Origin: Chiloscyllium plagiosum
Lineage: Eukaryota
Direction of reading: 5' to 3'
DNA: 64,000 bases
Assembly (NCBI RefSeq): GCF_004010195.1
Contig: NC_057718.1
Span: 9,930,872-9,994,871 of the forward strand
Under the pieces are notes generated by a model. It was given only the letters and a program-made list of their open reading frames with translations. It had not been told where the DNA came from and searched no databases. The translations under genes were made by a program, and so were the position numbers. Of this stretch, positions 1 to 64,000 are shown piece after piece (the first letter of the stretch is position 1; every line of letters starts with the position of its first letter).

Positions 1-1523
1 GTTTGATCTTGCCAGTGTAATGGAGACTGCACTGTGAGCAGCACATGCAGTAGACCAGCATCCAGTAGTATTTTGCTTTTATTTATGATCTGAACCTGTT
101 GAACTTGCTTTTGAGTCTGGAAAGTTGCAAAGTTCATCATCAAAAGACAAGACACTCTTCATTGGTTCCTCTTTCTTCTGTTACCTAGGTAACTATCGGC
201 AACACTTGTCAGTGCCCTATCGCTGCCCACCCAGCATCCTGAAATAACCGGCACACATTCCTGTTTAGTTGTGAGCTGGAATCCGATCTCAATTACATTG
301 TGCAGCCTTGTTCCAATTCCTTCCACTGTGTCACCAAAGAGATTCCTCAAACCTTTTCTGATTGCTGCCTGCTTACCACGTGACAGTAGGGCGTGTTAAT
401 CATTATGGTACCATAAGCTCATTAAATCTTATTCACTTATTGGTCCCTTCTGGTACCTCAAACATATGTAAATATAATCTTGCACAAGAAAGAGATGCCT
501 TTAGTTTGTTTGTTGGATCGATTCAAACTCCAACATTTTGTTTATTTTCTTCATATATTACTAAAAAGAACTAAATTGCTTTAGTGGCTATCTATATTTC
601 TTTATAAATAAAGTATATTTTTGAAATAAAAATGTTTCCCACATGTTACATTAAAACCAATGAATATTCATTTAAAATCATTAAAACGAACCATTTTCTC
701 ATCTCCTGCCCTTTATTTAAATGCTTTTTCATCAACTCGAATTGATGGATACTTTGAGGGTGCCCCAGCTGCTCTAGTTTAGTTTAATCCAAGTGATAAT
801 TAGCAAGCAAAAGGGACCAGAGATTGCAGATGTGTTGCAGTGGGGTTTTCTCCTCATTATTTAAATTGGAAATTAGTTTTGACCATTTGATCAGATTTTG
901 CTTGGGTTCAGGCCCAAGTGGTTTGTATTCAGCTCCTGTTCATGTTAGCCAACTGATAATAAACCAGAAAGAGAGAAATTGTTTCCAACCACAACAGATT
1001 GCATTAATGCAGCACCTTGAACATCCTATCCCGCAGGCTGTTCAGAAGTGTGTTATCAAACATAATCTCACTCCGAGCCACCTATAGATATATCAGGTCA
1101 AGTGATCAAAAGCTTGCTCAAGACACTGTCTTGAGGGCGAATTGGAGAGGTTTAAGGAGGGAGTTCCAGAGCTCAAGGCCTCTGTCTGATGGCAAGGCCA
1201 CCAGTTGTGGAGTGGAGGGTACATAAAACGTTGAAATCCGATGAATACAGAGGTCTGAAGGGCTGGCGAGAGCTTAGGATAAGATCAGCCATGATCATGT
1301 TAAATGGTGGAGTGGACTTGAAGGCTGAATTGCCTACTCCCGCTCCTCAATCCATGTTCCTATCAGTGCATTCATCAAAACAGAAGCAGAAGTCCATGGC
1401 TGCTGGAATTATAAGTGTTGGAAATATTCAGCAGGCGCAGGCTGTGTTCGTGGAGAGTGAAACTGAGCTCTTATCAGAGCAGTTTATTGAATCCATTTCT
1501 TTGCCATTGTAGAATTTGAAACA

Positions 1524-2498
1524 TTTCAGTAGATGTCCGACTAACACGGACATCTACTACAAATCGACCAACTCCCACAGCTACCTGGACTACACCTCCT
1601 CCCACCCTGCCCCCTGTAAAAACGCCATCCCATTCTCCCAATTCCTTTGTCTCCGCCGCATCTGCTCCCAGGAGGACCAGTTCCAAAAACGTACAACCCA
1701 GATGGCCTCCTTCTTCAAGGACCGCAATTTCCCCCCCGACGTGGTCGACGATGCCCTCCACCGCATCTCTTCCACTTCCCGCTCCTCCGCCCTTGAACCC
1801 CGCCCCTCCAACCGCCACCAGGACAGAACCCCACTGGTCCCCACCTACCACCCCACCAATCTCCATGTACAGCGCATCATCCGCCGTCACTTCCGCCACC
1901 TCCAAACAGACCCAGCACCAAGGATATATTTCCCTCCCCTCCCCTATCAGCTGTCCGTAGAGACCACTCCCTCCGCGACCCCCTTGTCAGACCCACACCC
2001 CCCACCGACCCAACCTCCACTCCCGGCACCTTCCCTTGCAACCGCAGGAGGTGCAACACTTGCGCCCACACCTCCCCCCTCACTCCTCTCCAAGGCCCAA
2101 AAGGAAACTCCCATATCCGCCACAGATTCACCTGCACCTCCACCCACATCATCTACTGCATCCGCTGCAGCCGGTGTGGCCTCCTCTATATTGGGGAGAC
2201 AGGCCGCCTACTTGCAGAGCGATTCACCCTCCCACGCTGTGTGTGTGTGTCCCTCCCTCGCTGTGTGTGTGTGTGTCCCCCCCACCCCAGTCTGACCTAT
2301 CACCCTCACCTTGACCTCTTTCCACCTATCACATTTCCGACGCCCCTCCCCCAAGTCCCTCCTCCCTACCTTTTATCTTAGCCTGCTGGACAAACTTTCC
2401 TCATTCCTGAAGAAGGGCTTATGCCCGAAACGTCGATTCTCCTGTTCCCTGGATGCCGCCTGACCTGCTGCGCTTTTCCAGCAACACATTTTCAGCTC
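1524..2498 (+). mobile_element. 5'-truncated Penelope-like element (family A): end of RT/thumb, linker, GIY-YIG start and 3' terminal repeat
   Basis: TDIYYKSTNSHSYLDYTSSHP...RRICS; after a frameshift it reads CNRRRCNTC...IIYCIRCSRCGLLYIGETGR (GIY-YIG). 14-bp TSD tagaatttgaaaca at 1510-1523 and 2499-2512. Confidence 0.92.
2403..2438 (+). ncRNA. Minimal type I hammerhead ribozyme motif (PLE family A)
   Basis: attc CTGAAGA a GGGC ttat GCCC GAAA CGTC gatt: conserved core, stem II, palindromic ACGT stem III and GUC cleavage triplet. Confidence 0.8.
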
Positions 2499-3029
2499 TA
2501 GAATTTGAAACACTCAACCTCTGGGTTGCTCTTTTAGCTCCATAATCACTGCACGTTTGTACCGCAAAATCGCTCACTTTCATAGCGGCACACGAAGATG
2601 TGCCCACTACTCTGTGTACTAGTGCAGCCTCGCAACGAATCTATGATAACCAGTTAGCATTAATGCCCTGTTGTTTCGACTACGCGTGGATTGGAACTCA
2701 CAAATGTGTCAACATCCAATGCGCTACAGAACTATTTTCCAGAGAATGTCAAAAATATCTCCAGGCATTTTGAAGCTGTGGGGAAAAACATATCCCAAGT
2801 CAGGAAAGAAAAATCGTAATGGAGTTAGTGGATGAAGCTAAATCGTTATAAAAGTGGTGATGCAGCCAGTAATGGAGGATTGACAGTCACAATTTTCCAA
2901 TTTAAGTAAGTTTTAAAATACACCAGTTGCTTGACTTTCAGCGGTTTTCAACTTGGTGATGTTATCCCAAGGTAATCATATCCCCAAAGTGGGGGGGGGG
3001 GAACATGTGCACTTTAGCTCTCATTAAAC

Positions 3030-3510
3030 TGCAAATGAATATTATGGCTTTGATTGTGGTCAGCACACTTTCTGGCATGGATTCTGAAGAAACTGCACGG
3101 AGATTCAACAGAGTAGTTCCAAAGGTGAATGATTTTAATAAAAAGGGGAAGCTGCACTTGCTCTCCTGGGAGCGAGGGAAGATTTGCGAGAGGATGACAA
3201 GATTTTAACATGTTTGGATTTACATGGACAAAGTAAAGCTCTTCTGTTCAGCTCATGATTTAAACTTTCGGGCAAGAGGTACTTTGTGAGAGAAGCTTTT
3301 TTCGGAAGTGAATGATAATAGCTAGAACTCTCAGTCCATTAGGGTGGTGGAAGCAAAGCTGATAAATGGGTGGGCGTTTGAAAGAATTAAATTTGCAGGC
3401 AATGGGAATGGAGCAGGAGAATCTGACTGATTGGATTAGATTGCTTCACAGAGAGCTAGCATTGACTTAGTGGAGCTGAATGGTCTCCTTCACTGCCAAG
3501 ATGATACTTT
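3030..3510 (+). mobile_element. Old, degraded CR1 LINE 3' fragment
   Basis: Decayed similarity to the CR1 ORF2 C-terminus and 3'UTR seen in other copies (ggagctgaatggtctccttc). Confidence 0.55.
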
Positions 3511-3564
3511 GAATTGTGCTGTGCTCTGGCTGCTGAGAGCTGACTATTAAAAATGGGGTTGGAT

Positions 3565-3920
3565 TCATAGAATCACAGAATGACTACAGTGTGGAAACAG
3601 GCCATTTGACCCATCAAGTCCACACCGACCCTCCGAAGAGCATCCCACCCACACTCATTCCTACCTATCCCTATAACCCTGCATTTCCCAGGGCCAATCC
3701 ACCTAGCTTGCACAGCCCTGCACACTATGGGCAATTTAGCATGGCCAATCCACCTAATCTGCACATCTTTGGACTGTGGGAGGAAACCAGAGCAACCGGT
3801 GAAAACCCACACAGACACTGGGAGAATGTGCAAACTCTGCACAGACAGTATACCAAGGATGGAATCAAAACTGGGTCCCTGGCACTGTGAGGCTGCAGTG
3901 CTGGCCACTGTGCCGCCCAT
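3565..3920 (-). mobile_element. HE1/V-SINE-type tRNA-derived SINE
   Basis: The minus strand starts gggcggcacagtggccagcactgcagcctcacag, has the central gtgtgggtttt...ctggtttcctcccacagtccaaagatgtgcag domain, and ends in a CR1-type tail. Confidence 0.88.
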
Positions 3921-4098
3921 TTAGCTCAGTTGGCTGGACAGTTGGTTTGCAAAGCAGTATGATGTCATTATGATGATGGACTGACCTTCTCAACCTCTTC
4001 CTCTCGCTTGAGGTATGGTGGCTGTCAGCTTAAATCGCCACTAGTCCTGTCTCTCTAATAAGAGAGCAGCCCAGTGGTCTGGTAAAACTATGGTGACA
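3921..4098 (+). mobile_element. Second tRNA-derived SINE family (other copies ~23160-23290 +, ~43270-43480 -, ~45740-45960 -)
   Basis: tagctcagttggctgg head and a shared body ctcaacctct...tgaggt(g/a)tggtg...ttaaa.cacca...ctatggtgac recurring at four loci. Confidence 0.65.
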
Positions 4099-5223
4099 CA
4101 ACAAATAGTGAGTCATTAAACTGACTTGAGGTCGACAGAAGGAATGGAAAGCGTGGGAAAGAAACCTTGGTAAAATACTGTTCACTTGGCATTATTTAAA
4201 AGATAGCTTTGCAGAGTTCCTGTTATTTTTTGAGTAGATCCTATTGAATAAAATATGTGTAAATTATTGCATTGGATATGAATGGAAACTTACTTTGAAT
4301 GGGATGAGCTGTTAGATGTATTTTTATTGTGCCTTGGACTTGAGAATGATTCTGTTGTAAATCTTCCATCATTAAAGAAGATTGAAGAACAAGGCAGAAA
4401 GTATACCATGCAACCTCCGTTAAGTAAATCTATTAATTGGGCATTTTGCCAAGCCTTATTTGCAGGGTTGGTGCAGGCTTAATGTATCCTGATGCCTTTA
4501 TGTTACCTAAAGTTTATTTGTAGCACTGAAGAAAATTGCCTGTATTGGCTTAGCTCACTGGAGTGTGTGCCACATATCTCATGAGAAATGCGTTAAAACA
4601 GCAACTGCGGGAAAACATTTTCAACAGGTGAGGCATACGGTTAACATTTCTGTTTTGATCAGAATCGGAAAATGTTGAACATGTAGCCAGTTTTCGTTAA
4701 ATGATGATGCAATGAATAGGAAACCAAATGGCCTTGTATCAATCATCTCTTTGATGTTTAACCTCAGCCTTCATTTTTGTTCATTTAAATGTTCTACAAA
4801 ATCAAAGGTGTTATGTCAATGTAAGATGATGTTGTAGCAAAAATGATAGAAAAATCAGATGACTGAAGTTTTCTATGGTGGCTGTGAATAATTTCCCACC
4901 AATTCTTTTCCCAATCTCTAAATATCTGGGACCACACATCAGTGTCACATGAAGAAGGTCATTGACTTGAAATGTTAAGTCCAGGTCTCTCTCTGCAGAT
5001 TCTGCCAGATCTGCCATATTTTTCAGCATTGTCTGTTGTTCTTATTGATGCTACCAGCTGTGGCTTTGGACTGAATAGAATAACACTTGAACAGATCATT
5101 CAGAAATTCATCAAGTACATATGCTGTGAATCAGTATTTGTAATTTAAGAAGCTTCTATTTTGCTATTTCCTTCTGAATTTGATGATGTGGATGCAAAAA
5201 AATGTCTTCTGGGTATACTTATG

Positions 5224-5589
5224 ATTTGGAGATGCCGGTGTTGGACTGGGGTGTACAAATTTAAAAATCGCACAACACCAGGTTATAGTCCAACAGGTTT
5301 AATTGGAAGCACAATAGCTTTCGGAGCGACGCTCCTTCATCAGGTGGTAGTGGAGGGCTCAATCCTAACAGAATTTATAGCAAAAATTTACAGTGTGATG
5401 TAACTGAAAGTATACATTGAAAAATTGATTGTCTGTTAAGCTTTTCAGTTACATCACACTGTAAATTTTTGCTATAAATTCTGTTAGGATTGAGCCATCC
5501 ACTACCACCTGATGAAGGAGTGTCGCTCTGAAAGCTAGTGCTTCCAATTAAACCTGTTGCACTATAACCTGGTGTGGTGTGATTTTTAA
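5224..5589. mobile_element. Non-coding fold-back mini-element of PLE family B with two opposed hammerhead motifs
   Basis: Long inverted arms (~5260-5410 vs ~5440-5589). 15-bp TSD ctgggtatacttatg at 5209-5223 and 5590-5604. Confidence 0.85.
5506..5540 (+). ncRNA. Minimal hammerhead motif (family B); antisense twin at 5310-5346
   Basis: cac CTGATGA a GGAGT gtc GCTCT GAAA GCTA gtg: stem I cac/gtg, palindromic AGCT stem III and CUA triplet. The twin has a perfect GGAGC/GCTCC stem II. Confidence 0.75.
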
Positions 5590-6834
5590 CTGGGTATACT
5601 TATGGTTTCGAAAGAATCCCATCAACAAAGCAAGCAACTTGATCTATGCACAAACTTCCCTCTCATACCCTGTTACACACACTACCCTGCCCAATTTTCC
5701 TTTGTAACACAACTTTCACCTTTAACCCTATTTTTTCATTCCCTTTCTAATGCTTCCCAACTCCCAAACCAAGGTACACATTGGCCTGCAAATGGGAAGG
5801 CTTTTGATTCTCGGAAAATGTTTTTTTTTGGATGGAGCGACAATGTTTTGGTTGCCATTCTTAATCCACCTGTTTCGGCACATTAGGTCACAGCCCTGTG
5901 ATCATTATATCCTAAGTTGCGGCTTGAACCCAGACTTTCTGGACCAGAGGTAGGGACACCACCTCTGCACCCCTAAAGCGATTGCAGTAGGATTTGAGCT
6001 GTTAAACTGTTTGTTTGCCCATTTGTCAACACTCTTGCTCTTCCAGTTGTAGAACAACACCAACCTTTTGCACTCACCCAAGTGTAGATCTTTTAACGTC
6101 AGTTGTTCTTCCAGTGCTTAAGTCAGACATCCGTCCGCCAAAAGCCGTCAAACCGGTCGATTATCTCTTCATTTGAGATTTTGCTCACAGCACAAGTAGG
6201 TGGTGAACTTCAAACAACTTCATTGTACAATTGGAATTGTGATGAGGCAAGTGTTTTCATTTTTGCAATTGTTCATGACCGGCGACTGGATTGTTTAGAA
6301 GTCTCAATTAGTACACTTGAAGTATTTTAAATTCACACAAGAGGAACACCCTCTTCTATTGTTACAGGCAATTATATCCCTGTGCTGGGAGGTATCGCAA
6401 CTAGAGTGTGATTTGAATGTTGTTTTATTTGGACAGACAGCTGGTTACCGTGTGGCTTTCCTTCATGACGCGGTGTCATGTTTGAGGAAACCAATTGCCG
6501 TGAGGTTTCCTGGATAGGTTGCCTCAACCGGAAAGGCGTCCTTTTCCAAAGCGATGCTGAAGGTTTGCGAGAGAGACAGAAAGGAAGCATGATGAAATAA
6601 AAACAATTTCTACACAACAAAATCCCACAAACAATAATAGGATCATGACAGATCATTTGAGTTTAAGGATTATTGAGGGATCAGTATAAACCAGAACAAT
6701 TAGTTGAAACTCAGCTGTTTCCTAATCACCCTGTTCAGAGATGCAATTACATACCTCTGGAGCAGGTCGGACTTAAACCTGAGCCTTCTGTCCCAGAGCT
6801 AAGAGTTGGTGCTTTGTCTGGGGTCAAGGGCCTA

Positions 6835-7645
6835 GTCATAAAGTCATAGAGATGTACAGCATGGAAACAGACCCTTCGGTCCAACCCGTCCATGCCGACC
6901 AGATATCTCAACCAATCTAGTCCCACCTGCCAGCATCCGGCCCATATCCCTCCAAACCCTTTCTATTCATATACCCATCCAAATGCCTCTTAAATGTTGC
7001 AATTGTACCAGCGTCCACCACATCCTCCGGCAGCTCATTCCAGGTCTCTTTTATATCTTTCCCCTCTCACCCTAAACCTATGCCCTCTAGTTCTGGACTC
7101 CCCGGCTCCAGGGAAAAGACTTTGTCTATTTATCCTATCCATGCCCCTGATAATTTTGTAAACCTCTATAAGGTCACCCCTCACCCTCCAACGCTCCAGG
7201 GAAAACAGCCCCAGCCTGTTCAGCCTCTCCCTATAGCTCAAACCCTCCAACCCTGGCAACATCATTGTAAATCTTTTCTGAACCCTTTCAAGTTTCACAA
7301 CATCTTTCCGATAGGAAGGAGACCAGAATTACATGCAATATTCCAACAATGGCCTAACCAATGTAGAGCTGCAACATGACCTCCCAACTCCTGTACTCAA
7401 TACTCTGACCAATAAAGGAAAGCATACCAAACGCCTTCTTCATTATCCTATCTACCTGCGACTCCACTTTCAAGGAGCTATGAACCTGCACTCCAAGATC
7501 TCTTTGTTCAGCAGCGCTCCCTAGGACCTTACCATTAAGTGTATAAGTCCTGCTCTGATTTGCCTTTCCAAAATGCACCATCTCTCATTTATCTGAATTA
7601 AACTCCATCTGCCACTTCTCAGCCCATTGGCCCATCTGGTCCAGA
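6835..7645 (-). mobile_element. CR1 LINE 3' part (ORF2 C-terminus + 3'UTR)
   Basis: KLERVQKRFTMMLPGLEGLSYRERLNRLGLFSLERWRVRGDLIEVYKI; HFGKANQSRTYTLNG; tail gtttccatgctgtacatctctatgact. Confidence 0.92.
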
Positions 7646-7649
7646 TGGT

Positions 7650-8560
7650 TGCAGAACAGAGGGACCTAGGGGTTCAGATACATAATTATTTGACCTTCCT
7701 GTCACAGGTCGACAGGATGGTTAAGAAGGCATTTAGCACGCTTGCCTTCATTGCTCAGACTTTTGAGTCTGAAGTTGGGACATCATGTTGAGGTTGTACA
7801 GATGTTGGTGAGGCCTCGATTGGAATGCTGTGTCTGATTCTGTTTGCCCAGTTACAGGAAGGATATTTTTAAGCTGGAGAGGGTTCACGAGATTTATCAG
7901 GATGTTGCTAAGAATGGAGGATTTGAGTGATAAGGAGTGGCTGGAACCTTTTTCACTGGAGTGTAGGCGGTTAAGAGGTGACCTTATAGAGGTTTATAAA
8001 ATCATGAGGGGTCTAGATAAGGTGAAAGGCAGTTGTCTTTTCCCATGGGTGGGGAATTTCAAGACTGGGGAAGAAATAGAGTCAGAGATATGCAACACAG
8101 GAACAGACTCTGTGTTCCAATTTGTCCATGCCAACCAGATATCAGAGATAAACCTAGTCCCATTTGCCAGCATTTGGCCATATTCCTTTTAAATGTTGTA
8201 ATTGTACCAGCCTCTACCACTTCCTCTGGCAGCTTATTCCAGGCACGTACCACACTCTGTGAAAAGGTTGCCCTTTAGGTCCCTTTTAAATCTGTACCCC
8301 CTCACCTTCAGTCTGTGCGCTGTAGTCGTGGACTCCCCCACCTAAGGGAAAATAGCTTGTCTGTTTACCTGATCCATGCCCCTCATGATTTTAAAAAACC
8401 TATTTTAAGATGAGAGGAGAAAGATTTATAAAGGACATGAGGGCAACTTTTTTTATACACAGAGTGGTTCGTGTGTGGAATGAACAGCCTCTTCGGAGAA
8501 TCCGTGTGAACTCAATGGGCTGAGTGGCCTGCTTCCACACGATCTGGATTCTATGATTCT
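7650..8560 (+). mobile_element. CR1 3' fragment with a nested opposite-strand CR1 piece (~8075-8395)
   Basis: RRLRGDLIEVYKIMRGLDKV on +; RAWNKLPEEVVEAGTITTFKR on -. Confidence 0.82.
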
Positions 8561-9454
8561 ATTTTTTAAACAAGATAATTAAGTATTCCCCAAAATGGCA
8601 GGAAGTTCGGAGGACATCAATGGTTCGTCCCTACCCAATCTCTAATCTCCCAGTTGCTGTAAATGTTTTATGAGCTCTCACTCTGTGTATGGTTCAGAGA
8701 AGGAAGACTTAAGTTCTTTTGTTGACTGCCAGCTTACCCTGGCAGTTGGCCTATTTGGCAGTGGACAGGGACCTACCTCTGAGACTAGTTATTACTGATT
8801 GCAACTTACAACTGCAATTTTGACAGCAGTAGTGATTTACCACTTCAAAGTTTGGGCGACCTATCAATGCTAATGGGAAGAGTCAGGTTTCAGTATTTGT
8901 TTGTCTGACTGCAGTCTGCCAGTATAAACAAATATATTCATCTTGTTTCCATACAGAAGAAGCATTGCTGTTGTAAAGTTAATGCTGCTACTTATTGTTG
9001 CTCCTACACAGTAACACAGGAACAGGACGTTGTGGAATTAACTGAACTCTATCAGGATCAGTTCTTTGAGCCTAATTAAAGAATTATATTTTTCCACAGT
9101 ATACTAACCGCACAGGAATGCTGAAGATCCCTCACTTGATCTCAATGCCAGCCCTTCTATTGGAAGTAACAGTTGATAACATCAGGTGAAGCGTGTACAA
9201 GACTCCTTTGTCCAGTGAAGTAGGTTGCAGTACATTGTCAAGGTGAAGATGTGTAATCGTCAATTAGGTGGGAGTTGTCTGAGAATGATGCCTTCTGGGA
9301 GACATGAGGCACTGTAAAAGTGAAACTGTTACTTGCTTTATTTCCCTCTGCTGCAGGTACAGTCTCACACTGAGGAACCACTTGTATAATAGTAATGTCA
9401 CTCAGCTAATAATCCAGAGGCTCAGACTAATGTTATGGTTTTAATTTTACCATC

Positions 9455-10160
9455 GGTCAGTGCATGGAGTACAGGAGTTTGGAGGTCATTGCAGCTGTAC
9501 AGGACATTGATTAGGCTGCTTTTGGAATATTGTGTTCAATTCTGGTCTCCCCACTTTGGGAAAGATATTGTACAACTTGAAAGGGTTCAGAAAAGATTGA
9601 CAGGGATGTCACCAGGGTTGGAGCTGTAGGGAGAGACTGAATAGGCTCGGGCCATTTTCCCTTGAGTGTTGAATACTCAAAGAAAGTGAGGACTGCAGAT
9701 GTTGGAGATCAGAGTCAAAACATGTGGCACTGGAAAAATGCAGCAGGTCAGGCAGCATCTGAGGAGCAGGAGAGTCACTTTTAGGCATAAACCATTCATC
9801 AGGCTGAGGGTGACCTTTTATAGAGGCTTATGAAATCATGAGGGGCATGGATAGAATGTATAGTCAAGGTCTTTTCCCTGGGGTAGGGGAATCCAAACTA
9901 AAGGGCATAGAATTAAGGTGAGGGGGAAAGATTTAAAAGGGACCGAAGAGGCAACATATCGAAATAGAGGGTGGTGCGTGTATGGAATGAGCTGCCATCC
10001 AGAGGAAGCCAGTGGAGGCTGGTACAATTACAACATTTAAAAGGCATCTGGATGAGCATATGAATAGGAAAGGTTTGGAGACATACAGGCCTTGTGCTGG
10101 GAAATGGGACTCGATATTTGGTCAGCATGGATGAGTTGGGCCTCAGTGACTCTATGGCAT
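9455..10160 (+). mobile_element. CR1 3' fragment interrupted by a PLE family A terminal piece (~9680-9802, minus)
   Basis: LEYCVQFWSPHFGKDIVQLERVQKRLT; the insert aaagtgaggactgcagatg...gcaggtcaggcagcatc...ttcatcagg is the reverse complement of the PLE end. Confidence 0.82.
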
Positions 10161-10226
10161 CTGATGGAATTTAAACTAAATTAATGAAATCTGCAATATT
10201 GAAAACAAAATCTGGTCTTGGTAATG

Positions 10227-10431
10227 ATCAAAGTCAGAAATCTCACGACCCCAGGTATAGACTAACAGGTTTATTTGAAATCCCAAAGCTTTGGAGCGTG
10301 CCCCTTCATTAGATGAAGTGGACGGAAGCAGCCCTTCAAAAGCTTGGGATTTCAAATAAACCTGTTGGTCTATAACCTGGTGTCGTGTGACTTCTGACAT
10401 TGTCCACCCCAGTCCAACACCGGCACCTCAC
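10227..10431. mobile_element. Degenerate family B PLE fold-back mini-element
   Basis: Arms aacaggtttatttgaaatcccaaagcttt / aaagcttgggatttcaaataaacctgtt; tail caccccagtccaacaccggcacctc; 10-bp TSD cttggtaatg at 10217-10226 and 10432-10441. Confidence 0.75.
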
Positions 10432-12024
10432 CTTGGTAATGGTGACCATGATAACTATCATCGATTGTTGGAAAAATCCATCTGGTTCCCTCAAGTTTGT
10501 TGGGGAAGGAAATCTGGGCCTACATGTGACTCTGGACCCAAAGCAATGTGGGTGACCTTTCAACTGTCTTCTGAAATGGCCTAACATACCAAAAGCAATT
10601 AAGTATAGGCCACGAATTCTGTCCTCGCTGATGACACCCGCATCCTGTGGAAAAATAAGGAGAAAACTATTATGGTGCCCGTTGAGGAGGAGGTGAAGCT
10701 GAAGGACAGTTTGCCTCCTCTGTGCATTACTAATAAGGAGGCAGACTCAACATTAACCCTTAACTATTTTGAAAATAGTGCAGGGAATAAAGGCAAATTC
10801 TTCTTCACATCAGTTGGCTTATGGAATACTACAGGAATGGGAAAGAATTCACAAGCAAAATTCTTTTCTACCTGACTGCAGGACTGCAGACATGAGTGGG
10901 AGCTTTTTAACCTGTGCTGTTGGCGTGGACGTCTGAGCTCCCACTCAAAGGGGAAAGGCTTTTCAAACATCGCCTTTGATTTATGATATGATCTGAACTC
11001 TCACTCCCATACATTTTCGAACATCATCCATTAATCAGAAACCTTTCCTAATTGACCAGCCCAAAGCACTCTCCCTATTCCTGTATTTTTTCAGCCTATT
11101 GTCAGAAGCAACTTGTACTCCATTAAGTAGTATTTATTTGGACAGTTTTCTTACATGATTGAGTGTTCATCAGTCTTGCAAGCAATTAATGCCTTGTACA
11201 GTCAGAATCTAATGTATTTGGTTATCTACTGATAAGTGGACTCTATCATTGATGTATCACCTAGTCGGCTGACAGTGGGGGTACTGGAGCAGTCTTTAAG
11301 AGTGATAAATGAAGTAACATTTTCTCAAGAACTTGCATTCTCCTGAAGTTGTTCCCTGGCAGTTATTTGTCTCCTGCGTTTCCGATTGTGTTTCAGATCT
11401 TGAAATCTAGCGGTTATGTTGTTGGACTGGTGATCCTGACCTGTGTTGCAGAGGTCAAACAGCCACCATGACAGCTTAAAAACGTGAATTCTGTTTTGAA
11501 AGATCTGGAAATCAGAAGTTGCTGACCATGAAGCTGTTGAATTATTGTTGCAAAGAATAGCTGGCTGTTGGACCTTGGAGATGGCTCCCGTGACATCAGT
11601 GACAGGACCTCTATTGTCAGTATGGGCCTGTACATGCACAATTTGATTTCAGCACCCGTTCATGTGCTATAAAGAGTTCAGGTGTATTAGATATGCACTA
11701 TCATTAAATAGCATGAAGTTTAAGTTGTCCCAGCATTATTCCTTTTTTGTGACTGAACGTTAGCGTGCTTTGCTGGGACTGCATAGCTCTGAGGATCAGA
11801 GGGGCACAGTTTTAAAAGTGTTTTCCAAATTAAGCAAATGTCAAGTGAGAGGATTTTTTTTCCTCAGTGAGCAGTTAGGGTTTGGAGTGCACATTGTGGA
11901 AGTGTGGTGGAGGCAGGTTCTATTGAGACGTTTAAGAGTGCAGTGAATGGTTATTTAAATAAGAGCAATATGCAGGGTTACAGGGAAAAGGCAGGAGATT
12001 AGACCATGAGATGCTGAAGCAGAA

Positions 12025-12505
12025 TGGGTGGCATGGTGGTGCAGTGGTTAGCACTGCTGCATCACAGCACCAGAGTCCCAGGTTTGATTCCACCCTCGGG
12101 TGACTGTCTGTGTGGAGTTAGCACGTCCTGACCATGTCTACATGAGTTTCCTCTGGGTGCTCCAGTTTCCTCTTGCAGTCCAACAGTGTACAGGTTAGGT
12201 GGGAAATGTAGAGTTACAAGCATTGTGTAGGGTGTGTGTGTATGGAGTGAGCTGCCAGGGGAAGTGGTGGAGGCTGGTACAGTTACAACATTTAAAAAGA
12301 ATCTGGATGGGTATATGAATAAGAAGGTTTTAGAGGGATATGGGCCAAATGATGGCAAATGAAACCAGATTAATTTAGAATACTTAGGATGATTTACAGA
12401 TGAGTTGGACTGAAGTGTCTGTTTGTGTGGTGGGATTCTCTTTGCACGTTCAGTAATGACTCAATTGGCCGAATGGCCTACTTTCTCACTGTTGTGATTC
12501 TATGA
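12025..12505 (+). mobile_element. HE1-type SINE interrupted by a CR1 3' fragment (~12225-12430)
   Basis: Head gggtggcatggtggtgcagtggttagcactgctg; CR1 ELPGEVVEAGTVTTFKK; SINE tail resumes at ~12430. Confidence 0.75.
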
Positions 12506-13929
12506 AAAATAGGCCATTTGGTCTATTTCTGCACTCAGTGAGATCATGACCAATCTGATAACACTCAAATCCACCTTCATGCCTTTTCCCCATCATTGTT
12601 GATTCCCTTACTGGTTAAGTACAGTCAAGGTTGGGAAGGTGGATTTATTTTAATCTACAGCTGTGACCAGCACTGTGTTAACATGTGCAGAGAACCAGTA
12701 TAGACACGATGGGCTGAATGGTCACCTTCACTACAATACATTTATGATTCTGCAATGCTGTGTTTCTGCACATGCACATTTGTTGCACCATCTAGTGGTG
12801 AAACATTGACAATACTTCCTTTGGAGGCAAATTAACTGTAGTTGCTGCTATGATCTATTTACTTACTAGCCTTTTAGAGACAAATCTACCACACAGAAAA
12901 GAGCCCTTTGGCCCATTGAGTTCATGCCAATCATACCAAACACCTCAATATTCTAATCTCATTTTCCAGCACTTGGCCCATGGCCATATGTGGCTACATT
13001 CCCAAAAGAGCAATGGACCCAAAACTGTGGTCATAGAGTCACAGAGATTGCCAGCACGGAAACAGACCCTTTGGTCCAACTCGTCCATGCTGACCAGATA
13101 ACCCAACCTATTTAGTCTCACCTGCCAGCGCTTGGCCCATATCCCTCTTAACCCTTCTTATTCATAAACCATGATGCCTTTTAAATGTTGTAATTGTCCC
13201 AGCGTCCACCACTTCTTCTGGCAGCTTATTCCATACACTCACCACCCACTGCGTGAAAACATTGCCCCTTACGTCCCTTTTTAAATTTTTCCCCTCTCAC
13301 CCTAAACCTATGCCCTCCAGTTCTGGACTTCCCCCACCCCAGGGAAAAGACTTTGTCTATTTATCCTATCTATGCCCCTCATGATTTTATAAACCTCTAT
13401 AAGGTCAGCCTTCAACGCTCCAGGGAAAACAGCCCCAGCCTATTTAGCCTCTCCCTATAGCTCAAATCCTCCAACCCTGGCAACACCCTTGTAAATCCTC
13501 TCCAAACCCCCTCAAGTTTCGCAACATGCCTCTGATAGGAAGGAAACCAGACTTGAACACAACACTCCAAAAGTGGCCTAGCCAACATCCTGCACAGCCG
13601 CAACATGACCTCCCAATTCCAAAATCGATGCTCTGACCAATAAAGCAAAGCATGCAAAACGCTGCCTTTGCTAACCTATCCACCTGCGACTCTACCTTCA
13701 AAAAGCTATGAACCTGCACTCCAAGGTCTCTTTGTTCAGTAACACCCCCCAGGATCCTACCATTGAGCATGTAAGTCCTGCCCTGATTTGCTTTCCCAAA
13801 ATGCAGCTCCTCGCATTTATCCAAATCAAACTCCATCTGCCACTCCCCAGCCCATTGGCCTATCTGATCAAGATCCCACAGTAATCCGAGGTAACCTTCG
13901 GTGTCCATTACACCTCCAACCCTGGTGTC

Positions 13930-15050
13930 TCCTGGACAGTCTCAGATTCCTCCCTCCCCTTCCTCGACCTTTCTATTTCTATCTCAGGCGACCGAATCAA
14001 CAAACCGACCAACTCCCACAGCTACCTGGACTACACCTCCTCCCACCCTGCCCCCTGTAAAAACGCCATCCCATTCTCCCAATTCCTTCGTCTCTGCCGC
14101 ATCTGCTCCCAGGAGGACCCGTTCCAAAAACGTACAACCCAGATGGCCTCCTTCTTCAAGGACCGCAATTTCCCCCCCCGACGTGGTCGACGATNNNNNN
14201 NNNNNNNNNNNNNNNNNNNNNNNNNNNNNNNNNNNNNNNNNNNNNNNNNNNNNNNNNNNNNNNNNNNNNNNNNNNNNNNNNNNNNNNNNNNNNNNNNNNN
14301 NNNNNNNNNNNNNNNNNNNNNNNNNNNNNNNNNNNNNNNNNNNNNNNNNNNNNNNNNNNNNNNNNNNNNNNNNNNNNNNNNNNNNNNNNNNNNNNNNNNN
14401 NNNNNNNNNNNNNNNNNNNNNNNNNNNNNNNNNNNNNNNNNNNNNNNNNNNNNNNNNNNNNNNNNNNNNNNNNNNNNNNNNNNNNNNNNNNNNNNNNNNN
14501 NNNNNNNNNNNNNNNNNNNNNNNNNNNNNNNNNNNNNNNNNNNNNNNNNNNNNNNNNNNNNNNNNNNNNNNNNNNNNNNNNNNNNNNNNNNNNNNNNNNN
14601 NNNNNNNNNNNNNNNNNNNNNNNNNNNNNNNNNNNNNNNNNNNNNNNNNNNNNNNNNNNNNNNNNNNNNNNNNNNNNNNNNNNNNNNNNNNNNNNNNNNN
14701 NNNNNNNNNNNNNNNNNNNNNNNNNNNNNNNNNNNNNNNNNNNNNNNNNNNNNNNNNNNNNNNNNNNNNNNNNNNNNNNNNNNNNNNNNNNNNNNNNNNN
14801 NNNNNNNNNNNNNNNNNNNNNNNNNNNNNNACCTCTTTCCACCTATCACATTTCTGACGCCCCTCCCCCAAGTCCCTCCTCCCTACCTTTTATCTTAGCC
14901 TGCTGGACAAACTTTCCTCATTCCTGAAGAAGGGCTTATGCCCGAAACGTCGATTCTCCTGTTCCCTGGATGCTGCCTGACCTGCTGCTCTTTTCTAGCA
15001 ACACATTTTCAGCTCTGATCTCCAGTATCTGCAGACCCCACTTTCTCCTC
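13930..15050 (+). mobile_element. PLE family A insertion (contains an assembly gap) with hammerhead motif at 14920-14955
   Basis: WTVSDSSLPFLDLSISISGDRIN...KPTNSHSYLDYTSSHP; its 3' end is nearly identical to 2315-2498 plus the tail gatctccag.atctgcagac...actttctcc. It splits the CR1 FADD motif region. Confidence 0.88.
14195..14830. other. Assembly gap (N run)
   Basis: Run of n. Confidence 1.
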
Positions 15051-15895
15051 AAAGTCATCTGCAAACCCACCAACTATACCTCCCATGTTCACATCCAAAT
15101 CATTTATATAAATGACGAAAAGCAGTGGACCCAACAGTGATCTTTGCGGCACTCCACCAATCACAGGCCTCCAGTCTGAAAAACAAACCACCACCCTGTG
15201 TCTTCTACCCGCAAGCCAGTTCTGTATCCAAATGGTCAGTTCTCTCTATATACCAGGAGACCTAACCTTGCTAACCAGTGTCCCATGGGGAACCCCGTCG
15301 AACACCCCACTGAAGAGCATACAGATCATATCCACCACTCTGCCCTCATCAATCCTGTTTGTCACTTTTTCAAAGAACTCAACCAAGTTCACGAGGCATG
15401 ATTTCCCCACGCCCAAAGCCATGTTGACCATCCCAAATCAGTCTTGCCTTTCCAAATATGTGCAATTCCTGTCCCTCAGAATTCCCTCCAACAACTTGCC
15501 CACCACCGACGTCAGGCTCACCAGTCCACAGTTCCTTGGCTTGTCCTTACCACCCTTTTTTTTTAAACAGTGGCACCACGTTAGCCAATTTCCAGTCTTC
15601 CAGCACCTCACATGCGACTATTGATGATACAAATATCTCAACAAGGGGCCCAGCAATCACTTCCCTAGCTTCCCACAGAGTTCTCGGCTACACCTGATCA
15701 GGTCCTGGGGATTTATCCACCTTTTATGTGTTTCAAGACATCCAGCACTTCCTCCTCTGTAATACGGACATTTTTTCAAGATGTCACCATCTATTTCCCT
15801 ACATTCTATATCTTCCATGTCCTTCTCCACAGTAAATACTGATGCAAAATACTGGTTTAATATCTCCCCTTCTCCTGTGGCTCCACACCAAGGCC

Positions 15896-17425
15896 TACGT
15901 TCGTGACACCACCCACGCCCTCCACCTCCTCCAGGATTTCCGCTTCCCCGGTCCCCAACGCCTCATCTTCACCATGGACATCCAGTCCCTGTACACCTCC
16001 ATCCCCCATCACGAAGGACTCAAAGCACTCCGCTTCTTCCTTTCCCGCCGTACCACCCAGTACCCTTCCACCGACTCTTTCTGTGGCCATAACAGTTACT
16101 ATATAAATGCAATTTAATTTTAATAACTCAATAGTTACTCATAGAAATCTAATGTTATATCACTGGGATGCTTTTTTGCCATTATTATGGCAATAATGTT
16201 TTTTTCAAATTTAAAAAAAAGTTATGATATTTCAGCTACTTTAATCCCATGTGTATCACTGATGATTTGTATTTACTCTGTGGAAATTTTAATTGAGTAG
16301 AAGATTTTACTGCATTTTACTTTCTGATTTGCTGTTTGAGAATACTTCAGTGTAATTGGCTGCCAACTCCCTGCGGTGATATCACTGTTACTGTATGCCT
16401 AGTGTTTGTCTTGATCTTGCACATATCAAGAAAGGGAAACTTCATGCCTCAGAGATCACTAGATAGCAGAAAATCCCTTTAATACTTCAAAGTACTCTTT
16501 TGGTATGATCCTAGATATTGAATATTGTTAGATATTATTACTGGAGCGAATCATAGATTTACATTTAAATAGTTCCCATTTCTGTCTTTGTTCACTCCTT
16601 TCCTCAGCAATATTTTGTGTTTGATTTTGTCTACTTTCTGTGGTTTTATTTACCCTAATGAAGAAGAGCATATCTTCTCAACATCACAACTATTGATCTC
16701 ACCCTGCTTGGCTGTTGTATGGAACCCCCTACGTGTTAACCCCTTAAAGCCAAATACATAACAATATTGTCAAATTTGATGGAATTTTAATGCATTTACT
16801 TTAGGGGAAATTTGGCATGTTAATATGCTGCAGTTTTTCTTATCTGCGATGTTTTGTGTTATGTTGCTGAAAATATTACTGATGAAATACTTAGCAGTTG
16901 TAGTAAAATCATGCGTATACTTAGGATGAAGAAGATTATGAGTACCACATATGCTTGGTCCAGTTCTTGTTGGATTCATTTGGATATCAAAGTTGAAACT
17001 TTATTGCTGGAACAGCACAGCAGGTCAGGCAGCATCCAGGGAACAGGAGATTCGACGTTTCGGGCACAGGCCCTTCTTCAGGAATGAGCAGAGAGTGTTC
17101 AGCAGGAGAAGATAAAAGGGATCCTTCCAGCCCGGCACCGCCTTCCTGGCCTGCAGTCTTCTTCTTGACCTCTCCGCCTCCATCCTACTCCGACCTATCA
17201 CCCTCACCTTGACCTCTTTCCACCTATCACATTTCCAACGCCCCTCCTCCAAGTCCCTCCTCCCTACCTTTTATCTTCTCCTGCTGAACACTCTCTGCTC
17301 ATTCCTGAAGAAGGGCCTGTGCCCGAAACGTCGAATCTCCTGTTCCCTGGATGCTGCCTGACCTGCTGTGCTGTTCCAGCAATAAAGTTTCAACTTTGAT
17401 CTCCAGCATCTGCAGACCTCACTTT
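15896..17425 (+). mobile_element. Composite PLE insertion: RT fragment + ~0.9 kb non-PLE DNA + inverted terminal-repeat module
   Basis: 15-bp TSD ctccacaccaaggcc at 15881-15895 and 17426-17440, with the CR1 continuing on both sides. RT motif YVRDTTHALHLLQDF...FTMDIQSLYTSIPH at 15896-16075. 134-bp inverted repeats at 16986-17119 and 17267-17400. Confidence 0.85.
17301..17336 (+). ncRNA. Minimal hammerhead motif with perfect stem I; antisense twin at 17050-17085
   Basis: ATTC CTGAAGA a GGGC ctgt GCCC GAAA CGTC GAAT; predicted cleavage after 17332. Confidence 0.85.
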
Positions 17426-18849
17426 CTCCACACCAAGGCCACCTTGCTGATCTTTGAGAGGCCCTATTCTTTCCCTAGTTACCCTTTTGTCCTTAGTGTA
17501 TTTGTAAAAACCCTTTGGATTCTCCTTAATTCTATTTGCTAAAACTATTTCATTTCCCCTTTTTTCCCCTACTGATTTCCTTCTTAAGTATACTCCTACC
17601 TCCTTTATACTCTTCCAAGGATTCACTCGATCTCTTCTGTCTATATCATCTGACATATGCTTCCTCCTTATTTCTTAACCAAACCCTCAATTTCTTTAGT
17701 CATCAAGCATTCCCTATACCTACCAGCCTTTCCTTTCACCCGATGAGGAATATGCTATCTCTGGACTCTTGTTATCTTATTTTTGAAGGCTTCCCACTTT
17801 CCAGCTGTCCCTTTACCTGCGAACATCTGCCCCAATTAGTTTTTGAAAGTTCTTGCCTAATAACCGTCAAAATTAGCCTTTCTCCAATTTAGAACTTCAA
17901 CTTTTAGATCTGGTCTATCCTTTTCCATCACTATTTTAAAATGAATAGAATTATGGTCGCTGGCCCCAAAGTGCTCCCCCATCGACACCTCAGTCACCTG
18001 CCCTGCCTTATTTCCCAAGAGTCGGTCAAGTTTTGCACCTTCTCTAGTAGGTACATCCACATACTGAATCAGAAAAGTTTCTTGTACACCCTTAACAAAT
18101 GCCTCTCCATCTAAACCCTTAACACAATGGCAGTCCCAATCTATGTTTGGTGAGTTAAAATCCCCTACCATAATCACCTTATTATTCTTATAGATAACTG
18201 AAATCTGCTTTCAAATTTGTTTCTCAATTTCCCTCTGACTATTAGGGGGTCTATAATACAATCCCAATAAGGAATCATTCCTTTCTTATTACGCAGTTTC
18301 ACCCAAATAACTTCCCTGGATGTATTTTCAGTTATATCCTCCCTAAGTACAGCTGTAATGCTATCCCCTATCAAAACACCACTCCCCTCCACTCTTGCCT
18401 CCTTTTCTATCTTGGAACATTAAGCTGCTAGTCCTATCCATCCCTGAGCCACGTTTCTGTAATTGGTATGATATCCCAATCCTAACCATGCCCTGCATTA
18501 ATCTGCCCTCCCAAATAGGCCTCTTGCATTGAAGTAAATGCAGTTTAATTTATTAGTCCTACCTTGTCCCTGCCTGCCCTGACTGTTTGACCTACTTCTT
18601 TTCTGAACTGTACCAGTCTGAAATTGATCTCTTTCCTCTGTATCTCCCTGAGTCCCACCCATCTCCTTACTAGCTTAAATCCTCCTGAGCAGCTCTAGCA
18701 AATTTCCCTGCCAGTATATTAGTCCCCTTCCAATTTAGGTGCAATCCATCCTTCTCGTACAAGTCACTTCTACCCCAGAAGAGATTCCAATGATCCAAAA
18801 ATATGATTCCTTCTCCCATACACCAGTTCCTCAGCCATGCATTTATCTG

Positions 18850-19247
18850 GGCGAAAGTCTAGATTAGAGTGGTGCTGGAAAAACACAGCAGGTCAGGCAG
18901 CATCAGAGGAGCAGAGAAATCGATGTTTCGGGCAAAAGCCCTTCATCAGGAGTGAGTTAGAGAGCGGGGAAATGAGGAAACTGGTGAAGTCCACATTGAT
19001 GCCCTGGGGTTGAAGTGTTCTGAGGCAGAAGGTGAGGCGTCAGGTGGTGTGGGAGTGGCGGGGGAGGCGGCCCAGGACCTGCATGTCCTCAGCAGACTGG
19101 GAGGGGGGGTTGAAACGTTCGGCCATGGGGCGGTGGGTTTGATTGTGCGGTTGTCCTGGAGATGTTCCCTAAAGCACTCTGCGAGAAGGCGTCCAGTCTC
19201 CCCAGTGAAAAGGAGACCACATCGGGAGCAACGGATACAATACTTTT
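18850..19247 (-). mobile_element. Internally deleted PLE (GIY-YIG remnant + hammerhead terminus) inserted in CR1 ORF1
   Basis: YCIRCSRCGLLFTGETGRLLAECFREHL; terminus ctgatgaagggcttttgcccgaaac on -; 16-bp TSD gccatgcatt(t/c)atctg at 18834-18849 and 19248-19263. Confidence 0.85.
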
Positions 19248-20038
19248 GCCATGCATTCATCTGCTCTATCCTCGTATTCCTAATCACAGAGCCTCCGTGC
19301 TGCCCCTTGGTGTATACATCCAAGTTGCTACTGTCACATTGCTGATTGAGAGATGCAGATATACACAAATGACCATTTTATAAAATTATTTAATGGGAAT
19401 TAGATGTCATCAGGATATGTGTTTCCATTTCTAATTACCCTTGAATTGAGTGACTTGCTCTGTCATTTCAGAAGGTAGTTATGATTCAACCATAATGCTG
19501 GAGGTCTGCAGTCACATGTAGGCCAGACCAAGTAAGAATGGCACATTAGTTTCAGTATTACAATGTTAGGTTGCTGCACTGTTTCCTGACAGATGTGATG
19601 TAGAGTCCCTCCACGGTTGACTCTGCTCTGCACTGGGATTCAGAATAAATGATTTTATTAATGCATCCACAAACATGTAGGGAGTGCAAAGTATGCAACC
19701 CTGCTTTTCCTTAAAAACAAGGTGATACTGAGATTCACTTACTTTTTAGTACATTATTGTTTATTCAGTTACAACATAGTCATACATTGCAGCCATTGTA
19801 GTTTAATACCCAGTATACATAAAGCACAGATATCAAGCAATCTTGAGTTTTGAATTCTGAAGGAGTCCAAGAATATAGGAATACACGGTGTAAGTGCATT
19901 TGTGGTAGAAGATCATGTGTTAACGATGGAGAAGGTTTGAGGGTCTTGATGGTTATCTTTGGGGATAGGATTTTCACTCCTTTCTAAATAAAAGGTGGTG
20001 TACAAATGCTGGTTGCTGCTAGGTCAAGGTGAATGATG

Positions 20039-20262
20039 GTCAAGATTAGAGTGGCGCTGGAAAAGCACAGCAGGACAGGCAGCATCAGAGGAGCAGGAAA
20101 ATCGACGTTTCGGGCAAAAGCCCTTCATCAAGAATTCCTGATGAAGGGCTTTTGCCCGAAACATCGATTTTTCTGCTCCTCTGCTGCCTGGCCTGCTGTT
20201 CTTTTCCAGCGCCACTCTAATCTTGACTCTAATCTCCAGCATCTGCAGTTCCCACCTCCGCC
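20039..20262. mobile_element. Family A PLE palindromic mini-element
   Basis: Near-perfect inverted repeat 20039-20227 centred on gaattc (20132-20137), with two back-to-back hammerhead cores and the tail ctccagcatctgcag on the right only. Confidence 0.85.
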
Positions 20263-20411
20263 AATGTCAATGATAGCAATAAAAGGGAACACTTATCACA
20301 ATCAGTCTTATTGAAAGTTCTACTACTCTAACGCCTTGTTAATGTGTTTTACTGCTGCAGAGTGCAGTGGAAACTGGTCAGGTAAACATAGCATCTTCTG
20401 GCAGCAGATGT

Positions 20412-20725
20412 AGTCACAGAGTCATAGAGATGTACAACACAGAAACAGACACTATTCGTGTACCCTTCCAGATGCCTTTTAAATGTTGTAATTGTTCCAG
20501 CATCCACCACTTCCTCTGGCAGCTCATTTCATACCTGCACCACCCTCTACATGAAAAGGTTGCCCCTTGGGTTCCTTTTAAAAATTTCCTCTCTCATCTT
20601 AAATCTATGCCCTCTAGTTTTGAACTCTCCTAACCTTGGAAAATTACCTTGTCTATTCACTCTATCCATGCCCTTCACGATTTTATAAACCTGTAAAAGT
20701 CACTGCTCAACCTCCAATGTTCCAT
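20412..20725 (-). mobile_element. CR1 3' fragment
   Basis: Typical CR1 3'UTR/ORF2 end (ccacttcctctggcagctcatt; ttttataaacct). Confidence 0.8.
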
Positions 20726-20966
20726 AGTTCTAAAAGCCCAAATGAATTGAATGACAGAGGATAGTTAATTCGATTCTGGCGACAGTGGGTGGCTTCAGTT
20801 GAATTGTGGCAATCTTGTGTGTTTCTATTCTGGCTTCCCGTGGAAGAACTTCCTGCTTGTGATGTTGGTTCTCAAATTTTGTTTGGTTTGAAATGATTCC
20901 AAATTGGCTCATCCTTATCTCTCTAGCAAAAGAAATCCTTCTTTGTTGCTGAGTCCAGAAAAGAAG

Positions 20967-21290
20967 ATTAGATTAGATTAGATTAGATTACTTACAGTGT
21001 GGAAACAGGCCCTTCGGCCCAACAAGTCCACACCGACCCGGCGAAGCGCAACCCACCCATACCCCTACATTTACCCCTTCACCTAACACTACGGGCAATT
21101 TAGCATGGTCAATTCACCTAACCTGCACATCTTTGGACTGTGGGAGGAAACCAGAGCACCCAGAGGAAACCCACGCAGACACGGGGAGGATGTGCAAACT
21201 CCACACAGTCAGTCGCCTGAGGTGGGAATTGAACCCAGGTCTCTGGCGCTGTGAGGCAGCAGTGCTAACCACCGTGCCACCGTGCCGCCC
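20967..21290 (-). mobile_element. Young full-length HE1-type SINE
   Basis: Starts gggcggcacggtggcacggtggttagcactgctgcctcacagcgcc (A box), has a gggttcaattccc B box and a (TCTAA)n tail; aagaag flanks at 20961-20966 and 21291-21296. Confidence 0.92.
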
Positions 21291-21659
21291 AAGAAGCTTG
21301 GCTATTGAACCAAGGTGAGGCAGGAGGGAGGTATTGCATTTTGAAAGACAAATTGCATCATGTTTCTCTCAGTAACCAGCAAATGAACAGAAACTCTGAC
21401 TGACAGCTCCTCTCACTAACCCAGAGAGAGGCCTCAAAGTATCTACACGACAAATCTTTTCTAGATTAGGGATAGGGCCGGGTCTGGGAGTTATCACACT
21501 ACAGGAGACATTCATCAGTGAAGCGCTCGCTCTGGTACCTACAGTCCACCTACACATTGAGCAGTTCTTGGCTCTCCCATACGCACATTATTCTCAACCT
21601 GGTGGACAGCTTTTTGTATCTGTACATCCTCCTCCTGGCTAATTAAGAAATACAGTCAA

Positions 21660-22085
21660 ACAAATCAAGAGCGACAGGAGGCTATTCAGTCCCTCAAGCT
21701 TGCTCTGATCTTCAATACGATCTTGACTGATCTGATTATTACTTCAAATCCCCATTCTTGTCCACCCCCGATTACTTTTCAGCCCCCAGCTTGACAAGGA
21801 TCTGTCTTAAAAATATTCAAGATGTCCACTTGTACCACTTTTCAGGAAGAAAGTTTCAAAAACTCCCGACCTTCCAAGACAGAAACCTTTGACCTAATCT
21901 CTGTTCTAAATGGATTTTAAAACCGTGCCCTCAGTTCCAGATTCTTCCATAATCTTCTCTGTGAAGAAAAGGACCCATCAGGCTCTTGTATTTCAAAAAA
22001 GTCCCCTCTTACAGTTCTGAACTCGAGTAGCTACAAGCTTAGCCTGTCCAACCATTCCTCATAAGAACATTAATAACATCCTGTG
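21660..22085 (-). mobile_element. Old CR1 3' fragment
   Basis: Decayed caggaggctattcagtccctcaag...cctgtccaaccattcctcataaga. Confidence 0.6.
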
Positions 22086-22245
22086 TCGTTAGCACACCAT
22101 GCATGTAGTACAGTCTGATTCTATGTATTCAGTGTTGAGACAGAACTAAGGGCCATACAAATAGGGTAGACGTTCATACATCCATCAAAGAATTCAAGGA
22201 AAGAACCTTCTTCAAATGAGTGGTGGGAATTTGGGCTCTCAACTG

Positions 22246-22248
<3 letters not shown>

Positions 22249-22290
<42 letters not shown>
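22249..22290. repeat. (TG)21 microsatellite
   Basis: Direct reading. Confidence 0.95.
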
Positions 22291-22292
<2 letters not shown>

Positions 22293-22452
22293 GGAGATAG
22301 TAGATCCATTGAAGGATCTTGAGGGAGAACAGGATGAGAGGATACATTGATCAGAATGACGTGAAGAGGGGAAGGAGGAGGCTCTTATGAAGTATAAAAA
22401 CTGGACGGCCGGTTTAACCTATTTCTGTGTAAGCAAAGTTGACACGTCAAGT

Positions 22453-22637
22453 AGATTAGATTTTATTTTAGATTAGATTAGATTCCCTACCGTGTGGAAA
22501 CAGGCCCTTCAGCCCCACCAGTCCACACCAACCCTCCAAAGAGTAACCCACCCAGACCCATTTCCCTCTGACTAGTGCACCTAACACTGTGGACAATTTA
22601 GCATGGCCAATTGATCTGACCTGCACATCTTTGGACT
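22453..22637 (-). mobile_element. HE1-type SINE 3' half
   Basis: (TTAGA)n followed by gtgtggaaacaggccc...ctgcacatctttggact. Confidence 0.82.
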
Positions 22638-23299
22638 AATAATTTGAGTACCAGTGAATGAGATATCATTGTATGCTGTTTTGTTATAAAGCGCGCCATC
22701 ATTGTTCATTGGATCAAAGACCCTGCAACGTTCTTCCTAACAACACTGAGAGTTTCCCAACACCCCAAGGAATGCAATGGTTTTCCACTGCCTACTTCAG
22801 AGCAATTGGGGATGAATAATAAATTCTGGCCTTGCCAGTGATGCCTCTATCCATGAAAGGATAAATAACAAAAGGTCTGTTCAGTCGGTGCCTTAGTGCT
22901 GTGTGCTTTACCCCTTTCTATTTGAATGTATTTGCATATTCAAATATTTGCTTCAGGATGAGCAGAATGTTTGATTTAGAAACCAGTTCTTTTTGGAGTT
23001 GGGAACAGCTGTGTGACTGGGGTTGTGTTGATCTTGTACAGTGCAGGAGGACACGAAACCACCCATTGTGTAGGTACTGACACTTTGCAAGAGCTCTCCG
23101 ATTCATCCCTCTCTTTACAATTGCCCTGCAGACTTCTCCTTTTCTAGTGTATAGGGGTCCCCATGAAGGACTCTCCTTCTCAACCTCTCCTCTTCACGTG
23201 AGGCATGGTGACCCTCAGGTTAAACCACTACCAGTTGCCTCTCTCTAATGAGAGAACAGCCCTATAGTTCAGTGGACTATGGTGACTTTCTCTCTATAA

Positions 23300-23727
23300 A
23301 ATCATAGAATCCCAGTGTGGAAGCAGGTTATTTGGTCCATCAAGTGTGCATCTTACCCATAGCCACACTCCTACCCTACCTCTGTAACCCTGCCTTTTCC
23401 ATGGCTAACCCACATAACCTGCACGTCTTGGGCTGAAGGAGGAAACCGGAGCACCTGGAGGAAACGCACGCTTGGTCCATCAAGTGTGCATCTTACCCAT
23501 AGCCACACTCCTACCCTACCTCTGTAACCCTGCCTTTTCCATGGCTAACCCACATAACCTGCACATCTTGGGCTGAAGGAGGAAACCGGAGCACCTGGAG
23601 GAAACCCACGCAGACACAAGAAGAATGTGCCAACTTCACACAGACAGTTGCCCAAGGCTGGCATAGAGCCCAAGTCCCTGGCACTGTGAGGCAGCAGTGC
23701 TAACCACTGAGCCACAGTGCTGCCCAT
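23300..23727 (-). mobile_element. HE1-type SINE with an internal 140-bp tandem duplication
   Basis: Units 23332-23471 and 23472-23611 are nearly identical. Confidence 0.88.
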
Positions 23728-24169
23728 AATGTAAATAAATATAAACAGAGGATACAAAAAAAGAGGATATGATATACTTTTATTTTAAAAAAACTGATTT
23801 GATCTCAAGTGGAGCATTGTGTCCATTTCTGGGAACATATTTTTGGCAGGATGTAGAGGCTTTACAGAGGATTCAGGATAGATTTACAAGACTGCTTCCA
23901 GGTGTAAGGGACCAGATATCTTTCCTTTTGGCTATAAACTGGAATAAATTCGGACACTGCTACATAGCCAAAAAACAAGGAAAGCTTTTTGACTTGAAAA
24001 TGATTAGCTATGCATGTTTAGCTACTTTGGAGCCTGAGATTATTACATCACTGAGACACTGCAATTGGAATGGTCCAGTTGCAGTTTGTTGCAGATTTCT
24101 GAGGGCAAAATAACCAGAAAACCGATAAAAGTTCTCTTCCTGCTGTCTGTCAAAGTGGAAACTTGAAAG

Positions 24170-25248
24170 AATTATGATAGTAGAAAGACCCAGGTCCACC
24201 AGTCAGCTGTCAAATCGAAGAATGACCATAGTGCTGCAATCAGCAGCGTATCATCATTGCTAAATCCAAATAATTACTGGTAGGGTCCTGGGTAGAGTCA
24301 TAGAGATGTACAGCATGGAAACAGATCCTTTGGTCCACCAACTCATCCATTGCCAACCAGATAGTCCCTCTTGCCAGCACTTGGCCCATATCCTTCCAAA
24401 CCTTTCCTATTCATATACCCATCCAGATGCCTTTTAAATGTAATTGTACCAACCTCCACCACTTCCTCTGGCAGCACATTCCACACACGCAGAGGATGTT
24501 GCCTGGTATGGAAGGAAGATCGTATGAGGATAGACTGAGACACTTGGGGCTGTTTTCATTAGAGAAAAGAAGGTTTAGGGGTGACTTGATTGAGGTGTAC
24601 AAGATGATTAGGGGGTTAGATAGGGTTGACAGTGTGAACCTTTTCCCGCGTATGGAGTCGGGTATTACAAGGGGGCATAGCTTTAAATTAAGGGGGGGTA
24701 GATATAGGACTGAAGTTAGGGGTAGGTTCTTCACTCAGCGAGTCGTAAGTTCATGGAATGCCCTGCCAGTAGCAGTGGTGGACTCTCCCTCTTTATGGGC
24801 ATTTAAGCGGGCATTGGATAGGTATATGGAGGATAGTGGGTTAGTATAGGTTAGGTGAGCTTGGATCGGCGCAACATCGAGGGCCAAAGGGCCTGTACTG
24901 CGCTGTATTCTTCTATGTTCTATGTAATTATGATAGTAGAAAGACCCAGGTCCACCAGTCAGCTGTCAAATCGAAGAATGACCGTAGTGCTGCAATCAGC
25001 AGCGTATCATCATTGCTAAATCCAAATAATTACTGATAGGGTCCTGGGTAGAGTCATAGAGATGTACAGCATGGAAACAGATCCTTTGGTCCACCAACTC
25101 ATCCATTGCCAACCAGATAGTCCCTCTTGCCAGCACTTGGCCCATATCCCTCCAAACCTTTCCTATTCATATACCCATCCAGATGCCTTTTAAATGTAAT
25201 TGTACCAACCTCCACCACTTCCTCTGGCAGCACATTCCACACATGCAG
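24170..25248. repeat. 323-bp direct duplication (24170-24492 and 24926-25248) flanking the young CR1
   Basis: Both copies run from aattatgatagtagaaagacc to ccacaca(c/t)gcag; I count four substitutions. Confidence 0.92.
24493..24925 (+). mobile_element. Young 5'-truncated CR1 with an open ORF2 C-terminus and ttctatg-repeat tail
   Basis: RMLPGMEGRSYEDRLRHLGLFSLEKRRFRGDLIEVYKMIRG...FKRALDRYMEDSGLV*; tail ttcttctatgttctatgt. Confidence 0.92.
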
Positions 25249-25468
25249 CACCCTCTGCGTGAAAAAGTTGCCCCTTAGGTCTCATTTAAATCTTTCTCCC
25301 CTCACCCTAAACCTATGCGCCCTAGTTCTGGTCTCCCCCACCCCAGGGAAAATACCTTGTCTATTTATCCTATCCATGCCCCTGATAATTTTATAAACCT
25401 CTATAAGATCACCCCTCAGCCTCCGATGCTCCAGGGAAAACAGCCTTAGCCTATTAAACCTCTCCCAA
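25050..25468 (-). mobile_element. CR1 3' fragment
   Basis: RLRLFSLEHRRLRGDLIEVYKIIRGMDRINRQGIFP. Confidence 0.85.
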
Positions 25469-25484
25469 TAATTCAAATAGTGCT

Positions 25485-26292
25485 GTAGAACAGAACAACC
25501 CAGGGGTTCAGGTACATAACTCTTTGAAATTTGTCTCATGTAGACAGGGTGGTTAAGAAGGCGGTTAGCACACTTGTCGTCATTGCTCAGACCTTTGAGT
25601 GTAGAAGTTAGGAGGTCATGTTGCAGGACATTGGTGAGGTCTCTTCTGGAGTACTGGTCACCCTGTTGTCAAACTTGAGAGGGTTCTGAAAAGATTTTCC
25701 AGGATGTTGCTGGGAATGGAGGGTTTGAGATATAAAAATAGATTGGATGTTGCAGGACATTGGTGAGGTCTCTTCTGGAGTACTGGTCACCCTGTTGTCA
25801 AACTTGAGAGGGTTCAGAAAAGATTTTCCTGGATGTTGCGGGAATGGAGGGTTTGGGATATAAAAATAGATTGGAAAGACTGGGACTTTTTTTTTCCTGG
25901 CGTGTAGGAGGTTGAGGGGTGATCTTATAGAGGTTTATAAAATCATGAGAGGCATAGATAAGATGAATGACAAGAGTATTCTCCCTAGGGTGGAGGAGTT
26001 CAAAGCGAGAGGGTATACTTTTCAAGGTGAGAGGAGGAAGATTTAAAAAGGTCAGGAGGGGCAACCTTTTTACAGAGTGGGTTTGTGTGTGAAATAAACT
26101 GCCAGCAACAGTGGTAAATGCAGGTACAGTTGCAATGCTTAAAAGCTATTTGGATAAGTTCGTGAATAGGAAGGGTTTGGAAGGATATGGGCCAAACGCA
26201 GGCAGGTGGGACTAGTTTAATTTGGGAACATGGTCAGCATGGACTGGTTGAACTGAAGGGTCTGTTTCCATGCTGTATGACTGTATAACTCT
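25485..26292 (+). mobile_element. CR1 3' fragment with an internal ~129-bp tandem duplication
   Basis: Units 25618-25746 and 25747-25874; CR1 tail gtttccatgctgtatgactgtataactct. Confidence 0.85.
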
Positions 26293-26389
26293 GAGAAATA
26301 GCTCTCTACTTTGTGATCTGGGCTTTCAATCTACAAACTTGGTTCTCCACGTTGACATTTTATCACATTTTTCATATGTCAAACTATCT

Positions 26390-26884
26390 TCTGTCTTATT
26401 GATTAAGTCTCTTCATCTTTTTAGAATGGGCATATTGGTTTCAGTTCTTTCATATGTCAATTCCAGAATTTTCTTAACGTTACATTCTCAAGTGAACTTT
26501 AACAATAGGTGCCATGTTGGCCCAGATAATGCATTGAAGGTGTGAGGTGCCCTGTGGGAGGCTGTCTGTGCCCCAATGTTCAGACTGATTCTAATCCAAA
26601 AAAGGGTTTTACAGAATAAGTTCACTTGAGAATATAACTTTAGGAAAGTTCTGGAATTGACATATGAAAGAACTGAAACCATTATGCCCATTCTAAAAGA
26701 TGAGAGACTTAACAAACAATCTCGGTCGTTTTCAATATATAATTTCAGTTATATCACACTGTAAAACTTTTGTGATAACTTCTGTGTCCTACAATCTTAA
26801 CCACCGGATGAAGGAGCAGTGCTCCAAAAGCTAGGGCTTCCAACTAAACCTGTTGGGCTATAACCTGGTGTTGTGATTTTTAAC
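26390..26884. mobile_element. Family B PLE terminal region with partial inversion and decayed hammerhead (~26801-26840)
   Basis: Inverted arms ~26403-26499 / ~26618-26712; the 3' part matches 5440-5589 and 34780-35050. Confidence 0.8.
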
Positions 26885-27924
26885 CATATGAAGTTGAGGT
26901 TTTCACTTAGATAGTGAGCATGGGTCTTGGCTTAGAAAGGTAATACCTTTTCAATTCACAAATACTCTATTGTCTCAACAATTTATGCTGCAAGACAGCT
27001 ACATGAATGCATGTAATATTTACTTTGTGATTGTAAATTAAAACACCGCACATTTATATGTGAGTTAAAAGGATGATCAACATGCCTGACAATATTGGAT
27101 TCCTGTTGCCCAGATTGAGAATGCAGCTATGTGATCTGATTGAGCTGAGGTTATGATATGTCTGCATTGGGCTTGCAATTCATCTCCAGATCTCGGTGCA
27201 GTTAGAAATGACAACTTCTAAAGATTGGGGCGGACATGGTGGCTCAGTAGTTAGCACTGCTGCCTCACAGAAGTGAGGGTGGGATACTCCTCAGAGGATT
27301 GGTGTGGACTCGATGGGCTGAGTGACCTGCTTCCACACAGTAGGGATTCTACGATGCAGTTTGAAAGCTGTGAAATCACTAAGTTCAAAGATGTGGCCAC
27401 ATCTGCTTAAAAAAAACAAATTAGGAAAGGTAGGAGGATTGAGTAATTCACAGCAGCTAATGCCTTGGGATGTTTCACCTGCCCTTTCACCCCCCACCCC
27501 ACCCTCAACATTGAGAGGTGGATCATGTTACAGTGTTACTGCTGGCTGTCTCAACTCTGTCAAGTGACCCTTCTTCATGAGTGACTGAGCTTTTAGCAGG
27601 GCATTGAACAGTGAAGTGCATCATGGCCGAGCCCAAATACATTTATATCAAACAGAGATTAACGCTCCTGGACTTTTGTCCAGACATTGCTGATTAATGA
27701 GGGGAGCATGACTAACAAACCCTCCCTCTGAAAATACATACAGCCTCCACACTGCCTACAGACAGGCATGTGTGCACAGATGCAACCCCACACTGCATTG
27801 ATGAAAACTCTTCAAAGTAGTATTTTGAAACACAGGCCAGTGTCTCCCTAACAAGTCGTAAACAGGGGTTTGTGAAGATGCTACTTTTAAATCACTTTCC
27901 TTTCCCTCTTCATCTGTTTTGCCC

Positions 27925-28230
27925 CGTGCTCAGCAGTTAGCACTGCTCCCTCACAGCACCAGGGACCCAGGTTCAATTCCAGCCTCTGGTGTCTGTGTGG
28001 AGTTTGCTCATTCTCCCGGTGGCTACGTGGGTTTCCTCTGGGTGCTCTGGTTTCCTCCCACAGTCCAAGATGTGCAGGTTAGATGAATTGGCCATGCTAA
28101 ATTGCCCATAGTGTTAGGTGCATTAGTCAGGGGGAAGTGGGTCTGAGTGGGTTACTCTTCGGAAGGTCATTGTGGACTGGTTGGGCCGAAGGACCTGTTT
28201 CCACACTGCAGGGAATCTAATCTAATCTAC
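27925..28230 (+). mobile_element. HE1-type SINE
   Basis: gttagcactgctccctcacagcaccagggacccaggttcaattcc...gggaatctaatctaatcta. Confidence 0.88.
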
Positions 28231-28477
28231 TCCACACTCCCCAACTAGACTCTCATCTGGAGAGTCCCGGTGATCACTGTCCAGCAGCAGTTGATCCCTA
28301 AAACTTGATCATCTCATGAATCATTTCAGTAAGGTACAAAACAAATTGATAAATCTTGCTACATGTTCCACTCCTCCAGAGCCCCATCTGGTTAGGCCTT
28401 GGTTAGGAAGGTGCAAGTTCTGTCAACTCAGTCCACCCGTGTTCTGTATTACCTGGAATGAGATTTTCTCCCTCTCG

Positions 28478-28795
28478 TAGAATCCCTACAGTGCGGAAGC
28501 AGGCTATTTGGCCCCAACAAGTCCACATCAATCGCACCACAGACCCACCCCACGAGCGTATCTCCATAACCTTGCATTTCCTATGACTAATCCACCTAAC
28601 CTACACATCCCTGGACATATTGAGGCAATTTAGCACGGCCAATCCACCTAATCTGCACATCTTTGGGCTGTGGGAGGAAACAGTAGCACCCGGAGAAAAC
28701 CCACAAAGACATGAGAGCGTGCAAACTCCTCACAGACAGTCACCCAAAGGTAGAATCGAACCCTGGTCACTAGTGCTGAGAGGCAGCAGTGCTCA
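28478..28795 (-). mobile_element. HE1-type SINE
   Basis: Same domains on the minus strand. Confidence 0.82.
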
Positions 28796-29499
28796 GTTCT
28801 TGTTGTAATGGTGTTTCCTGGGATGTTTTAGTGTAGGAGGTTTGAAGCTTCAGTGCTGGAAATGCCATCACATATCCTGTTTTCTCTCAGCCCTGCCTTT
28901 GTGTGAAATTCAGTGATTTTGAAGAGCCACTCTGTGGCAGTTAAGAAAAATGCATCAACAAATCCCAACTCTCATAAAACCAGGAGTCCATTTCATATAA
29001 ACCCCTCTGGATGTATCCTGACCAATGTTAATCCCCAAATCAACATCAGTAAACAGATGTTATTGTGTTGCTGGTTTTGCTGGTTTGCTATGTGCAAATT
29101 GACTGCTTTGATTCCCAATGTAAAAACTCTTAAAAGTACCTCAGTGGCTGTAGAGCACTTTATCCTGAGGTTATGAAGCAATATGAGTGTCTTTTTAATA
29201 AACATGGACACATACACCATTGGCATGAATAAATATCCTGATTTGAAATCTGTATGCCCCCAATCCTGGCGCACAGTCACAGATCCAGTTTAACTTTTAT
29301 AATGCTCTATTCAAAAATTTTAATTGAGTTAGTTTTTAAAAAGGCGACTTTACCTAGCCAATTCAGTTAGGCATAGTATTGGTGTGATGTGTCTCCAGAC
29401 AAGTTACCATTCTATCCCTTGTTTTCGAGTGACTTGTGACCCCGCATGACCGAACCACCAATGGCCTGAATTGACCAACCTAAAATCTGCCCTCTCTAC

Positions 29500-29915
29500 T
29501 GAAGATTGGCTGGGACTGTTTTCACTGGAGCATGGGAAATTGTGGGATGATCTTATAGAGCTTTACAAAATCATGAGGGGTATAGATAAGGTGAATGACT
29601 GGCGTCTTTTCCTCAGGGTAGGGGATTTCAAGACTCGGGGGTATGTTTTTAAGGTGAGAGGAGAAAGATTATTCTAAAAAGACATGAGGGGCAACTTTTT
29701 TTACACAGTGGTTCATGTGTGGAATGAACTTCCAGAGGAAGTGGTGGATGATGGTACAGTTATAACATTTAAAAGATATTTAAATAAGTGCATGATTAAG
29801 AAACATTGTGGGATATGGGCCAAGCGCATGCAGGTGGAACTAGTTTAGTTTGGGATTTTTGGTCAGCATAGAGTAGTTGGACGGAAGGGTCTGTTCTGCC
29901 GTATGACTGACTATT
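29500..29915 (+). mobile_element. CR1 3' fragment
   Basis: WLGLFSLEHGKLWDDLIELYKIMRGIDKV. Confidence 0.85.
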
Positions 29916-31404
29916 ATAGATTTTCTAACCTGTATAATATTCATCAAGCCATCCTTCACAGAATTGATTCAAAGTGGTATTTTATTCTTATACTTTACTC
30001 CTAGTCTCTGATTAGCATATATCCCTAGGTGAAGACTGCTACCGACGCTGACATATCATATTGCAATGGGAGACACACACTATCCAGTTGACCTCTGCAT
30101 GTGGCAAAGATGCCATGGGGGTTTTAAAGATGAGTAAGAATTATCCTCGCCAACAATGTCCTCAGCCAAATCAATCCAAAAAAATCTCACCGTGCATCTC
30201 GCAGCTGTTTGCTACTATATTTACCAGTGAACAGTAACTCATTGTCTGCGAGGAACTCTGTAAATGACAATCTTTCTTCATATTACACCTTCTGTTGTTC
30301 TAGGACAGTCTGACTGAGTTGAGTCATACCTTGCCTTTTGTCCCATTCGCTTCTGTAGATGGCTGTGTTATGTCATCCAGACATTGCTTATTCATTTCTC
30401 TGGTGTCTTAGTTATTGTTTTTAAATCCTTATCTTCCTCCTCCTCCTGCCTCATAGCTTGGTGACTTATAAATAGTTTAATGTATTGCAAAGCCATTAAC
30501 ACTTGTTTTCCCTTCTCTCTGCATCGCAGCTGACTAAGCTGGGCTGGGGAGGCAGTGCTCAGTGTCTGGGACAAGGCACAGTTGCTTTGCTCCATGTTTC
30601 CCTGCGTTCAATATGAGCATTCACTTTTGTGCAAGGTTTTTGGCTATGTGCAGGTTGATTGGCAATAGGGTAGAGCTCAGACTGTGACACCTCCCACAGC
30701 CCCACAGCTCTCCCCAGGCTTTCACATTGGGGCAGTGGGGAGAGAGTGCTGAAAATGGGGGGAGTGGAGGTGTTGAAGGGAGGAAAACAAAACAAAAATA
30801 ATTCGGGCAGTGCAGGCATTAAGTTGGGAATTTTGAGATCTGAAATCCATCATTACTGCTTGATCGTACTCAATCTTGTATCTTGTTGGAAAGAGAGGTG
30901 TATTGGAGAAGCTCCTAATGTTGTACTCCTCTGCATACTATCCTGTACATGCAGTTTTTCTTTCCAGTCTGGATATGCTTCACTCAAAAAGCACATTACC
31001 GAGTCAGAGGTGGAGGTGGGCGTGTGGAGCAATTAGCTCATTTACTCTGAGACAAAGGCAACTTTAATTAATCCACAGAAACTGCCTCCAAATCTCTACA
31101 TCAGTGAGAGATTCAGGGCCGTCTCACCAGGATTTCACTGAGAGTTTTGTTTTAAAATATATGTTCATGGCAGTGGCCATCTCTGATAGGACCAGCATTT
31201 ATTGGTCAACCCTAATTGTTCTTGAGAAGGTGGTGGTGAACAGTCCATGTGGTATGAAACACCCACAGTGCTGATGGAGAGGGAATTCCAGGATTTTGAC
31301 CCTGGAACGGTGATATATTTCCACATCAGGGTGGTGCATGGCTTGGAGAGAAACTTGTAGGTGATGGTATTCCCATATATCTGCTGCCCTTATCCTTCTA
31401 GGTA

Positions 31405-33018
31405 ATAGACAATAGGTGTAGGAGTAGGCCATTCTGCCCTTTGAGCCTGCACGACCATTCATTATGATCATGGCTGATCATCCTCAATCAGTATCCTGTT
31501 CCTGCCTTATCTCCATAACCCTTGATTCCACTATCCTTGAGAGCTCTATCCAATTCTTTATTAAACGAATCCAGAGACTGGGCTTCCACTGCCTTCTGGG
31601 GCAGAGCATTCCACACACCCACCACACTCTGGGTGAAGAAGTTTCTCCTTATCTCTGTCCTAAATGGCCTACTCCTTATTTTTAAGCTGTGTCCTCTGGT
31701 TCAAGACTCACCCATCAGCGGAAACATGTTTCCTACTGCCAGAGTGTCCAATCCTTTAATAGTCTTATACGTCTCTAACAGATCCTCTCTCAGTCCCCTA
31801 AACTCAAGGGTATACAAGCCCAGTCGCTCCAATCTTTCAAGTTAAGATAGTCCCGCCATTCCAGGAATTGACCTCGTGAACCTACGCTGCACTCCCTCAA
31901 TAGCCAGAATATCTTTCCTCAAATTTGGAGACCAGAACTGTACACAATACTCCAGGTGTGGTCTCACCAGGGCCCTGTACAGCTGCAGAAGCACCTCTTT
32001 GCTTCTATACTCAATCCCTCTTGTTATCAAGGCCAGCATGCTATTAGCTTTCTTCACTACCTGCTGTACCTGCATGCTTACCTTCATTGACTGGTGTACA
32101 AGAATACCCAGATCTCTTTGTACTGCCCCTTTTACCTAACTTGACTCCATTGAGGTAGTAATCTGCCTTCCTGTTCTTGCCACCAAAGTGGATAACCACA
32201 CATTTATCCACATTAAACTGCATCTGCCATGCATCTGTCCATGCACCTAACCTGTCCAGNNNNNNNNNNNNNNNNNNNNNNNNNNNNNNNNNNNNNNNNN
32301 NNNNNNNNNNNNNNNNNNNNNNNNNNNNNNNNNNNNNNNNNNNNNNNNNNNNNNNNNNNNNNNNNNNNNNNNNNNNNNNNNNNNNNNNNNNNNNNNNNNN
32401 NNNNNNNNNNNNNNNNNNNNNNNNNNNNNNNNNNNNNNNNNNNNNNNNNNNNNNNNNNNNNNNNNNNNNNNNNNNNNNNNNNNNNNNNNNNNNNNNNNNN
32501 NNNNNNNNNNNNNNNNNNNNNNNNNNNNNNNNNNNNNNNNNNNNNNNNNNNNNNNNNNNNNNNNNNNNNNNNNNNNNNNNNNNNNNNNNNNNNNTCCATT
32601 TAGGTGGTAATCTGCCTTCCTGTTCTTGCCACCAAAGTGGATAACCATACATTTATCTACATTAAACTGCATCTGCCATCCGTCTGTCCACTCACCTAAC
32701 CTGTCCAGGTCACCCTGTAATCTAACATCCTCCTCACATTTCACCCTGCCACCCAGCTTTGTATCATCAGCAAATTTGCTAATGTTACTATTAATACCAT
32801 CTTCTATATCATTAATATATATTGTAAAAAGCTGCAGTCCCAGCACTGATCCCTGCGGTACCCCACTGGTTACCGCCTGCCATTCCAAAAGGGAGCCGTT
32901 TATCACTACTCTTTGTTTCCTGTCAGCCAACCAATTTTCAATCCAAGTCAGTACTTTGCCCCCAATACCATGCACCCTAATTTTGCTCACTAACCTCCTA
33001 TGTGGGACTTTATCAAAG
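31405..33018 (-). mobile_element. Young CR1 (RT domain to 3' end), nested in another LINE 3' end (~31155-31405 and ~33018-33070); contains a gap
   Basis: FDKVPHRRLVSKI...SGVPQGSVLGLQLFTIYINDI...KFADDTKLGG; RPHLEYCVQFWSPNLRKDILAIEGVQRRFTR. Confidence 0.93.
32260..32594. other. Assembly gap (N run)
   Basis: Run of n. Confidence 1.
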
Positions 33019-33135
33019 GAGGCTGTTTGTTTGGAAGGTGCTGTTGAAAGAGCCTTGGTGAGTTGCAGTGGAAGTTTAAGTCCAGGATGAATGATAAATC
33101 TGATGTAAGGCAATCTTGTGGATCTAAAGAAGGGT

Positions 33136-33973
33136 TCGCTGTTCGCTGATGACACCACCACAGTCGGTCGAATCTCAGATGGCGACGAAACAGACTACAG
33201 ACAAAAGGTGGAAGATCTGAAAAAATGGTTCACTGCGAACAACCAAACTCTCAATGCCAGCAAAACCAAGGAACTCATTATTGACATTAGGTGAAATGTT
33301 ACTCATGGCCCCCTATATATTAGCGGCACAGAGGTGGAAGGAGTGGAGAGTGTCAAGCTCCTGGGAGTGATCATCTACAACAAGCTTTCTTGGACTCTTC
33401 ATGTGGACACACTGGTTACAAAGGCCCAACAACATCTCTTCATCCTCAGGCAACTGAGGAAATTTGGCATGATGTCAAATACCCTTGCCAACCTTTATAG
33501 GTGCACCGTCAGAGCATTCTGTCTGGAAGTATCACTACCTAAAATGGCAACTGTACCATTGAAGGTTTGAAACGGTTACAGAGAATGGTGAACTCGGCCC
33601 GGACAATCACAAAGGCCAACCTCCCATCTATAGAATCCATCTACCAGGCCCACTATCAAGGAAAGGCCGCCAGCATTCTCAACGACCCATCCCACCTTGG
33701 CAATGCTTTTCTACAACCTCTACCATCGGGGAGAAGGTACAGAAGATTGAATACATGCACCAGCCAGTTTCAAAACAGTTTCTACCCTACTATTGTTAGA
33801 ATACTGAATGGACTCACAAACTCTTAACATTCACCTGTGGTTTTGTTTTTGCTGCTGTTTACCTATTATTTACTGTCTATGCTACTTAACTCTGTGATCT
33901 GCCTGTATTGCTCGCAAGACAAAGCTTTTCACTGTGCCTCGGTACACGTGACAATAAATTCAATTCAATTCAA
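33136..33973 (+). mobile_element. Rex1/Babar-type LINE, 5'-truncated
   Basis: LFADDTTTVGRISDGDETDYR...LNASKTKELIID...KAQQHLFILRQLRKFG...LPSGRRYRRL..TSQFQNSFYP; tail gtacacgtgacaataaa(ttcaa)3. Confidence 0.88.
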
Positions 33974-34149
33974 AATGTTAACTCTGTGTTCTCTCCACAG
34001 ATGCTGAGTTTCTGGAGCAATTTCTGTTTTTGTTTCAATCTTACAACTTAAATAGACTTAGTGTGAAACTTCTACGCTTGATTTTGATTGACTATCCAAA
34101 TCCAAGGTGTTCCCACCCCACCACCCATTGCCCTGGACACCACTCATAG

Positions 34150-34376
34150 AAGATGGAGGAATCCCCACAGTGTGGAAGCAGCCCATTCGGCCCATCGAGG
34201 CTGCACTGACCCTCTGAAGAGCATCCCACACAGACCCAACTCCCTACCGTAACCCTGCATTTTCTATGGCCAAGCCACCTAACTTGCACATCTTTGGAAA
34301 CCCGAGCACCTGGAGGAAACCCACACAGGCAGACGCCTGAGGCTGAGAGTGAACCTGGGTCCCTCGCGCTGTGAGC
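34150..34376 (-). mobile_element. Internally deleted HE1-type SINE
   Basis: aatccccacagtgtggaagc...gcacatctttgg...gaacctgggtccc. Confidence 0.75.
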
Positions 34377-34699
34377 CCCAATCCACAAAGGTCTGCTTTA
34401 TCTGATCATTGTTACATGGATACTGATGGAAACTCGCTGACTAATTGGCTGCCACATGAGCCCCCCCCCACCCCACCCCACCCTGCTAAAAAAAACAGTG
34501 CTTCAAAAGGAATCAGTTGGATGCTAAATGTTTTGAGTAATTCTGATGTTGCAGAAGGGGCTATCTAAATGCAATTCATTAATGAATTGCCAATCCCATA
34601 GTGAGTGAGCCGATGTGGAGGAAGAGAAGTCAAACGTTTTGCTGCGCTCTCGTTAGCAGCCAGTCACTTCTGGTTCTTTGTTGTCTTTCTAAACTTGCT

Positions 34700-35058
34700 T
34701 TGGAGGTACTGGTGTTGGATTGGGGTGCATTGAAGGAGTAATGCATTATCTGGGCCAACATGGCACCTATTGTTAAAGTTCACTTGAGAATGTAACTTTA
34801 AGGAAGTTCTGGAATTGACATATGACAGAACTGAAACCAACATGCCCATTCTAAAAGGTGAGAGACTTTACAAACAATCCAAGTCTTTTTCAATATATAA
34901 TTTCAGTTCCATCACACTGTAAACTTTTGCTATAAATTCTGCGTCTTATGATCCTATACTGCACAACCACCTGACGAAGGAGCAGCACTTCGAAAGCTAG
35001 TGCTTCCAAATAAACCTGTTGGATGAGAACCTGGTGTTGTGTGATTTTTTTTATATAA
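34700..35058 (+). mobile_element. Family B PLE terminal fragment with hammerhead (34968-35002) and inverted tail at its left end
   Basis: cac CTGACGA aGGAGC agc ACTTC GAAA GCTA gtg; 15-bp TSD ctttct(a/g)aacttgct at 34685-34699 and 35059-35073. Confidence 0.82.
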
Positions 35059-35749
35059 CTTTCTGAACTTGCTGAGAGATTGGTGGATTTTCAGGGCTGG
35101 GTTAACAGGCACCACTGTTTATCTAGTCTGTTGTTACAGTGTCTGGGGAGCTGCAGATCTGTTGTCTGCTCTTCCTCCTCTGCCATCAGAACACTGATGA
35201 GAGGTTGTGTGCTTTTCCTGTTGAGTATGTTGCTGTTTTCTACTGCGTCCTTCTGAGTGACTGGCAGCCAATTGTCTTTCCACCAGTAGCTGTTCCGATG
35301 TGATATCCCCTGAACTGCACTGAATCTTCGTGAAATAACAGGAAATGAAAGTGTTGGACCAGCTGTTAGGGGTTTTCTTTGGAAGGTGACGTCGCACATC
35401 TTTGGATTTTCACCATCTCTTTCCACAATACACAGTTAATGAACAAATGCTGCTTCCAAAAGGAATAAGCAGGTCCTGGGTTCTCCCAACAGTGAAATGA
35501 CTTAAGGAGATGGGCATGGGTCAGACTTGCACAATGCATTGAGGGGGCTTGGCTCAGCCAAAACCTCCAATTTATTTTTTCTGAGGCTGTTGCTGGGCTA
35601 CTGGAGAAATTGAAATTGAGTATAATAACTTCAGTCAAATTTCAGTCCTGCCTGACTTGAGCTGGGGCTGTTTTGTTCACAGCTTTAGTCGATGCGTCAC
35701 ACAGTGGTTAACAGGCACAGATGGGGGTTGGGGGCTGGGTGGGGGAGAA

Positions 35750-36460
35750 CTGTTGCAGGTACACAGGGCAGCGAAGGATGTCTTTGGTACACTTGCCTTC
35801 ATTGGTCAGTGCATTGAGTATAGGAGTTCAGAAGTCATGTTGCGGCTGTACAGGATGTTGGTTAGCCCACTTTTGGAGCACTATGTTCACTTCTGGTCTC
35901 CCTGCTGTAGGAAGGATGTTATTAAACTTAAAAGGATTCAGAAAAAAATTACGAGGATGTTGCCAGGGTTGGAGGGTTTGAGCTACAGGGAAAGGCTGAA
36001 TCGGCTGGGGCTGTTTTCCCTGGAACATCGGAGGCTGAGGGGTGACCTTATATAGGTTTATAAAACTTTGTACACCCCAGTCCAACACCAGCATCTCTGA
36101 ATTATAAAATCAGGAAGGGTATGGATAGTGTGAATAGCCAAGATCTCTTTTCCAAAGTAGGGGAGTCCAAAACTAGTGGGCATCGGTTTAAGGTGAGAGG
36201 GGAAAGATTTAAAAGGGGACCAAGAGGCAACTTTTTCATGCAGAGGATGGTGCATGTATGGAATGAGCTGCCAGAGGAAGTGGTGGAGGCTGGCACAATT
36301 ACAACATTTAAAAGGCATCTGGATGGGTATTTGAATAGGAAGGGTTTAAAGGGATATGGGCCAAGTACTAGCAAATGGGATTGGATTAATTTAGAATATC
36401 TGGTCGGCATGGACGAGTTGGACTGAAGGATCGGTTTCCGTGCTCTCCATCTTTATGACT
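35750..36460 (+). mobile_element. CR1 3' fragment containing a 36-bp PLE tail insertion (36066-36101)
   Basis: RMLPGLEGLSYRERLNRLGLFSLEHRRLRGDLI...WNELPEEVVEAGTITTFKRHLDG. Confidence 0.9.
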
Positions 36461-37494
36461 GCTCACAAAAGAGATCATTGAATGGATTTTCATTGGAAGG
36501 CCAGTGAGAATTGCCATTGACATTTCTGGTGCAGAAATCACTTCCTGTCTGTGCAAGATAGTGTGTTAGCAATTTCATGCCTGGCATTTCAGAAGACTGT
36601 CCCATCTCCACCTGGTATCTGATCTGGTGTGTAGACACTCTGCAGGCAGGATGTCCATTTAAGGCAGGAAAGGGTAGTTCTTGAAAATTCACCATTGCTA
36701 ATAAGGCACTTTTAAAAATGTGGACAGGAAGCTGGGGTCAGAGCATTGATCAGGAGTGCATTAGGTCATTTGCTATGGTTCAGAAGGTTGGAATACATCT
36801 GAAAGTGTTCAGTTCAAAATCAGCCAAAGAATAAGTAAATTGTTTTTACAGGGGATTGATGGGATAAGAAATTAACTTCCAGAAACAGTGATGGAAACAA
36901 ATTCATGATAACTTCAAGAGGAAATGAATGAGTATTTAAGACCATTAGAAATATAGGAGCTGGCCTAGGCTATCCCATCCTTCAAGCCTGCTCTGCGATT
37001 CAGAAAAATTGAGATTAATCTTCTACCTCAACTCGAATTTCCTGCTGATAAGTCCAACCCTCTTAGTGTCCACAATCTGTTTTGAATATGCTCAATCTCT
37101 TTCTAGAGTAGAGAATTCTGAAGATTCATAACCCTTAAAGTGACCAAATTTCTTGTCACCTCAGTCATAAATGATGCTGTTTAACAATGAGTTGGATATT
37201 CATGACACCTGGCCACATCCTCTGCACATTCCTCAATGACTGACATTGAGCTAATCGCTTCTTGAGTGTGCCCACTGAAATGATATGGGCGATCTGGGCA
37301 TACATTCATGTGCAGCAAGATCCTGTAAACAGCTCATCCGTTTCTGGTATATGTTAGGATGGTCCAATGATGAGATCTTTAATGTTTGTCTAAACAATTT
37401 AGTTTCTGATGCGAAGGGTGGGCACGCTGCTCAGTACTGTACCAGGCTGTCAGTCTAGCTTATTTAAATAGAGACGTGACGGATTGTTATCAAT

Positions 37495-37800
37495 GGAATG
37501 TTAATCCAGAGACCCAGGTAATGTTCTGGGGTTCAAATCCCTCCATGGCAGATGGTGGAATTTGAATTCAATCAAAATCTGTAATTAAAAGTCTAATGAT
37601 GACCTTGAATCCCATTGTCAGTTGGAAAACCCCGCCTGATAACCTTACAGGAAGGCAACTGCCATCTTTACCTGGTCTGGCCTAGACGTGACCCAGACCC
37701 CCAGCAATGTGGTTGACTTTTAACTGTCCTCTGGGCAATTAGGGATGGGCTCTAAATGCTGGCCAAGCAAGCAATGCCTTCATCATGTGAATGAACAAAA
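37495..37800 (+). mobile_element. SINE with LINE-derived tail (family also at ~10165-10660, ~19390-19545, ~42800-42930, ~52120-52330)
   Basis: ggttcaaatccc B box; body ggaatttgaattcaat...ggaaggcaactgccatc...; tail gggcaattagggatgggc..aaatgctggcc. Confidence 0.7.
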
Positions 37801-38951
37801 GTAATTTAAATCCAGGTGTGTAGGGCTGAAACCCAGGTGTGTGTTCATTGTTCTGAACTTTGTTTAATCTGCTCAGTTTTAAGATTGGGTCCTTCCTGGC
37901 TATAGTATTGACTGGAAGCTTTCTTGACTGTCTGACTTGCCAAAGCACTGTGTAAACACAGCAGTTATCAGCAGAGACGTCTATGGTTCCCACCTTAACA
38001 TGGTCAGTTCCACTATCACATCAATGATTAACTAAGTTAGCGTCAGTTATGAGCATTGGTAAGAAACGTTTGCATTGTTTATTGTTCCATGACAGGATAA
38101 AAACAATAATGGTTGACTGATGGTAAGCTGAAGAAAGTTGGAGCTGCACAAAAAGGCCAGGGTTGAAGAAATGCAGAGACTGGGGCTGGAAGGAATTAGA
38201 GAGAGGGAGAGACTGGCACCATGAAGAGATGTGAAAACAAGGAAGAGAATTTTAAAAACAAGCAGCAATACTGTAACATAGCAAATAGCAACAAATATAT
38301 TTTAAAGCGAACCGCTCCTAGATGCTGTGGAGTGTGTTTTTAAAAAAAAAACAAATATTTCACCGATAATCGGTCTGTCCGCCAGGACTTCAGTTGGATG
38401 TGTGAAAGTTTCACACTGATCTGTGAATCAGTCAGTGTAGGCTCTGTCCTTTCAAGCTCAACGTGCTGTTTGGAGAGAGACTCGTTTGAAGAGTAAATGT
38501 GAGGAGCGAAGTTGCACTGGCCATCAGAGTAATTTGAGCTGATGAGTTAGAAAATGTTTAAATGCTGCCCTGAGGAATTTAGATGATTTGCAATTTCAAG
38601 GCTGGTCCCTTCCTTGCTACTGAGTGAAGGATCAATGAGATACCGTTGCTTCCAGGAACACCGCTGTGCATAATGGAATTGCCCCTGGATGGAAGTAGAC
38701 AGTCCCTCTTGGACGGGAGTCAGTTACCAAATTGGTCCATCTCACCGTCAGAGCAGTGTGGCAGCAAATGTGAAAATTGTGTCTGGAGTATTAGGGATGG
38801 AGGTGCTGGGATAGGTATGCCTCTGGGGGAGTTGTGTGTGGAAATCCCTTAAAAAGAGAGCATCGTAGCAAAGGTCAGGAAATGTTAGAATGATTAAACT
38901 ATGCGCGCACACAGGTCAGGACTGATGAGACACGGCCAACTTCTACTCCAT

Positions 38952-39185
38952 AGGCAAAAGTGAGGGCTGCAGATGCTGGCAACCAGAGTTTAGGTCAGAA
39001 TGGTGCTGGAAAAGCACAGCAGGTCAGGCAGCATCTAAGGAGCAGGAAAATCGACGTTTTGGGAAAAGGCCCTTCATCAGGAATAGGGCCTATTGCTGAT
39101 GAAGGGCTTTTGCCCAAAACCTCGATTTTCCTGCTCCTCAGATGCTGCCTGACCTCCTGTACTTTTCCAGCACCACTCTGATCTA
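38952..39185. mobile_element. Family A PLE fold-back mini-element
   Basis: Inverted arms around aatagggcctatt with two decayed hammerhead cores; 14-bp TSD aacttctactccat at 38938-38951 and 39186-39199. Confidence 0.87.
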
Positions 39186-40024
39186 AACTTCTACTCCATG
39201 TCTGCTCCACTCTTCAATGAGATCATGGCTGATCTGAAGATCCTTGACTCCACTTTCGTACCCTTTTCCCCCTTAACCCTCGATTCCCTTATTGATTCAA
39301 AATCTACCGCAGCCTTGAATATACTTAATGACCCAGCCACAAAACGCCTCTGCGGTAAAGATTTTCACAGACACTCAACTCTCTGAGTGAAGAAACTCCT
39401 CATCATCTCTGTCTTGAATGTGTGACCCCTTATTCTGTGATGTCCTGTGACCCTTACCTCTCCCACAAGGGGAAAATTCAGTTTCTGAACTGATGCTTGC
39501 TGGCTCAGTAGAATCAGAGAAAACGTCTGACACATGGACTTGCGTGGGTAGGGAAGGAAGTAAGGCTGGGAAACCCCTCAGGAATTTGCACTAAAGCTGC
39601 AGAAAGATTTTGATTGTAATTACTTTAAGCAGAATGCTACCTTACCACAGTTCTTCTGCTCCAGATTTTAACTCGTACAAGTCCCTGTCCATTCCTGCAT
39701 TCGCTGAACTATGCTGGTTCCTGGTTAAGCAGTGATTTGATTTTAAAAAACAATTCTGATCTTTATTTAAACTCCCCCAGTGCTCTCTCCTTTCCCTTCC
39801 TCTGTAATCCAGTTCGGCCGTACAACTGGGGTCATTGCATTGGGGGTTCGTTGCTTCTGGATTTTCGGTGTCGGACCCCCCCCCCCCCCCCCCCCCCCAC
39901 CTCCCCCCATTCCCACCTCGTGCGTATCTGCGAGTTGACATCGTGACAAATCCTGGTGATTCTGTGGATTCCGAATGGGCTGTGCTGTTGTTTAGACATT
40001 TAAGAAAGAAAACAAATAAAAGAT

Positions 40025-40648
40025 GGGGCGGTTCAGTGGTTGGAACTGGTGCCTCACAGCATCAGGGCCCTGGGTTCAATTCCCACCACGGGCGATTGTC
40101 TGTGTGGCGTTTGCACGTTCTCCCTGTGCCTGCGTGGGTTTCCTCTGGGTGCTCCAGTTTCCTCCCACAATCCAAAGATGTGCAGGTCAGGTGAATTGAC
40201 CACGCTAGCACGGTGGTTCAGTGGTTAGCACTGCTACCTCACAGCACCAGGGTCCCAGGTTCAATTCCAGCCTTGGGTGACTTTCTGTGTGGAGTTTGCA
40301 CATTCTCCCCGTGTCTGTTTCCTCCGCGTGCTCCGGTTTCCTCCCACAACCCAAAGATATGCAGATCAGGTGAATTGGCCATGCAAAATTGCTCATAGTG
40401 TTAGGTGCTCCAGTCAGAGGGAAATGGGTCTGGGTGGGGTACTTTCTGGAGGGTCAGTGTGGACTTGGTTGGGCCGAAGGGCCTGTTTCCACACTGTAGG
40501 GAATCTAATTTAAATTGCCCACAGTGTTAGGTACATTTGTTAGGGGTAAACATAGAGTGGGGATTAGGTGTGGGTGGGTTACTCTTCGGAGAGTCCATGT
40601 GGATTTGTTGGGCCGAAGGGCCAGTTTCCGTACTGTAGGGAATCTAAT
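40025..40648 (+). mobile_element. Nested HE1-type SINEs (copy ~40208-40510 inside copy ~40025-40648)
   Basis: The outer copy breaks at gaccacgcta and resumes at aaattgcccacagtgttagg after a complete inner copy. Confidence 0.82.
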
Positions 40649-40879
40649 GTAAAGAAACTCTCTAAAATATCTGCACTTAACTACCTCAAGTCTGTTGAGC
40701 AAACTCTGTTTACATTTACTGGAGTTCCTACTTGAGATGGTGACTGAGAATTTTAAAGCTGATGGCAATGCAAATGGACAGTAAATGGCCAGAATAAGTG
40801 ATCCATAGTGGTAGTACTTGGACAGTTCGTCCAGTTATTAAAACCAAAATACACACGTGTTTTATTTCTCTTTTTAAGG

Positions 40880-41465
40880 TGTAACCCTTGGTCAGTATTA
40901 CAGGCAGTACTAAAACTTTTTGGTATACGGTATTCAGTTCTGGTCTTCCCTGCTGTAGGAAAGATTATGTCAAACTTGAAAGCGTTCAGAAACTATTTTC
41001 AAGGATGTTGCCATGGTTGGATAGTTTGAGCTACAGGGAGAGGCTCAACAGGCTGGGGCTATTTTCCCTGAAGGATTAGAGGTTGAGGGCTGACCTTATC
41101 GAGGTTTATAAAATCATGATGGGTATGGAAAGGGTGGATAGCCAAGGTCTTTTTCCCCAGGGTGGGGGAGTCCAAAACTAGAGGGTGCAGGTTTACGGTG
41201 AGAGGGGAAAGATTTAAAAGAGACGCAAGGGGCAGCTTTTTCATGCAGAGGGTGGTGCGTGTATGGAATGAGCTGCCAGAGGAAGTGGTGGAGGCTGGTA
41301 CAATGACAACATTTAAAAGGCATCTGGATGGGTATATGAATAGGAAGGGTTTCGAGGGATATGGACTAAATGCTGGCAAATGGGACTAGATAAGATTAGG
41401 ATATCTGCTTGGCATGGACAAGTTAGACTGAAAGGTCAGTTTCTGTGCAGTACATCGCTGACTCT
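40880..41465 (+). mobile_element. CR1 3' fragment
   Basis: GESKTRGCRFTVRGERFKRDARGSFFMQRVVRVWNELPEEVVEAG. Confidence 0.9.
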
Positions 41466-44199
41466 CTCAAATTTACACAAGATCTCTGTACATTGTTGGC
41501 CACCTTGCCTTCAGTGATCGAGATACTAACTTTTGCATGGCCTGCAAAATCTCTCCATCTCTCTTTCCCTCTGTCACTCCTCCATTCAGACTCACCTTAG
41601 AAACTACCTCTTCAACCAGGCATTTGGGCATGTGACTTAACTTGGGATCACAGTCTAAGGAAACGGTGCGGGCTATTCCAGACTGAGGTGAGAAATTTGT
41701 TCACCCAGAGAATGGTTGGGGCCAAAACATTGAATGTTTTCAAGAAGGACTTCTAGGTCTTAGGGCAAAAGGATATGAGGAGAAAGCAAGATCAGAGTTG
41801 GATGATCAGCAATCATCCTATTGAATGCCAGAACAGGCTCGATGGGCCAAATGGCCTATTCCTACTCCTATTTTCTACATTTTTTTTATCTCATTGTGTG
41901 GCTCAGTGTCACTATTTGTTTGATACTAGTCCTCTGAAACACCCCGGGGCAGCTTAATACATGAAAGATGCTGCAACACAAGTTGCTGGTGTAATGAAAC
42001 AAGTTATGAGAAACCTTTTAAAAGAGAGACAATGGCTCAGCCTCAGATGGAGTATCGCGCCCAATTCTCGGCATTATTGTTCAGGAAGGATATGAATGTT
42101 CTAAAAGGAGTGGCAGAAAAGATATACAAGAGCAAGCTAAGTGAATACGTTGGTGACACTAAGGTTGTTCTTACAGGAAAATGTTGCAAGGAGATCGTGA
42201 TAGAGGGGTTAAAAATCATGAGAAATTCCGACAGATTAGGCAGAGAGAAACTGTTCTCATTGGCACAAGGATCAGCAACCAGACGACATGGGCCTAAGAT
42301 TAAATGAAAAAAATCAGACAACCTGAGGAAACAACTTTTTTTTTTCATGAATAGTTGGGTTCTGGAATGCATTGACTGAGAGTGTGTTGGAGATAGATTC
42401 GGTAAGGCTTTCAAAAGGGAAATCAGATAAGCACATTGAAGAGGAAGGTTGTGGACTGAGACAGGCTGAATGGGCTGTATGGTCTACTGTGTGGTAGCCA
42501 TTCTTTGAAGTAAATGATCAGATTTTTCTTGCATTTTTCAATCAAATTCTATCATTGGTGACTCAGAGAAGAGTAAGAGATAGCCAGGGTTGAGTCAGAA
42601 AGAGGGAGCCTGGCTGAGAATACAGTGATGTCACTATATAAAGATTGTTTCAGTTTGTTAACATCAGATAGACCTCATTGAGCCTGGCAGTGTGAAGGTG
42701 GGTCCACGTCAGTGGAGACTGATTGTGTAAAATACCATGTGGTTCTCAGGGTTCAGACAGGCTGCTGTTCCTACGAGAGTAACTACATGTCAATAGTACA
42801 TCATTGAAACCCAGCTGGCACACCAGTGTTCTAAAGGGCAGGAAATCTGCCATCCTTGCTCATTCTGCCCAGAGGAGCTGGGCACCAAATACTGGCCTAG
42901 CCAGCAATACACATGGCCCATGAATGAACTTTTCACTTTGAGATGCCCTGCCATTGTAAAGATGCTACATAAATGCAACTGCTTGCTATTTTTCTTGTCT
43001 TCTGCTCAGGTTCAGTACCTGCTTTATTTCTACATTTCTCCTTTGGTACACTCCTGGACCTGGTCACAAACTCTCATCCTTGCAAGTACAAACTCATTCA
43101 CTCACACTCGCTCAATCATCCAGTACACTCGCTCACTAACTTGCATGTGTACAGTACACACCCCCACACTCGTTCACTCACCCACACTCGTTCACATACT
43201 CCTTCTCACTGACTCCCTGTCACGCACATGCTCAGTCACACTTCAGATTCACCGTCTCCAACTTGAAAAGTAAAACAGTTGCCATTGTTGTACCAGACCA
43301 TAGGACTTTTCCCTCAGATGACTCATGGTGGTTGAACCTGAGGGTCAGCATACCCCAGACGAGGGGTGAGGTTACGAAGGCAAGTACTTCATGATAACCT
43401 CAGCCTGTGCAGAAATTGAACTCACACTCTTGGTAACACACTGCATCGCAAGCCAACTATCCAGCCAATGTAGCTAACCAACAGCAGTCAGAGTTAGCCC
43501 ATCTGTACAGCCTGGGTTTAGGGTGGACAGAAGGAGTGTCCTGGGCCAGGTGATAAAGCTGCTGGAAGGTCAGGGTCTGGAGCCAGAATGGGATAGCATA
43601 AAATCATAAGATTGTTTCAGTGCAGAAGGAGGCCAATCATTCCAGTTCAAGCACAGAGCAAAGCAGGGCAGATAACAGTGTGCGGAGGGCAGACCAGTGA
43701 TGTCTGTGATGCTGACGGTTTGTCAGATCCACCAAGTCCCGCAATGGCTTCAGCAGCCGTGGGTAATTTTAATTCTGGGTTGTTGGATATCACATTTGGC
43801 ACACACTGAATTATTTAGTGAGGTATCACTAGGGGATACACCCTGTTTTTTTAACAGCACTTTCGGAGTCAGGGGTCAGTTGGAAGTGACTGCTTCATCC
43901 TGGCTTTAATCTGATCGGACTTTGTACACCTCTGGGTTGAGAGCGAATAGACTCTGCTTTTGCTGTCAGTTAACTTCTAGATATCAAAAAAAGGAGGCGG
44001 TGGAGATTAACTCGACACAATTGCTAGAAATTTGAAAAGAAAACATCCATGTGCCAATTTGTCTTGTGACTCGGGGAGTGAAATCTAAAACACAACGGGC
44101 AGCAATGCTCACTGAGCTTATATGGTTATTATTAACTGTAGTAGCTTTATTCAAGAGTATTGCTTGTGCACAGTTGACCAGTTAAAACGACTTCCAATG

Positions 44200-44995
44200 A
44201 GAAAGAGAGAGGGGGTGGAGTTTATGTGGAGACAGTTACTATGACTTTGGAAGTCTACATATCAGATTTCACTCCGAGCAGTCACGCTCTCCTGGCTTTC
44301 TCTCTCTCTTTCTCTCTTGTTCTTGTATCCTGAATAGCGAATCGCTCTGATTGGGATGGGTCTTTCCTGTGTGTGTGTGTGTGTTTGTCTCTCTTCGGCT
44401 GAACCAGTAGCTGAAGAGGAGTAAAGTGCTCTCACCGAAAGAGAAACGAGGAGCCAACAACTTGCTGCTCATGATAAAAAAAGGAGAAATCTATTTGATG
44501 TGTTTTGTCTCAGTGCTGCACAGAGAGGAGAAGGATAGCCGCAGACCGTGAACCACTCCAGTGACGGCGTTTGAATGTGCCTTCTGTTCGCATGGACTGG
44601 CACTAAGATACAAATTCATTGATCATTCAGTGAAGGAAGTCCCAAAGGGGAGAGTGACAGGTTATCCTGCTGTGGGATTCTATCTCACACTGTGTGCTGT
44701 TTTGTCTTACACAATCCTCCTGGGCACCTGGCTAGGAACCTCCTTTTACCTGTTGTGTGCCTGTTCCGAGAGTAAATTCGGCCAGGGTTTTGAAGCAGTT
44801 TATACTGTACCCTACTTGAATATGTTGATTCAGGCTGACTCAGCCAGAGCCCTCTGTGGATCAGTAAAGTGAGTGTCTGACTGTAGGACGGCTCGTTGTT
44901 CGGGTTAGATTGCAGAACCGTCTGGGAGGGTTTTGGAAGCGTAACTTCTTCCCAAGTGAAGCACGCATGTACATCGCTGACAACCGGTCGAAACG
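44200..44995 (+). promoter_or_regulatory. Putative promoter and long 5'UTR of the MKKD exon
   Basis: Largely transposon-free and locally CpG-enriched, with (CT)n and (GT)n tracts at about 44295-44385 and several short uORFs (e.g. 44471-44551, 44967-44999). The TSS cannot be determined. Confidence 0.5.
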
Positions 44996-45203
44996 ATGAA
45001 GAAGGATTGCCTCTCAGCGACGCAGAAGAAGAAGAAGAAACCAAGCCACAGCTCCATCCCTCGCACCCTGAGCTTTCTCCATTTGGCCTCCTCCACCAAG
45101 CAGAGTAAGCGGCTGTTCCGCAGCGATGGCGAGCTGGCGTCTGTTTGTGCACAGCAAGATCCCGACGACGAGAACTGGACTTACTCGCCACAACGTGCTA
45201 ACG
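44996..45203 (+). CDS. NHSL1: Alternative first coding exon of an NHS-family gene (NHS-like protein 1 type N-terminus)
   Basis: Encodes MKKDCLSATQKKKKKPSHSSIPRTLSFLHLASSTKQSKRLFRSDGELASVCAQQDPDDENWTYSPQRAN. This matches the human NHSL1 N-terminus as I recall it (MKKEG...RQTKRLFRSDGELSVCGQQVEVDDENWIY...). It ends AAC G|GTAAGG, a phase-1 donor suited to joining the shared (A)VSNLD exon, which lies outside the window. Paralogue identity (NHSL1 vs NHS/NHSL2) is not proven. Confidence 0.82.
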
Positions 45204-45289
45204 GTAAGGGCGCTGCGTGAAACCGCACAGCTTGTTTTAACACTGCCTTCAGTTGCCGCTTTCTGTACTGTCACTGTCCCCTGGCAGTT

Positions 45290-45640
45290 TTCCCCTCTCT
45301 CCAGAGACTGAAGGTTTTTGGTTCAAGCCCACTCCAGGTACTTGGGGCACAACATTCAGGCATCTGCCCTCAACCTGGCTCCAGGGGTAAGCGAGGACTG
45401 CAGATACTGGAGATCAGAGTAGAGTGTGGTGCTGGAAGGCAGCATCCAAGGAGCAGGAGAACTGACATTTTGAGCATTAACCCTTCCTGATGAAGGACTT
45501 ATGCCCGAAATGTCAATTCTCCTTCTCCTTGGATGCTGCCTGACCAACTGTGCTTTTCCAGCACCACACTCTACTTAATACTGCGGAAGTGCTGCACTGT
45601 CAGAGATGCCGTCTTTTGAATGAGACCTTGAACTGAGAAT
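45290..45640 (+). mobile_element. DeuSINE-like SINE remnant interrupted by a decayed family A PLE hairpin (~45385-45575)
   Basis: ggttcaagcccactccag head, then gtgctgcactgtcagagatgccgtctttt..atgagacc; the insert has inverted arms and ctgatgaaggacttatgcccgaaa. Confidence 0.62.
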
Positions 45641-46399
45641 GCTTCAAATTAGGGCTATTTCCACTTAAGGCAGACAGGGCTTCGGTTTAAGTTCCCATTT
45701 GAAAGATGGCAGCTCTAGCAGAGTAGCACTTGCTGAATAAAGTAAAAGTGAATAAAGAAACCGTAGTCCAAGAGGACCATTGGGCTGCTCCTTTGATGGC
45801 TGGGGGTGGTTTAACCTGAGGGTCACCACATCTCAGGTGTGGGGAGAGGTTGAGAAGGAGAGTCCGTCATGGTGACCTCAGTTGATGTGGGAGTTGAACT
45901 CACACTGTTGGCATCACACTGCATCCCAAACCAGCCAACCCACTGAGCTAACCAATCAGCACTACAATGGGTTACCTGCCCAAGTCTCTGCGATATGCAG
46001 ACATGCATCAATCCATAATATAAGGTGTAGGTGGGCAGACTGCGCACTGCCAACATCCCCTCTAAATAGTGTGTTAGCACAGCTGCATAGAAATCTTAAA
46101 GGGGACTGCGCTGTGCACACAACAAACAGGCTGGACACAAAGAAACATTCATGGGGGCGTGAAAGCTCTGAAGTAAGCCTTGAGCACACAGCTCTCTAAC
46201 ACCAAGACAAGACGGCTACCCACTGAGACATGGCTGATGTGCAAAGGTTCAGATTATAAATGAAGGAAAGCTGTGCTGTTTCGGTCCCTGTAATCCCTGT
46301 AATTATTGTAAAGGGCTGTGGAAACTACTGCCAAGTGGAAAGTATGCAACGTTCAGACCATTTCACGCTGCTCTTCTGAGGTTTTGCGTAATTAGATGT

Positions 46400-47040
46400 C
46401 CCATGTTAAGAAGCAGAGAGCCTAGTGTTCAAACGATGCCGAAATATTTGCGTGTTCTTCAGTCAGAAGTGCCAAATGAATGATTATTTTCAGCTCCCTC
46501 CTGAGGTGTCCACCATGAGTGATGCCAGCCTTCAGCTAGTTCGATTCAATCCATGTGATATTCAGAAACAGGTGAAGGCCGTGGATACTGCAAAGGCTAT
46601 GGGCCCTGACAATTTTCTGGTAATAGTAGTGAAGATTGTGCTCCAGAAGTAGCCACACTCCCCAGTCATGTTGTTCTAGTGAAGCTACAATACCAGTATC
46701 TACCCAGAAAATTACCCAGGCATACCCTGTCCACAGAAAAGCAGGACAAAGGCAAACCATTCACTTACCACTCCATCAATCTACTCTCGATCATCAGCCA
46801 AGTGATGGATAATATCATTGTCAGTGTTACTGAGCAGCACTTAGTCCAGAGTAACCTACTCACTGCTCAATTTGTGACCTTTCAGCATCACACGACTCCT
46901 GACCACATTCAGCCTTGGTTCAAACTTGGCAAAAAGAACTGAATTTAGAAGATGAGGTGAGAGTGACTACCCTTGAAATCGAGGTAACGTTTGACTGCGT
47001 GTGGCATCAAGGAGGCCCAGCAAAATTGGAGTGAATAGGA
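46400..47040 (+). mobile_element. Decayed non-LTR retrotransposon RT fragment (CR1/L2 group, distinct family)
   Basis: VDTAKAMGPDN...YHSINLLSIISQVMD...NLLTAQF resembles early RT subdomains, with frameshifts. Confidence 0.75.
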
Positions 47041-49189
47041 ATCAAAAACAGAAATTGCTGGCAAAACATAGCAGGTCTGGCAGCTTCTGTGAGAAGAAAG
47101 CACAGACAACGTTTCTAGATTGGTGACTTCATCAGGGAGTTCTGATGAAGATTCATCGAACTCAAAATGTTGGCTCTGGTGTTTGGGTGGGGTTGTGGGG
47201 AGATGGTGGATGGTAGTGGTGGTGGTATAGAACTTTCCACTGGTTGGAGTCAGCATTGGAGGTTAGCTGTTGTTTACCTGCCAGTTGCTGTTTCTGGTCT
47301 ATTTCGACTTGTTGTGATGGTTGTATGGTGGAGGCTGTCTAATGGAGATTTTAAAAATTAACTTCGAAGCACAGAAAGCAGAATCTTTCACTTCCAGATG
47401 CCAAAATCGCAGATAAATGTGAAAATAACTTGTTTTGTGGGGGGAATCTTGCTGAAAAGAGAGACATTGCTAAAGCTTTCATCAGGACAAGTGCAAGAAT
47501 ACCAAATTTCAAACGATCACACCAATTTGCACTGCAGGGAATAGAGCGTTGATTGGGTAGCAAGTGAGCTCTGGTCAAGGTGTTGCCTTGGAGAAATCAA
47601 TGGGCTCTCCAAGCTTCTGGTTAATCAAAACTGGTGTGCGACTTGAACATTTGTTTGCAGTGAACACATCCCTGTGTGTGCTGCTGCTTCAAGCAGGTAT
47701 AAAGGAGCCACATGATGAGCTCAGTTATCTTAAATTGGTTGTGTATGTAGCTATTAGCCCGTTCAGGATTGATTTTGTAATTCATGTTGTAAATTTTTGC
47801 AAGGCTGGCCTTTATTTTGCTCCCCTACTTGTCCCACAAAGCTGATGTACCATTCTCATCTGCTGATAGTGGTTTGATACAACGGAGTGCCTTGCTGGAC
47901 CTTTAGATAGCAGTCCAAGAGCGTTCATGCAGCATTGGAGTCTCATGGATCCAGTCCAGGTAAAAGACAACAGGTTTCCACCTCTCAATGACTTCAGTCA
48001 ACCACATGGGTCTCTGTTACCACCTGAAAGCCTCATGATCACTTTACTGATGCCACAGTCTTTAAACTAAATTCTGCCTCTCGTACCACCCTGATGGAAT
48101 GTGATTGCGTGATCACCAGATATTACAGTCGCAGTAACACTCAAAATCACTTGAAAGAGCTAGATTTTTTCTGGTGGATCACTTGAGTTGTAACAATGGA
48201 ACTGTCCATGCTCCTTCTGGTCTTCTGGCTACAGGGTCACCCCATCTCTCTGTCTACATGTGACTGCCTGGCGGTTCTATTCCACTTTGTGTTCACACGA
48301 ATCACTTGCTGCTCGTTCACTCCCTTCACTATCACTGTCTACAGTTCAGTGCTTACCCCTCCCCTGGTCAGTGTTAAAAGGATGGTTTACAAAATTGCTG
48401 GGCTGAAGAAAGTCATCCATTGTGAGAAATTTCAATCTAACTTGGTCCCATTAAAACAGAGATTTCATTATTTGCCAAAGTTACTCCATGAACTCAGTCT
48501 TCTAGTGATCTTCAAGTCCACTGCACAATGTGCATTTAGTTACCAGTCCTTGGCTGAGTCACGGGTTCATCAGTCCCTTATTGCCTTGTGCTGCTGTGCT
48601 CTCAGGCTCAGTGTGTTGTCAAAGGCCAAGAGCTGAATAGCTCGGTCTATCAACACAGAATCATCCAAGGTCAGAAGATGTTGTCCACTCGGTGGTCTTG
48701 ACTGAGCTGTGTTGTCTTTGGCTGGTGTGAACATGCAAATTAGGAGGAGGAGTGGGCCATTTGGCCCCTCAAGCCTGTTCCCCATTTCATAATATCTTGG
48801 CCTCCAATTTCCTGCTTATCCCTGTCCGCCTTGTCAGTAAAGAGTGTAACTCGACCTGAAACATTTTCAATTATTGTGCCGTCCCTCCACCCCTCTCTGG
48901 GGAAGGGAGTTCCACGGACTTACAATCCTCTGGAGAAAATAACATCTCCTCAGCTCCTACTTATTAGGGGGGACACCTTATTGTGTCCCCGAGTTCTAGT
49001 TATTTTTAGTCAACCTATAAGTTCACATGGCTGGGGCAGGTAGGACTTGAACCAGGATCTTCTGCCCTAGCAGTAGGGACATGATCACAGTTTAGATGAC
49101 AGATTTAACAGTTCAATTGAAATTCCACCAGCTACCTTTCACAGGATTTGAATGTCTGTCCCCAGAGCATTAACCTGGCCCTCTGGATT

Positions 49190-49895
49190 TTAGATTTAGA
49201 TTTTCTTTTCACATGGACTCAAGTACAGGAGTATATAACGTTGCCCCACACAGCACAATCCTAGGTATGAAGGTACCTTGGTACAAACAACCTAGGTACA
49301 AAGTAGTAAGAGAAACCGAGTAAAACATTCGGCATTATCTTCATAGAATAAGTAGAAAAATAAATAAAATATTAGTTTAACATCCTTCTTAATTTAAACT
49401 AGTAAAATAAAGGAATTAAGTTAAAGGTTCAGCAGAACTGGATGAGTCTTCTGCTTATCCCATTCTTGGGAGATCTCAGCTGCCTGTTCTCAATGCCGCT
49501 GCTGCATATACTCTAGGAGGTTGGGGGGAGATCCCTGACAGCTCGCTCCGGCTGCGTTGGGTTGTGATGCCATCGCTGCTGCTCCTGCTGAAGCGGCAAT
49601 ATCCCTGATTTCCTGCTGCTGCCTCCGGAACATGACTGGACAGGACCCACTCGCACACTGAGCCACCGCCACAAGACACCGGGAGACTGGGCCGAGAGAC
49701 ACCACCATCACCAGACACTGAGAGATCGGGCCAAGATTCTGAGAGACCAGGCTGAGACACCTCTATTCGCCATCGAGGCTGGGAGTAAAGAAAAAAAAGC
49801 ACCAAGAGAGACAAAACAAAGAGGGGGATAAAAAAAAAGAACCAAACAGAGCGGATGAGCTCTGGCTGAAGCGTCCTACTCCACCTCCGTCTTGA
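49190..49895 (-). mobile_element. Putative non-autonomous Rex/Babar-related element
   Basis: The minus strand starts gtcaagacggaggtggagtagg (resembles CAAGATGGCG LINE starts) and ends gtccatgtgaaaagaaaa(tctaaa)2, like the Rex tail at 33940-33973. No RT ORF. Confidence 0.45.
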
Positions 49896-51102
49896 CTTTC
49901 CTTTATGCCACCATCCCTGCATGTCCCCCATTTCTAATGTCTGCCATGTGGGAAAATGATCATTGTGACCCTCACTGGTTGTTCTCCCTCTGTCACGTTT
50001 CTCCCTTTGCCCTCCACACCCATCCTCTCCTCTCCTTCCATTCCCTCATGCCCCCCTGCCTCTCCACGTCCTGCCCCTCTGCTCAGCCACACTCCTCTCA
50101 GACATCCTGTCACCATAACAACCAGGATCATTTCTATTTGTCATCTGTTTGAGGTGTATTTCTGTGGATCTGAAAAGCTCAGACAAAATACAGATAGTTT
50201 CCACAAACAGTCTCTGGAGAGGACTTACTGTAAGCCAGTGGGGAAACAATTACATAAGCTCCAGACAGAATGACCCAAGCAGAAAGTAATCTCCTGTGGC
50301 CACCATAAGTCTTATTCTGAGGGGTCATGACACTTGGGAGTACAACATCAAATTATATTTTTATAATGCCTTTCACATAATGCCATTTGCCTGTTGAACC
50401 ACATGAGATATTGTGCTACGCAACCAAAGCTTGGTCAGAGGTAGGTTTGAAGGATCATCTTAAAGGAGGAAAGCAAGGTAAAGAGATGAAGTGGTGTCGG
50501 TTTGGAATTCCTGAGCTTAGGGCCAATGTAACAAAATGCACAGCTCCTGATGGTGGGAGTATTAAAACTGCTGATGCTCAAGAGGCCAGTATTAGAGAAA
50601 CACTGATATCTCAGAGGGTCTTGGGACTGTTGGAGATTACTGAGTTAGGGAGGAGTGAGGTCATGGAGGAGCATGATAACAGGGGTGAGACATAGTCATA
50701 CAGCATGGAAACAAACCCTTCGGTCCAATTCGTCCGCACCATCAAGACATCCCAATCTGACCTAGTCCCATTTGTCAGCATTTGATCCATATCCCTCTGA
50801 ATCCTTCCGATCTAGATGCCTTTTAACTGTTGTAATTGTACCTGCATATACCACTTCCTCTGGCAGCTCATTCCATACATGCACCACTCTCTGCGTGAAA
50901 ACATTACCCCGCAGAAGTGGGAGTAAGTGGCTTTAGTCAGTACTCAACAAAGAGTTGTTGCCTTTTAGTTTGTCTAAAGTCTATCATTCTTTCTTCGCTG
51001 AAATATAGAACACCTCTGCTCAAGTTTACTAATGTCAAGCTAACACCAGCTGAATCCCCAGCACAAGTGCTCTGCTAGACTCCATTACCTACACTTTTCA
51101 AA

Positions 51103-51260
51103 GTGTAGGTAATGGAGTCTAGGTAAAGTGATTCCTGAAGAAGGGCTTATGCCCGAAACGTCGATTCTCCTGTTCCCTGGATGCTGCCTGACCTGCTGCG
51201 CTTTTCCAGCAACACATTTTCAGCTCTGATCTCCAGCATCTGCAGACCTCACTTTCTCCT
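51103..51260 (+). mobile_element. Family A PLE terminus-only insertion with intact hammerhead (51130-51167)
   Basis: gattc CTGAAGA aGGGC ttat GCCC GAAA CGTC gattc; 15-bp TSD cctacacttttcaaa at 51088-51102 and 51261-51275. Confidence 0.9.
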
Positions 51261-52404
51261 CCTACACTTTTCAAATGGCCATTTGACCACGTTTTTGTCT
51301 GTACCACTGAGGAAACATCACATTCGAGTCTAATTTTAATCCTGTGCCCCATCCTGTGACTGCTCACGTACCTGTCGGAGGAATGTCACGAGGTATCTGT
51401 TAGGAGAATGTGATATTCCCTTTCCCCAGAATCCCGAAGCCGAGGGCATATTAATCTCCCAACATTTAGCCTGGCAGAGGTCAGCTAACTGTAGTTATTT
51501 TAATTGAGGTGTTTGGATATATTATGGTGCACTTCCAGTGGAGGTGGGATTTGAAAGTGAGTCTTCTGGATCCAGAGGTAGGGACACTACCATTGTGTCA
51601 GAGGAGCCCAAAAAACTAAGTGTGTGCTGGAGTTGAATCTGCCATCACTCGGGTGGACATTGTTAATGGCATGTTAATTAAGATATAGAGGCAAGGGGCA
51701 TTGTTTAATTAATTAATTACCTGAAGCCATGTATAAAATGAGAATTACGCCCTCTTGTGGCACAGTGGTAGTGTCCCTACCCCTGAACTGAGAGGCCTCA
51801 GTTCACGCCCCACCTCCTTCAGAGGTGTGTAATAAAATCTCTGAGCAGGTTCATTAGGAAAATAGGTTAATTTTTTTAAAATTAGAGAGTGAATTGGGCT
51901 AGAAGGTCAGATTTGTCTGGGGACATGCAAGGAGTTTAGAATTTTTGACAGAATTAGGAGTTTGGGGGACTGGTTTGGGAGATGGAAGAGGGAAGGTGGT
52001 GGTCAGGTATAAACTGATGAACATACAGGTAATGCGGACTATTCCACTATTTGAACTCACCTGATCTTTAGGAATAAATCTAGTTCACTTGTGTAATTTT
52101 GAGTGTTATATTTACATTATTGGGATGGTAATGTAGAGGCCTGCAAGTCATGTGATCAGATCCCACCACGAGACTCCGAATTCAGTTTAAACAATCTGTC
52201 AGTCAGAATGTCAGTTTGTCATAGAGACCCAAGTGGTCCTTTGGAGAAGGAAATTGGCTGTCCTTTACCAAGTCAAGACCCACACGTGATTCCAGTGCCA
52301 CACCAATGCAGTTATTCCTCAACAGCTGTCAGAAGACCCAGCACGTTACTGTATTGTATCAACTCGCTATTAACATATGAAGAAGATGGTACCTTACCTT
52401 TGTA

Positions 52405-52935
52405 GGACATGGAAACGTAGAAAATAGAAAGAGGCCATTTGGCCCTTTTATTATGATGATGGCTGATTGTCCAACTCAATAGCCTCATTCTGCTTTTTTC
52501 CCATAACCTTTGAACCCATTTGCCCCAAAGTGCTATATCTAGCCACCTTTGAATACATTCAATGTTTTGGCATCAATTACTTCCTGTGGTATTGAATTCC
52601 ACAGACTCACCCCTCTTTGGATGAAGAAATGTCTCCTCGTCTCCATCCTAAGTGGTTCACCCTGAACCCTCAGACTGTGACCCACTGGTTTTGGACAGAC
52701 CCCCATCAGAAATATCCTCCCTGGATCCAGCCTGTCTAGGCCTGTTAAAATTTTAAGTCTCTATGAGATTCCCACCCGCCCCGCCACCCTCACTCATCTG
52801 AATCCAGCAAACCTAGTCCTAACCTAGTCAATCCCTCTTCATACGTCTGTCCCATCATCCCCGGAATCAGCCTGGTAAACCTTTGCTGCACTCCCTCAGG
52901 AGCAAGAGCATCCTTCCTCAGAAAAATAAAGCAGG
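52405..52935 (-). mobile_element. CR1 3' fragment
   Basis: ggccatttggccc...ccggaatcagcctggtaaacctttgctgcactccctc. Confidence 0.78.
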
Positions 52936-53021
52936 AAAATGGTGACCCAAACATTCACAAAATGATGAGCAAAATAAATCCTGGGTGTGCTGGTAGCTGC
53001 ACTAACAATCCATTTAAGATA

Positions 53022-53152
53022 GGGGTAAAAACAATGACTGCAGATGCTGGAAACCAGATTCTGGATTAGTGGTGCTGGAAGAGCACAGCAGTTCAGGCAG
53101 CATCCTTGGATGCTGCCTGAACTGCTGTGCTCTTCCAGCACCACTAATCCAG
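53022..53152. mobile_element. Minimal family A-related PLE palindrome lacking the ribozyme
   Basis: Perfect 49-bp arms 53057-53105 / 53108-53156 with a 2-nt loop; 15-bp TSD aatccatttaagata at 53007-53021 and 53153-53167. Confidence 0.88.
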
Positions 53153-54619
53153 AATCCATTTAAGATAATCAATCGATCTTGTAACATGGCCCATCTGTGC
53201 TTATCAAGAGCAGCGTTGTACATAGGAATCTATGCTCTGCAAACAGGTGAAACATAATCAAACTGAATTACCTGAGAGCTTGGGGAGCCTATATTTCAGG
53301 GATCTGATTAGATATTTTAATGAACGTGTTGACACACCTGTGGGACAGGTGGGACCCGAACCTAGGCCATGGGACTCTGCCACAGAAAGTGGTTGAGGCC
53401 AAACATTGAATGCTTTCAAGGAGGAGTTAGATGTAGTCCTTAGGACTAAAGGCATCAAAACATGTGGGGAAAAGCAAGAACGAGGGACTGAGTTGGGTGA
53501 TCAGCCATAATCATATTGAATAACAGAACAGAATGGAAGGGCTGAATGGCCAACTCTTGTTCCTGCTTTTCTATGTCTCCCTGTTTACTTTTTCCATGAC
53601 AAGTCCTCAGCCAATCAGAATTGACTTGCTAACCAGTCAGCACATTTTTACAAGTAATGTAAATTGTGATGGTTTGTAATTTGGCATTCTTGCATTTGTC
53701 CTGATGATATAAAAAGCTTCAGCAACATCTTTTTCCAGCAAGATTCACAAGGACCATTTAATTTCATATTTATCTCCTATTTTGGCATGATCTGGAAACT
53801 TGAGAGGCTTTGCATTTTATACTTTAAAGTTAATTTTTTTGTTACCTCCATTAGACAGCCTCCACTATACAACCTTCACTGCAAGGTTAGAATAGACAAG
53901 AGACAGCAATTGGAAGGTGAACTACAATTGAGTTGGACTGCTGCTGGTGGCTTTCCCCACCGATGGCACCATCCAAACTGTTCACCTTGTGTTCTGTATG
54001 TTACATGCACTTCCTTCTAAATCAAAGCCTCAATTCAGGAAAGGGAAGCATCCACACTGGGCTGTTCCACCACAACTGGCAGCACAGTAGTGCCCCCAGA
54101 CACAGCAGTGTAACTGTTGGGCATCATCCTGAGAAACAAAGAGGGTATGCACTTGTCCGACTCCACGGTTTGCTCAGCAGCTGCTCGGACAGGTGGTCAT
54201 TGTGCTCTGAGCATGACCAAACTGGTTGATTAAAAATAATTTAATGTAAAAGAAATAAGATATTGATTGATTGCATTTCACCTTGAAGTGGCTGCCAATT
54301 GAGACTTTGATTTAAATTTGACTTCCCTCTGAGACCTTAGTTAAAGTGTCCCTTTGAGAGGCTCTCATCCTTTTAATTTGGTTCAATTTGTTTATTTTGA
54401 AATCGCATAGAGAGACTGATTACAGTGCACCTAGAATTGGCTGCCAGGTGTGAGTATGATTTGATTTGATTTAGTTGATTCAATTTAGTTTGATTTGGTT
54501 TATTTAAAATAATATAAAGAGAGGCTGCTGAGACATGGGAAAAAAATGCAGGCATATGCAATGCTGCATTCTGTAAATAAAGTTATTGTCAAGAATTGGT
54601 GACCAGAATCACACTTCAT

Positions 54620-55395
54620 TCATCTGGCTTGGGAAGTGTGATGTATGCACTTTGGTAGGAAGAATAGAGCTGCAGACATTTTTTTTAAATGGGGAAAGGC
54701 TTGGGAAATCTGAAGCACAAAGGGATTTAGGAGTCCTAGGTCAGGATTCTTTTAGGGTAAGCATGGAGGTTCAGTTAGGAAGGAAAATGCAAAGTTACCA
54801 TTCATTTCAAGAGTACATCCCTGTATTGCTTAGGCTGTATAAGGTTCTGGTTAGACCCCATTTGGAATATTGTGAGCAGTTTTGGGCCCCATATCCAAGA
54901 AAGGATATGCTGTCATTCGAAGGAGTCTGGAGGAGGTTTACAAGAATGATCCCAGGGATGAAGGGCTTGTCATATGAGGAGTGGTTGAGGACTGTGGGCC
55001 TGTACCCGATGCAATTTAGAAGGTTGAGGAGGGATCTCATTGAAATTTGCAGAACACGAAGAGGCCTGGTTGGAGTGGACGTGATGAAGATGCTTCCACA
55101 GGAGAGATTAGAACCCAAGGGCACAGCCTAAGGGAGGGATGATCCTTCAGAACTAAAGTGAGCAGGAATTTCTTCAACTTGAGGGTGGTGAATCTATGGA
55201 ACACGTTGCCACAGAGGGCTGTGGAGGCCAAGTCATTGATTGTTTTTAAGATAGAGATGGATCCTTGATTAGTAAGGGGAGAAAGCAGGAGAATGGGGCT
55301 GAGAAGCAGATCAGCCATTGATTGAATGGCAGTGCAGACTCAGTGGGCCGAATGGCCTAATTCGGCTGCCGTATCTTCTCATCTTATGGTCTATG
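54620..55395 (+). mobile_element. CR1 3' fragment
   Basis: LYKVLVRPHLEYCEQFWAPYPRKDMLSFEGVWRRFTRMIPGMKGLSYEE. Confidence 0.88.
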
Positions 55396-56124
55396 TCTGA
55401 CAGGTGGCTCAGCACTCTATTTGCCTTCAATTGCATTGCAGAAACTGCTTAAGGAAGGTAATTGGTCTTGGGTGATGCTGCCCATTGAAACAAAGGAGTC
55501 CATGAACATCTCAGTAGAGTGTTGCTCCATTTTGTGGCTGTTTTATAAGTGTGTATTTTTAGTAACCCATTGGCAGTCTGTCTGGATCCAGAGACAGTGC
55601 CCTGCCTCCAAAAACCTCAATTGAAAGTTGCTAAAAGTAGATATAAATTGCAATAAATTATCCACCTCATACACTCACTGATTTAGACTTCTCTACCAAG
55701 CCACATTCATGATATATTTAAGAATTGACATTCACTTTCCAAAAGGCATTTAACCAATTATTAGAAGTGAAGGAGTGTCTTGAGCCTGTTTAAACACTGA
55801 ATGCCAGAGCTCTCTGTAAACTCCTCTAAAGAACATATTGACGCGATACTGGGGATGAAACTTGTTCTGTTGAAAATTCTAGCGTTTTGAAATGTGGAAA
55901 AGTTTTGTGCACTGTATCTAATAGTTTAGAAATACAAAAACTTGTTATGTTGCCCAGTTTGTGCAGAAAAAGATCCCACAATTAATAAAGAAATGAATAA
56001 AAGTTCTGGTGGAGTCCATTAAGGGAATGATTTTCAGGTCAGTGTCGATTCAGGGCTCTGGATACTGGGAAAATTTCACACTCCAACTCAGATGATGTGT
56101 TGGGATCTTTAACATGCACCAGGC

Positions 56125-56695
56125 ATCTTGGCCCACATCCAAAAACTTGAGTATTGTGTGCAATTTTGGTCTTCAAATCTGAGGAAGGACATTCTCGCTA
56201 TTGAGGGAGTCCAGCGAAGGTTCACCAGACTGATTCCTGGGATGGCAGGATTGACATGTGGATCTATTGGGCTTGTAGTTGCTGGAATTTAGAAAAATGA
56301 GGGGAGATCTTATGGAAACAAATAAAATTCTGATGGGAATGGACAGACTCGATACGAGAAGCATGTTCCCAATGTTGGGGAAGTCCAGAACTAGGGGTCA
56401 CAGTGTAAGAATAAGGGGTAAGCCATTCAGGACTGAGATGAGGAAGAACTTCTTCATTCAGAGAGTTGTGAACCTGTGGAATTTTCTCCCACAGGAAGCT
56501 GTTGGGGCCAGTTCATTAGATACATTCAAGAGGGAGCTGGACATGGCCCTTGCAGGTAAAGGGATCACGGGGTTATGGAGGGAAAGCGGGAATGGGATAC
56601 TGGGATTGCGTAATCAGCCATGATCACATTGAATGGTGGTGCAGGATCGAAGGGCCGAATGGCCTGCTACTGCGCCTATATTCTATGTTTCTATC
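56125..56695 (+). mobile_element. CR1 3' fragment
   Basis: EFRKMRGDLMETNKIL...KSRTRGHSVRIRGKPFRTEMRKNFFIQRVVNLWN; ttctatgtttctat tail. Confidence 0.9.
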
Positions 56696-57899
56696 AGACA
56701 GCGCACCTTCTGTGCTTCAATGAAAGGTTGACCTATATTATTGTAGCAAAATGAGTTAGAACTGGAATGCAAATCTCCTGACTCTGAGGCAACAGTACTG
56801 TCAACAACATCAGAATAATTCTGGTTGTGGACAGTTCAAAAATACATTGAGGTTTTGAAAACATCAGTCTCAGTGGTGATTTGCTGTTGAGTTGTGGTAT
56901 TTGGGAGAGTAACTCCATTTTAACTTTAATAGAGATATATTTATAGAGAATGGTCTGGAATTAATGTAGTAGTTTGCAATGTCAGACGGCTGCCCACACC
57001 CAGGCAACTGCCTCAAAGGACAGTGTGTTAGAGCTGCAAAGAAATACTGGAAGGAAAAGTGGAGTCAACTGCAGAGAGGATCGGGTCATGATCAAAGAGC
57101 AAGGCTGTGAAAGGGCTGGGGAGGTAGCAAGGCAGAGGGAGTGCCAGAGAGCTGGAACATTGCGACTGCACCATTGGCCATTAAGCTGGAGCAGTGCCAG
57201 AGGAAGGAGAGGACGTGTGGGGTGAATAATAACTAACAGCTCAAAAGCCTGCTTCACTGAGCAGCTGCGAAGGTGCCTCTGGAAACCGAATCTCCTTATC
57301 CCGTCAGAGTTTGACCTGGTTTTGTCACTGCGAGGCTGGGCTCCCAGTTTGCAGCAAGTGTAAGCTTGAAAGTCCATATTATAAATGGTAGTGGGTACCT
57401 GGACCCTAACCTGGCTCCCAGATAGAGTACACTGTATCCTGGATTCAGTGAGGTACTCTTCTCAGTGAGCATCCTTAGAGCAAAACCCCCACCCCATGTC
57501 TTTGGGCAGGTCCCATCTCAAACCCATTTTGTTTTTTTTAATGATGCCAGTGGACTATATGTACAGGTCAGCAGTCAAGTGGAAGGCAAAAGTGGGGTGT
57601 GGATTCTCAAACTTCCTACCTTACATTCCGGACCGTGGGAGGGTCCCAAGCCATTGTTAATGACACTGTGGAACAGAGTCTGTTTGCATGGTTTCCACAG
57701 AGCCTAGCCCTCTACCCCTCCACCCCTACAACCCACCTAGGCCAATATAAATCAGCATCCGACATAACTCTAATGATTTTAAAATAGTTAACTAACCTGG
57801 AGGCAGCATTTTAAGCCTAGAGTGTCATAGAAGCAGAAGTAGACCTCTTCAGCCTGCTTCAACTATTCACTGAAATCATGGCTATCTGTTGTGGCCATA

Positions 57900-58160
57900 C
57901 CTTGAGAGATAGGAGCAAAGGTAGGCCATTCAGCCCATCGAGTGCTCCACCATTCGATGAGATCGTGGCTGATTTTATAGCCTTCAACTCCACTTTCCCA
58001 CCTTTTCCCTTCCCGATTTAAAAATCTGTCTGTCTCAACCTTGAATAAACATATTGACCCAGCCTCAGCCCTCTGCAGCAAAGAATTCTGCAGGTTTACC
58101 GCCATTAGGGAAGAAATTCCTCCTCATTTCTGTTTTAAATGTACAACCCTTATTCACTTT
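57900..58160 (-). mobile_element. CR1 3' fragment
   Basis: ataggagcaaaggtaggccattcagcccatcgag...; VNLQNSLLQRAEAG. Confidence 0.72.
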
Positions 58161-59499
58161 CATAACCCCGACAGAAATTTAACTAACTTTGCCTTGATTC
58201 GGTCCTGGAAAAAACAATAAATGGTGAAGCAGTTTCGGGAGGCTGAATTGCTGACTCCTGTTCCTGCATCTTATGTATAGCCCAATCCACAACTAGTTAC
58301 ATACTTCCAGCTTTCTCTGTCAAAGATTGTATGGAGAAATTGTGTTAACCTCAACGATGGGTTGAGATGGAGTTTCTTAAAATCTGTTTGCAAGCAATTA
58401 AGGTACGGATTGCACTTGTAAGACACAATTGTTGAGACTACGTTGCAGCATTGGGAGGTCTCCAGGTAGGAACATAATGTGGATTGAAAATATCCAGCAT
58501 CAAGGTCCAAGTCATTGAAGAGTTTCTTCTGAAGATGCCTTTTGCTGATTAAAGGTTGATCAATTTTTGTTGGGTCAGGGTAATGAGGGGTTAATAATCA
58601 AAGGTGGACAAACAGTTGAAGTACAAATCCCTCAAGACCTGATTGTATGTCTGGTTTGGATTTGAAGGGCTGAATGGCCAGCTCCTGATCTTGGGTATAG
58701 CCAGTGAGCTTGGAAACTATTTTCTCTGCACTACAAGTTGTTGGTTTACCCTTCTTCCCCTCAATATTCCTCGATTGTAGCTCACATCATCTCCTTACCC
58801 AGACTATAGACTCATTACCCTCACCCATTGGTTTTTCTTCTGCAATCTGAAACTTGAGATTATCTCGAAATCCCTCTGAGCCTTGGGCCATTTCTGCTTC
58901 AGTAACTACTTGCAAAACCAATCCCAACTTCAGTTTCTCAGAATGGGCTTCCTGTTCCTTTGATTCTGGTCTCCGCATTCCCCTCATCACCAACCATTCT
59001 ATTCAGAGCCATCTAGGTCCTGCTATCTGGAATTCCTACTTCCAACTTCTTGGGCCTCTTTACAAAGCTCACCACCTTGATAGTTTCTCCAAGTACTCTC
59101 TCCGCTAGCTCCCCTGTGTCTGTTTTTTCCTAATTGCAAACTTTTATTCCCACTTTCCCTGGTCCATCGAGTTTGCTGTGGATCTCAATAACCGAAGACT
59201 CTGTGAGGGCAGCTTTTCTTTTGGGGAAATGTTAAGTAAAATGCAAGTCGCTGTCCTTTTGTACCTTGCAGAGTTCAAAGGTCTCTGGTTCAATCCTTGA
59301 TCTCCGAGTTAAGACTCTTTGAAGATGAACCTGTAGTTGGTAAGGCAAGAGGAGGGAAGGGTCTGGAATTGAACTCTGGGATAGAGAGAGAAAACTAAAT
59401 CATCCAAGTTTCCCACTCCTAATCCTAGAGATTAGGAAGGACAATGCGCATGGATGTTGAATAAAGACAGATGCTGATAGAGTAATCCATGCCTCTCTG

Positions 59500-59720
59500 G
59501 GTCTGAATTTACTGCAGAGACAACCCAGGCTGCCTGACTCAGTGCCGTACTGGGGGAGTGCCACACTGTCAGAGATGTTATCTTTCTGATCTGGCCTTAA
59601 ACAATAGCCCTGTCTGTTCCCCTTCAGGTGGACATTGAAGAATCCAACTGGCACTATTTTGGGAAGCACAGCGCAGTTTTCCCTAGTGTCCTGTTCAGTA
59701 TTTATCCCTTGACTCCTAGA
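59500..59720 (+). mobile_element. DeuSINE-like SINE remnant
   Basis: gtgccacactgtcagagatg...tcaggtggacattgaagaatcc...ggcactatttt...tgtcctg..cagtatttatccct resembles the Deu central domain as I recall it. Related pieces lie at ~28930-29200, ~61015-61250 and ~63350-63600. Confidence 0.6.
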
Positions 59721-59899
59721 ACTAAACCGAATGTCAGGTCACCAAGCTGTGGGAGGGGATGGACCGTCTGAGTGGGCAGATCCAACAGCCAAATGCTGCA
59801 CATGCTGTAAATCTGAAATAAAGGCAAGCAATTTCTGTTATCATAAGGGCGAATTGAGCTAAGGTGGGAGTGCTGGCTCCCAGAAAATCTTTCTGTGTT

Positions 59900-60224
59900 A
59901 AAGCACTGACGTGGAGGAGGAGTACATTTCATTAATAGCACTAAAAGGAAAGCAGATAGGCTGAACACAGACTCGCCAATTTAAACTGCCCCCGCTCCAC
60001 ACCCCAATTCATTCCATCCCATCCCTCAGGCTTTCAAACAATAGTGGGTGTGAGCTTCAAGGGGGACAGACAGCAGTGCAGCTGGTTTGGACTATGTTCT
60101 TGTAATAGTCTCTTGGTGCATTGAGTGAACTTGATCAGAGTGCTTGAGCCCTCCCTCACCCCTCAACAGATCACCACCAACAGACCAGCAACTCTGCTAC
60201 CAGTCTCTTCAAAATGCCTCCAAG
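59900..60224 (+). promoter_or_regulatory. Putative promoter/5'UTR of the MFCLK exon
   Basis: Unique sequence with TGACGT (CRE-like, ~59907), CCAAT (~59976), GC/CACCC boxes (~59988-60005) and CATTCC (MCAT-like, ~60010) clustered upstream of the exon. Confidence 0.45.
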
Positions 60225-60240
60225 ATGTTCTGCCTGAAAG
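60225..60240 (+). CDS. NHSL1: Second alternative first coding exon (micro-exon MFCLK) of the same NHS-family gene
   Basis: aagATG TTC TGC CTG AAA G|GTAACC: MFCLK plus a phase-1 donor, same strand and phase as the 44996 exon. I recall MFCLK-AVSNLD as an NHSL1 isoform start. It lies in repeat-free sequence downstream of promoter-like motifs. Confidence 0.7.
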
Positions 60241-62419
60241 GTAACCACATTGCGGAGTTTAACCTTCTTTTTAGCTCTGTTTCTAAGTTTTTAAAAAAAA
60301 ATTCTACTGGGCTCTTAACAGGATCAATATGACCTCTGGAAGCCTTCCTGGAAACTTTTCTGAACCAGTCGCTGGGAAACAGGTGTTGCTGACATTGGGC
60401 TCAGAATACTTTTGTGTGTGTGTGAGAGAGTTTTTTTTTCTTAAAATGGAGAAAGGTATTATAACTCCACGAACCTGTTTTATTCAGGCATCTAGATTGT
60501 TGGGTTGTGTGAGAGAGAGATCGCAGGAGGGGATTTAATCTTTTTCAGCTCCTTGAAATCTGTGTTTATTCTTTGAGTTACGGTGTTAAGATGGGCTTTC
60601 TTTTCACTGGGGATTGTCTTTGAATCGGTGGTGAACGTACTCGTTGCTGCAATCTGTGCTGTTAATAGCTTGTGTGTATAAAGTGCAAGACGGTATAATA
60701 TTTTACATAAGCTTGCCATGTCAGCCTATTCGATCTGTGAGGTCTGTTTCCTGAGTGCACGCGCTAAACAGGATTGGTTTATATTTGTTACTGTTTTACT
60801 CACATCTCCTTCCTCCTCTCCCGTTCCTTGTCTCCCCACCACCTTATTTCTGCCCTTTTACTAACTCACTGATGCTGCAGTGAACTCTGACCCTCCGTTG
60901 CCCATTGCACCCTTCTGGGGCCAGAGACACAGCAACCACTTGTCTCCTTCCCAAGCCTGCCTCCTCCCCACCCACACACTTCCCCAGGGTTCACTGAGTG
61001 GGAACCCCAGGAAGGAAAAACCTGCATTTTTTACACTCCTTTTGCAACCTTAGCATGTCCCAGAATGTTCCACAGCTAAAGAAATACTTCCAAAGTGTGG
61101 TCACTGTTGTAAATGTAGAAAATACTTCAGTCAATCTGTGCACAGCAAGCTCCCATGACCCGCAACCCATATCATCTGTTTTTAATTGAGATTGGTTGAG
61201 GCAAGACAACAGCATGAAATCCCTTTCTTTTTCCCCTGAAATAATGCCAGAGGACGTGCCTGGCTTTGGCCTTAGTTTGGCTTTGAAGCAAAGATCATGG
61301 GTAAAGTATATTTGGCTGATACTTGTCCCAAGTTGCAGTGATGATGCCAGTTTTTAAAATTGAGTTGGAAAAGATCTCTGATCCCAGCCCTTTCAGATTC
61401 CTAACAGAACTCTAGTCTCTCACTTCAGGTCCTATTCTGGTAAATCTGCACTGCGCCATCTCCAAGGTAAACACCAGTTAACTTCACACTGGGTTCCGAA
61501 GATATGATGGCCTGATTTTCTGTGGCACGTTGTCAAATTGGATGCTGCAGAAGTTGTGTGGATTCGTGTTAAGCAATAGATCCTCGTTACCTCCCCCTTC
61601 CCATCCCAATCCCAACATCCCTTGTCTCCGGTTACTATCCCAGGCACAGTTGCTTCTCGACACAAGGCACAGGAGCATAAAGTGGCAACAGGCCTGCACG
61701 GTTCCAGGTTCAATGTGAAGTAAAAAGGAGTCTGATATTTTTTGCTGCTGTGTGCAGGGAAGGGTTGTAGTCTTGGGCGCGAGAATAGAAAGGGATTTGT
61801 TTACATCCCATCAAATGGTTGTTTGTAGAGAGCAGAGATTCTTCATAACATTCCTCAGATTCCATGTGTGCTGAGTACCAGGTTGTACTCTGGTCTGAAT
61901 TGGAAAGCAGGTTGGTTTTTATTCCAGCAACAAAGGCGTCGGAGGGAATTTTACACATTTGCCTCCACCCCTGCACTCCCCTTTATTGGAAATGGGGGTG
62001 ATTGGGTAAAATGAAGCTTGCAGCCTGCCCACTGCCTACTCACCTGCCCCCAATTTTATGGGCATGGGTGGTAGCAGGTGGCCTTTTTCTATTGAGGTCC
62101 CCAATGCCTCCCCATCCCACCCCCACCCATCGCTGTTTGACCCGTCACGGCCGGAGGGATAATAGGATGTGGCGGGCGGCAGGTAAGTCCTTTAGGGGAT
62201 CCCTGGGCCCATGAGAGGTAAATCCCATAAGATTACGCCCTTTGGTTTGCTCCCCCACCCATACCCCAGAGTCTCCTAATGATTTGAGGAATTGTTATAG
62301 ATGCAAATGCTGCAGCCCATCAAGACCTGTGGGACAAAGTCTATCAGCAGCAAGTCTCCTGCACCAACCTAATCCATTGCCTTCTCTTTCATTCCAGTAC
62401 ACATGGTGTGCTGTTCTTA

Positions 62420-62940
62420 GAGGTCATAGAGCACAGAAACAAACCCTTCGGCCCAACTTGTCAATACTGACCTAGTTTACCAAACTGAACTAGTCCCATA
62501 TGCCTCTGTTTGACCCATTTCCCTTTAAACTTTTCCTGTCCACATACCTATCCAAATGTCTTTTAAATGTTGTAATTGTACCCACCTCTACACTTCCTCT
62601 GGCAATTGATTCCATAAATACATCACTCTCTAGGTGAAAAAGTTACCCCTCATATTCCTTTTAAATCTTTCCCCCTTCATGTAAAACCTATGTGCTTTAT
62701 TTTTGGACCCCCCATCCTTTGAGAAAAGACCGTGGCTATTCACCTTATCTATGCCCCTCATGATTTTATAAACCTCTATAAGGTCACCCCTAAATCTCCA
62801 ATGCTTAAGAGAAAAATGTCCCAGCCTAACCAGCCTGTCCTTTTAACTCAAACCTTCTAATCTCAGTAACAGCTGTATAAATTTTTTTTGCTGTCTTTCT
62901 AGTTTAATAACATCCTTCCTAAAGCAGGGTAGAATTGTAC
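62420..62940 (-). mobile_element. CR1 3' fragment
   Basis: RKDVIKLERQQKKFIQLLLRLEGLS; typical 3'UTR. Confidence 0.85.
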
Positions 62941-64000
62941 TTGTTACCTCCAATGTGGCCTTACCAATTTGCCTGGACTTTCCTGACCAACCCAGCTTCT
63001 TTCTTTGCCTGGTGACTGACCCTTTGCCACTCCAGCCGAGTGTATCTGGACAGAGGCAGAGGAAAAGGACATGTCCAGTTAGCATCGGTCGTTTCACATC
63101 ACAGTATCTCTTAGTTACCTCAGACCTGTCTTCTGTAGGACTTTCTCATTGGTGACCCTGTGCCACTGTGTGATGCCCAGGGTCTTGTGTTGGCATTACT
63201 CATGCAACATCTAAAACTTCAGTGGCACCTTTGCTGTCTCCTTAGAATCAATGAATCTCAACAGTACAGGTAGAGGCCATTTGGCCTAACAAGTCTGCAC
63301 TGACCCTCTGAAAAACATTGCATCTCCAGTTAGTTTTTGAGAAAATTTGGCACTCAGAGGTGCTACCTGTCAGATTGAGATTAAACCAGGGCTGTACCTC
63401 GCCACCTGAAGAGGAGGAGGGAATTTTCCCAGCCTATATTTAATCCCACAGTCACATCACAAAAAAATAGATTAGGTAGCCATTATCACTTCAGTCTTTG
63501 TGTGTGTAGATTGGCTGCTGTGTTTCCCATAGGATGCGTATCTCATGGGTTGCAAAGAGTTTTTGAGATTTCTTGCAGTCGTAAAAAGCTCAATTTCAAT
63601 GCCCAAGGCATTTAGTTCTAACCCTCAGTGAAACCAAGAAATTCTCACAGCCTGAAGGAATGAGCATAACAAAGGATATGGGAGTAGAATTAGGCCATTA
63701 TGCCCATCCAATCTCACTGCCATTCAGATGAATCTGGTAAATCTCCATTTCCCTGCCTATTCCCTATATCCTGTGATTTCTGTCTCTAATACCAGTAGAA
63801 CTTTCCTGAGATCATGGGCCCAAAATTGTTTACAGTATTCTAATTGTGGTCTGACGAGTGCCTTATGTGGAATTTGCAATGCTCTGCCACTTGCAGGGAG
63901 ATTTGTTTTGGATTTCCTCATTCATCAATGGAGTGAAATACCAGCCAACACTCCTTCCCATTTGTGAAGCTGCTTCCCCAATGTTTAGAGTTGCTTTCTA

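Follow-up and report, generated by a model that had tools for sequence, protein, structure and literature searches.

A 64,000-nt stretch of the Chiloscyllium plagiosum genome (GCF_004010195.1, NC_057718.1:9930872-9994871; hereafter the window) contains short motifs that resemble minimal hammerhead ribozymes, and the question it raises is what these motifs are, which elements brought them there and whether they would act singly or as dimers. The first-pass annotation had described two hammerhead families, A and B. We searched the window with the family A pattern CTGANGA-N-GGGC-N4-GCCC-GAAA, allowing up to 2 mismatches and using 100 shuffles as the control. Eleven matches were obtained (2407+, 14924+, 17058-, 17305+, 18926-, 20108-, 20138+, 39057-, 39096+, 45487+ and 51135+) against a mean of 0.00 over the 100 shuffles, and the family B pattern gave four (5319-, 5509+, 26805+ and 34971+) where 0.00 were expected. 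Both families are thus real, every A or B site named at first was matched by the pattern search, and the cut positions then predicted, after 17332 (C17) for A and after 5537 (A17) for B, are right by hammerhead numbering. In the host genome, which measures 3.56 Gb and is very rich in repeats, exact matches number 87,506 for family A and 17,087 for family B.

The original list of motifs had omitted the match at 45487+, a truncated arm at 45464-45491(-) and remnants at 9775-9802(-) and 10283-10311(-). Of the four older decayed variants that it did include, those near 4950 and 47140 belong, in decayed form, to a third and older hammerhead family, C, and the one near 53700 is too decayed to call. 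The fourth, near 33123, was rejected as a chance CTGATGA...GAA in sequence that codes for the RT of an unrelated retroelement. Just 6 of the 21 listed window instances (2407, 14924, 17054, 17305, 51135 and 5315) have an intact core, stem II, helix III and H17; the instances are mostly dead, truncated copies from three element lineages, and no individual window copy is under selection.

All three family patterns contain the hammerhead core (C3 U4 G5 A6 N7 G8 A9 ... G12 A13 A14), and the bases invariant in families A, B and C are CUGA-N-GA, GAAA, A15.1/U16.1 and a non-G at position 17, with A15.1/U16.1 being A/U in 71 of 76 A copies and 15 of 16 B copies. The cleavage triplets are GUC (A), CUA (B) and GUU (C). 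As first described, stem III is cut down to a palindrome, ACGT in A and AGCT in B: the palindromic 15.2/16.2 is CG in A and C and GC in B, there is no helix III loop, and helix III is unable to close within a single motif copy. An unpaired base, A in each family, lies between A9 and G10.1. Helix II has 4-5 bp with compensatory differences between families: 10.3/11.3 is G-C, A-U and G-C, and 10.4/11.4 is C-G, G-C and U-A, in A, B and C respectively, so that pairing is kept. Helix I, of 3-4 bp, also differs between families yet stays paired, being AUUC/GA(A/U)U in A, CAC/GUG in B and AGUU/AACU in C. The description of stems I and II as completely different yet paired is therefore correct for the pairing and too strong for stem II, where G10.1-C11.1 and G10.2-C11.2 are common to all families. 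Family A divides by its loop into subfamilies A1 (UUAU or UCAU), A2 (UUUU) and A3 (CUGU), and the helix I 'attc/gaat' ascribed to the whole family applies to A3, the sole subfamily with a 4-bp Watson-Crick helix I (AUUC/GAAU), and not elsewhere. Of 76 A copies sampled without regard to their hammerhead sequence, 56 have U.U and 7 have U-A at pair 1.3/2.3. Helix I is very weak: it has 3 bp in B, and in those 56 A copies it consists of 2 bp, a U.U and 1 bp.

The covariation of stems across copies, which had been put forward as a check, is found between families and not within them. No clear compensatory change was detected within families among 76 A and 16 B copies (there is one A-U among 76 at one pair, and the other changes are one-sided), and G-C at 10.1/11.1 is present in 63 of the 76 A copies and 12 of the 16 B copies, the remainder showing one-sided decay. 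In the pooled family A sample, variation lies at N7, loop II, position 1.3 and the tail, and divergence is 4.6% in the core, 7.0% in stem II and 18% in loop II and tail. The 27 A copies selected by tail type differ by only 1.1% at non-CpG hammerhead sites, which suggests recent activity. Outside the motif the flanking DNA is unrelated between A and B, and family C shares a tail box with family A. The Rfam hammerhead models gave no match at gathering score across the whole 64 kb window, and no hammerhead family was among the four Rfam matches at E <= 10 in 16900-17500; such an outcome is to be expected where the motif has no helix III hairpin. No curated covariance model vouches for the motif.

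Hammerheads of this kind have been documented in metazoan Penelope-like elements (PLEs) as min-HHRs of type I with no helix III loop, a palindromic 15.2/16.2, an extra nucleotide between A9 and G10.1, a G10.1-C11.1 pair and a short helix I; there are several consensus families per genome, located in pLTRs beside an RT and GIY-YIG ORF, and copies occur mostly alone or as pairs on opposite strands with 100-700 bp between them; action as dimers was proposed (PMC4209133). Families A, B and C share with them the topology, the palindrome, the extra nucleotide, G10.1-C11.1 and the short helix I, and families A and B also the context of an RT ORF, with GIY-YIG detected in A. The initial assignment to minimal type I PLE hammerheads with a 4-nt palindrome as helix III thus agrees with both ORF adjacency and published features. 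At locus L028, an 893-aa ORF contains RVT_1 (6.4e-8, residues 358-541) and GIY-YIG (3.5e-4, residues 777-807; at 21.2 bits, just below the Pfam cut-off of 22.6), and an A hammerhead lies about 160 nt downstream of the ORF end; locus L031 is similar, and the family A motif is placed about 75-160 nt past the ORF end. A search with an A ORF fragment returned 64,869 first-look candidates, and each of the 150 that were scored had E <= 1.2e-71. Locus L063 has the arrangement pLTR-ORF-pLTR, in which the ORF lies between two B hammerheads in direct orientation with a spacing of 2,517 bp, and an inverted arm is located upstream. This ORF, in which GIY-YIG was not detected in the L063 copy, is 36% identical to the A ORF over 338 aa (1e-56) and 29% over 221 aa (2e-26), and at 29-36% protein identity family B represents a distant PLE lineage. 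The PLE hallmarks listed in Craig et al. 2021 (5' truncation, inverted adjacent copies, a 30-40-nt tail extension at one end and TSDs) are all present here: the copies examined show 5' truncation, two window insertions have TSDs of 14 and 15 bp, the window holds 7 head-to-head pairs, and inverted pairs within 500 bp in three genome lists comprise 23 head-to-head and 0 tail-to-tail.

Table 1. Hammerhead-bearing copies in the window (positions counted from the first letter of the window).
Feature	Position	Strand	Details
5'-truncated family A1 PLE copy	1524-2498	+	3' part of RT-EN ORF (A ORF remnant; frameshifted, internal deletion and microsatellite; linker CX4CX2C, then GIY-YIG start; GIY-YIG E=0.031), hammerhead 2407-2434 intact, tail; 14-bp TSD TAGAATTTGAAACA at 1510-1523 and 2499-2512
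Decayed family C copy	4948-5014	+	GGGUC/GACCC-type stem II, ACGU, U17, tail box CTGCCAGAYCTGC
Family B head-to-head pair	5224-5589		Single insertion event; hammerhead 5315-5343(-) with core and stems intact, helix I 3' strand altered; hammerhead 5509-5537(+) with two CpG-to-TpG changes giving G.U pairs; ~39-nt tail extension on left arm only; 15-bp TSD CTGGGTATACTTATG at 5209-5223 and 5590-5604
Decayed family A-like copy	9719-9803	-	Hammerhead remnant 9775-9802
Decayed family B head-to-head remnant	10275-10393		Hammerhead remnant 10283-10311(-); (+) arm tail 10339-10393
5'-truncated family A1 PLE copy	13885-15060	+	3' remnant of A ORF; hammerhead 14924-14951 intact; extended-form tail; positions 14196-14830 read N
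Family A3 head-to-head pair	16991-17395		Both hammerheads intact; left arm 16991-17119(-) with hammerhead 17054-17081; right arm 17189-17395(+) with hammerhead 17305-17332
Short family A2 copy, hammerhead and tail	18869-18956	-	Hammerhead 18922-18949, ACGU to ACAU (CpG decay)
Family A2 head-to-head pair	20056-20235		Junction is palindrome GAATTC (20132-20137); hammerheads 20104-20131(-) with C3 to U, 20138-20165(+) with ACAU
Family B copy	26750-26884	+	Hammerhead 26805-26833 decayed: U4 to G, GAAA to AAAA
Family B copy	34910-35049	+	Hammerhead 34971-34999, stem II decayed
Family A2 head-to-head pair	39001-39176		Hammerheads 39053-39080(-) and 39096-39123(+), each decayed (GAAA to AAAA; change in stem II or helix III)
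Family A head-to-head pair, junction within hammerhead core	45464-45568		Truncated arm 45464-45491(-); (+) arm hammerhead 45487-45514 with GGAC, AUGU
Decayed family C head-to-head pair	47071-47171		Hammerheads 47108-47135(-) and 47142-47171(+); 5' edges 6 nt apart
Short family A1 copy, start 4 nt ahead of hammerhead	51131-51227	+	Hammerhead 51135-51162 intact

Copies begin at the 5' edge of the hammerhead, and head-to-head pairs join there. Among 30 tail-anchored A loci, a small sample drawn entirely from the start of one contig, the end of the copy falls within -11 to +41 of the hammerhead start in 23, and in 16 an inverted arm adjoins that end. Of 16 B head-to-head pairs, 9 have an anchor spacing of 110-125, which is what two arms that each stop just 5' of the hammerhead should give. 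Junction positions scatter across some 50 nt, and in many pairs the two arms are unequal, one being complete and the other shortened. In all three lineages the hammerhead marks the 5' limit of the copied sequence; most insertions are ~95-125-bp 'hammerhead + tail' units that start 1-8 nt ahead of CUGA, and neither the 5' ends of copies nor the junctions of head-to-head pairs coincide with the predicted cut site. This clustering at the hammerhead edge bears on where the template RNA begins and, together with the exclusively tails-outward pairs, supports on a genome scale what in vitro work reported for one lizard element, namely priming on both strands and an internal start of RT. For PAc, a Poseidon element of Anolis carolinensis, PMC11167929 reports cutting and extension of both DNA strands, an internal RT start and the use of unprocessed RNA, with cutting by the hammerhead only if protein is present. 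Cutting and extension of both strands in the manner described there predicts exactly the tails-outward inverted pairs found here.

We consider it highly probable that the motifs are minimal type I hammerheads with a loop-less helix III, carried in the pseudo-LTR or 3' region of endonuclease-bearing PLEs of lineages A, B and C, and that the window contains the debris of their insertion; cutting as dimers is the presumed mode of action. The debris consists of 5'-truncated copies and head-to-head inverted pairs, with most hammerheads decaying at CpG sites. In active master transcripts, helix III would close solely by palindrome pairing with a second copy, which could lie in the other pLTR of that transcript or in another RNA. 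The double hammerhead formed in this way would be cut after C17 in A, A17 in B and U17 in C, probably with low efficiency and with the help of protein, as reported for PAc. The genomic copies, on this reading, arose from uncut RNA: reverse transcription began in the tail, about 56-67 or else about 100 nt past the cut site, and was primed from both target strands, which accounts for the inverted pairs. In one RNA run (a poly-A single-cell library of 1,549 reads, of a kind that cannot show 5'-OH ends), reads cross the predicted site with no drop and no pile-up of ends, which is a weak test of cutting because the reads come mostly from dead copies inside other transcripts. Also counting against this explanation, besides the missing Rfam match, the very weak helix I and the copy ends away from the cut site, are the nearest-neighbour energies: the double-hammerhead fold (-13 to -19 kcal/mol) does not reach the stability predicted for the best dimer fold (-19.5 to -33) and has no advantage over two separate monomers.

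The position of the copy ends could also be read to mean that the motif is retained mainly for a role other than cutting, either as a protein-binding or folding module by the RT start or, in the cDNA, as a cluster of self-complementary sequences (stem II, ACGT, GAATTC) through which the cDNAs from the two target strands could pair and be joined. The clustered A ends with their abutting arms, the spacing of the B pairs and the centring of the window pair 20104/20138 on GAATTC all fit this reading, as do the low in vitro activity reported for PLE hammerheads (PMC4209133) and the unaffected in vitro insertion by PAc cleavage mutants (PMC11167929). Naiad PLEs, moreover, thrive without the motif, and the authors raise the possibility that hammerheads may merely parasitise PLEs (PMC8557442). 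We nevertheless judge such a role unlikely to be the main one: the exact catalytic bases, including H17 and A15.1-U16.1, are conserved in three lineages, for which catalysis is the best explanation, in fungi and plants PLE hammerheads cleave well in monomeric form (PMC4209133), and run-off at the 5' end of an RNA explains the spread and asymmetry of the junctions no less well than palindrome pairing does.

The first-pass annotation had further read the differing palindromes as a family-specific dimerisation device. In its strong form, in which ACGU and AGCU are a selected recognition code that confines dimer-dependent cleavage to one family and insulates co-resident PLE lineages, this proposal is in our view quite improbable. 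In the double-hammerhead topology as read here, an A/B heterodimer would keep two of four helix III pairs and one helix I pair; with this fold imposed, the energies predicted for A/B heterodimers lie between -5.2 and -6.5 kcal/mol, those for homodimers between -13.3 and -18.9, and the bare duplexes are at -1.7 (ACGU/ACGU) and -2.5 (AGCU/AGCU) against +0.4 for the cross pair. The palindrome is also strictly tied to family genome-wide, the A core being found with AGCU in 2 among 100 listed of 429 AG[C/G]U variants, compared with 87,506 with ACGUC, and the B core with ACGU in 0 of 78. However, lineage-specific dimerisation follows from base pairing, so that the heterodimer loss is arithmetic and not evidence of selection, and the association of palindrome with family is just what descent by itself would produce. 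Single-step variants (AGGU, ACCU) occur at about 0.5% and double-step variants are rarer, a pattern that does not indicate selected switching, and because just four self-complementary dinucleotides exist, two distant lineages would be expected to differ by chance. The older family C carries ACGU like A, the young co-active A1, A2 and A3 share ACGU and a nearly identical helix I, A1/A3 cross-pairing (-13.8) is no worse than that of homodimers, and variation of the palindromic 15.2/16.2 between families is already a general property (PMC4209133). A specificity-code proposal was not found in the literature searched, which does not imply its absence from print. With ACGU shared by C and the co-active A subfamilies, no hybrids and no compensation within families, there is no sign of selection on dimer specificity, and the claim of a family-specific device is not upheld.

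A broader scheme would make the hammerhead the first structure of the PLE template RNA, through transcription start or an as yet unrecognised processing event at its 5' edge; its self-complementary parts would act twice, helix I and the helix III palindrome pairing same-lineage RNAs into a double hammerhead and, at the DNA level, pairing the two identical cDNAs from both target strands for joining, with lineage-specific helix I and palindrome keeping both steps within the lineage. We regard this as speculative and rather doubtful. That the hammerhead-like strings are chance features of abundant repeats with no RNA-level meaning is scarcely credible: the missing Rfam match, the weak helix I and an active fold that is not thermodynamically preferred would suit it, and high copy number alone reflects merely transposition, but three families, A and B with unrelated flanks, keep the core, the extra A, G10.1-C11.1, the palindromic 15.2/16.2 and a non-G at 17 with stems that differ and stay paired, and identical architecture is documented across metazoan PLEs (PMC4209133).

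With the motifs regarded as PLE hammerheads, the kind of motif is already known and the present result is annotation: every feature pointed out at first, that is the extra base after A9 (recognised then as known, and listed in PMC4209133), G10.1-C11.1, the palindromic 15.2/16.2 and families with differing stems, is known for PLE hammerheads (PMC4209133). A large share of the window repeats and at least 10^5 genome sites are PLE remnants whose hammerhead motifs obey published rules. One genome moreover supplies three natural variants of one minimal ribozyme that differ in helix I, stem II, palindrome and triplet, and these variants, together with the very young copies, offer convenient material on whether PLE hammerheads act as dimers. 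Compared with the examples in PMC4209133, stem II is shorter here (4-5 bp against 7-8 bp in Schistosoma, with helix I here of 3-4 bp), copies are 10- to 20-fold above the 4,000-9,000 given for coelacanth and Xenopus, and sequence within a family is very uniform, like the D. virilis min-HHR, rather than highly variable.

The layout of PAc (PMC11167929) is shared: a hammerhead is followed by an AC-rich RT start site and then by an optional 30-40-nt tail. By eye, the PAc template in the Methods of that paper has GAAACGUC as in family A, and its start region 'ACAACACAUU' resembles 'GCAACACAUUUUCAG' at family A copy ends, a likeness of AC-rich boxes. The PAc ORF begins inside the hammerhead, whereas the motif here follows the ORF, and copies here end closer to the cut site than in PAc. 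The family A linker carries CX4CX2C, a motif that Craig et al. 2021 ascribe to the Neptune and Nematis clades and not to Penelope/Poseidon. The type I hammerheads of amphibian satellite 2 and non-LTR retrozymes (PMC7229834; bioRxiv 10.64898/2026.07.22.740005) resemble the present motifs in a weak palindromic helix III and better cleavage as dimers, and their derivation from PLE pLTRs has been proposed; in the genome of a single vertebrate, the axolotl, they number about 10^5 and fall into two sequence groups. Identity with non-LTR retrozymes was rejected, since retrozymes form tandem arrays of 150-450-bp units and keep a helix III loop and loop 1/loop 2 contacts, whereas the motif here is without the helix III loop and loop 1, and direct repeats are of two copies only (324 bp at L032, 776 bp at L065), with no arrays seen. 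A viroid hammerhead (De la Peña & Flores 2001, as cited in PMC4209133) is, from that citation, canonical with closed helices, unlike the motifs here, and shares with them one unpaired base at the 5' end of stem II, which here is A.

The family A and family B patterns matched the window 11 and 4 times, respectively, against 0.00 matches expected for each in 100 shuffles, and the matches lie where the first-pass annotation had described two motif families. When a strict structural descriptor (core, optional bulge, 4-8-bp stem II and GAA) was applied to both strands of the window, only members of families A and B were returned. In the 3.56-Gb assembly (101,977 contigs), the A hammerhead with GAAACGTC has 87,506 exact matches and the B hammerhead with GAAAGCTA has 17,087, and a genome-wide search with a reversed-pattern control gave 0 matches. 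The motifs were correctly recognized, in numbers far above chance, and the cut sites predicted for A and B in the first-pass annotation agree with hammerhead numbering. Since the axolotl genome is reported to contain ~120,000 hammerheads that fall into two groups (PMC7229834), the copy number seen here is, by that account, large but not unprecedented. In Rfam, no hammerhead model matched at the gathering score over the whole window or at E <= 10 in 16900-17500, as expected for a motif without the helix III hairpin, and no HDV-like or other ribozyme family was found that accounts for the 5' boundary of the copies.

The 'older decayed variants' proposed earlier turned out to be of different kinds: two are decayed copies of a third family, family C, one is a chance match and one cannot be called. 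A gapped genome pattern anchored on the variant tail box of the two decayed copies gave 5,660 matches; among the 100 listed, 8 were family A copies and the remainder define family C, with the consensus CUGA(G/A)GA-A-GGGUC-ACUG-GACCC-GAAA-CGUU-AACUC. The exact family C stem II pattern, extended by seven positions of 5' flank, had 1,274 genome matches, and the prevailing flank (..CAGUU) forms a 4-bp helix I with AACU. With this family, which is added by the present analysis, one genome contains three versions of the motif, with cleavage triplets GUC, CUA and GUU and palindromes CG, GC and CG (A, B and C, respectively). The stems of the three differ in sequence with pairing kept, and all three retain the invariant core positions, A15.1/U16.1, a non-G at 17, G10.1-C11.1 and the extra A. 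In metazoan Penelope-like elements (PLEs), exactly this motif is carried by the pseudo-LTRs (pLTRs), with an additional nucleotide between 9 and 10.1, G10.1-C11.1 and the palindromic 15.2/16.2; the motif forms several consensus families per genome, and opposite-strand pairs lie 100-700 bp apart; cleavage by these minimal hammerheads is weak and was seen in dimeric constructs only (Cervera and De la Peña 2014, PMC4209133). The features singled out in the first-pass annotation are published properties of this class.

To avoid circularity, conservation was assessed in 76 A and 16 B copies that were not picked by their hammerhead sequence but were tail-anchored, protein-found or present by chance; samples came from the start of one contig. 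Intact motifs were present in 28/76 A and 6/16 B copies, and in 6/21 in the window. Among the 76 A copies, the core diverged by 4.6% and stem II by 7.0%, with 0% divergence at the non-CpG GAA positions, compared with 18% in loop II and the tail and ~50% at N7, as would be expected under constraint on the ribozyme positions in active lineages. Stem pairs were counted per family (in a joint A+B+C MAFFT alignment, B is out of register after stem II), and the 76 A and 16 B copies contained no compensatory stem pairs, only one-sided changes, mostly at CpG. The earlier statement that the stems differ and yet stay paired holds between families A, B and C, whereas within families there is no covariation, as this analysis shows. 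Helix I is poor, with three pairs in B and C-G, U-A, U.U and A-U in 56 of the 76 A copies; within family A, four Watson-Crick pairs occur only in A3, one of the subfamilies (A1-A3) told apart by loop II.

We considered whether the palindromes are a selected, family-specific specificity code, as would follow if different palindromes restricted dimer-dependent cleavage to one family. Strand connectivity suggests that, in a double hammerhead, helix III and helix I would both form between the two copies. With the nested double-hammerhead fold imposed on dimers, homodimers had computed energies of -13.3 (A1), -14.3 (A3) and -18.9 kcal/mol (a window B copy without helix I), the A1/A3 heterodimer had -13.8 kcal/mol, and A/B heterodimers had -5.2 to -6.5 kcal/mol, so weak that the A/B heterodimer would be predicted not to form. 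However, the imposed folds do not reach the stability of the dimer optimum obtained without constraints (-19.5 to -33.3) and offer no gain over two separate monomers, and unconstrained co-folding did not return the double hammerhead; such low stability would fit the weak, protein-assisted activity that has been published. The genomic copies also speak against a code: the A core is joined to a foreign palindrome in 2 among the 100 listed of 429 matches and the B core in 0/78, and single-step palindrome variants at ~0.5% give a neutral picture. Furthermore, the palindrome of A is common to C, the young subfamilies A1, A2 and A3 have both palindrome and helix I in common, and, with four palindromic dinucleotides possible, two distant lineages would be expected to differ by chance in three of four cases. 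The idea is thus logically sound but finds no support among the genomic copies, and we regard a selected code as improbable.

The open frames directly upstream of two A hammerheads in the window read as the C-terminal portion of a protein that combines reverse transcriptase and endonuclease, in which a CX4CX2C linker precedes the beginning of a GIY-YIG domain. A genome search with the family A protein fragment gave 64,869 first-look candidates, and all 150 that were scored had E <= 1.2e-71. At a genomic locus (L028), an 893-aa frame without gaps contains RVT_1 and GIY-YIG and is followed ~160 nt past its end by an A3 hammerhead; a further locus (L031) has the same arrangement with an A1 hammerhead. 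An NCBIfam search of the family A ORF gave sub-threshold hits only, which are meaningless. For family B, a locus (L063) contains two hammerheads in direct orientation, separated by 2,517 bp, around frames that run collinear with the A protein, at 36% identity over 338 aa (E 1e-56) and 29% over 221 aa (E 2e-26); with an inverted arm upstream, this gives the textbook layout of pLTR-ORF-pLTR plus inverted copy. No DNA similarity between A and B was found outside the hammerhead. A single ORF with reverse transcriptase and, C-terminal to it, a GIY-YIG endonuclease is described as the definition of endonuclease-bearing PLEs (PMC8557442), and the PLE traits described in the same work (5' truncation, partial tandems, an adjacent inverted copy and a one-sided 30-40-nt tail; Craig et al. 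2021) are all found here. Overall, there is good support for identifying these motifs as PLE minimal hammerheads, and this analysis adds the connection of each family with its ORF, with ORF loci for A and B; PLE ORF regions contain runs of N in the window and at several loci. An ATG in loop II of A1 was rejected as an ORF start like that of PAc, the Poseidon element of Anolis carolinensis, because its frame stops after ~27 codons and the ATG is missing from A2 and A3. In the N-terminal part of the 893-aa frame, residues ~30-190 comprise four tandem copies of a ~40-aa segment, as seen in the alignment.

Positions of features in the window
Position	Feature	Observation
2225-2285	A1 copy	(TG)n-rich stretch in place of most of the GIY-YIG region; many length variants in RNA and contig reads ('goes back' joints)
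2403/2414	Opposite-strand joint	In 13 RNA reads
2407, 14924	A hammerheads	Open frame directly upstream
2452-2470, 17350-17368	Tail box	Examples
4950, 47140	Decayed family C	Tail box one base off that of A
5224-5589	Pair	15-bp TSD; tail extension on one arm only
5509	Hammerhead	Two G.U pairs, plain CpG decay
5537, 17332	Predicted cut after this base	B and A, respectively
14196-14830	Run of N	Inside PLE ORF region
18956, 20132-20137, 45487-45491, 51131	5' edges	Examples
32247-33194 (-)	315-aa open frame	RVT_1 (E=5.8e-16), without similarity to the PLE ORF; a different retroelement, probably LINE-type
33123	Chance string	In the reverse transcriptase of an unrelated element
53700	Proposed variant	Cannot be called

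The 5' ends were located in 30 A copies (L033-L062) anchored on the tail box alone, relative to the first base of CUGA. In 23 of them the end lies between -11 and +41, mostly at -1 to -6, while 6 reach further upstream and 1 has no clear end; an inverted arm abuts the 5' end in 16/30 and the motif is fully intact in 9/30. In the pooled A sample, conservation starts sharply at -4. Family B ends are read from anchor spacings only: 16 of the 100 tail anchors listed have a head-to-head partner within 500 bp and 0/100 a tail-to-tail one, with spacings of 110-125 in 9/16, as would result from both arms stopping immediately 5' of the hammerhead. Family C copies lose flank similarity immediately upstream of AGUU. 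Among the matches listed in three genome lists, neighbours within 500 bp were head-to-head in 23 cases vs 0 tail-to-tail, and the window contains 7 head-to-head pairs with tails outward and none tail-to-tail. These 5'-edge and head-to-head statistics are added by this analysis.

There are two candidate causes of the 5'-end pile-up: the two cDNAs may pair at the self-complementary hammerhead sequences, or transcription may start at the 5' edge of the motif, from an internal promoter such as that of D. virilis Penelope. The transcription-start option would have been favoured by a locus (L064) with two A hammerheads 2.4 kb apart in direct repeats spanning exactly -3..+96. That support is gone, since nothing homologous to the PLE body lies between the repeats, and the locus is two separate short insertions and not a full element with 100-bp pLTRs. 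A 3' splice site of the D. virilis Penelope type at the edge of the hammerhead was dismissed, as by eye an AG is missing from both the A and the B boundary. Also dismissed was a Pol III B-box-like string (GTCGAATC) in A3 that by eye is missing from A1, A2 and B.

For PAc, it is reported that both DNA strands are cleaved and extended, that reverse transcription initiates inside the RNA at an AC-rich site, that unprocessed RNA is used and that the hammerhead cuts only with protein present (2024, PMC11167929). Priming from both target strands predicts tails-outward pairs, and the scarcity of A 5' ends at the cut site (+28/+29) agrees with uncut RNA as template. One raw poly-A single-cell run, mapped to an A1 reference, gave 1,549 reads on both strands. 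Read depth steps up at the hammerhead 5' edge, reflecting copy number, and is continuous over the predicted cut site (337/441 before and 361/501 after, per strand class), which shows that uncut RNA with the motif exists; no pile-up of molecule ends was reported in this run, itself a weak test of cleavage.

In the tail, structure is limited to one 5-bp hairpin, with covariation absent. The 19-base tail box GATGCTGCCTGACCTGCTG, which has 209,519 exact genome matches and recurs with one change in the older family C, overlaps this only conserved small hairpin. At one locus (L015), a tRNA-like, SINE-type sequence (GGGTTCAATTCCCGCC box) interrupts a family B tail ~20 nt after the hammerhead. Two further loci contain the A2 hammerhead unit twice in direct orientation, 324 bp apart in L032:1-509 (-), just downstream of an N-masked ORF region, and 776 bp apart in L065; these may be either partial tandems of pLTRs or dimers of the retrozyme type.

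Follow-up and report, generated by a model that had tools for sequence, protein, structure and literature searches.

A host-derived composite element with Penelope-like termini, probably spread in trans, in an assembled shark genome

A window of 64,000 nt of Chiloscyllium plagiosum DNA holds a LINE that is interrupted at positions 15896-17429, probably by a single target-primed insertion of a 5'-truncated "orphan" copy of a non-coding, multi-copy composite element, which a Penelope-like element (PLE) would have mobilised in trans. In the assembly this element forms a family of about 200-300 copies, and its unique stretch, of which the window copy retains 905 nt as its cargo, is host DNA by origin.

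Results

The insertion and its target are laid out in Table 1. Both flanks are parts of the same minus-strand LINE; the right one matches Exo_endo_phos (Pfam E 1.8e-5, 25.0 bits, cut-off 24.5), and a Pfam search with the left frame (15660-15962, minus strand) gave no match. In a multi-copy LINE contig of the public DNA run X5, 9 other letters link 15866 to 17440, hence the LINE runs uninterrupted, without the insertion, in other LINE copies. As originally predicted, the target is duplicated: the direct repeat CTCCACACCAAGGCC is 100% identical on both sides and brackets 15896-17425, with a chance expectation of about 0.009 for such 15-mer pairs in 4.5 kb. Since CTCC is the element's own 3' end (found there in 21 of 23 copies of the long end type), the true target-site duplication (TSD) is ACACCAAGGCC (11 bp), followed by 4 nt common to target and element. 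The reverse transcriptase (RT) fragment, the cargo and the PLE terminus all lie inside this single TSD pair and thus arrived as one insertion, which upholds the original prediction on this point.

Table 1. Features of the insertion and of the interrupted LINE, in window coordinates
Feature	Position	Strand	Remark
LINE, left part of interrupted target	15052..15880	-	LINE-like frame 15657-15962 on minus strand
Direct repeat, left copy	15881..15895	.	TSD of 11 bp is 15885-15895; CTCC, 4 nt, common with element end
Sense fragment of young PLE RT, 180 nt	15896..16075	+	motif region FTMDIQSLYTSIP
AT-rich host-derived cargo, 905 nt	16076..16980	+	3' part of the 1.4-kb unique stretch of the family body
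Inverted PLE 3' terminus	16981..17119	-	reaches 10 nt into the tail; minimal-hammerhead core 17057-17081
Direct PLE 3' end, 310 nt	17120..17429	+	hammerhead core 17305-17329; tail-less end site 17395
Optional PLE tail, 34 nt	17396-17429	+	within direct PLE 3' end
Direct repeat, right copy	17426..17440	.	its 4 leading nt are the element's 4 final nt
LINE, right part of interrupted target	17441..18400	-	AP-endonuclease domain 17860-18210

The fragment at the left is PLE sequence, as had been proposed. It consists of an open 60-aa frame (GC 0.60), is 100% identical at 16 places in the genome including the window's own (1016 candidates) and sits in an ORF of the PLE copy L053 that matches RVT_1 (E 5.3e-9, 36.5 bits, cut-off 29.6). 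The autonomous partner thus carries a reverse transcriptase domain; the RT core is legible in full in L053 only, and the 60-aa piece alone matched no Pfam family. After 16075, PLE copies and read contigs continue with ACCCTCC... in the PLE frame and not into the cargo. All 7 PLE copies fetched continue past the fragment as PLE sequence for at least 5 nt, mostly for several hundred, before they meet a gap or an internal deletion, and none of the seven enters the cargo. At the other end, window positions 17146-17429 are 97.9% identical to the 3' end of PLE copy L052. Pfam searches returned no match, to an endonuclease or otherwise, on 18949-19377 (minus strand, E<=0.01) and none on 13885-14193. 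Read by eye, frames in the window (...YCIRCSRCGLLFTGETGR..EH..) and on the minus strand of copy L033 (LYIGEM..RFAEH) hold a motif that we take to be GIY-YIG and hence a candidate endonuclease; most copies are N-filled where this domain is expected.

The predicted hammerhead-bearing inverted terminal module was recovered by pattern. Its two arms (the second at 17267-17405) are 139 nt each with a single mismatch, at 16985, and both carry the core CTGANGA-N-GGG..CCC-GAAAC on opposite strands (Table 1), a pattern found 7 times in the window and never in 100 shuffles. The putative hammerhead of both arms reads CTGAAGA-A-GGGC-CTGT-GCCC-GAAAC-GTC, with features that match those given in the available part of PMC4209133. 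Rfam models reported no hammerhead family over 14000-20000 at E<=1, nor over 17240-17430 (191 nt) at E<=10; a match to sn2429 over 14000-20000 (23 bits against a threshold of 50) and seven matches over 17240-17430, all with E >1, were set aside as noise.

The stretch between fragment and hairpin is AT-rich and neither LINE nor PLE, again as described before, with a GC content of 0.326 against 0.46 and 0.39 in the flanks and only short frames, none of them a long ORF. It had been proposed to be a donor-locus flank captured in this one insertion, a reading to which a high copy number would be contrary, and a high copy number is what the genome search returned: each of the 40 matches scored shows 100% identity over 907 nt (321 candidates). 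A 41-mer around position 16466 matches the assembly 210 times (103 times on the plus and 107 times on the minus strand; control 0), with copies on every large contig, and all 100 matches listed of these 210 are exact; a 1-mismatch pattern search for A at 16466 found none among the 100 matches listed of 210. The 30 fetched loci are identical to window 16076-17119 without exception, one of them from 16079, and the window's RT fragment is present in 0 of these 30. Given this and the high copy number, the window copy is a truncated family member and not the founder.

The copies are truncated at the left to varying extents: 21 different left ends were counted within 1.5 kb, while 9 copies extend further. 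Candidate counts rise towards the tail, from 50 at -1970 and 112 at -1050 to 210 for the 41-mer and 299 for the last 106 nt. TSDs of 9-17 bp bound 14 of the 31 short loci; of the 9 long copies, which begin beyond these loci on the 5' side, 8 have TSDs of 13-18 bp. At the 3' end there are two end types 34 nt apart, with tail (23/31 copies) and without (8/31), and in all 31 copies the cargo's right end meets the inverted arm at one and the same base. At the 5' end, 8 of 14 analysed copies have gained inverted PLE termini that start at the same two end sites, and another 4 of the 14 have gained sense PLE ORF pieces with differing breakpoints. The junctions between these 5' pieces and the body are blunt and different in every copy; microhomology is absent at 6 of 8 of them, which we count against our preferred explanation.

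Variation is distributed unevenly along the copies. No real variant was found in 62,604 cells of the body, as opposed to 8 singletons in the final 170 nt of the direct arm, and the hairpin tails of 31 copies fall into 24 distinct sequences and 7 structural types. Such diversity is not expected from one master RNA, so that several masters, RT hopping across the hairpin or consensus-filling by the assembler would be needed. The diversity of the hairpin tails beside an invariant body counts against our preferred explanation. We dropped the idea that the inverted arm was templated by one opposite-strand read-through RNA, since beyond 17119 substitutions distinguish the inverted arms of one hairpin type from those of another. 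The assembly is rich in gaps, with N runs inside most young PLE copies and beside (GT)n; the window's second N run sits inside a LINE, flanked by duplicated LINE sequence, and we therefore no longer regard N runs as masks of PLE sequence.

Longer copies reveal the order of the element: an antisense PLE piece, (GT)n, about 1.5 kb that contain a tRNA-SINE-like stretch, an older PLE terminus, 1.4 kb of unique sequence and the young PLE hairpin. The older terminus breaks off 7 nt before its tail-less end, and there the unique stretch begins; in these copies the cargo continues unbroken into 498 nt more of unique DNA. The body is non-coding, with no N-free ORF >92 aa and none with a known domain in positions 6990-10000 of copy L038. 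Without coding capacity, and with a 3' end and an end dimorphism in common with the autonomous PLE, the family has the make-up of a non-autonomous element mobilised by PLEs. Among 40 mid-body copies, 8 lack the cargo 41-mer, and the one of these examined is an older relative with the same upstream body and a complete older PLE tail. N directly precedes (GT)n in 5 of the 6 copies that reach it; in the remaining one, L033, the 215 nt upstream resemble the antisense PLE endonuclease region and are found at 100% identity at 38 other places (1659 candidates). The 5' end of the family was not found among these 6 copies, nor its founder or source locus in the assembly.

Public reads give a different picture of the cargo. 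The evidence consists of the contig sets of three DNA runs (X1, X5, X10) from two organisms that are close relatives, namely two samples of organism A from two studies and one of organism B. Cargo contigs have depths of 3.9 (X1), 11.3 and 8.3 (X5) and 6-18 (X10, about 97% alike), about single copy although contig depth is not itself a copy number, whereas the LINE and PLE parts reach summed depths of 1e5-3e6 in the same runs. It follows from this depth that those individuals lack a family of 200-300 copies. Upstream, the cargo contigs continue as family body; in X1 and X5 the 1.4-kb stretch is contiguous and single copy, and an X1 contig of 1455 nt passes unbranched through 16076. Position 16466 reads A in all three runs and G in the window and every assembly copy listed. 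In organism B, the match ends at 16987 and is followed by 113 nt unlike the window. As to word content, X1 holds 0.78 of the window and the deeper X5 0.71. The contig pieces listed, which are the longest only, do not bridge 15895/15896 or 16075/16076 or span the whole stretch, and are uninformative either way. One contig that may derive from RNA (X15, depth 2.7) extends over 16076-16235 and a further 102 letters upstream, and is no proof of a full transcript.

Discussion

With the anatomy of the family in mind, we propose the following origin. An older non-autonomous, PLE-tailed element would have sat upstream of 1.4 kb of host DNA, and its transcripts would have run past its end through this flank to a short PLE hairpin inserted downstream, which could supply the start sites for PLE reverse transcription. 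The family may thus have been born by read-through, a transduction-like capture, and then been mobilised in trans by the abundant young PLE. For the window copy, the PLE protein would have nicked the LINE target and cDNA would have begun at the outer of the two start sites, the use of which accounts for the 34-nt tail. RT would then have copied tail and hairpin together with 905 nt of body, jumped to a PLE mRNA to copy 180 nt of RT coding sequence, and the cDNA end would have been joined to the target, leaving the 11-bp TSD. Such a template switch onto PLE RNA, part of the original prediction, is still the simplest reading of the RT fragment and fits the sense ORF pieces in 4 of 14 copies. The transduced host flank proposed there fared differently: the host origin stands, with single-copy depth in the reads, but its capture in this one insertion does not, with 210 matches to the 41-mer.

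The conflict between assembly and reads can be resolved in two ways. A tentative but real possibility is that 1.4 kb of single-copy host DNA became a retrotransposon family whose burst, to some 200-300 identical copies, was confined to the lineage of the assembled animal, while the two individuals of organism A and the related organism B keep a founder-type locus. If this holds, it would be an example, still in progress and open to dating, of trans-mobilisation and transduction by a PLE in a vertebrate, and would document PLE RT jumping onto its own mRNA. The less likely resolution is an artefact of assembly, in which ordinary 5'-truncated PLE copies would have had their interiors, at some 200-300 sites, filled from a single-copy locus that abuts a PLE inverted arm; we judge it unlikely, yet it is the only competing explanation with appreciable weight. 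It would account for the single-copy cargo and the other letter at 16466 in all three DNA runs, and X1, which holds more of the window's words than the deeper X5, could be the source sample. It also agrees with the pasted look of the invariant block, whereas the arms beside unique flanks carry private differences, with the N runs in most young PLE copies, one gap being flanked by duplicated sequence, and with the length of 2 of the 4 sense-ORF copies, which come within about 90 nt of plain PLEs (1530 vs about 1440; 1871 vs about 1806). If it were true, the case would be a warning that the present assembly multiplies a single-copy locus some hundreds of times.

Several properties of the copies are hard to reconcile with such filling. 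Each copy has its own blunt junction, to a different point of the body, and junctions of this kind argue for real ones, as an overlap-based assembler cannot invent them; to our knowledge, no read-based assembler or gap closer writes adjacencies without read support. Furthermore, the 8 copies with inverted arms would in truth be hairpins of about 0.35-0.5 kb, while the assembly has 1.6-3.8 kb at these sites, so that paired reads would contradict the artefact. The window-type hairpin, expected if it had been pasted together with the block, is missing in 3 of the 4 sense-ORF copies, and the 2 of these 4 that do not come close to plain PLE length are about 560-650 nt too long. Finally, the strands are balanced (103/107), with copies on all large contigs.

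The remaining alternatives carry very little weight. Two events, that is a plain PLE insertion later invaded by an unrelated transposon now seen as cargo, would explain the high copy number in the assembly; this is very improbable, as the cargo lacks both terminal repeats and its own TSD and is single copy in public reads, its right end is fixed at the inverted arm in 31 of 31 copies and its left end lies wherever the copy is truncated, and longer copies continue unbroken into the 498 nt of unique DNA. Equally improbable is that the cargo belongs, as an internal or 3'-untranslated part, to the normal make-up of the autonomous PLE: it always adjoins PLE termini, but none of the 7 fetched PLE copies continues into it, read contigs go on with ACCCTCC... 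after 16075, summed PLE depths are 1e5-1e6 against 4-18 for the cargo, and it has no ORF. Least probable of all is a private transduction of donor-locus flank at the window insertion only, for despite the one TSD pair around all parts and a host-like cargo unrelated to the LINE or the PLE ORF, the 210 41-mer matches (40/40 scored identical), with other flanks, truncation points and TSDs of their own, and the absence of the RT fragment from the other 30 copies already refute it for the assembly, unless all other copies are artefacts, in which case the window copy is one too.

A trans-mobilised composite born by read-through has a familiar counterpart. Goodier and Pickeral, both cited in PMC6431247, reportedly described 3' transduction by L1, each in 2000. 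In L1 and SVA, transcription reads through a weak end into the flank and uses a downstream 3' signal, orphan transductions occur, and composites spread in trans. The shark element resembles them in severe 5' truncation, which may spare nothing but the transduced piece, and would share with them read-through, a downstream 3' signal and trans-spread of a composite. It has no poly(A), however; a second PLE terminus, with RT start sites inside it, serves as its 3' signal, both the tail dimorphism of PLEs and inverted 5' copies are seen at its ends, and its endonuclease would be GIY-YIG, not APE. If the copies are real, they would show that PLEs in a vertebrate are able, as L1 is, to make a new repeat family out of the host DNA beside them.

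Of all classes of eukaryotic retrotransposons, PLEs are understood least, and their choice of template, cDNA start and completion of insertion are known mostly from one in-vitro study (PMC11167929). Their optional tail is 30-40 bp long and lies between two RT start sites (PMC11167929; available part of PMC8557442). The family bears the signature of a canonical PLE insertion as set out in PMC11167929 and the accessible portion of PMC8557442, with strong 5' truncation, an inverted, itself 5'-truncated 5' copy, an optional tail (34 nt here) and a hammerhead motif; it departs from it in that the copied RNA is mostly non-PLE and that 4 of 14 copies carry a sense ORF piece instead of an inverted terminus. 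If real, the copies are a natural record of about 200-300 insertions of one marked non-PLE template, covering RT start-site use (23 to 8), the truncation profile and the 5' joins, to inverted termini or sense mRNA.

The original prediction had called transduction by vertebrate PLEs little documented. PLE-mediated transduction of host DNA is already in print for bdelloid rotifers (Arkhipova et al. 2013, as cited in the available part of PMC6431247); for sharks or other vertebrates we found no report in a search of mainly open-access main texts. As far as that part of the source describes the rotifer case, both involve host DNA between or beside PLE terminal repeats that act in cis, moved by PLE machinery, while the present case concerns a vertebrate host and a non-coding cargo, with some 200-300 near-identical copies in the assembly; most copies are 5'-truncated, and the window copy keeps only transduced DNA and tail. 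Non-autonomous PLE derivatives are known as well: the MRC1-type elements of Chlamys belong to them (accessible portion of PMC8557442), and animal non-LTR retrozymes, tandem units of 51-972 bp, are thought to move via circular RNA, according to the part available of bioRxiv 10.64898/2026.07.22.740005. As these partial sources present them, both kinds agree with the shark element in having no ORF and in a 3' or pLTR sequence, hammerhead region included, that is common to them and an autonomous PLE. Unlike the retrozymes as described there, the shark element is at least 3.4 kb long, dispersed and flanked by TSDs, with a body of ordinary genomic DNA.

Results

The insertion is flanked by a single minus-strand LINE with an AP-endonuclease domain, and a 15-mer pair such as its direct repeat has a chance expectation of ~0.009 (per 4.5 kb). 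The original prediction gave the anatomy accurately: the 15-bp repeat pair, a reverse transcriptase (RT) fragment of a Penelope-like element (PLE), ~905 bp of AT-rich DNA (the cargo) and a hammerhead-bearing inverted terminus were all found. The two arms differ by 1 mismatch and both carry the motif CTGAAGA-A-GGGC-CTGT-GCCC-GAAAC-GTC, which has the minimal PLE hammerhead features set out in PMC4209133. Shuffled sequence gave 0 occurrences of the hammerhead core pattern, the window 7; Rfam models did not detect the motif on the arms in the window stretch searched. Rfam's sn2429 snoRNA model matched 16293-16366 (minus strand) weakly, at 23.4 bits and thus below the threshold of 50 (E 0.3), which was read as chance.

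Features of the insertion in the window and of the body of longer copies
Feature	Position	Description
Direct repeat CTCCACACCAAGGCC	15881-15895 and 17426-17440	two copies found
RT fragment	15896-16075	180 nt, open frame with RT motifs
Cargo	16076-16980	905 nt, GC 0.33, without coding potential
Inverted arm	16981-17119	139 nt
Direct PLE 3' end	17120-17429	310 nt; portion 17267-17405 is the second arm
Longer-copy body, part 1	upstream of cargo	(GT)n run
Longer-copy body, part 2		tRNA-SINE-like stretch
Longer-copy body, part 3		older PLE terminus, 97.7% like window 14831-15007
Longer-copy body, part 4		498 nt unique DNA, continuous into cargo

The cargo had been interpreted as host DNA captured privately at this insertion. 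Compared with its own genome, as had been proposed, it yielded 321 candidates, and all 40 scored matches were 100% identical across all 907 bases; these come from contigs C1-C7 and do not include the copy in the window itself, which is on C9. A 41-mer round 16466 has 210 genome matches (103 plus, 107 minus; control 0), exact in all of the first 100 of the 210 among the matches listed. All 30 fetched loci match the window exactly from 16076 (16079 in one) to 17119, inverted arm included, and a private capture is not borne out. The window's RT fragment is absent from all 30. It is part of a young PLE of very high abundance (1016 genome candidates; 16 matches at 100%, 24 at 99%), whose ORF matches RVT_1 and whose 3' end equals window 17146-17429, so that the tail of the family resembles a PLE insertion that was 5'-truncated to a very short length and bears an inverted copy at its 5' end.

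Left ends of the family are variable: 21 distinct positions lie no more than 1.5 kb from where the cargo starts, 9 copies extend beyond, and candidate counts climb toward the tail, from 50 at -1970 and 112 at -1050 to 210 for the 41-mer and 299 for the last 106 nt. Two kinds of right end, separated by 34 nt, were seen in 31 copies: ...CACTTTCTCC in 23, the window copy among them, and ...GCAATAAAGTTTCAACT in 8. The 34 nt are the tail that PLE insertions carry optionally (PMC8557442), which in-vitro work has attributed to a pair of internal RT start sites (PMC11167929). Target-site duplications (TSDs) of 9-17 bp border 14/31 short loci and TSDs of 13-18 bp border 8/9 of the copies extending past these; none was found in the remaining 8 short loci, the left ends of some lying near the edge of the examined DNA.

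Extra sequence of 54-277 nt separates the left TSD from the truncation point (14 copies analysed). It is an inverted PLE terminus in 8, beginning exactly at either end site, a sense PLE ORF piece in 4 (the window and fetched loci L001, L012 and L030) and something else in 2. The L030 piece matches a PLE copy at 97.5%, upstream of the RT; those of L001 and L012 were assigned by frame alone (KPADKGG..., ...LSRGLTFVP), presumably PLE N-terminal motifs. On the invariant body, hairpin tails occur in 24 different sequences and 7 structural types, three of these types covering 25/31 copies. In L005, L016, L030 and L019 the hairpins are perfect or near-perfect palindromes (arms 168-222 nt, 0-2 nt between), and those of other copies are asymmetric.

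No ORF was seen in the body upstream of the cargo in longer copies. At locus L033, 215 nt adjoining (GT)n (6775-6989) recur at 100% in 38 other places (1659 candidates) and read LYIGEMKHRFDDRFAEH... on the minus strand, interrupted by a stop or a frame change some 25 codons in. They resemble the PLE endonuclease region in antisense and would make up the far 5' part of the family.

Discussion

A better description of the window insertion than a private capture is that of a truncated copy from a composite family born by transduction and mobilised by a PLE. In the family, the older PLE terminus ends 7 nt before its tail-less end would fall and is followed by 1.4 kb. In 8 of 40 copies of a mid-body segment, the cargo 41-mer is missing at the distance where it was expected; the one examined (L059/L060) shares the upstream body and continues with a complete older PLE terminus plus tail, then a different flank, and is an older or parallel non-autonomous element. 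This locus (L059 1-460 and L060, C9:86240000-86244800 of genome G000) holds the (GT)n-plus-1.5-kb body, with >1200 N upstream of (GT)n. We hypothesize that a copy of the older PLE-tailed element lay upstream of the 1.4 kb, that its transcripts read through into the flank, and that RT start sites were supplied by the hairpin of a young PLE located 1.4 kb downstream. Such a read-through origin would resemble L1 3' transduction, and the window copy, whose truncation leaves the last 905 nt of the body, an orphan transduction. Of the original interpretation, a single insertion and host-derived DNA are retained, and a template switch at the RT fragment is plausible. PLE transduction as a kind is already on record, host-DNA transduction by rotifer PLEs being stated in PMC6431247, citing Arkhipova et al. 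2013. Non-autonomous PLE relatives are described in PMC8557442 and a 2026 preprint (bioRxiv 10.64898/2026.07.22.740005).

Is the family real? We compared four contig sets of public sequencing runs: X1 and X5 (organism A, two studies), X10 (organism B) and X15 (organism A, possibly RNA). LINE and PLE parts reach summed depths of 1e5-3e6, whereas the cargo lies on single contigs at 3.9 (X1), 11.3 and 8.3 (X5) and 6-18 (X10), contig depth being no copy number and holes in contig coverage proving nothing. Other low-copy LINE variants lie at a depth of 4-10 in X1 and of 13-34 in X5. Position 16466 is A in all three DNA runs vs G in the window and every assembly copy among the matches listed. A 1455-nt X1 contig covers 17011 to 16076 without a break and then continues for 519 nt of sequence unlike the window, a length that in the family body would lead up to the older PLE terminus. 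In X10 the cargo is ~97% alike to the window, and the match ends at 16987, where the inverted arm begins, with 113 nt of further sequence. The contigs are a strong hint, not proof, that the sampled animals have a founder-type locus (organism A) or a locus perhaps predating hairpin arrival (organism B), and that they are without the amplified family.

The same low depth would fit copies that are an assembly artefact, as would the many gaps, with N runs inside most PLE copies and beside (GT)n, and a window gap bordered by duplicated LINE sequence. Likewise, the body shows 0 real variants in 62,604 cells (21 odd cells all fall in one copy, its boundary probably set wrongly) beneath so many hairpin types, while direct arms near unique flanks hold 8 private differences. 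However, an invariant interior is also expected from consensus gap-filling of real identical repeats in a short-read assembly, by which private differences survive only close to unique flanks. Against an artefact, the blunt junctions differ from copy to copy in their body position, and each would need read support, as to our knowledge any assembler requires. Copies of the hairpin type span 1.6-3.8 kb as assembled, although the real insertions would measure 0.35-0.5 kb if the assembly were wrong, 3/4 copies with sense ORF pieces have hairpins unlike the window's, and strands and contigs are used evenly. Altogether, we regard an artefact as unlikely and a family truly present in the organism as probable, which requires that the runs compared do not derive from the assembled lineage. 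A real, lineage-specific burst would raise the significance of the finding, whereas an artefact would make it low.

The 335-N gap at 32260-32594, in a minus-strand LINE, has the same RT segment on both sides (...DRLG.WTD.WQMQFNVDKC.VIHFGGKNRKADY.LNG); two overlapping contigs seem to have been left unmerged here, as happens in scaffold assemblies whose gap sizes are estimated. The 3' part of an older-subfamily PLE copy occupies 13767-15051 (plus strand), with 636 N (14195-14830) in place of its presumed endonuclease region; its terminus (14831-15051) adjoins the same LINE as the insertion. A third PLE terminus, 82% like the young one and with core CTGATGA, lies at 18873-19377 (minus strand), where an ORF reading ...YCIRCSRCGLLFTGETGR..EH.. 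is GIY-YIG-like by eye and has no Pfam match. In a PLE copy at L056 (2237-2755), the RT frame (...RRTTQYPSTDTL) is joined straight to the hammerhead region of the terminus, through a deletion or a template jump internal to this PLE.
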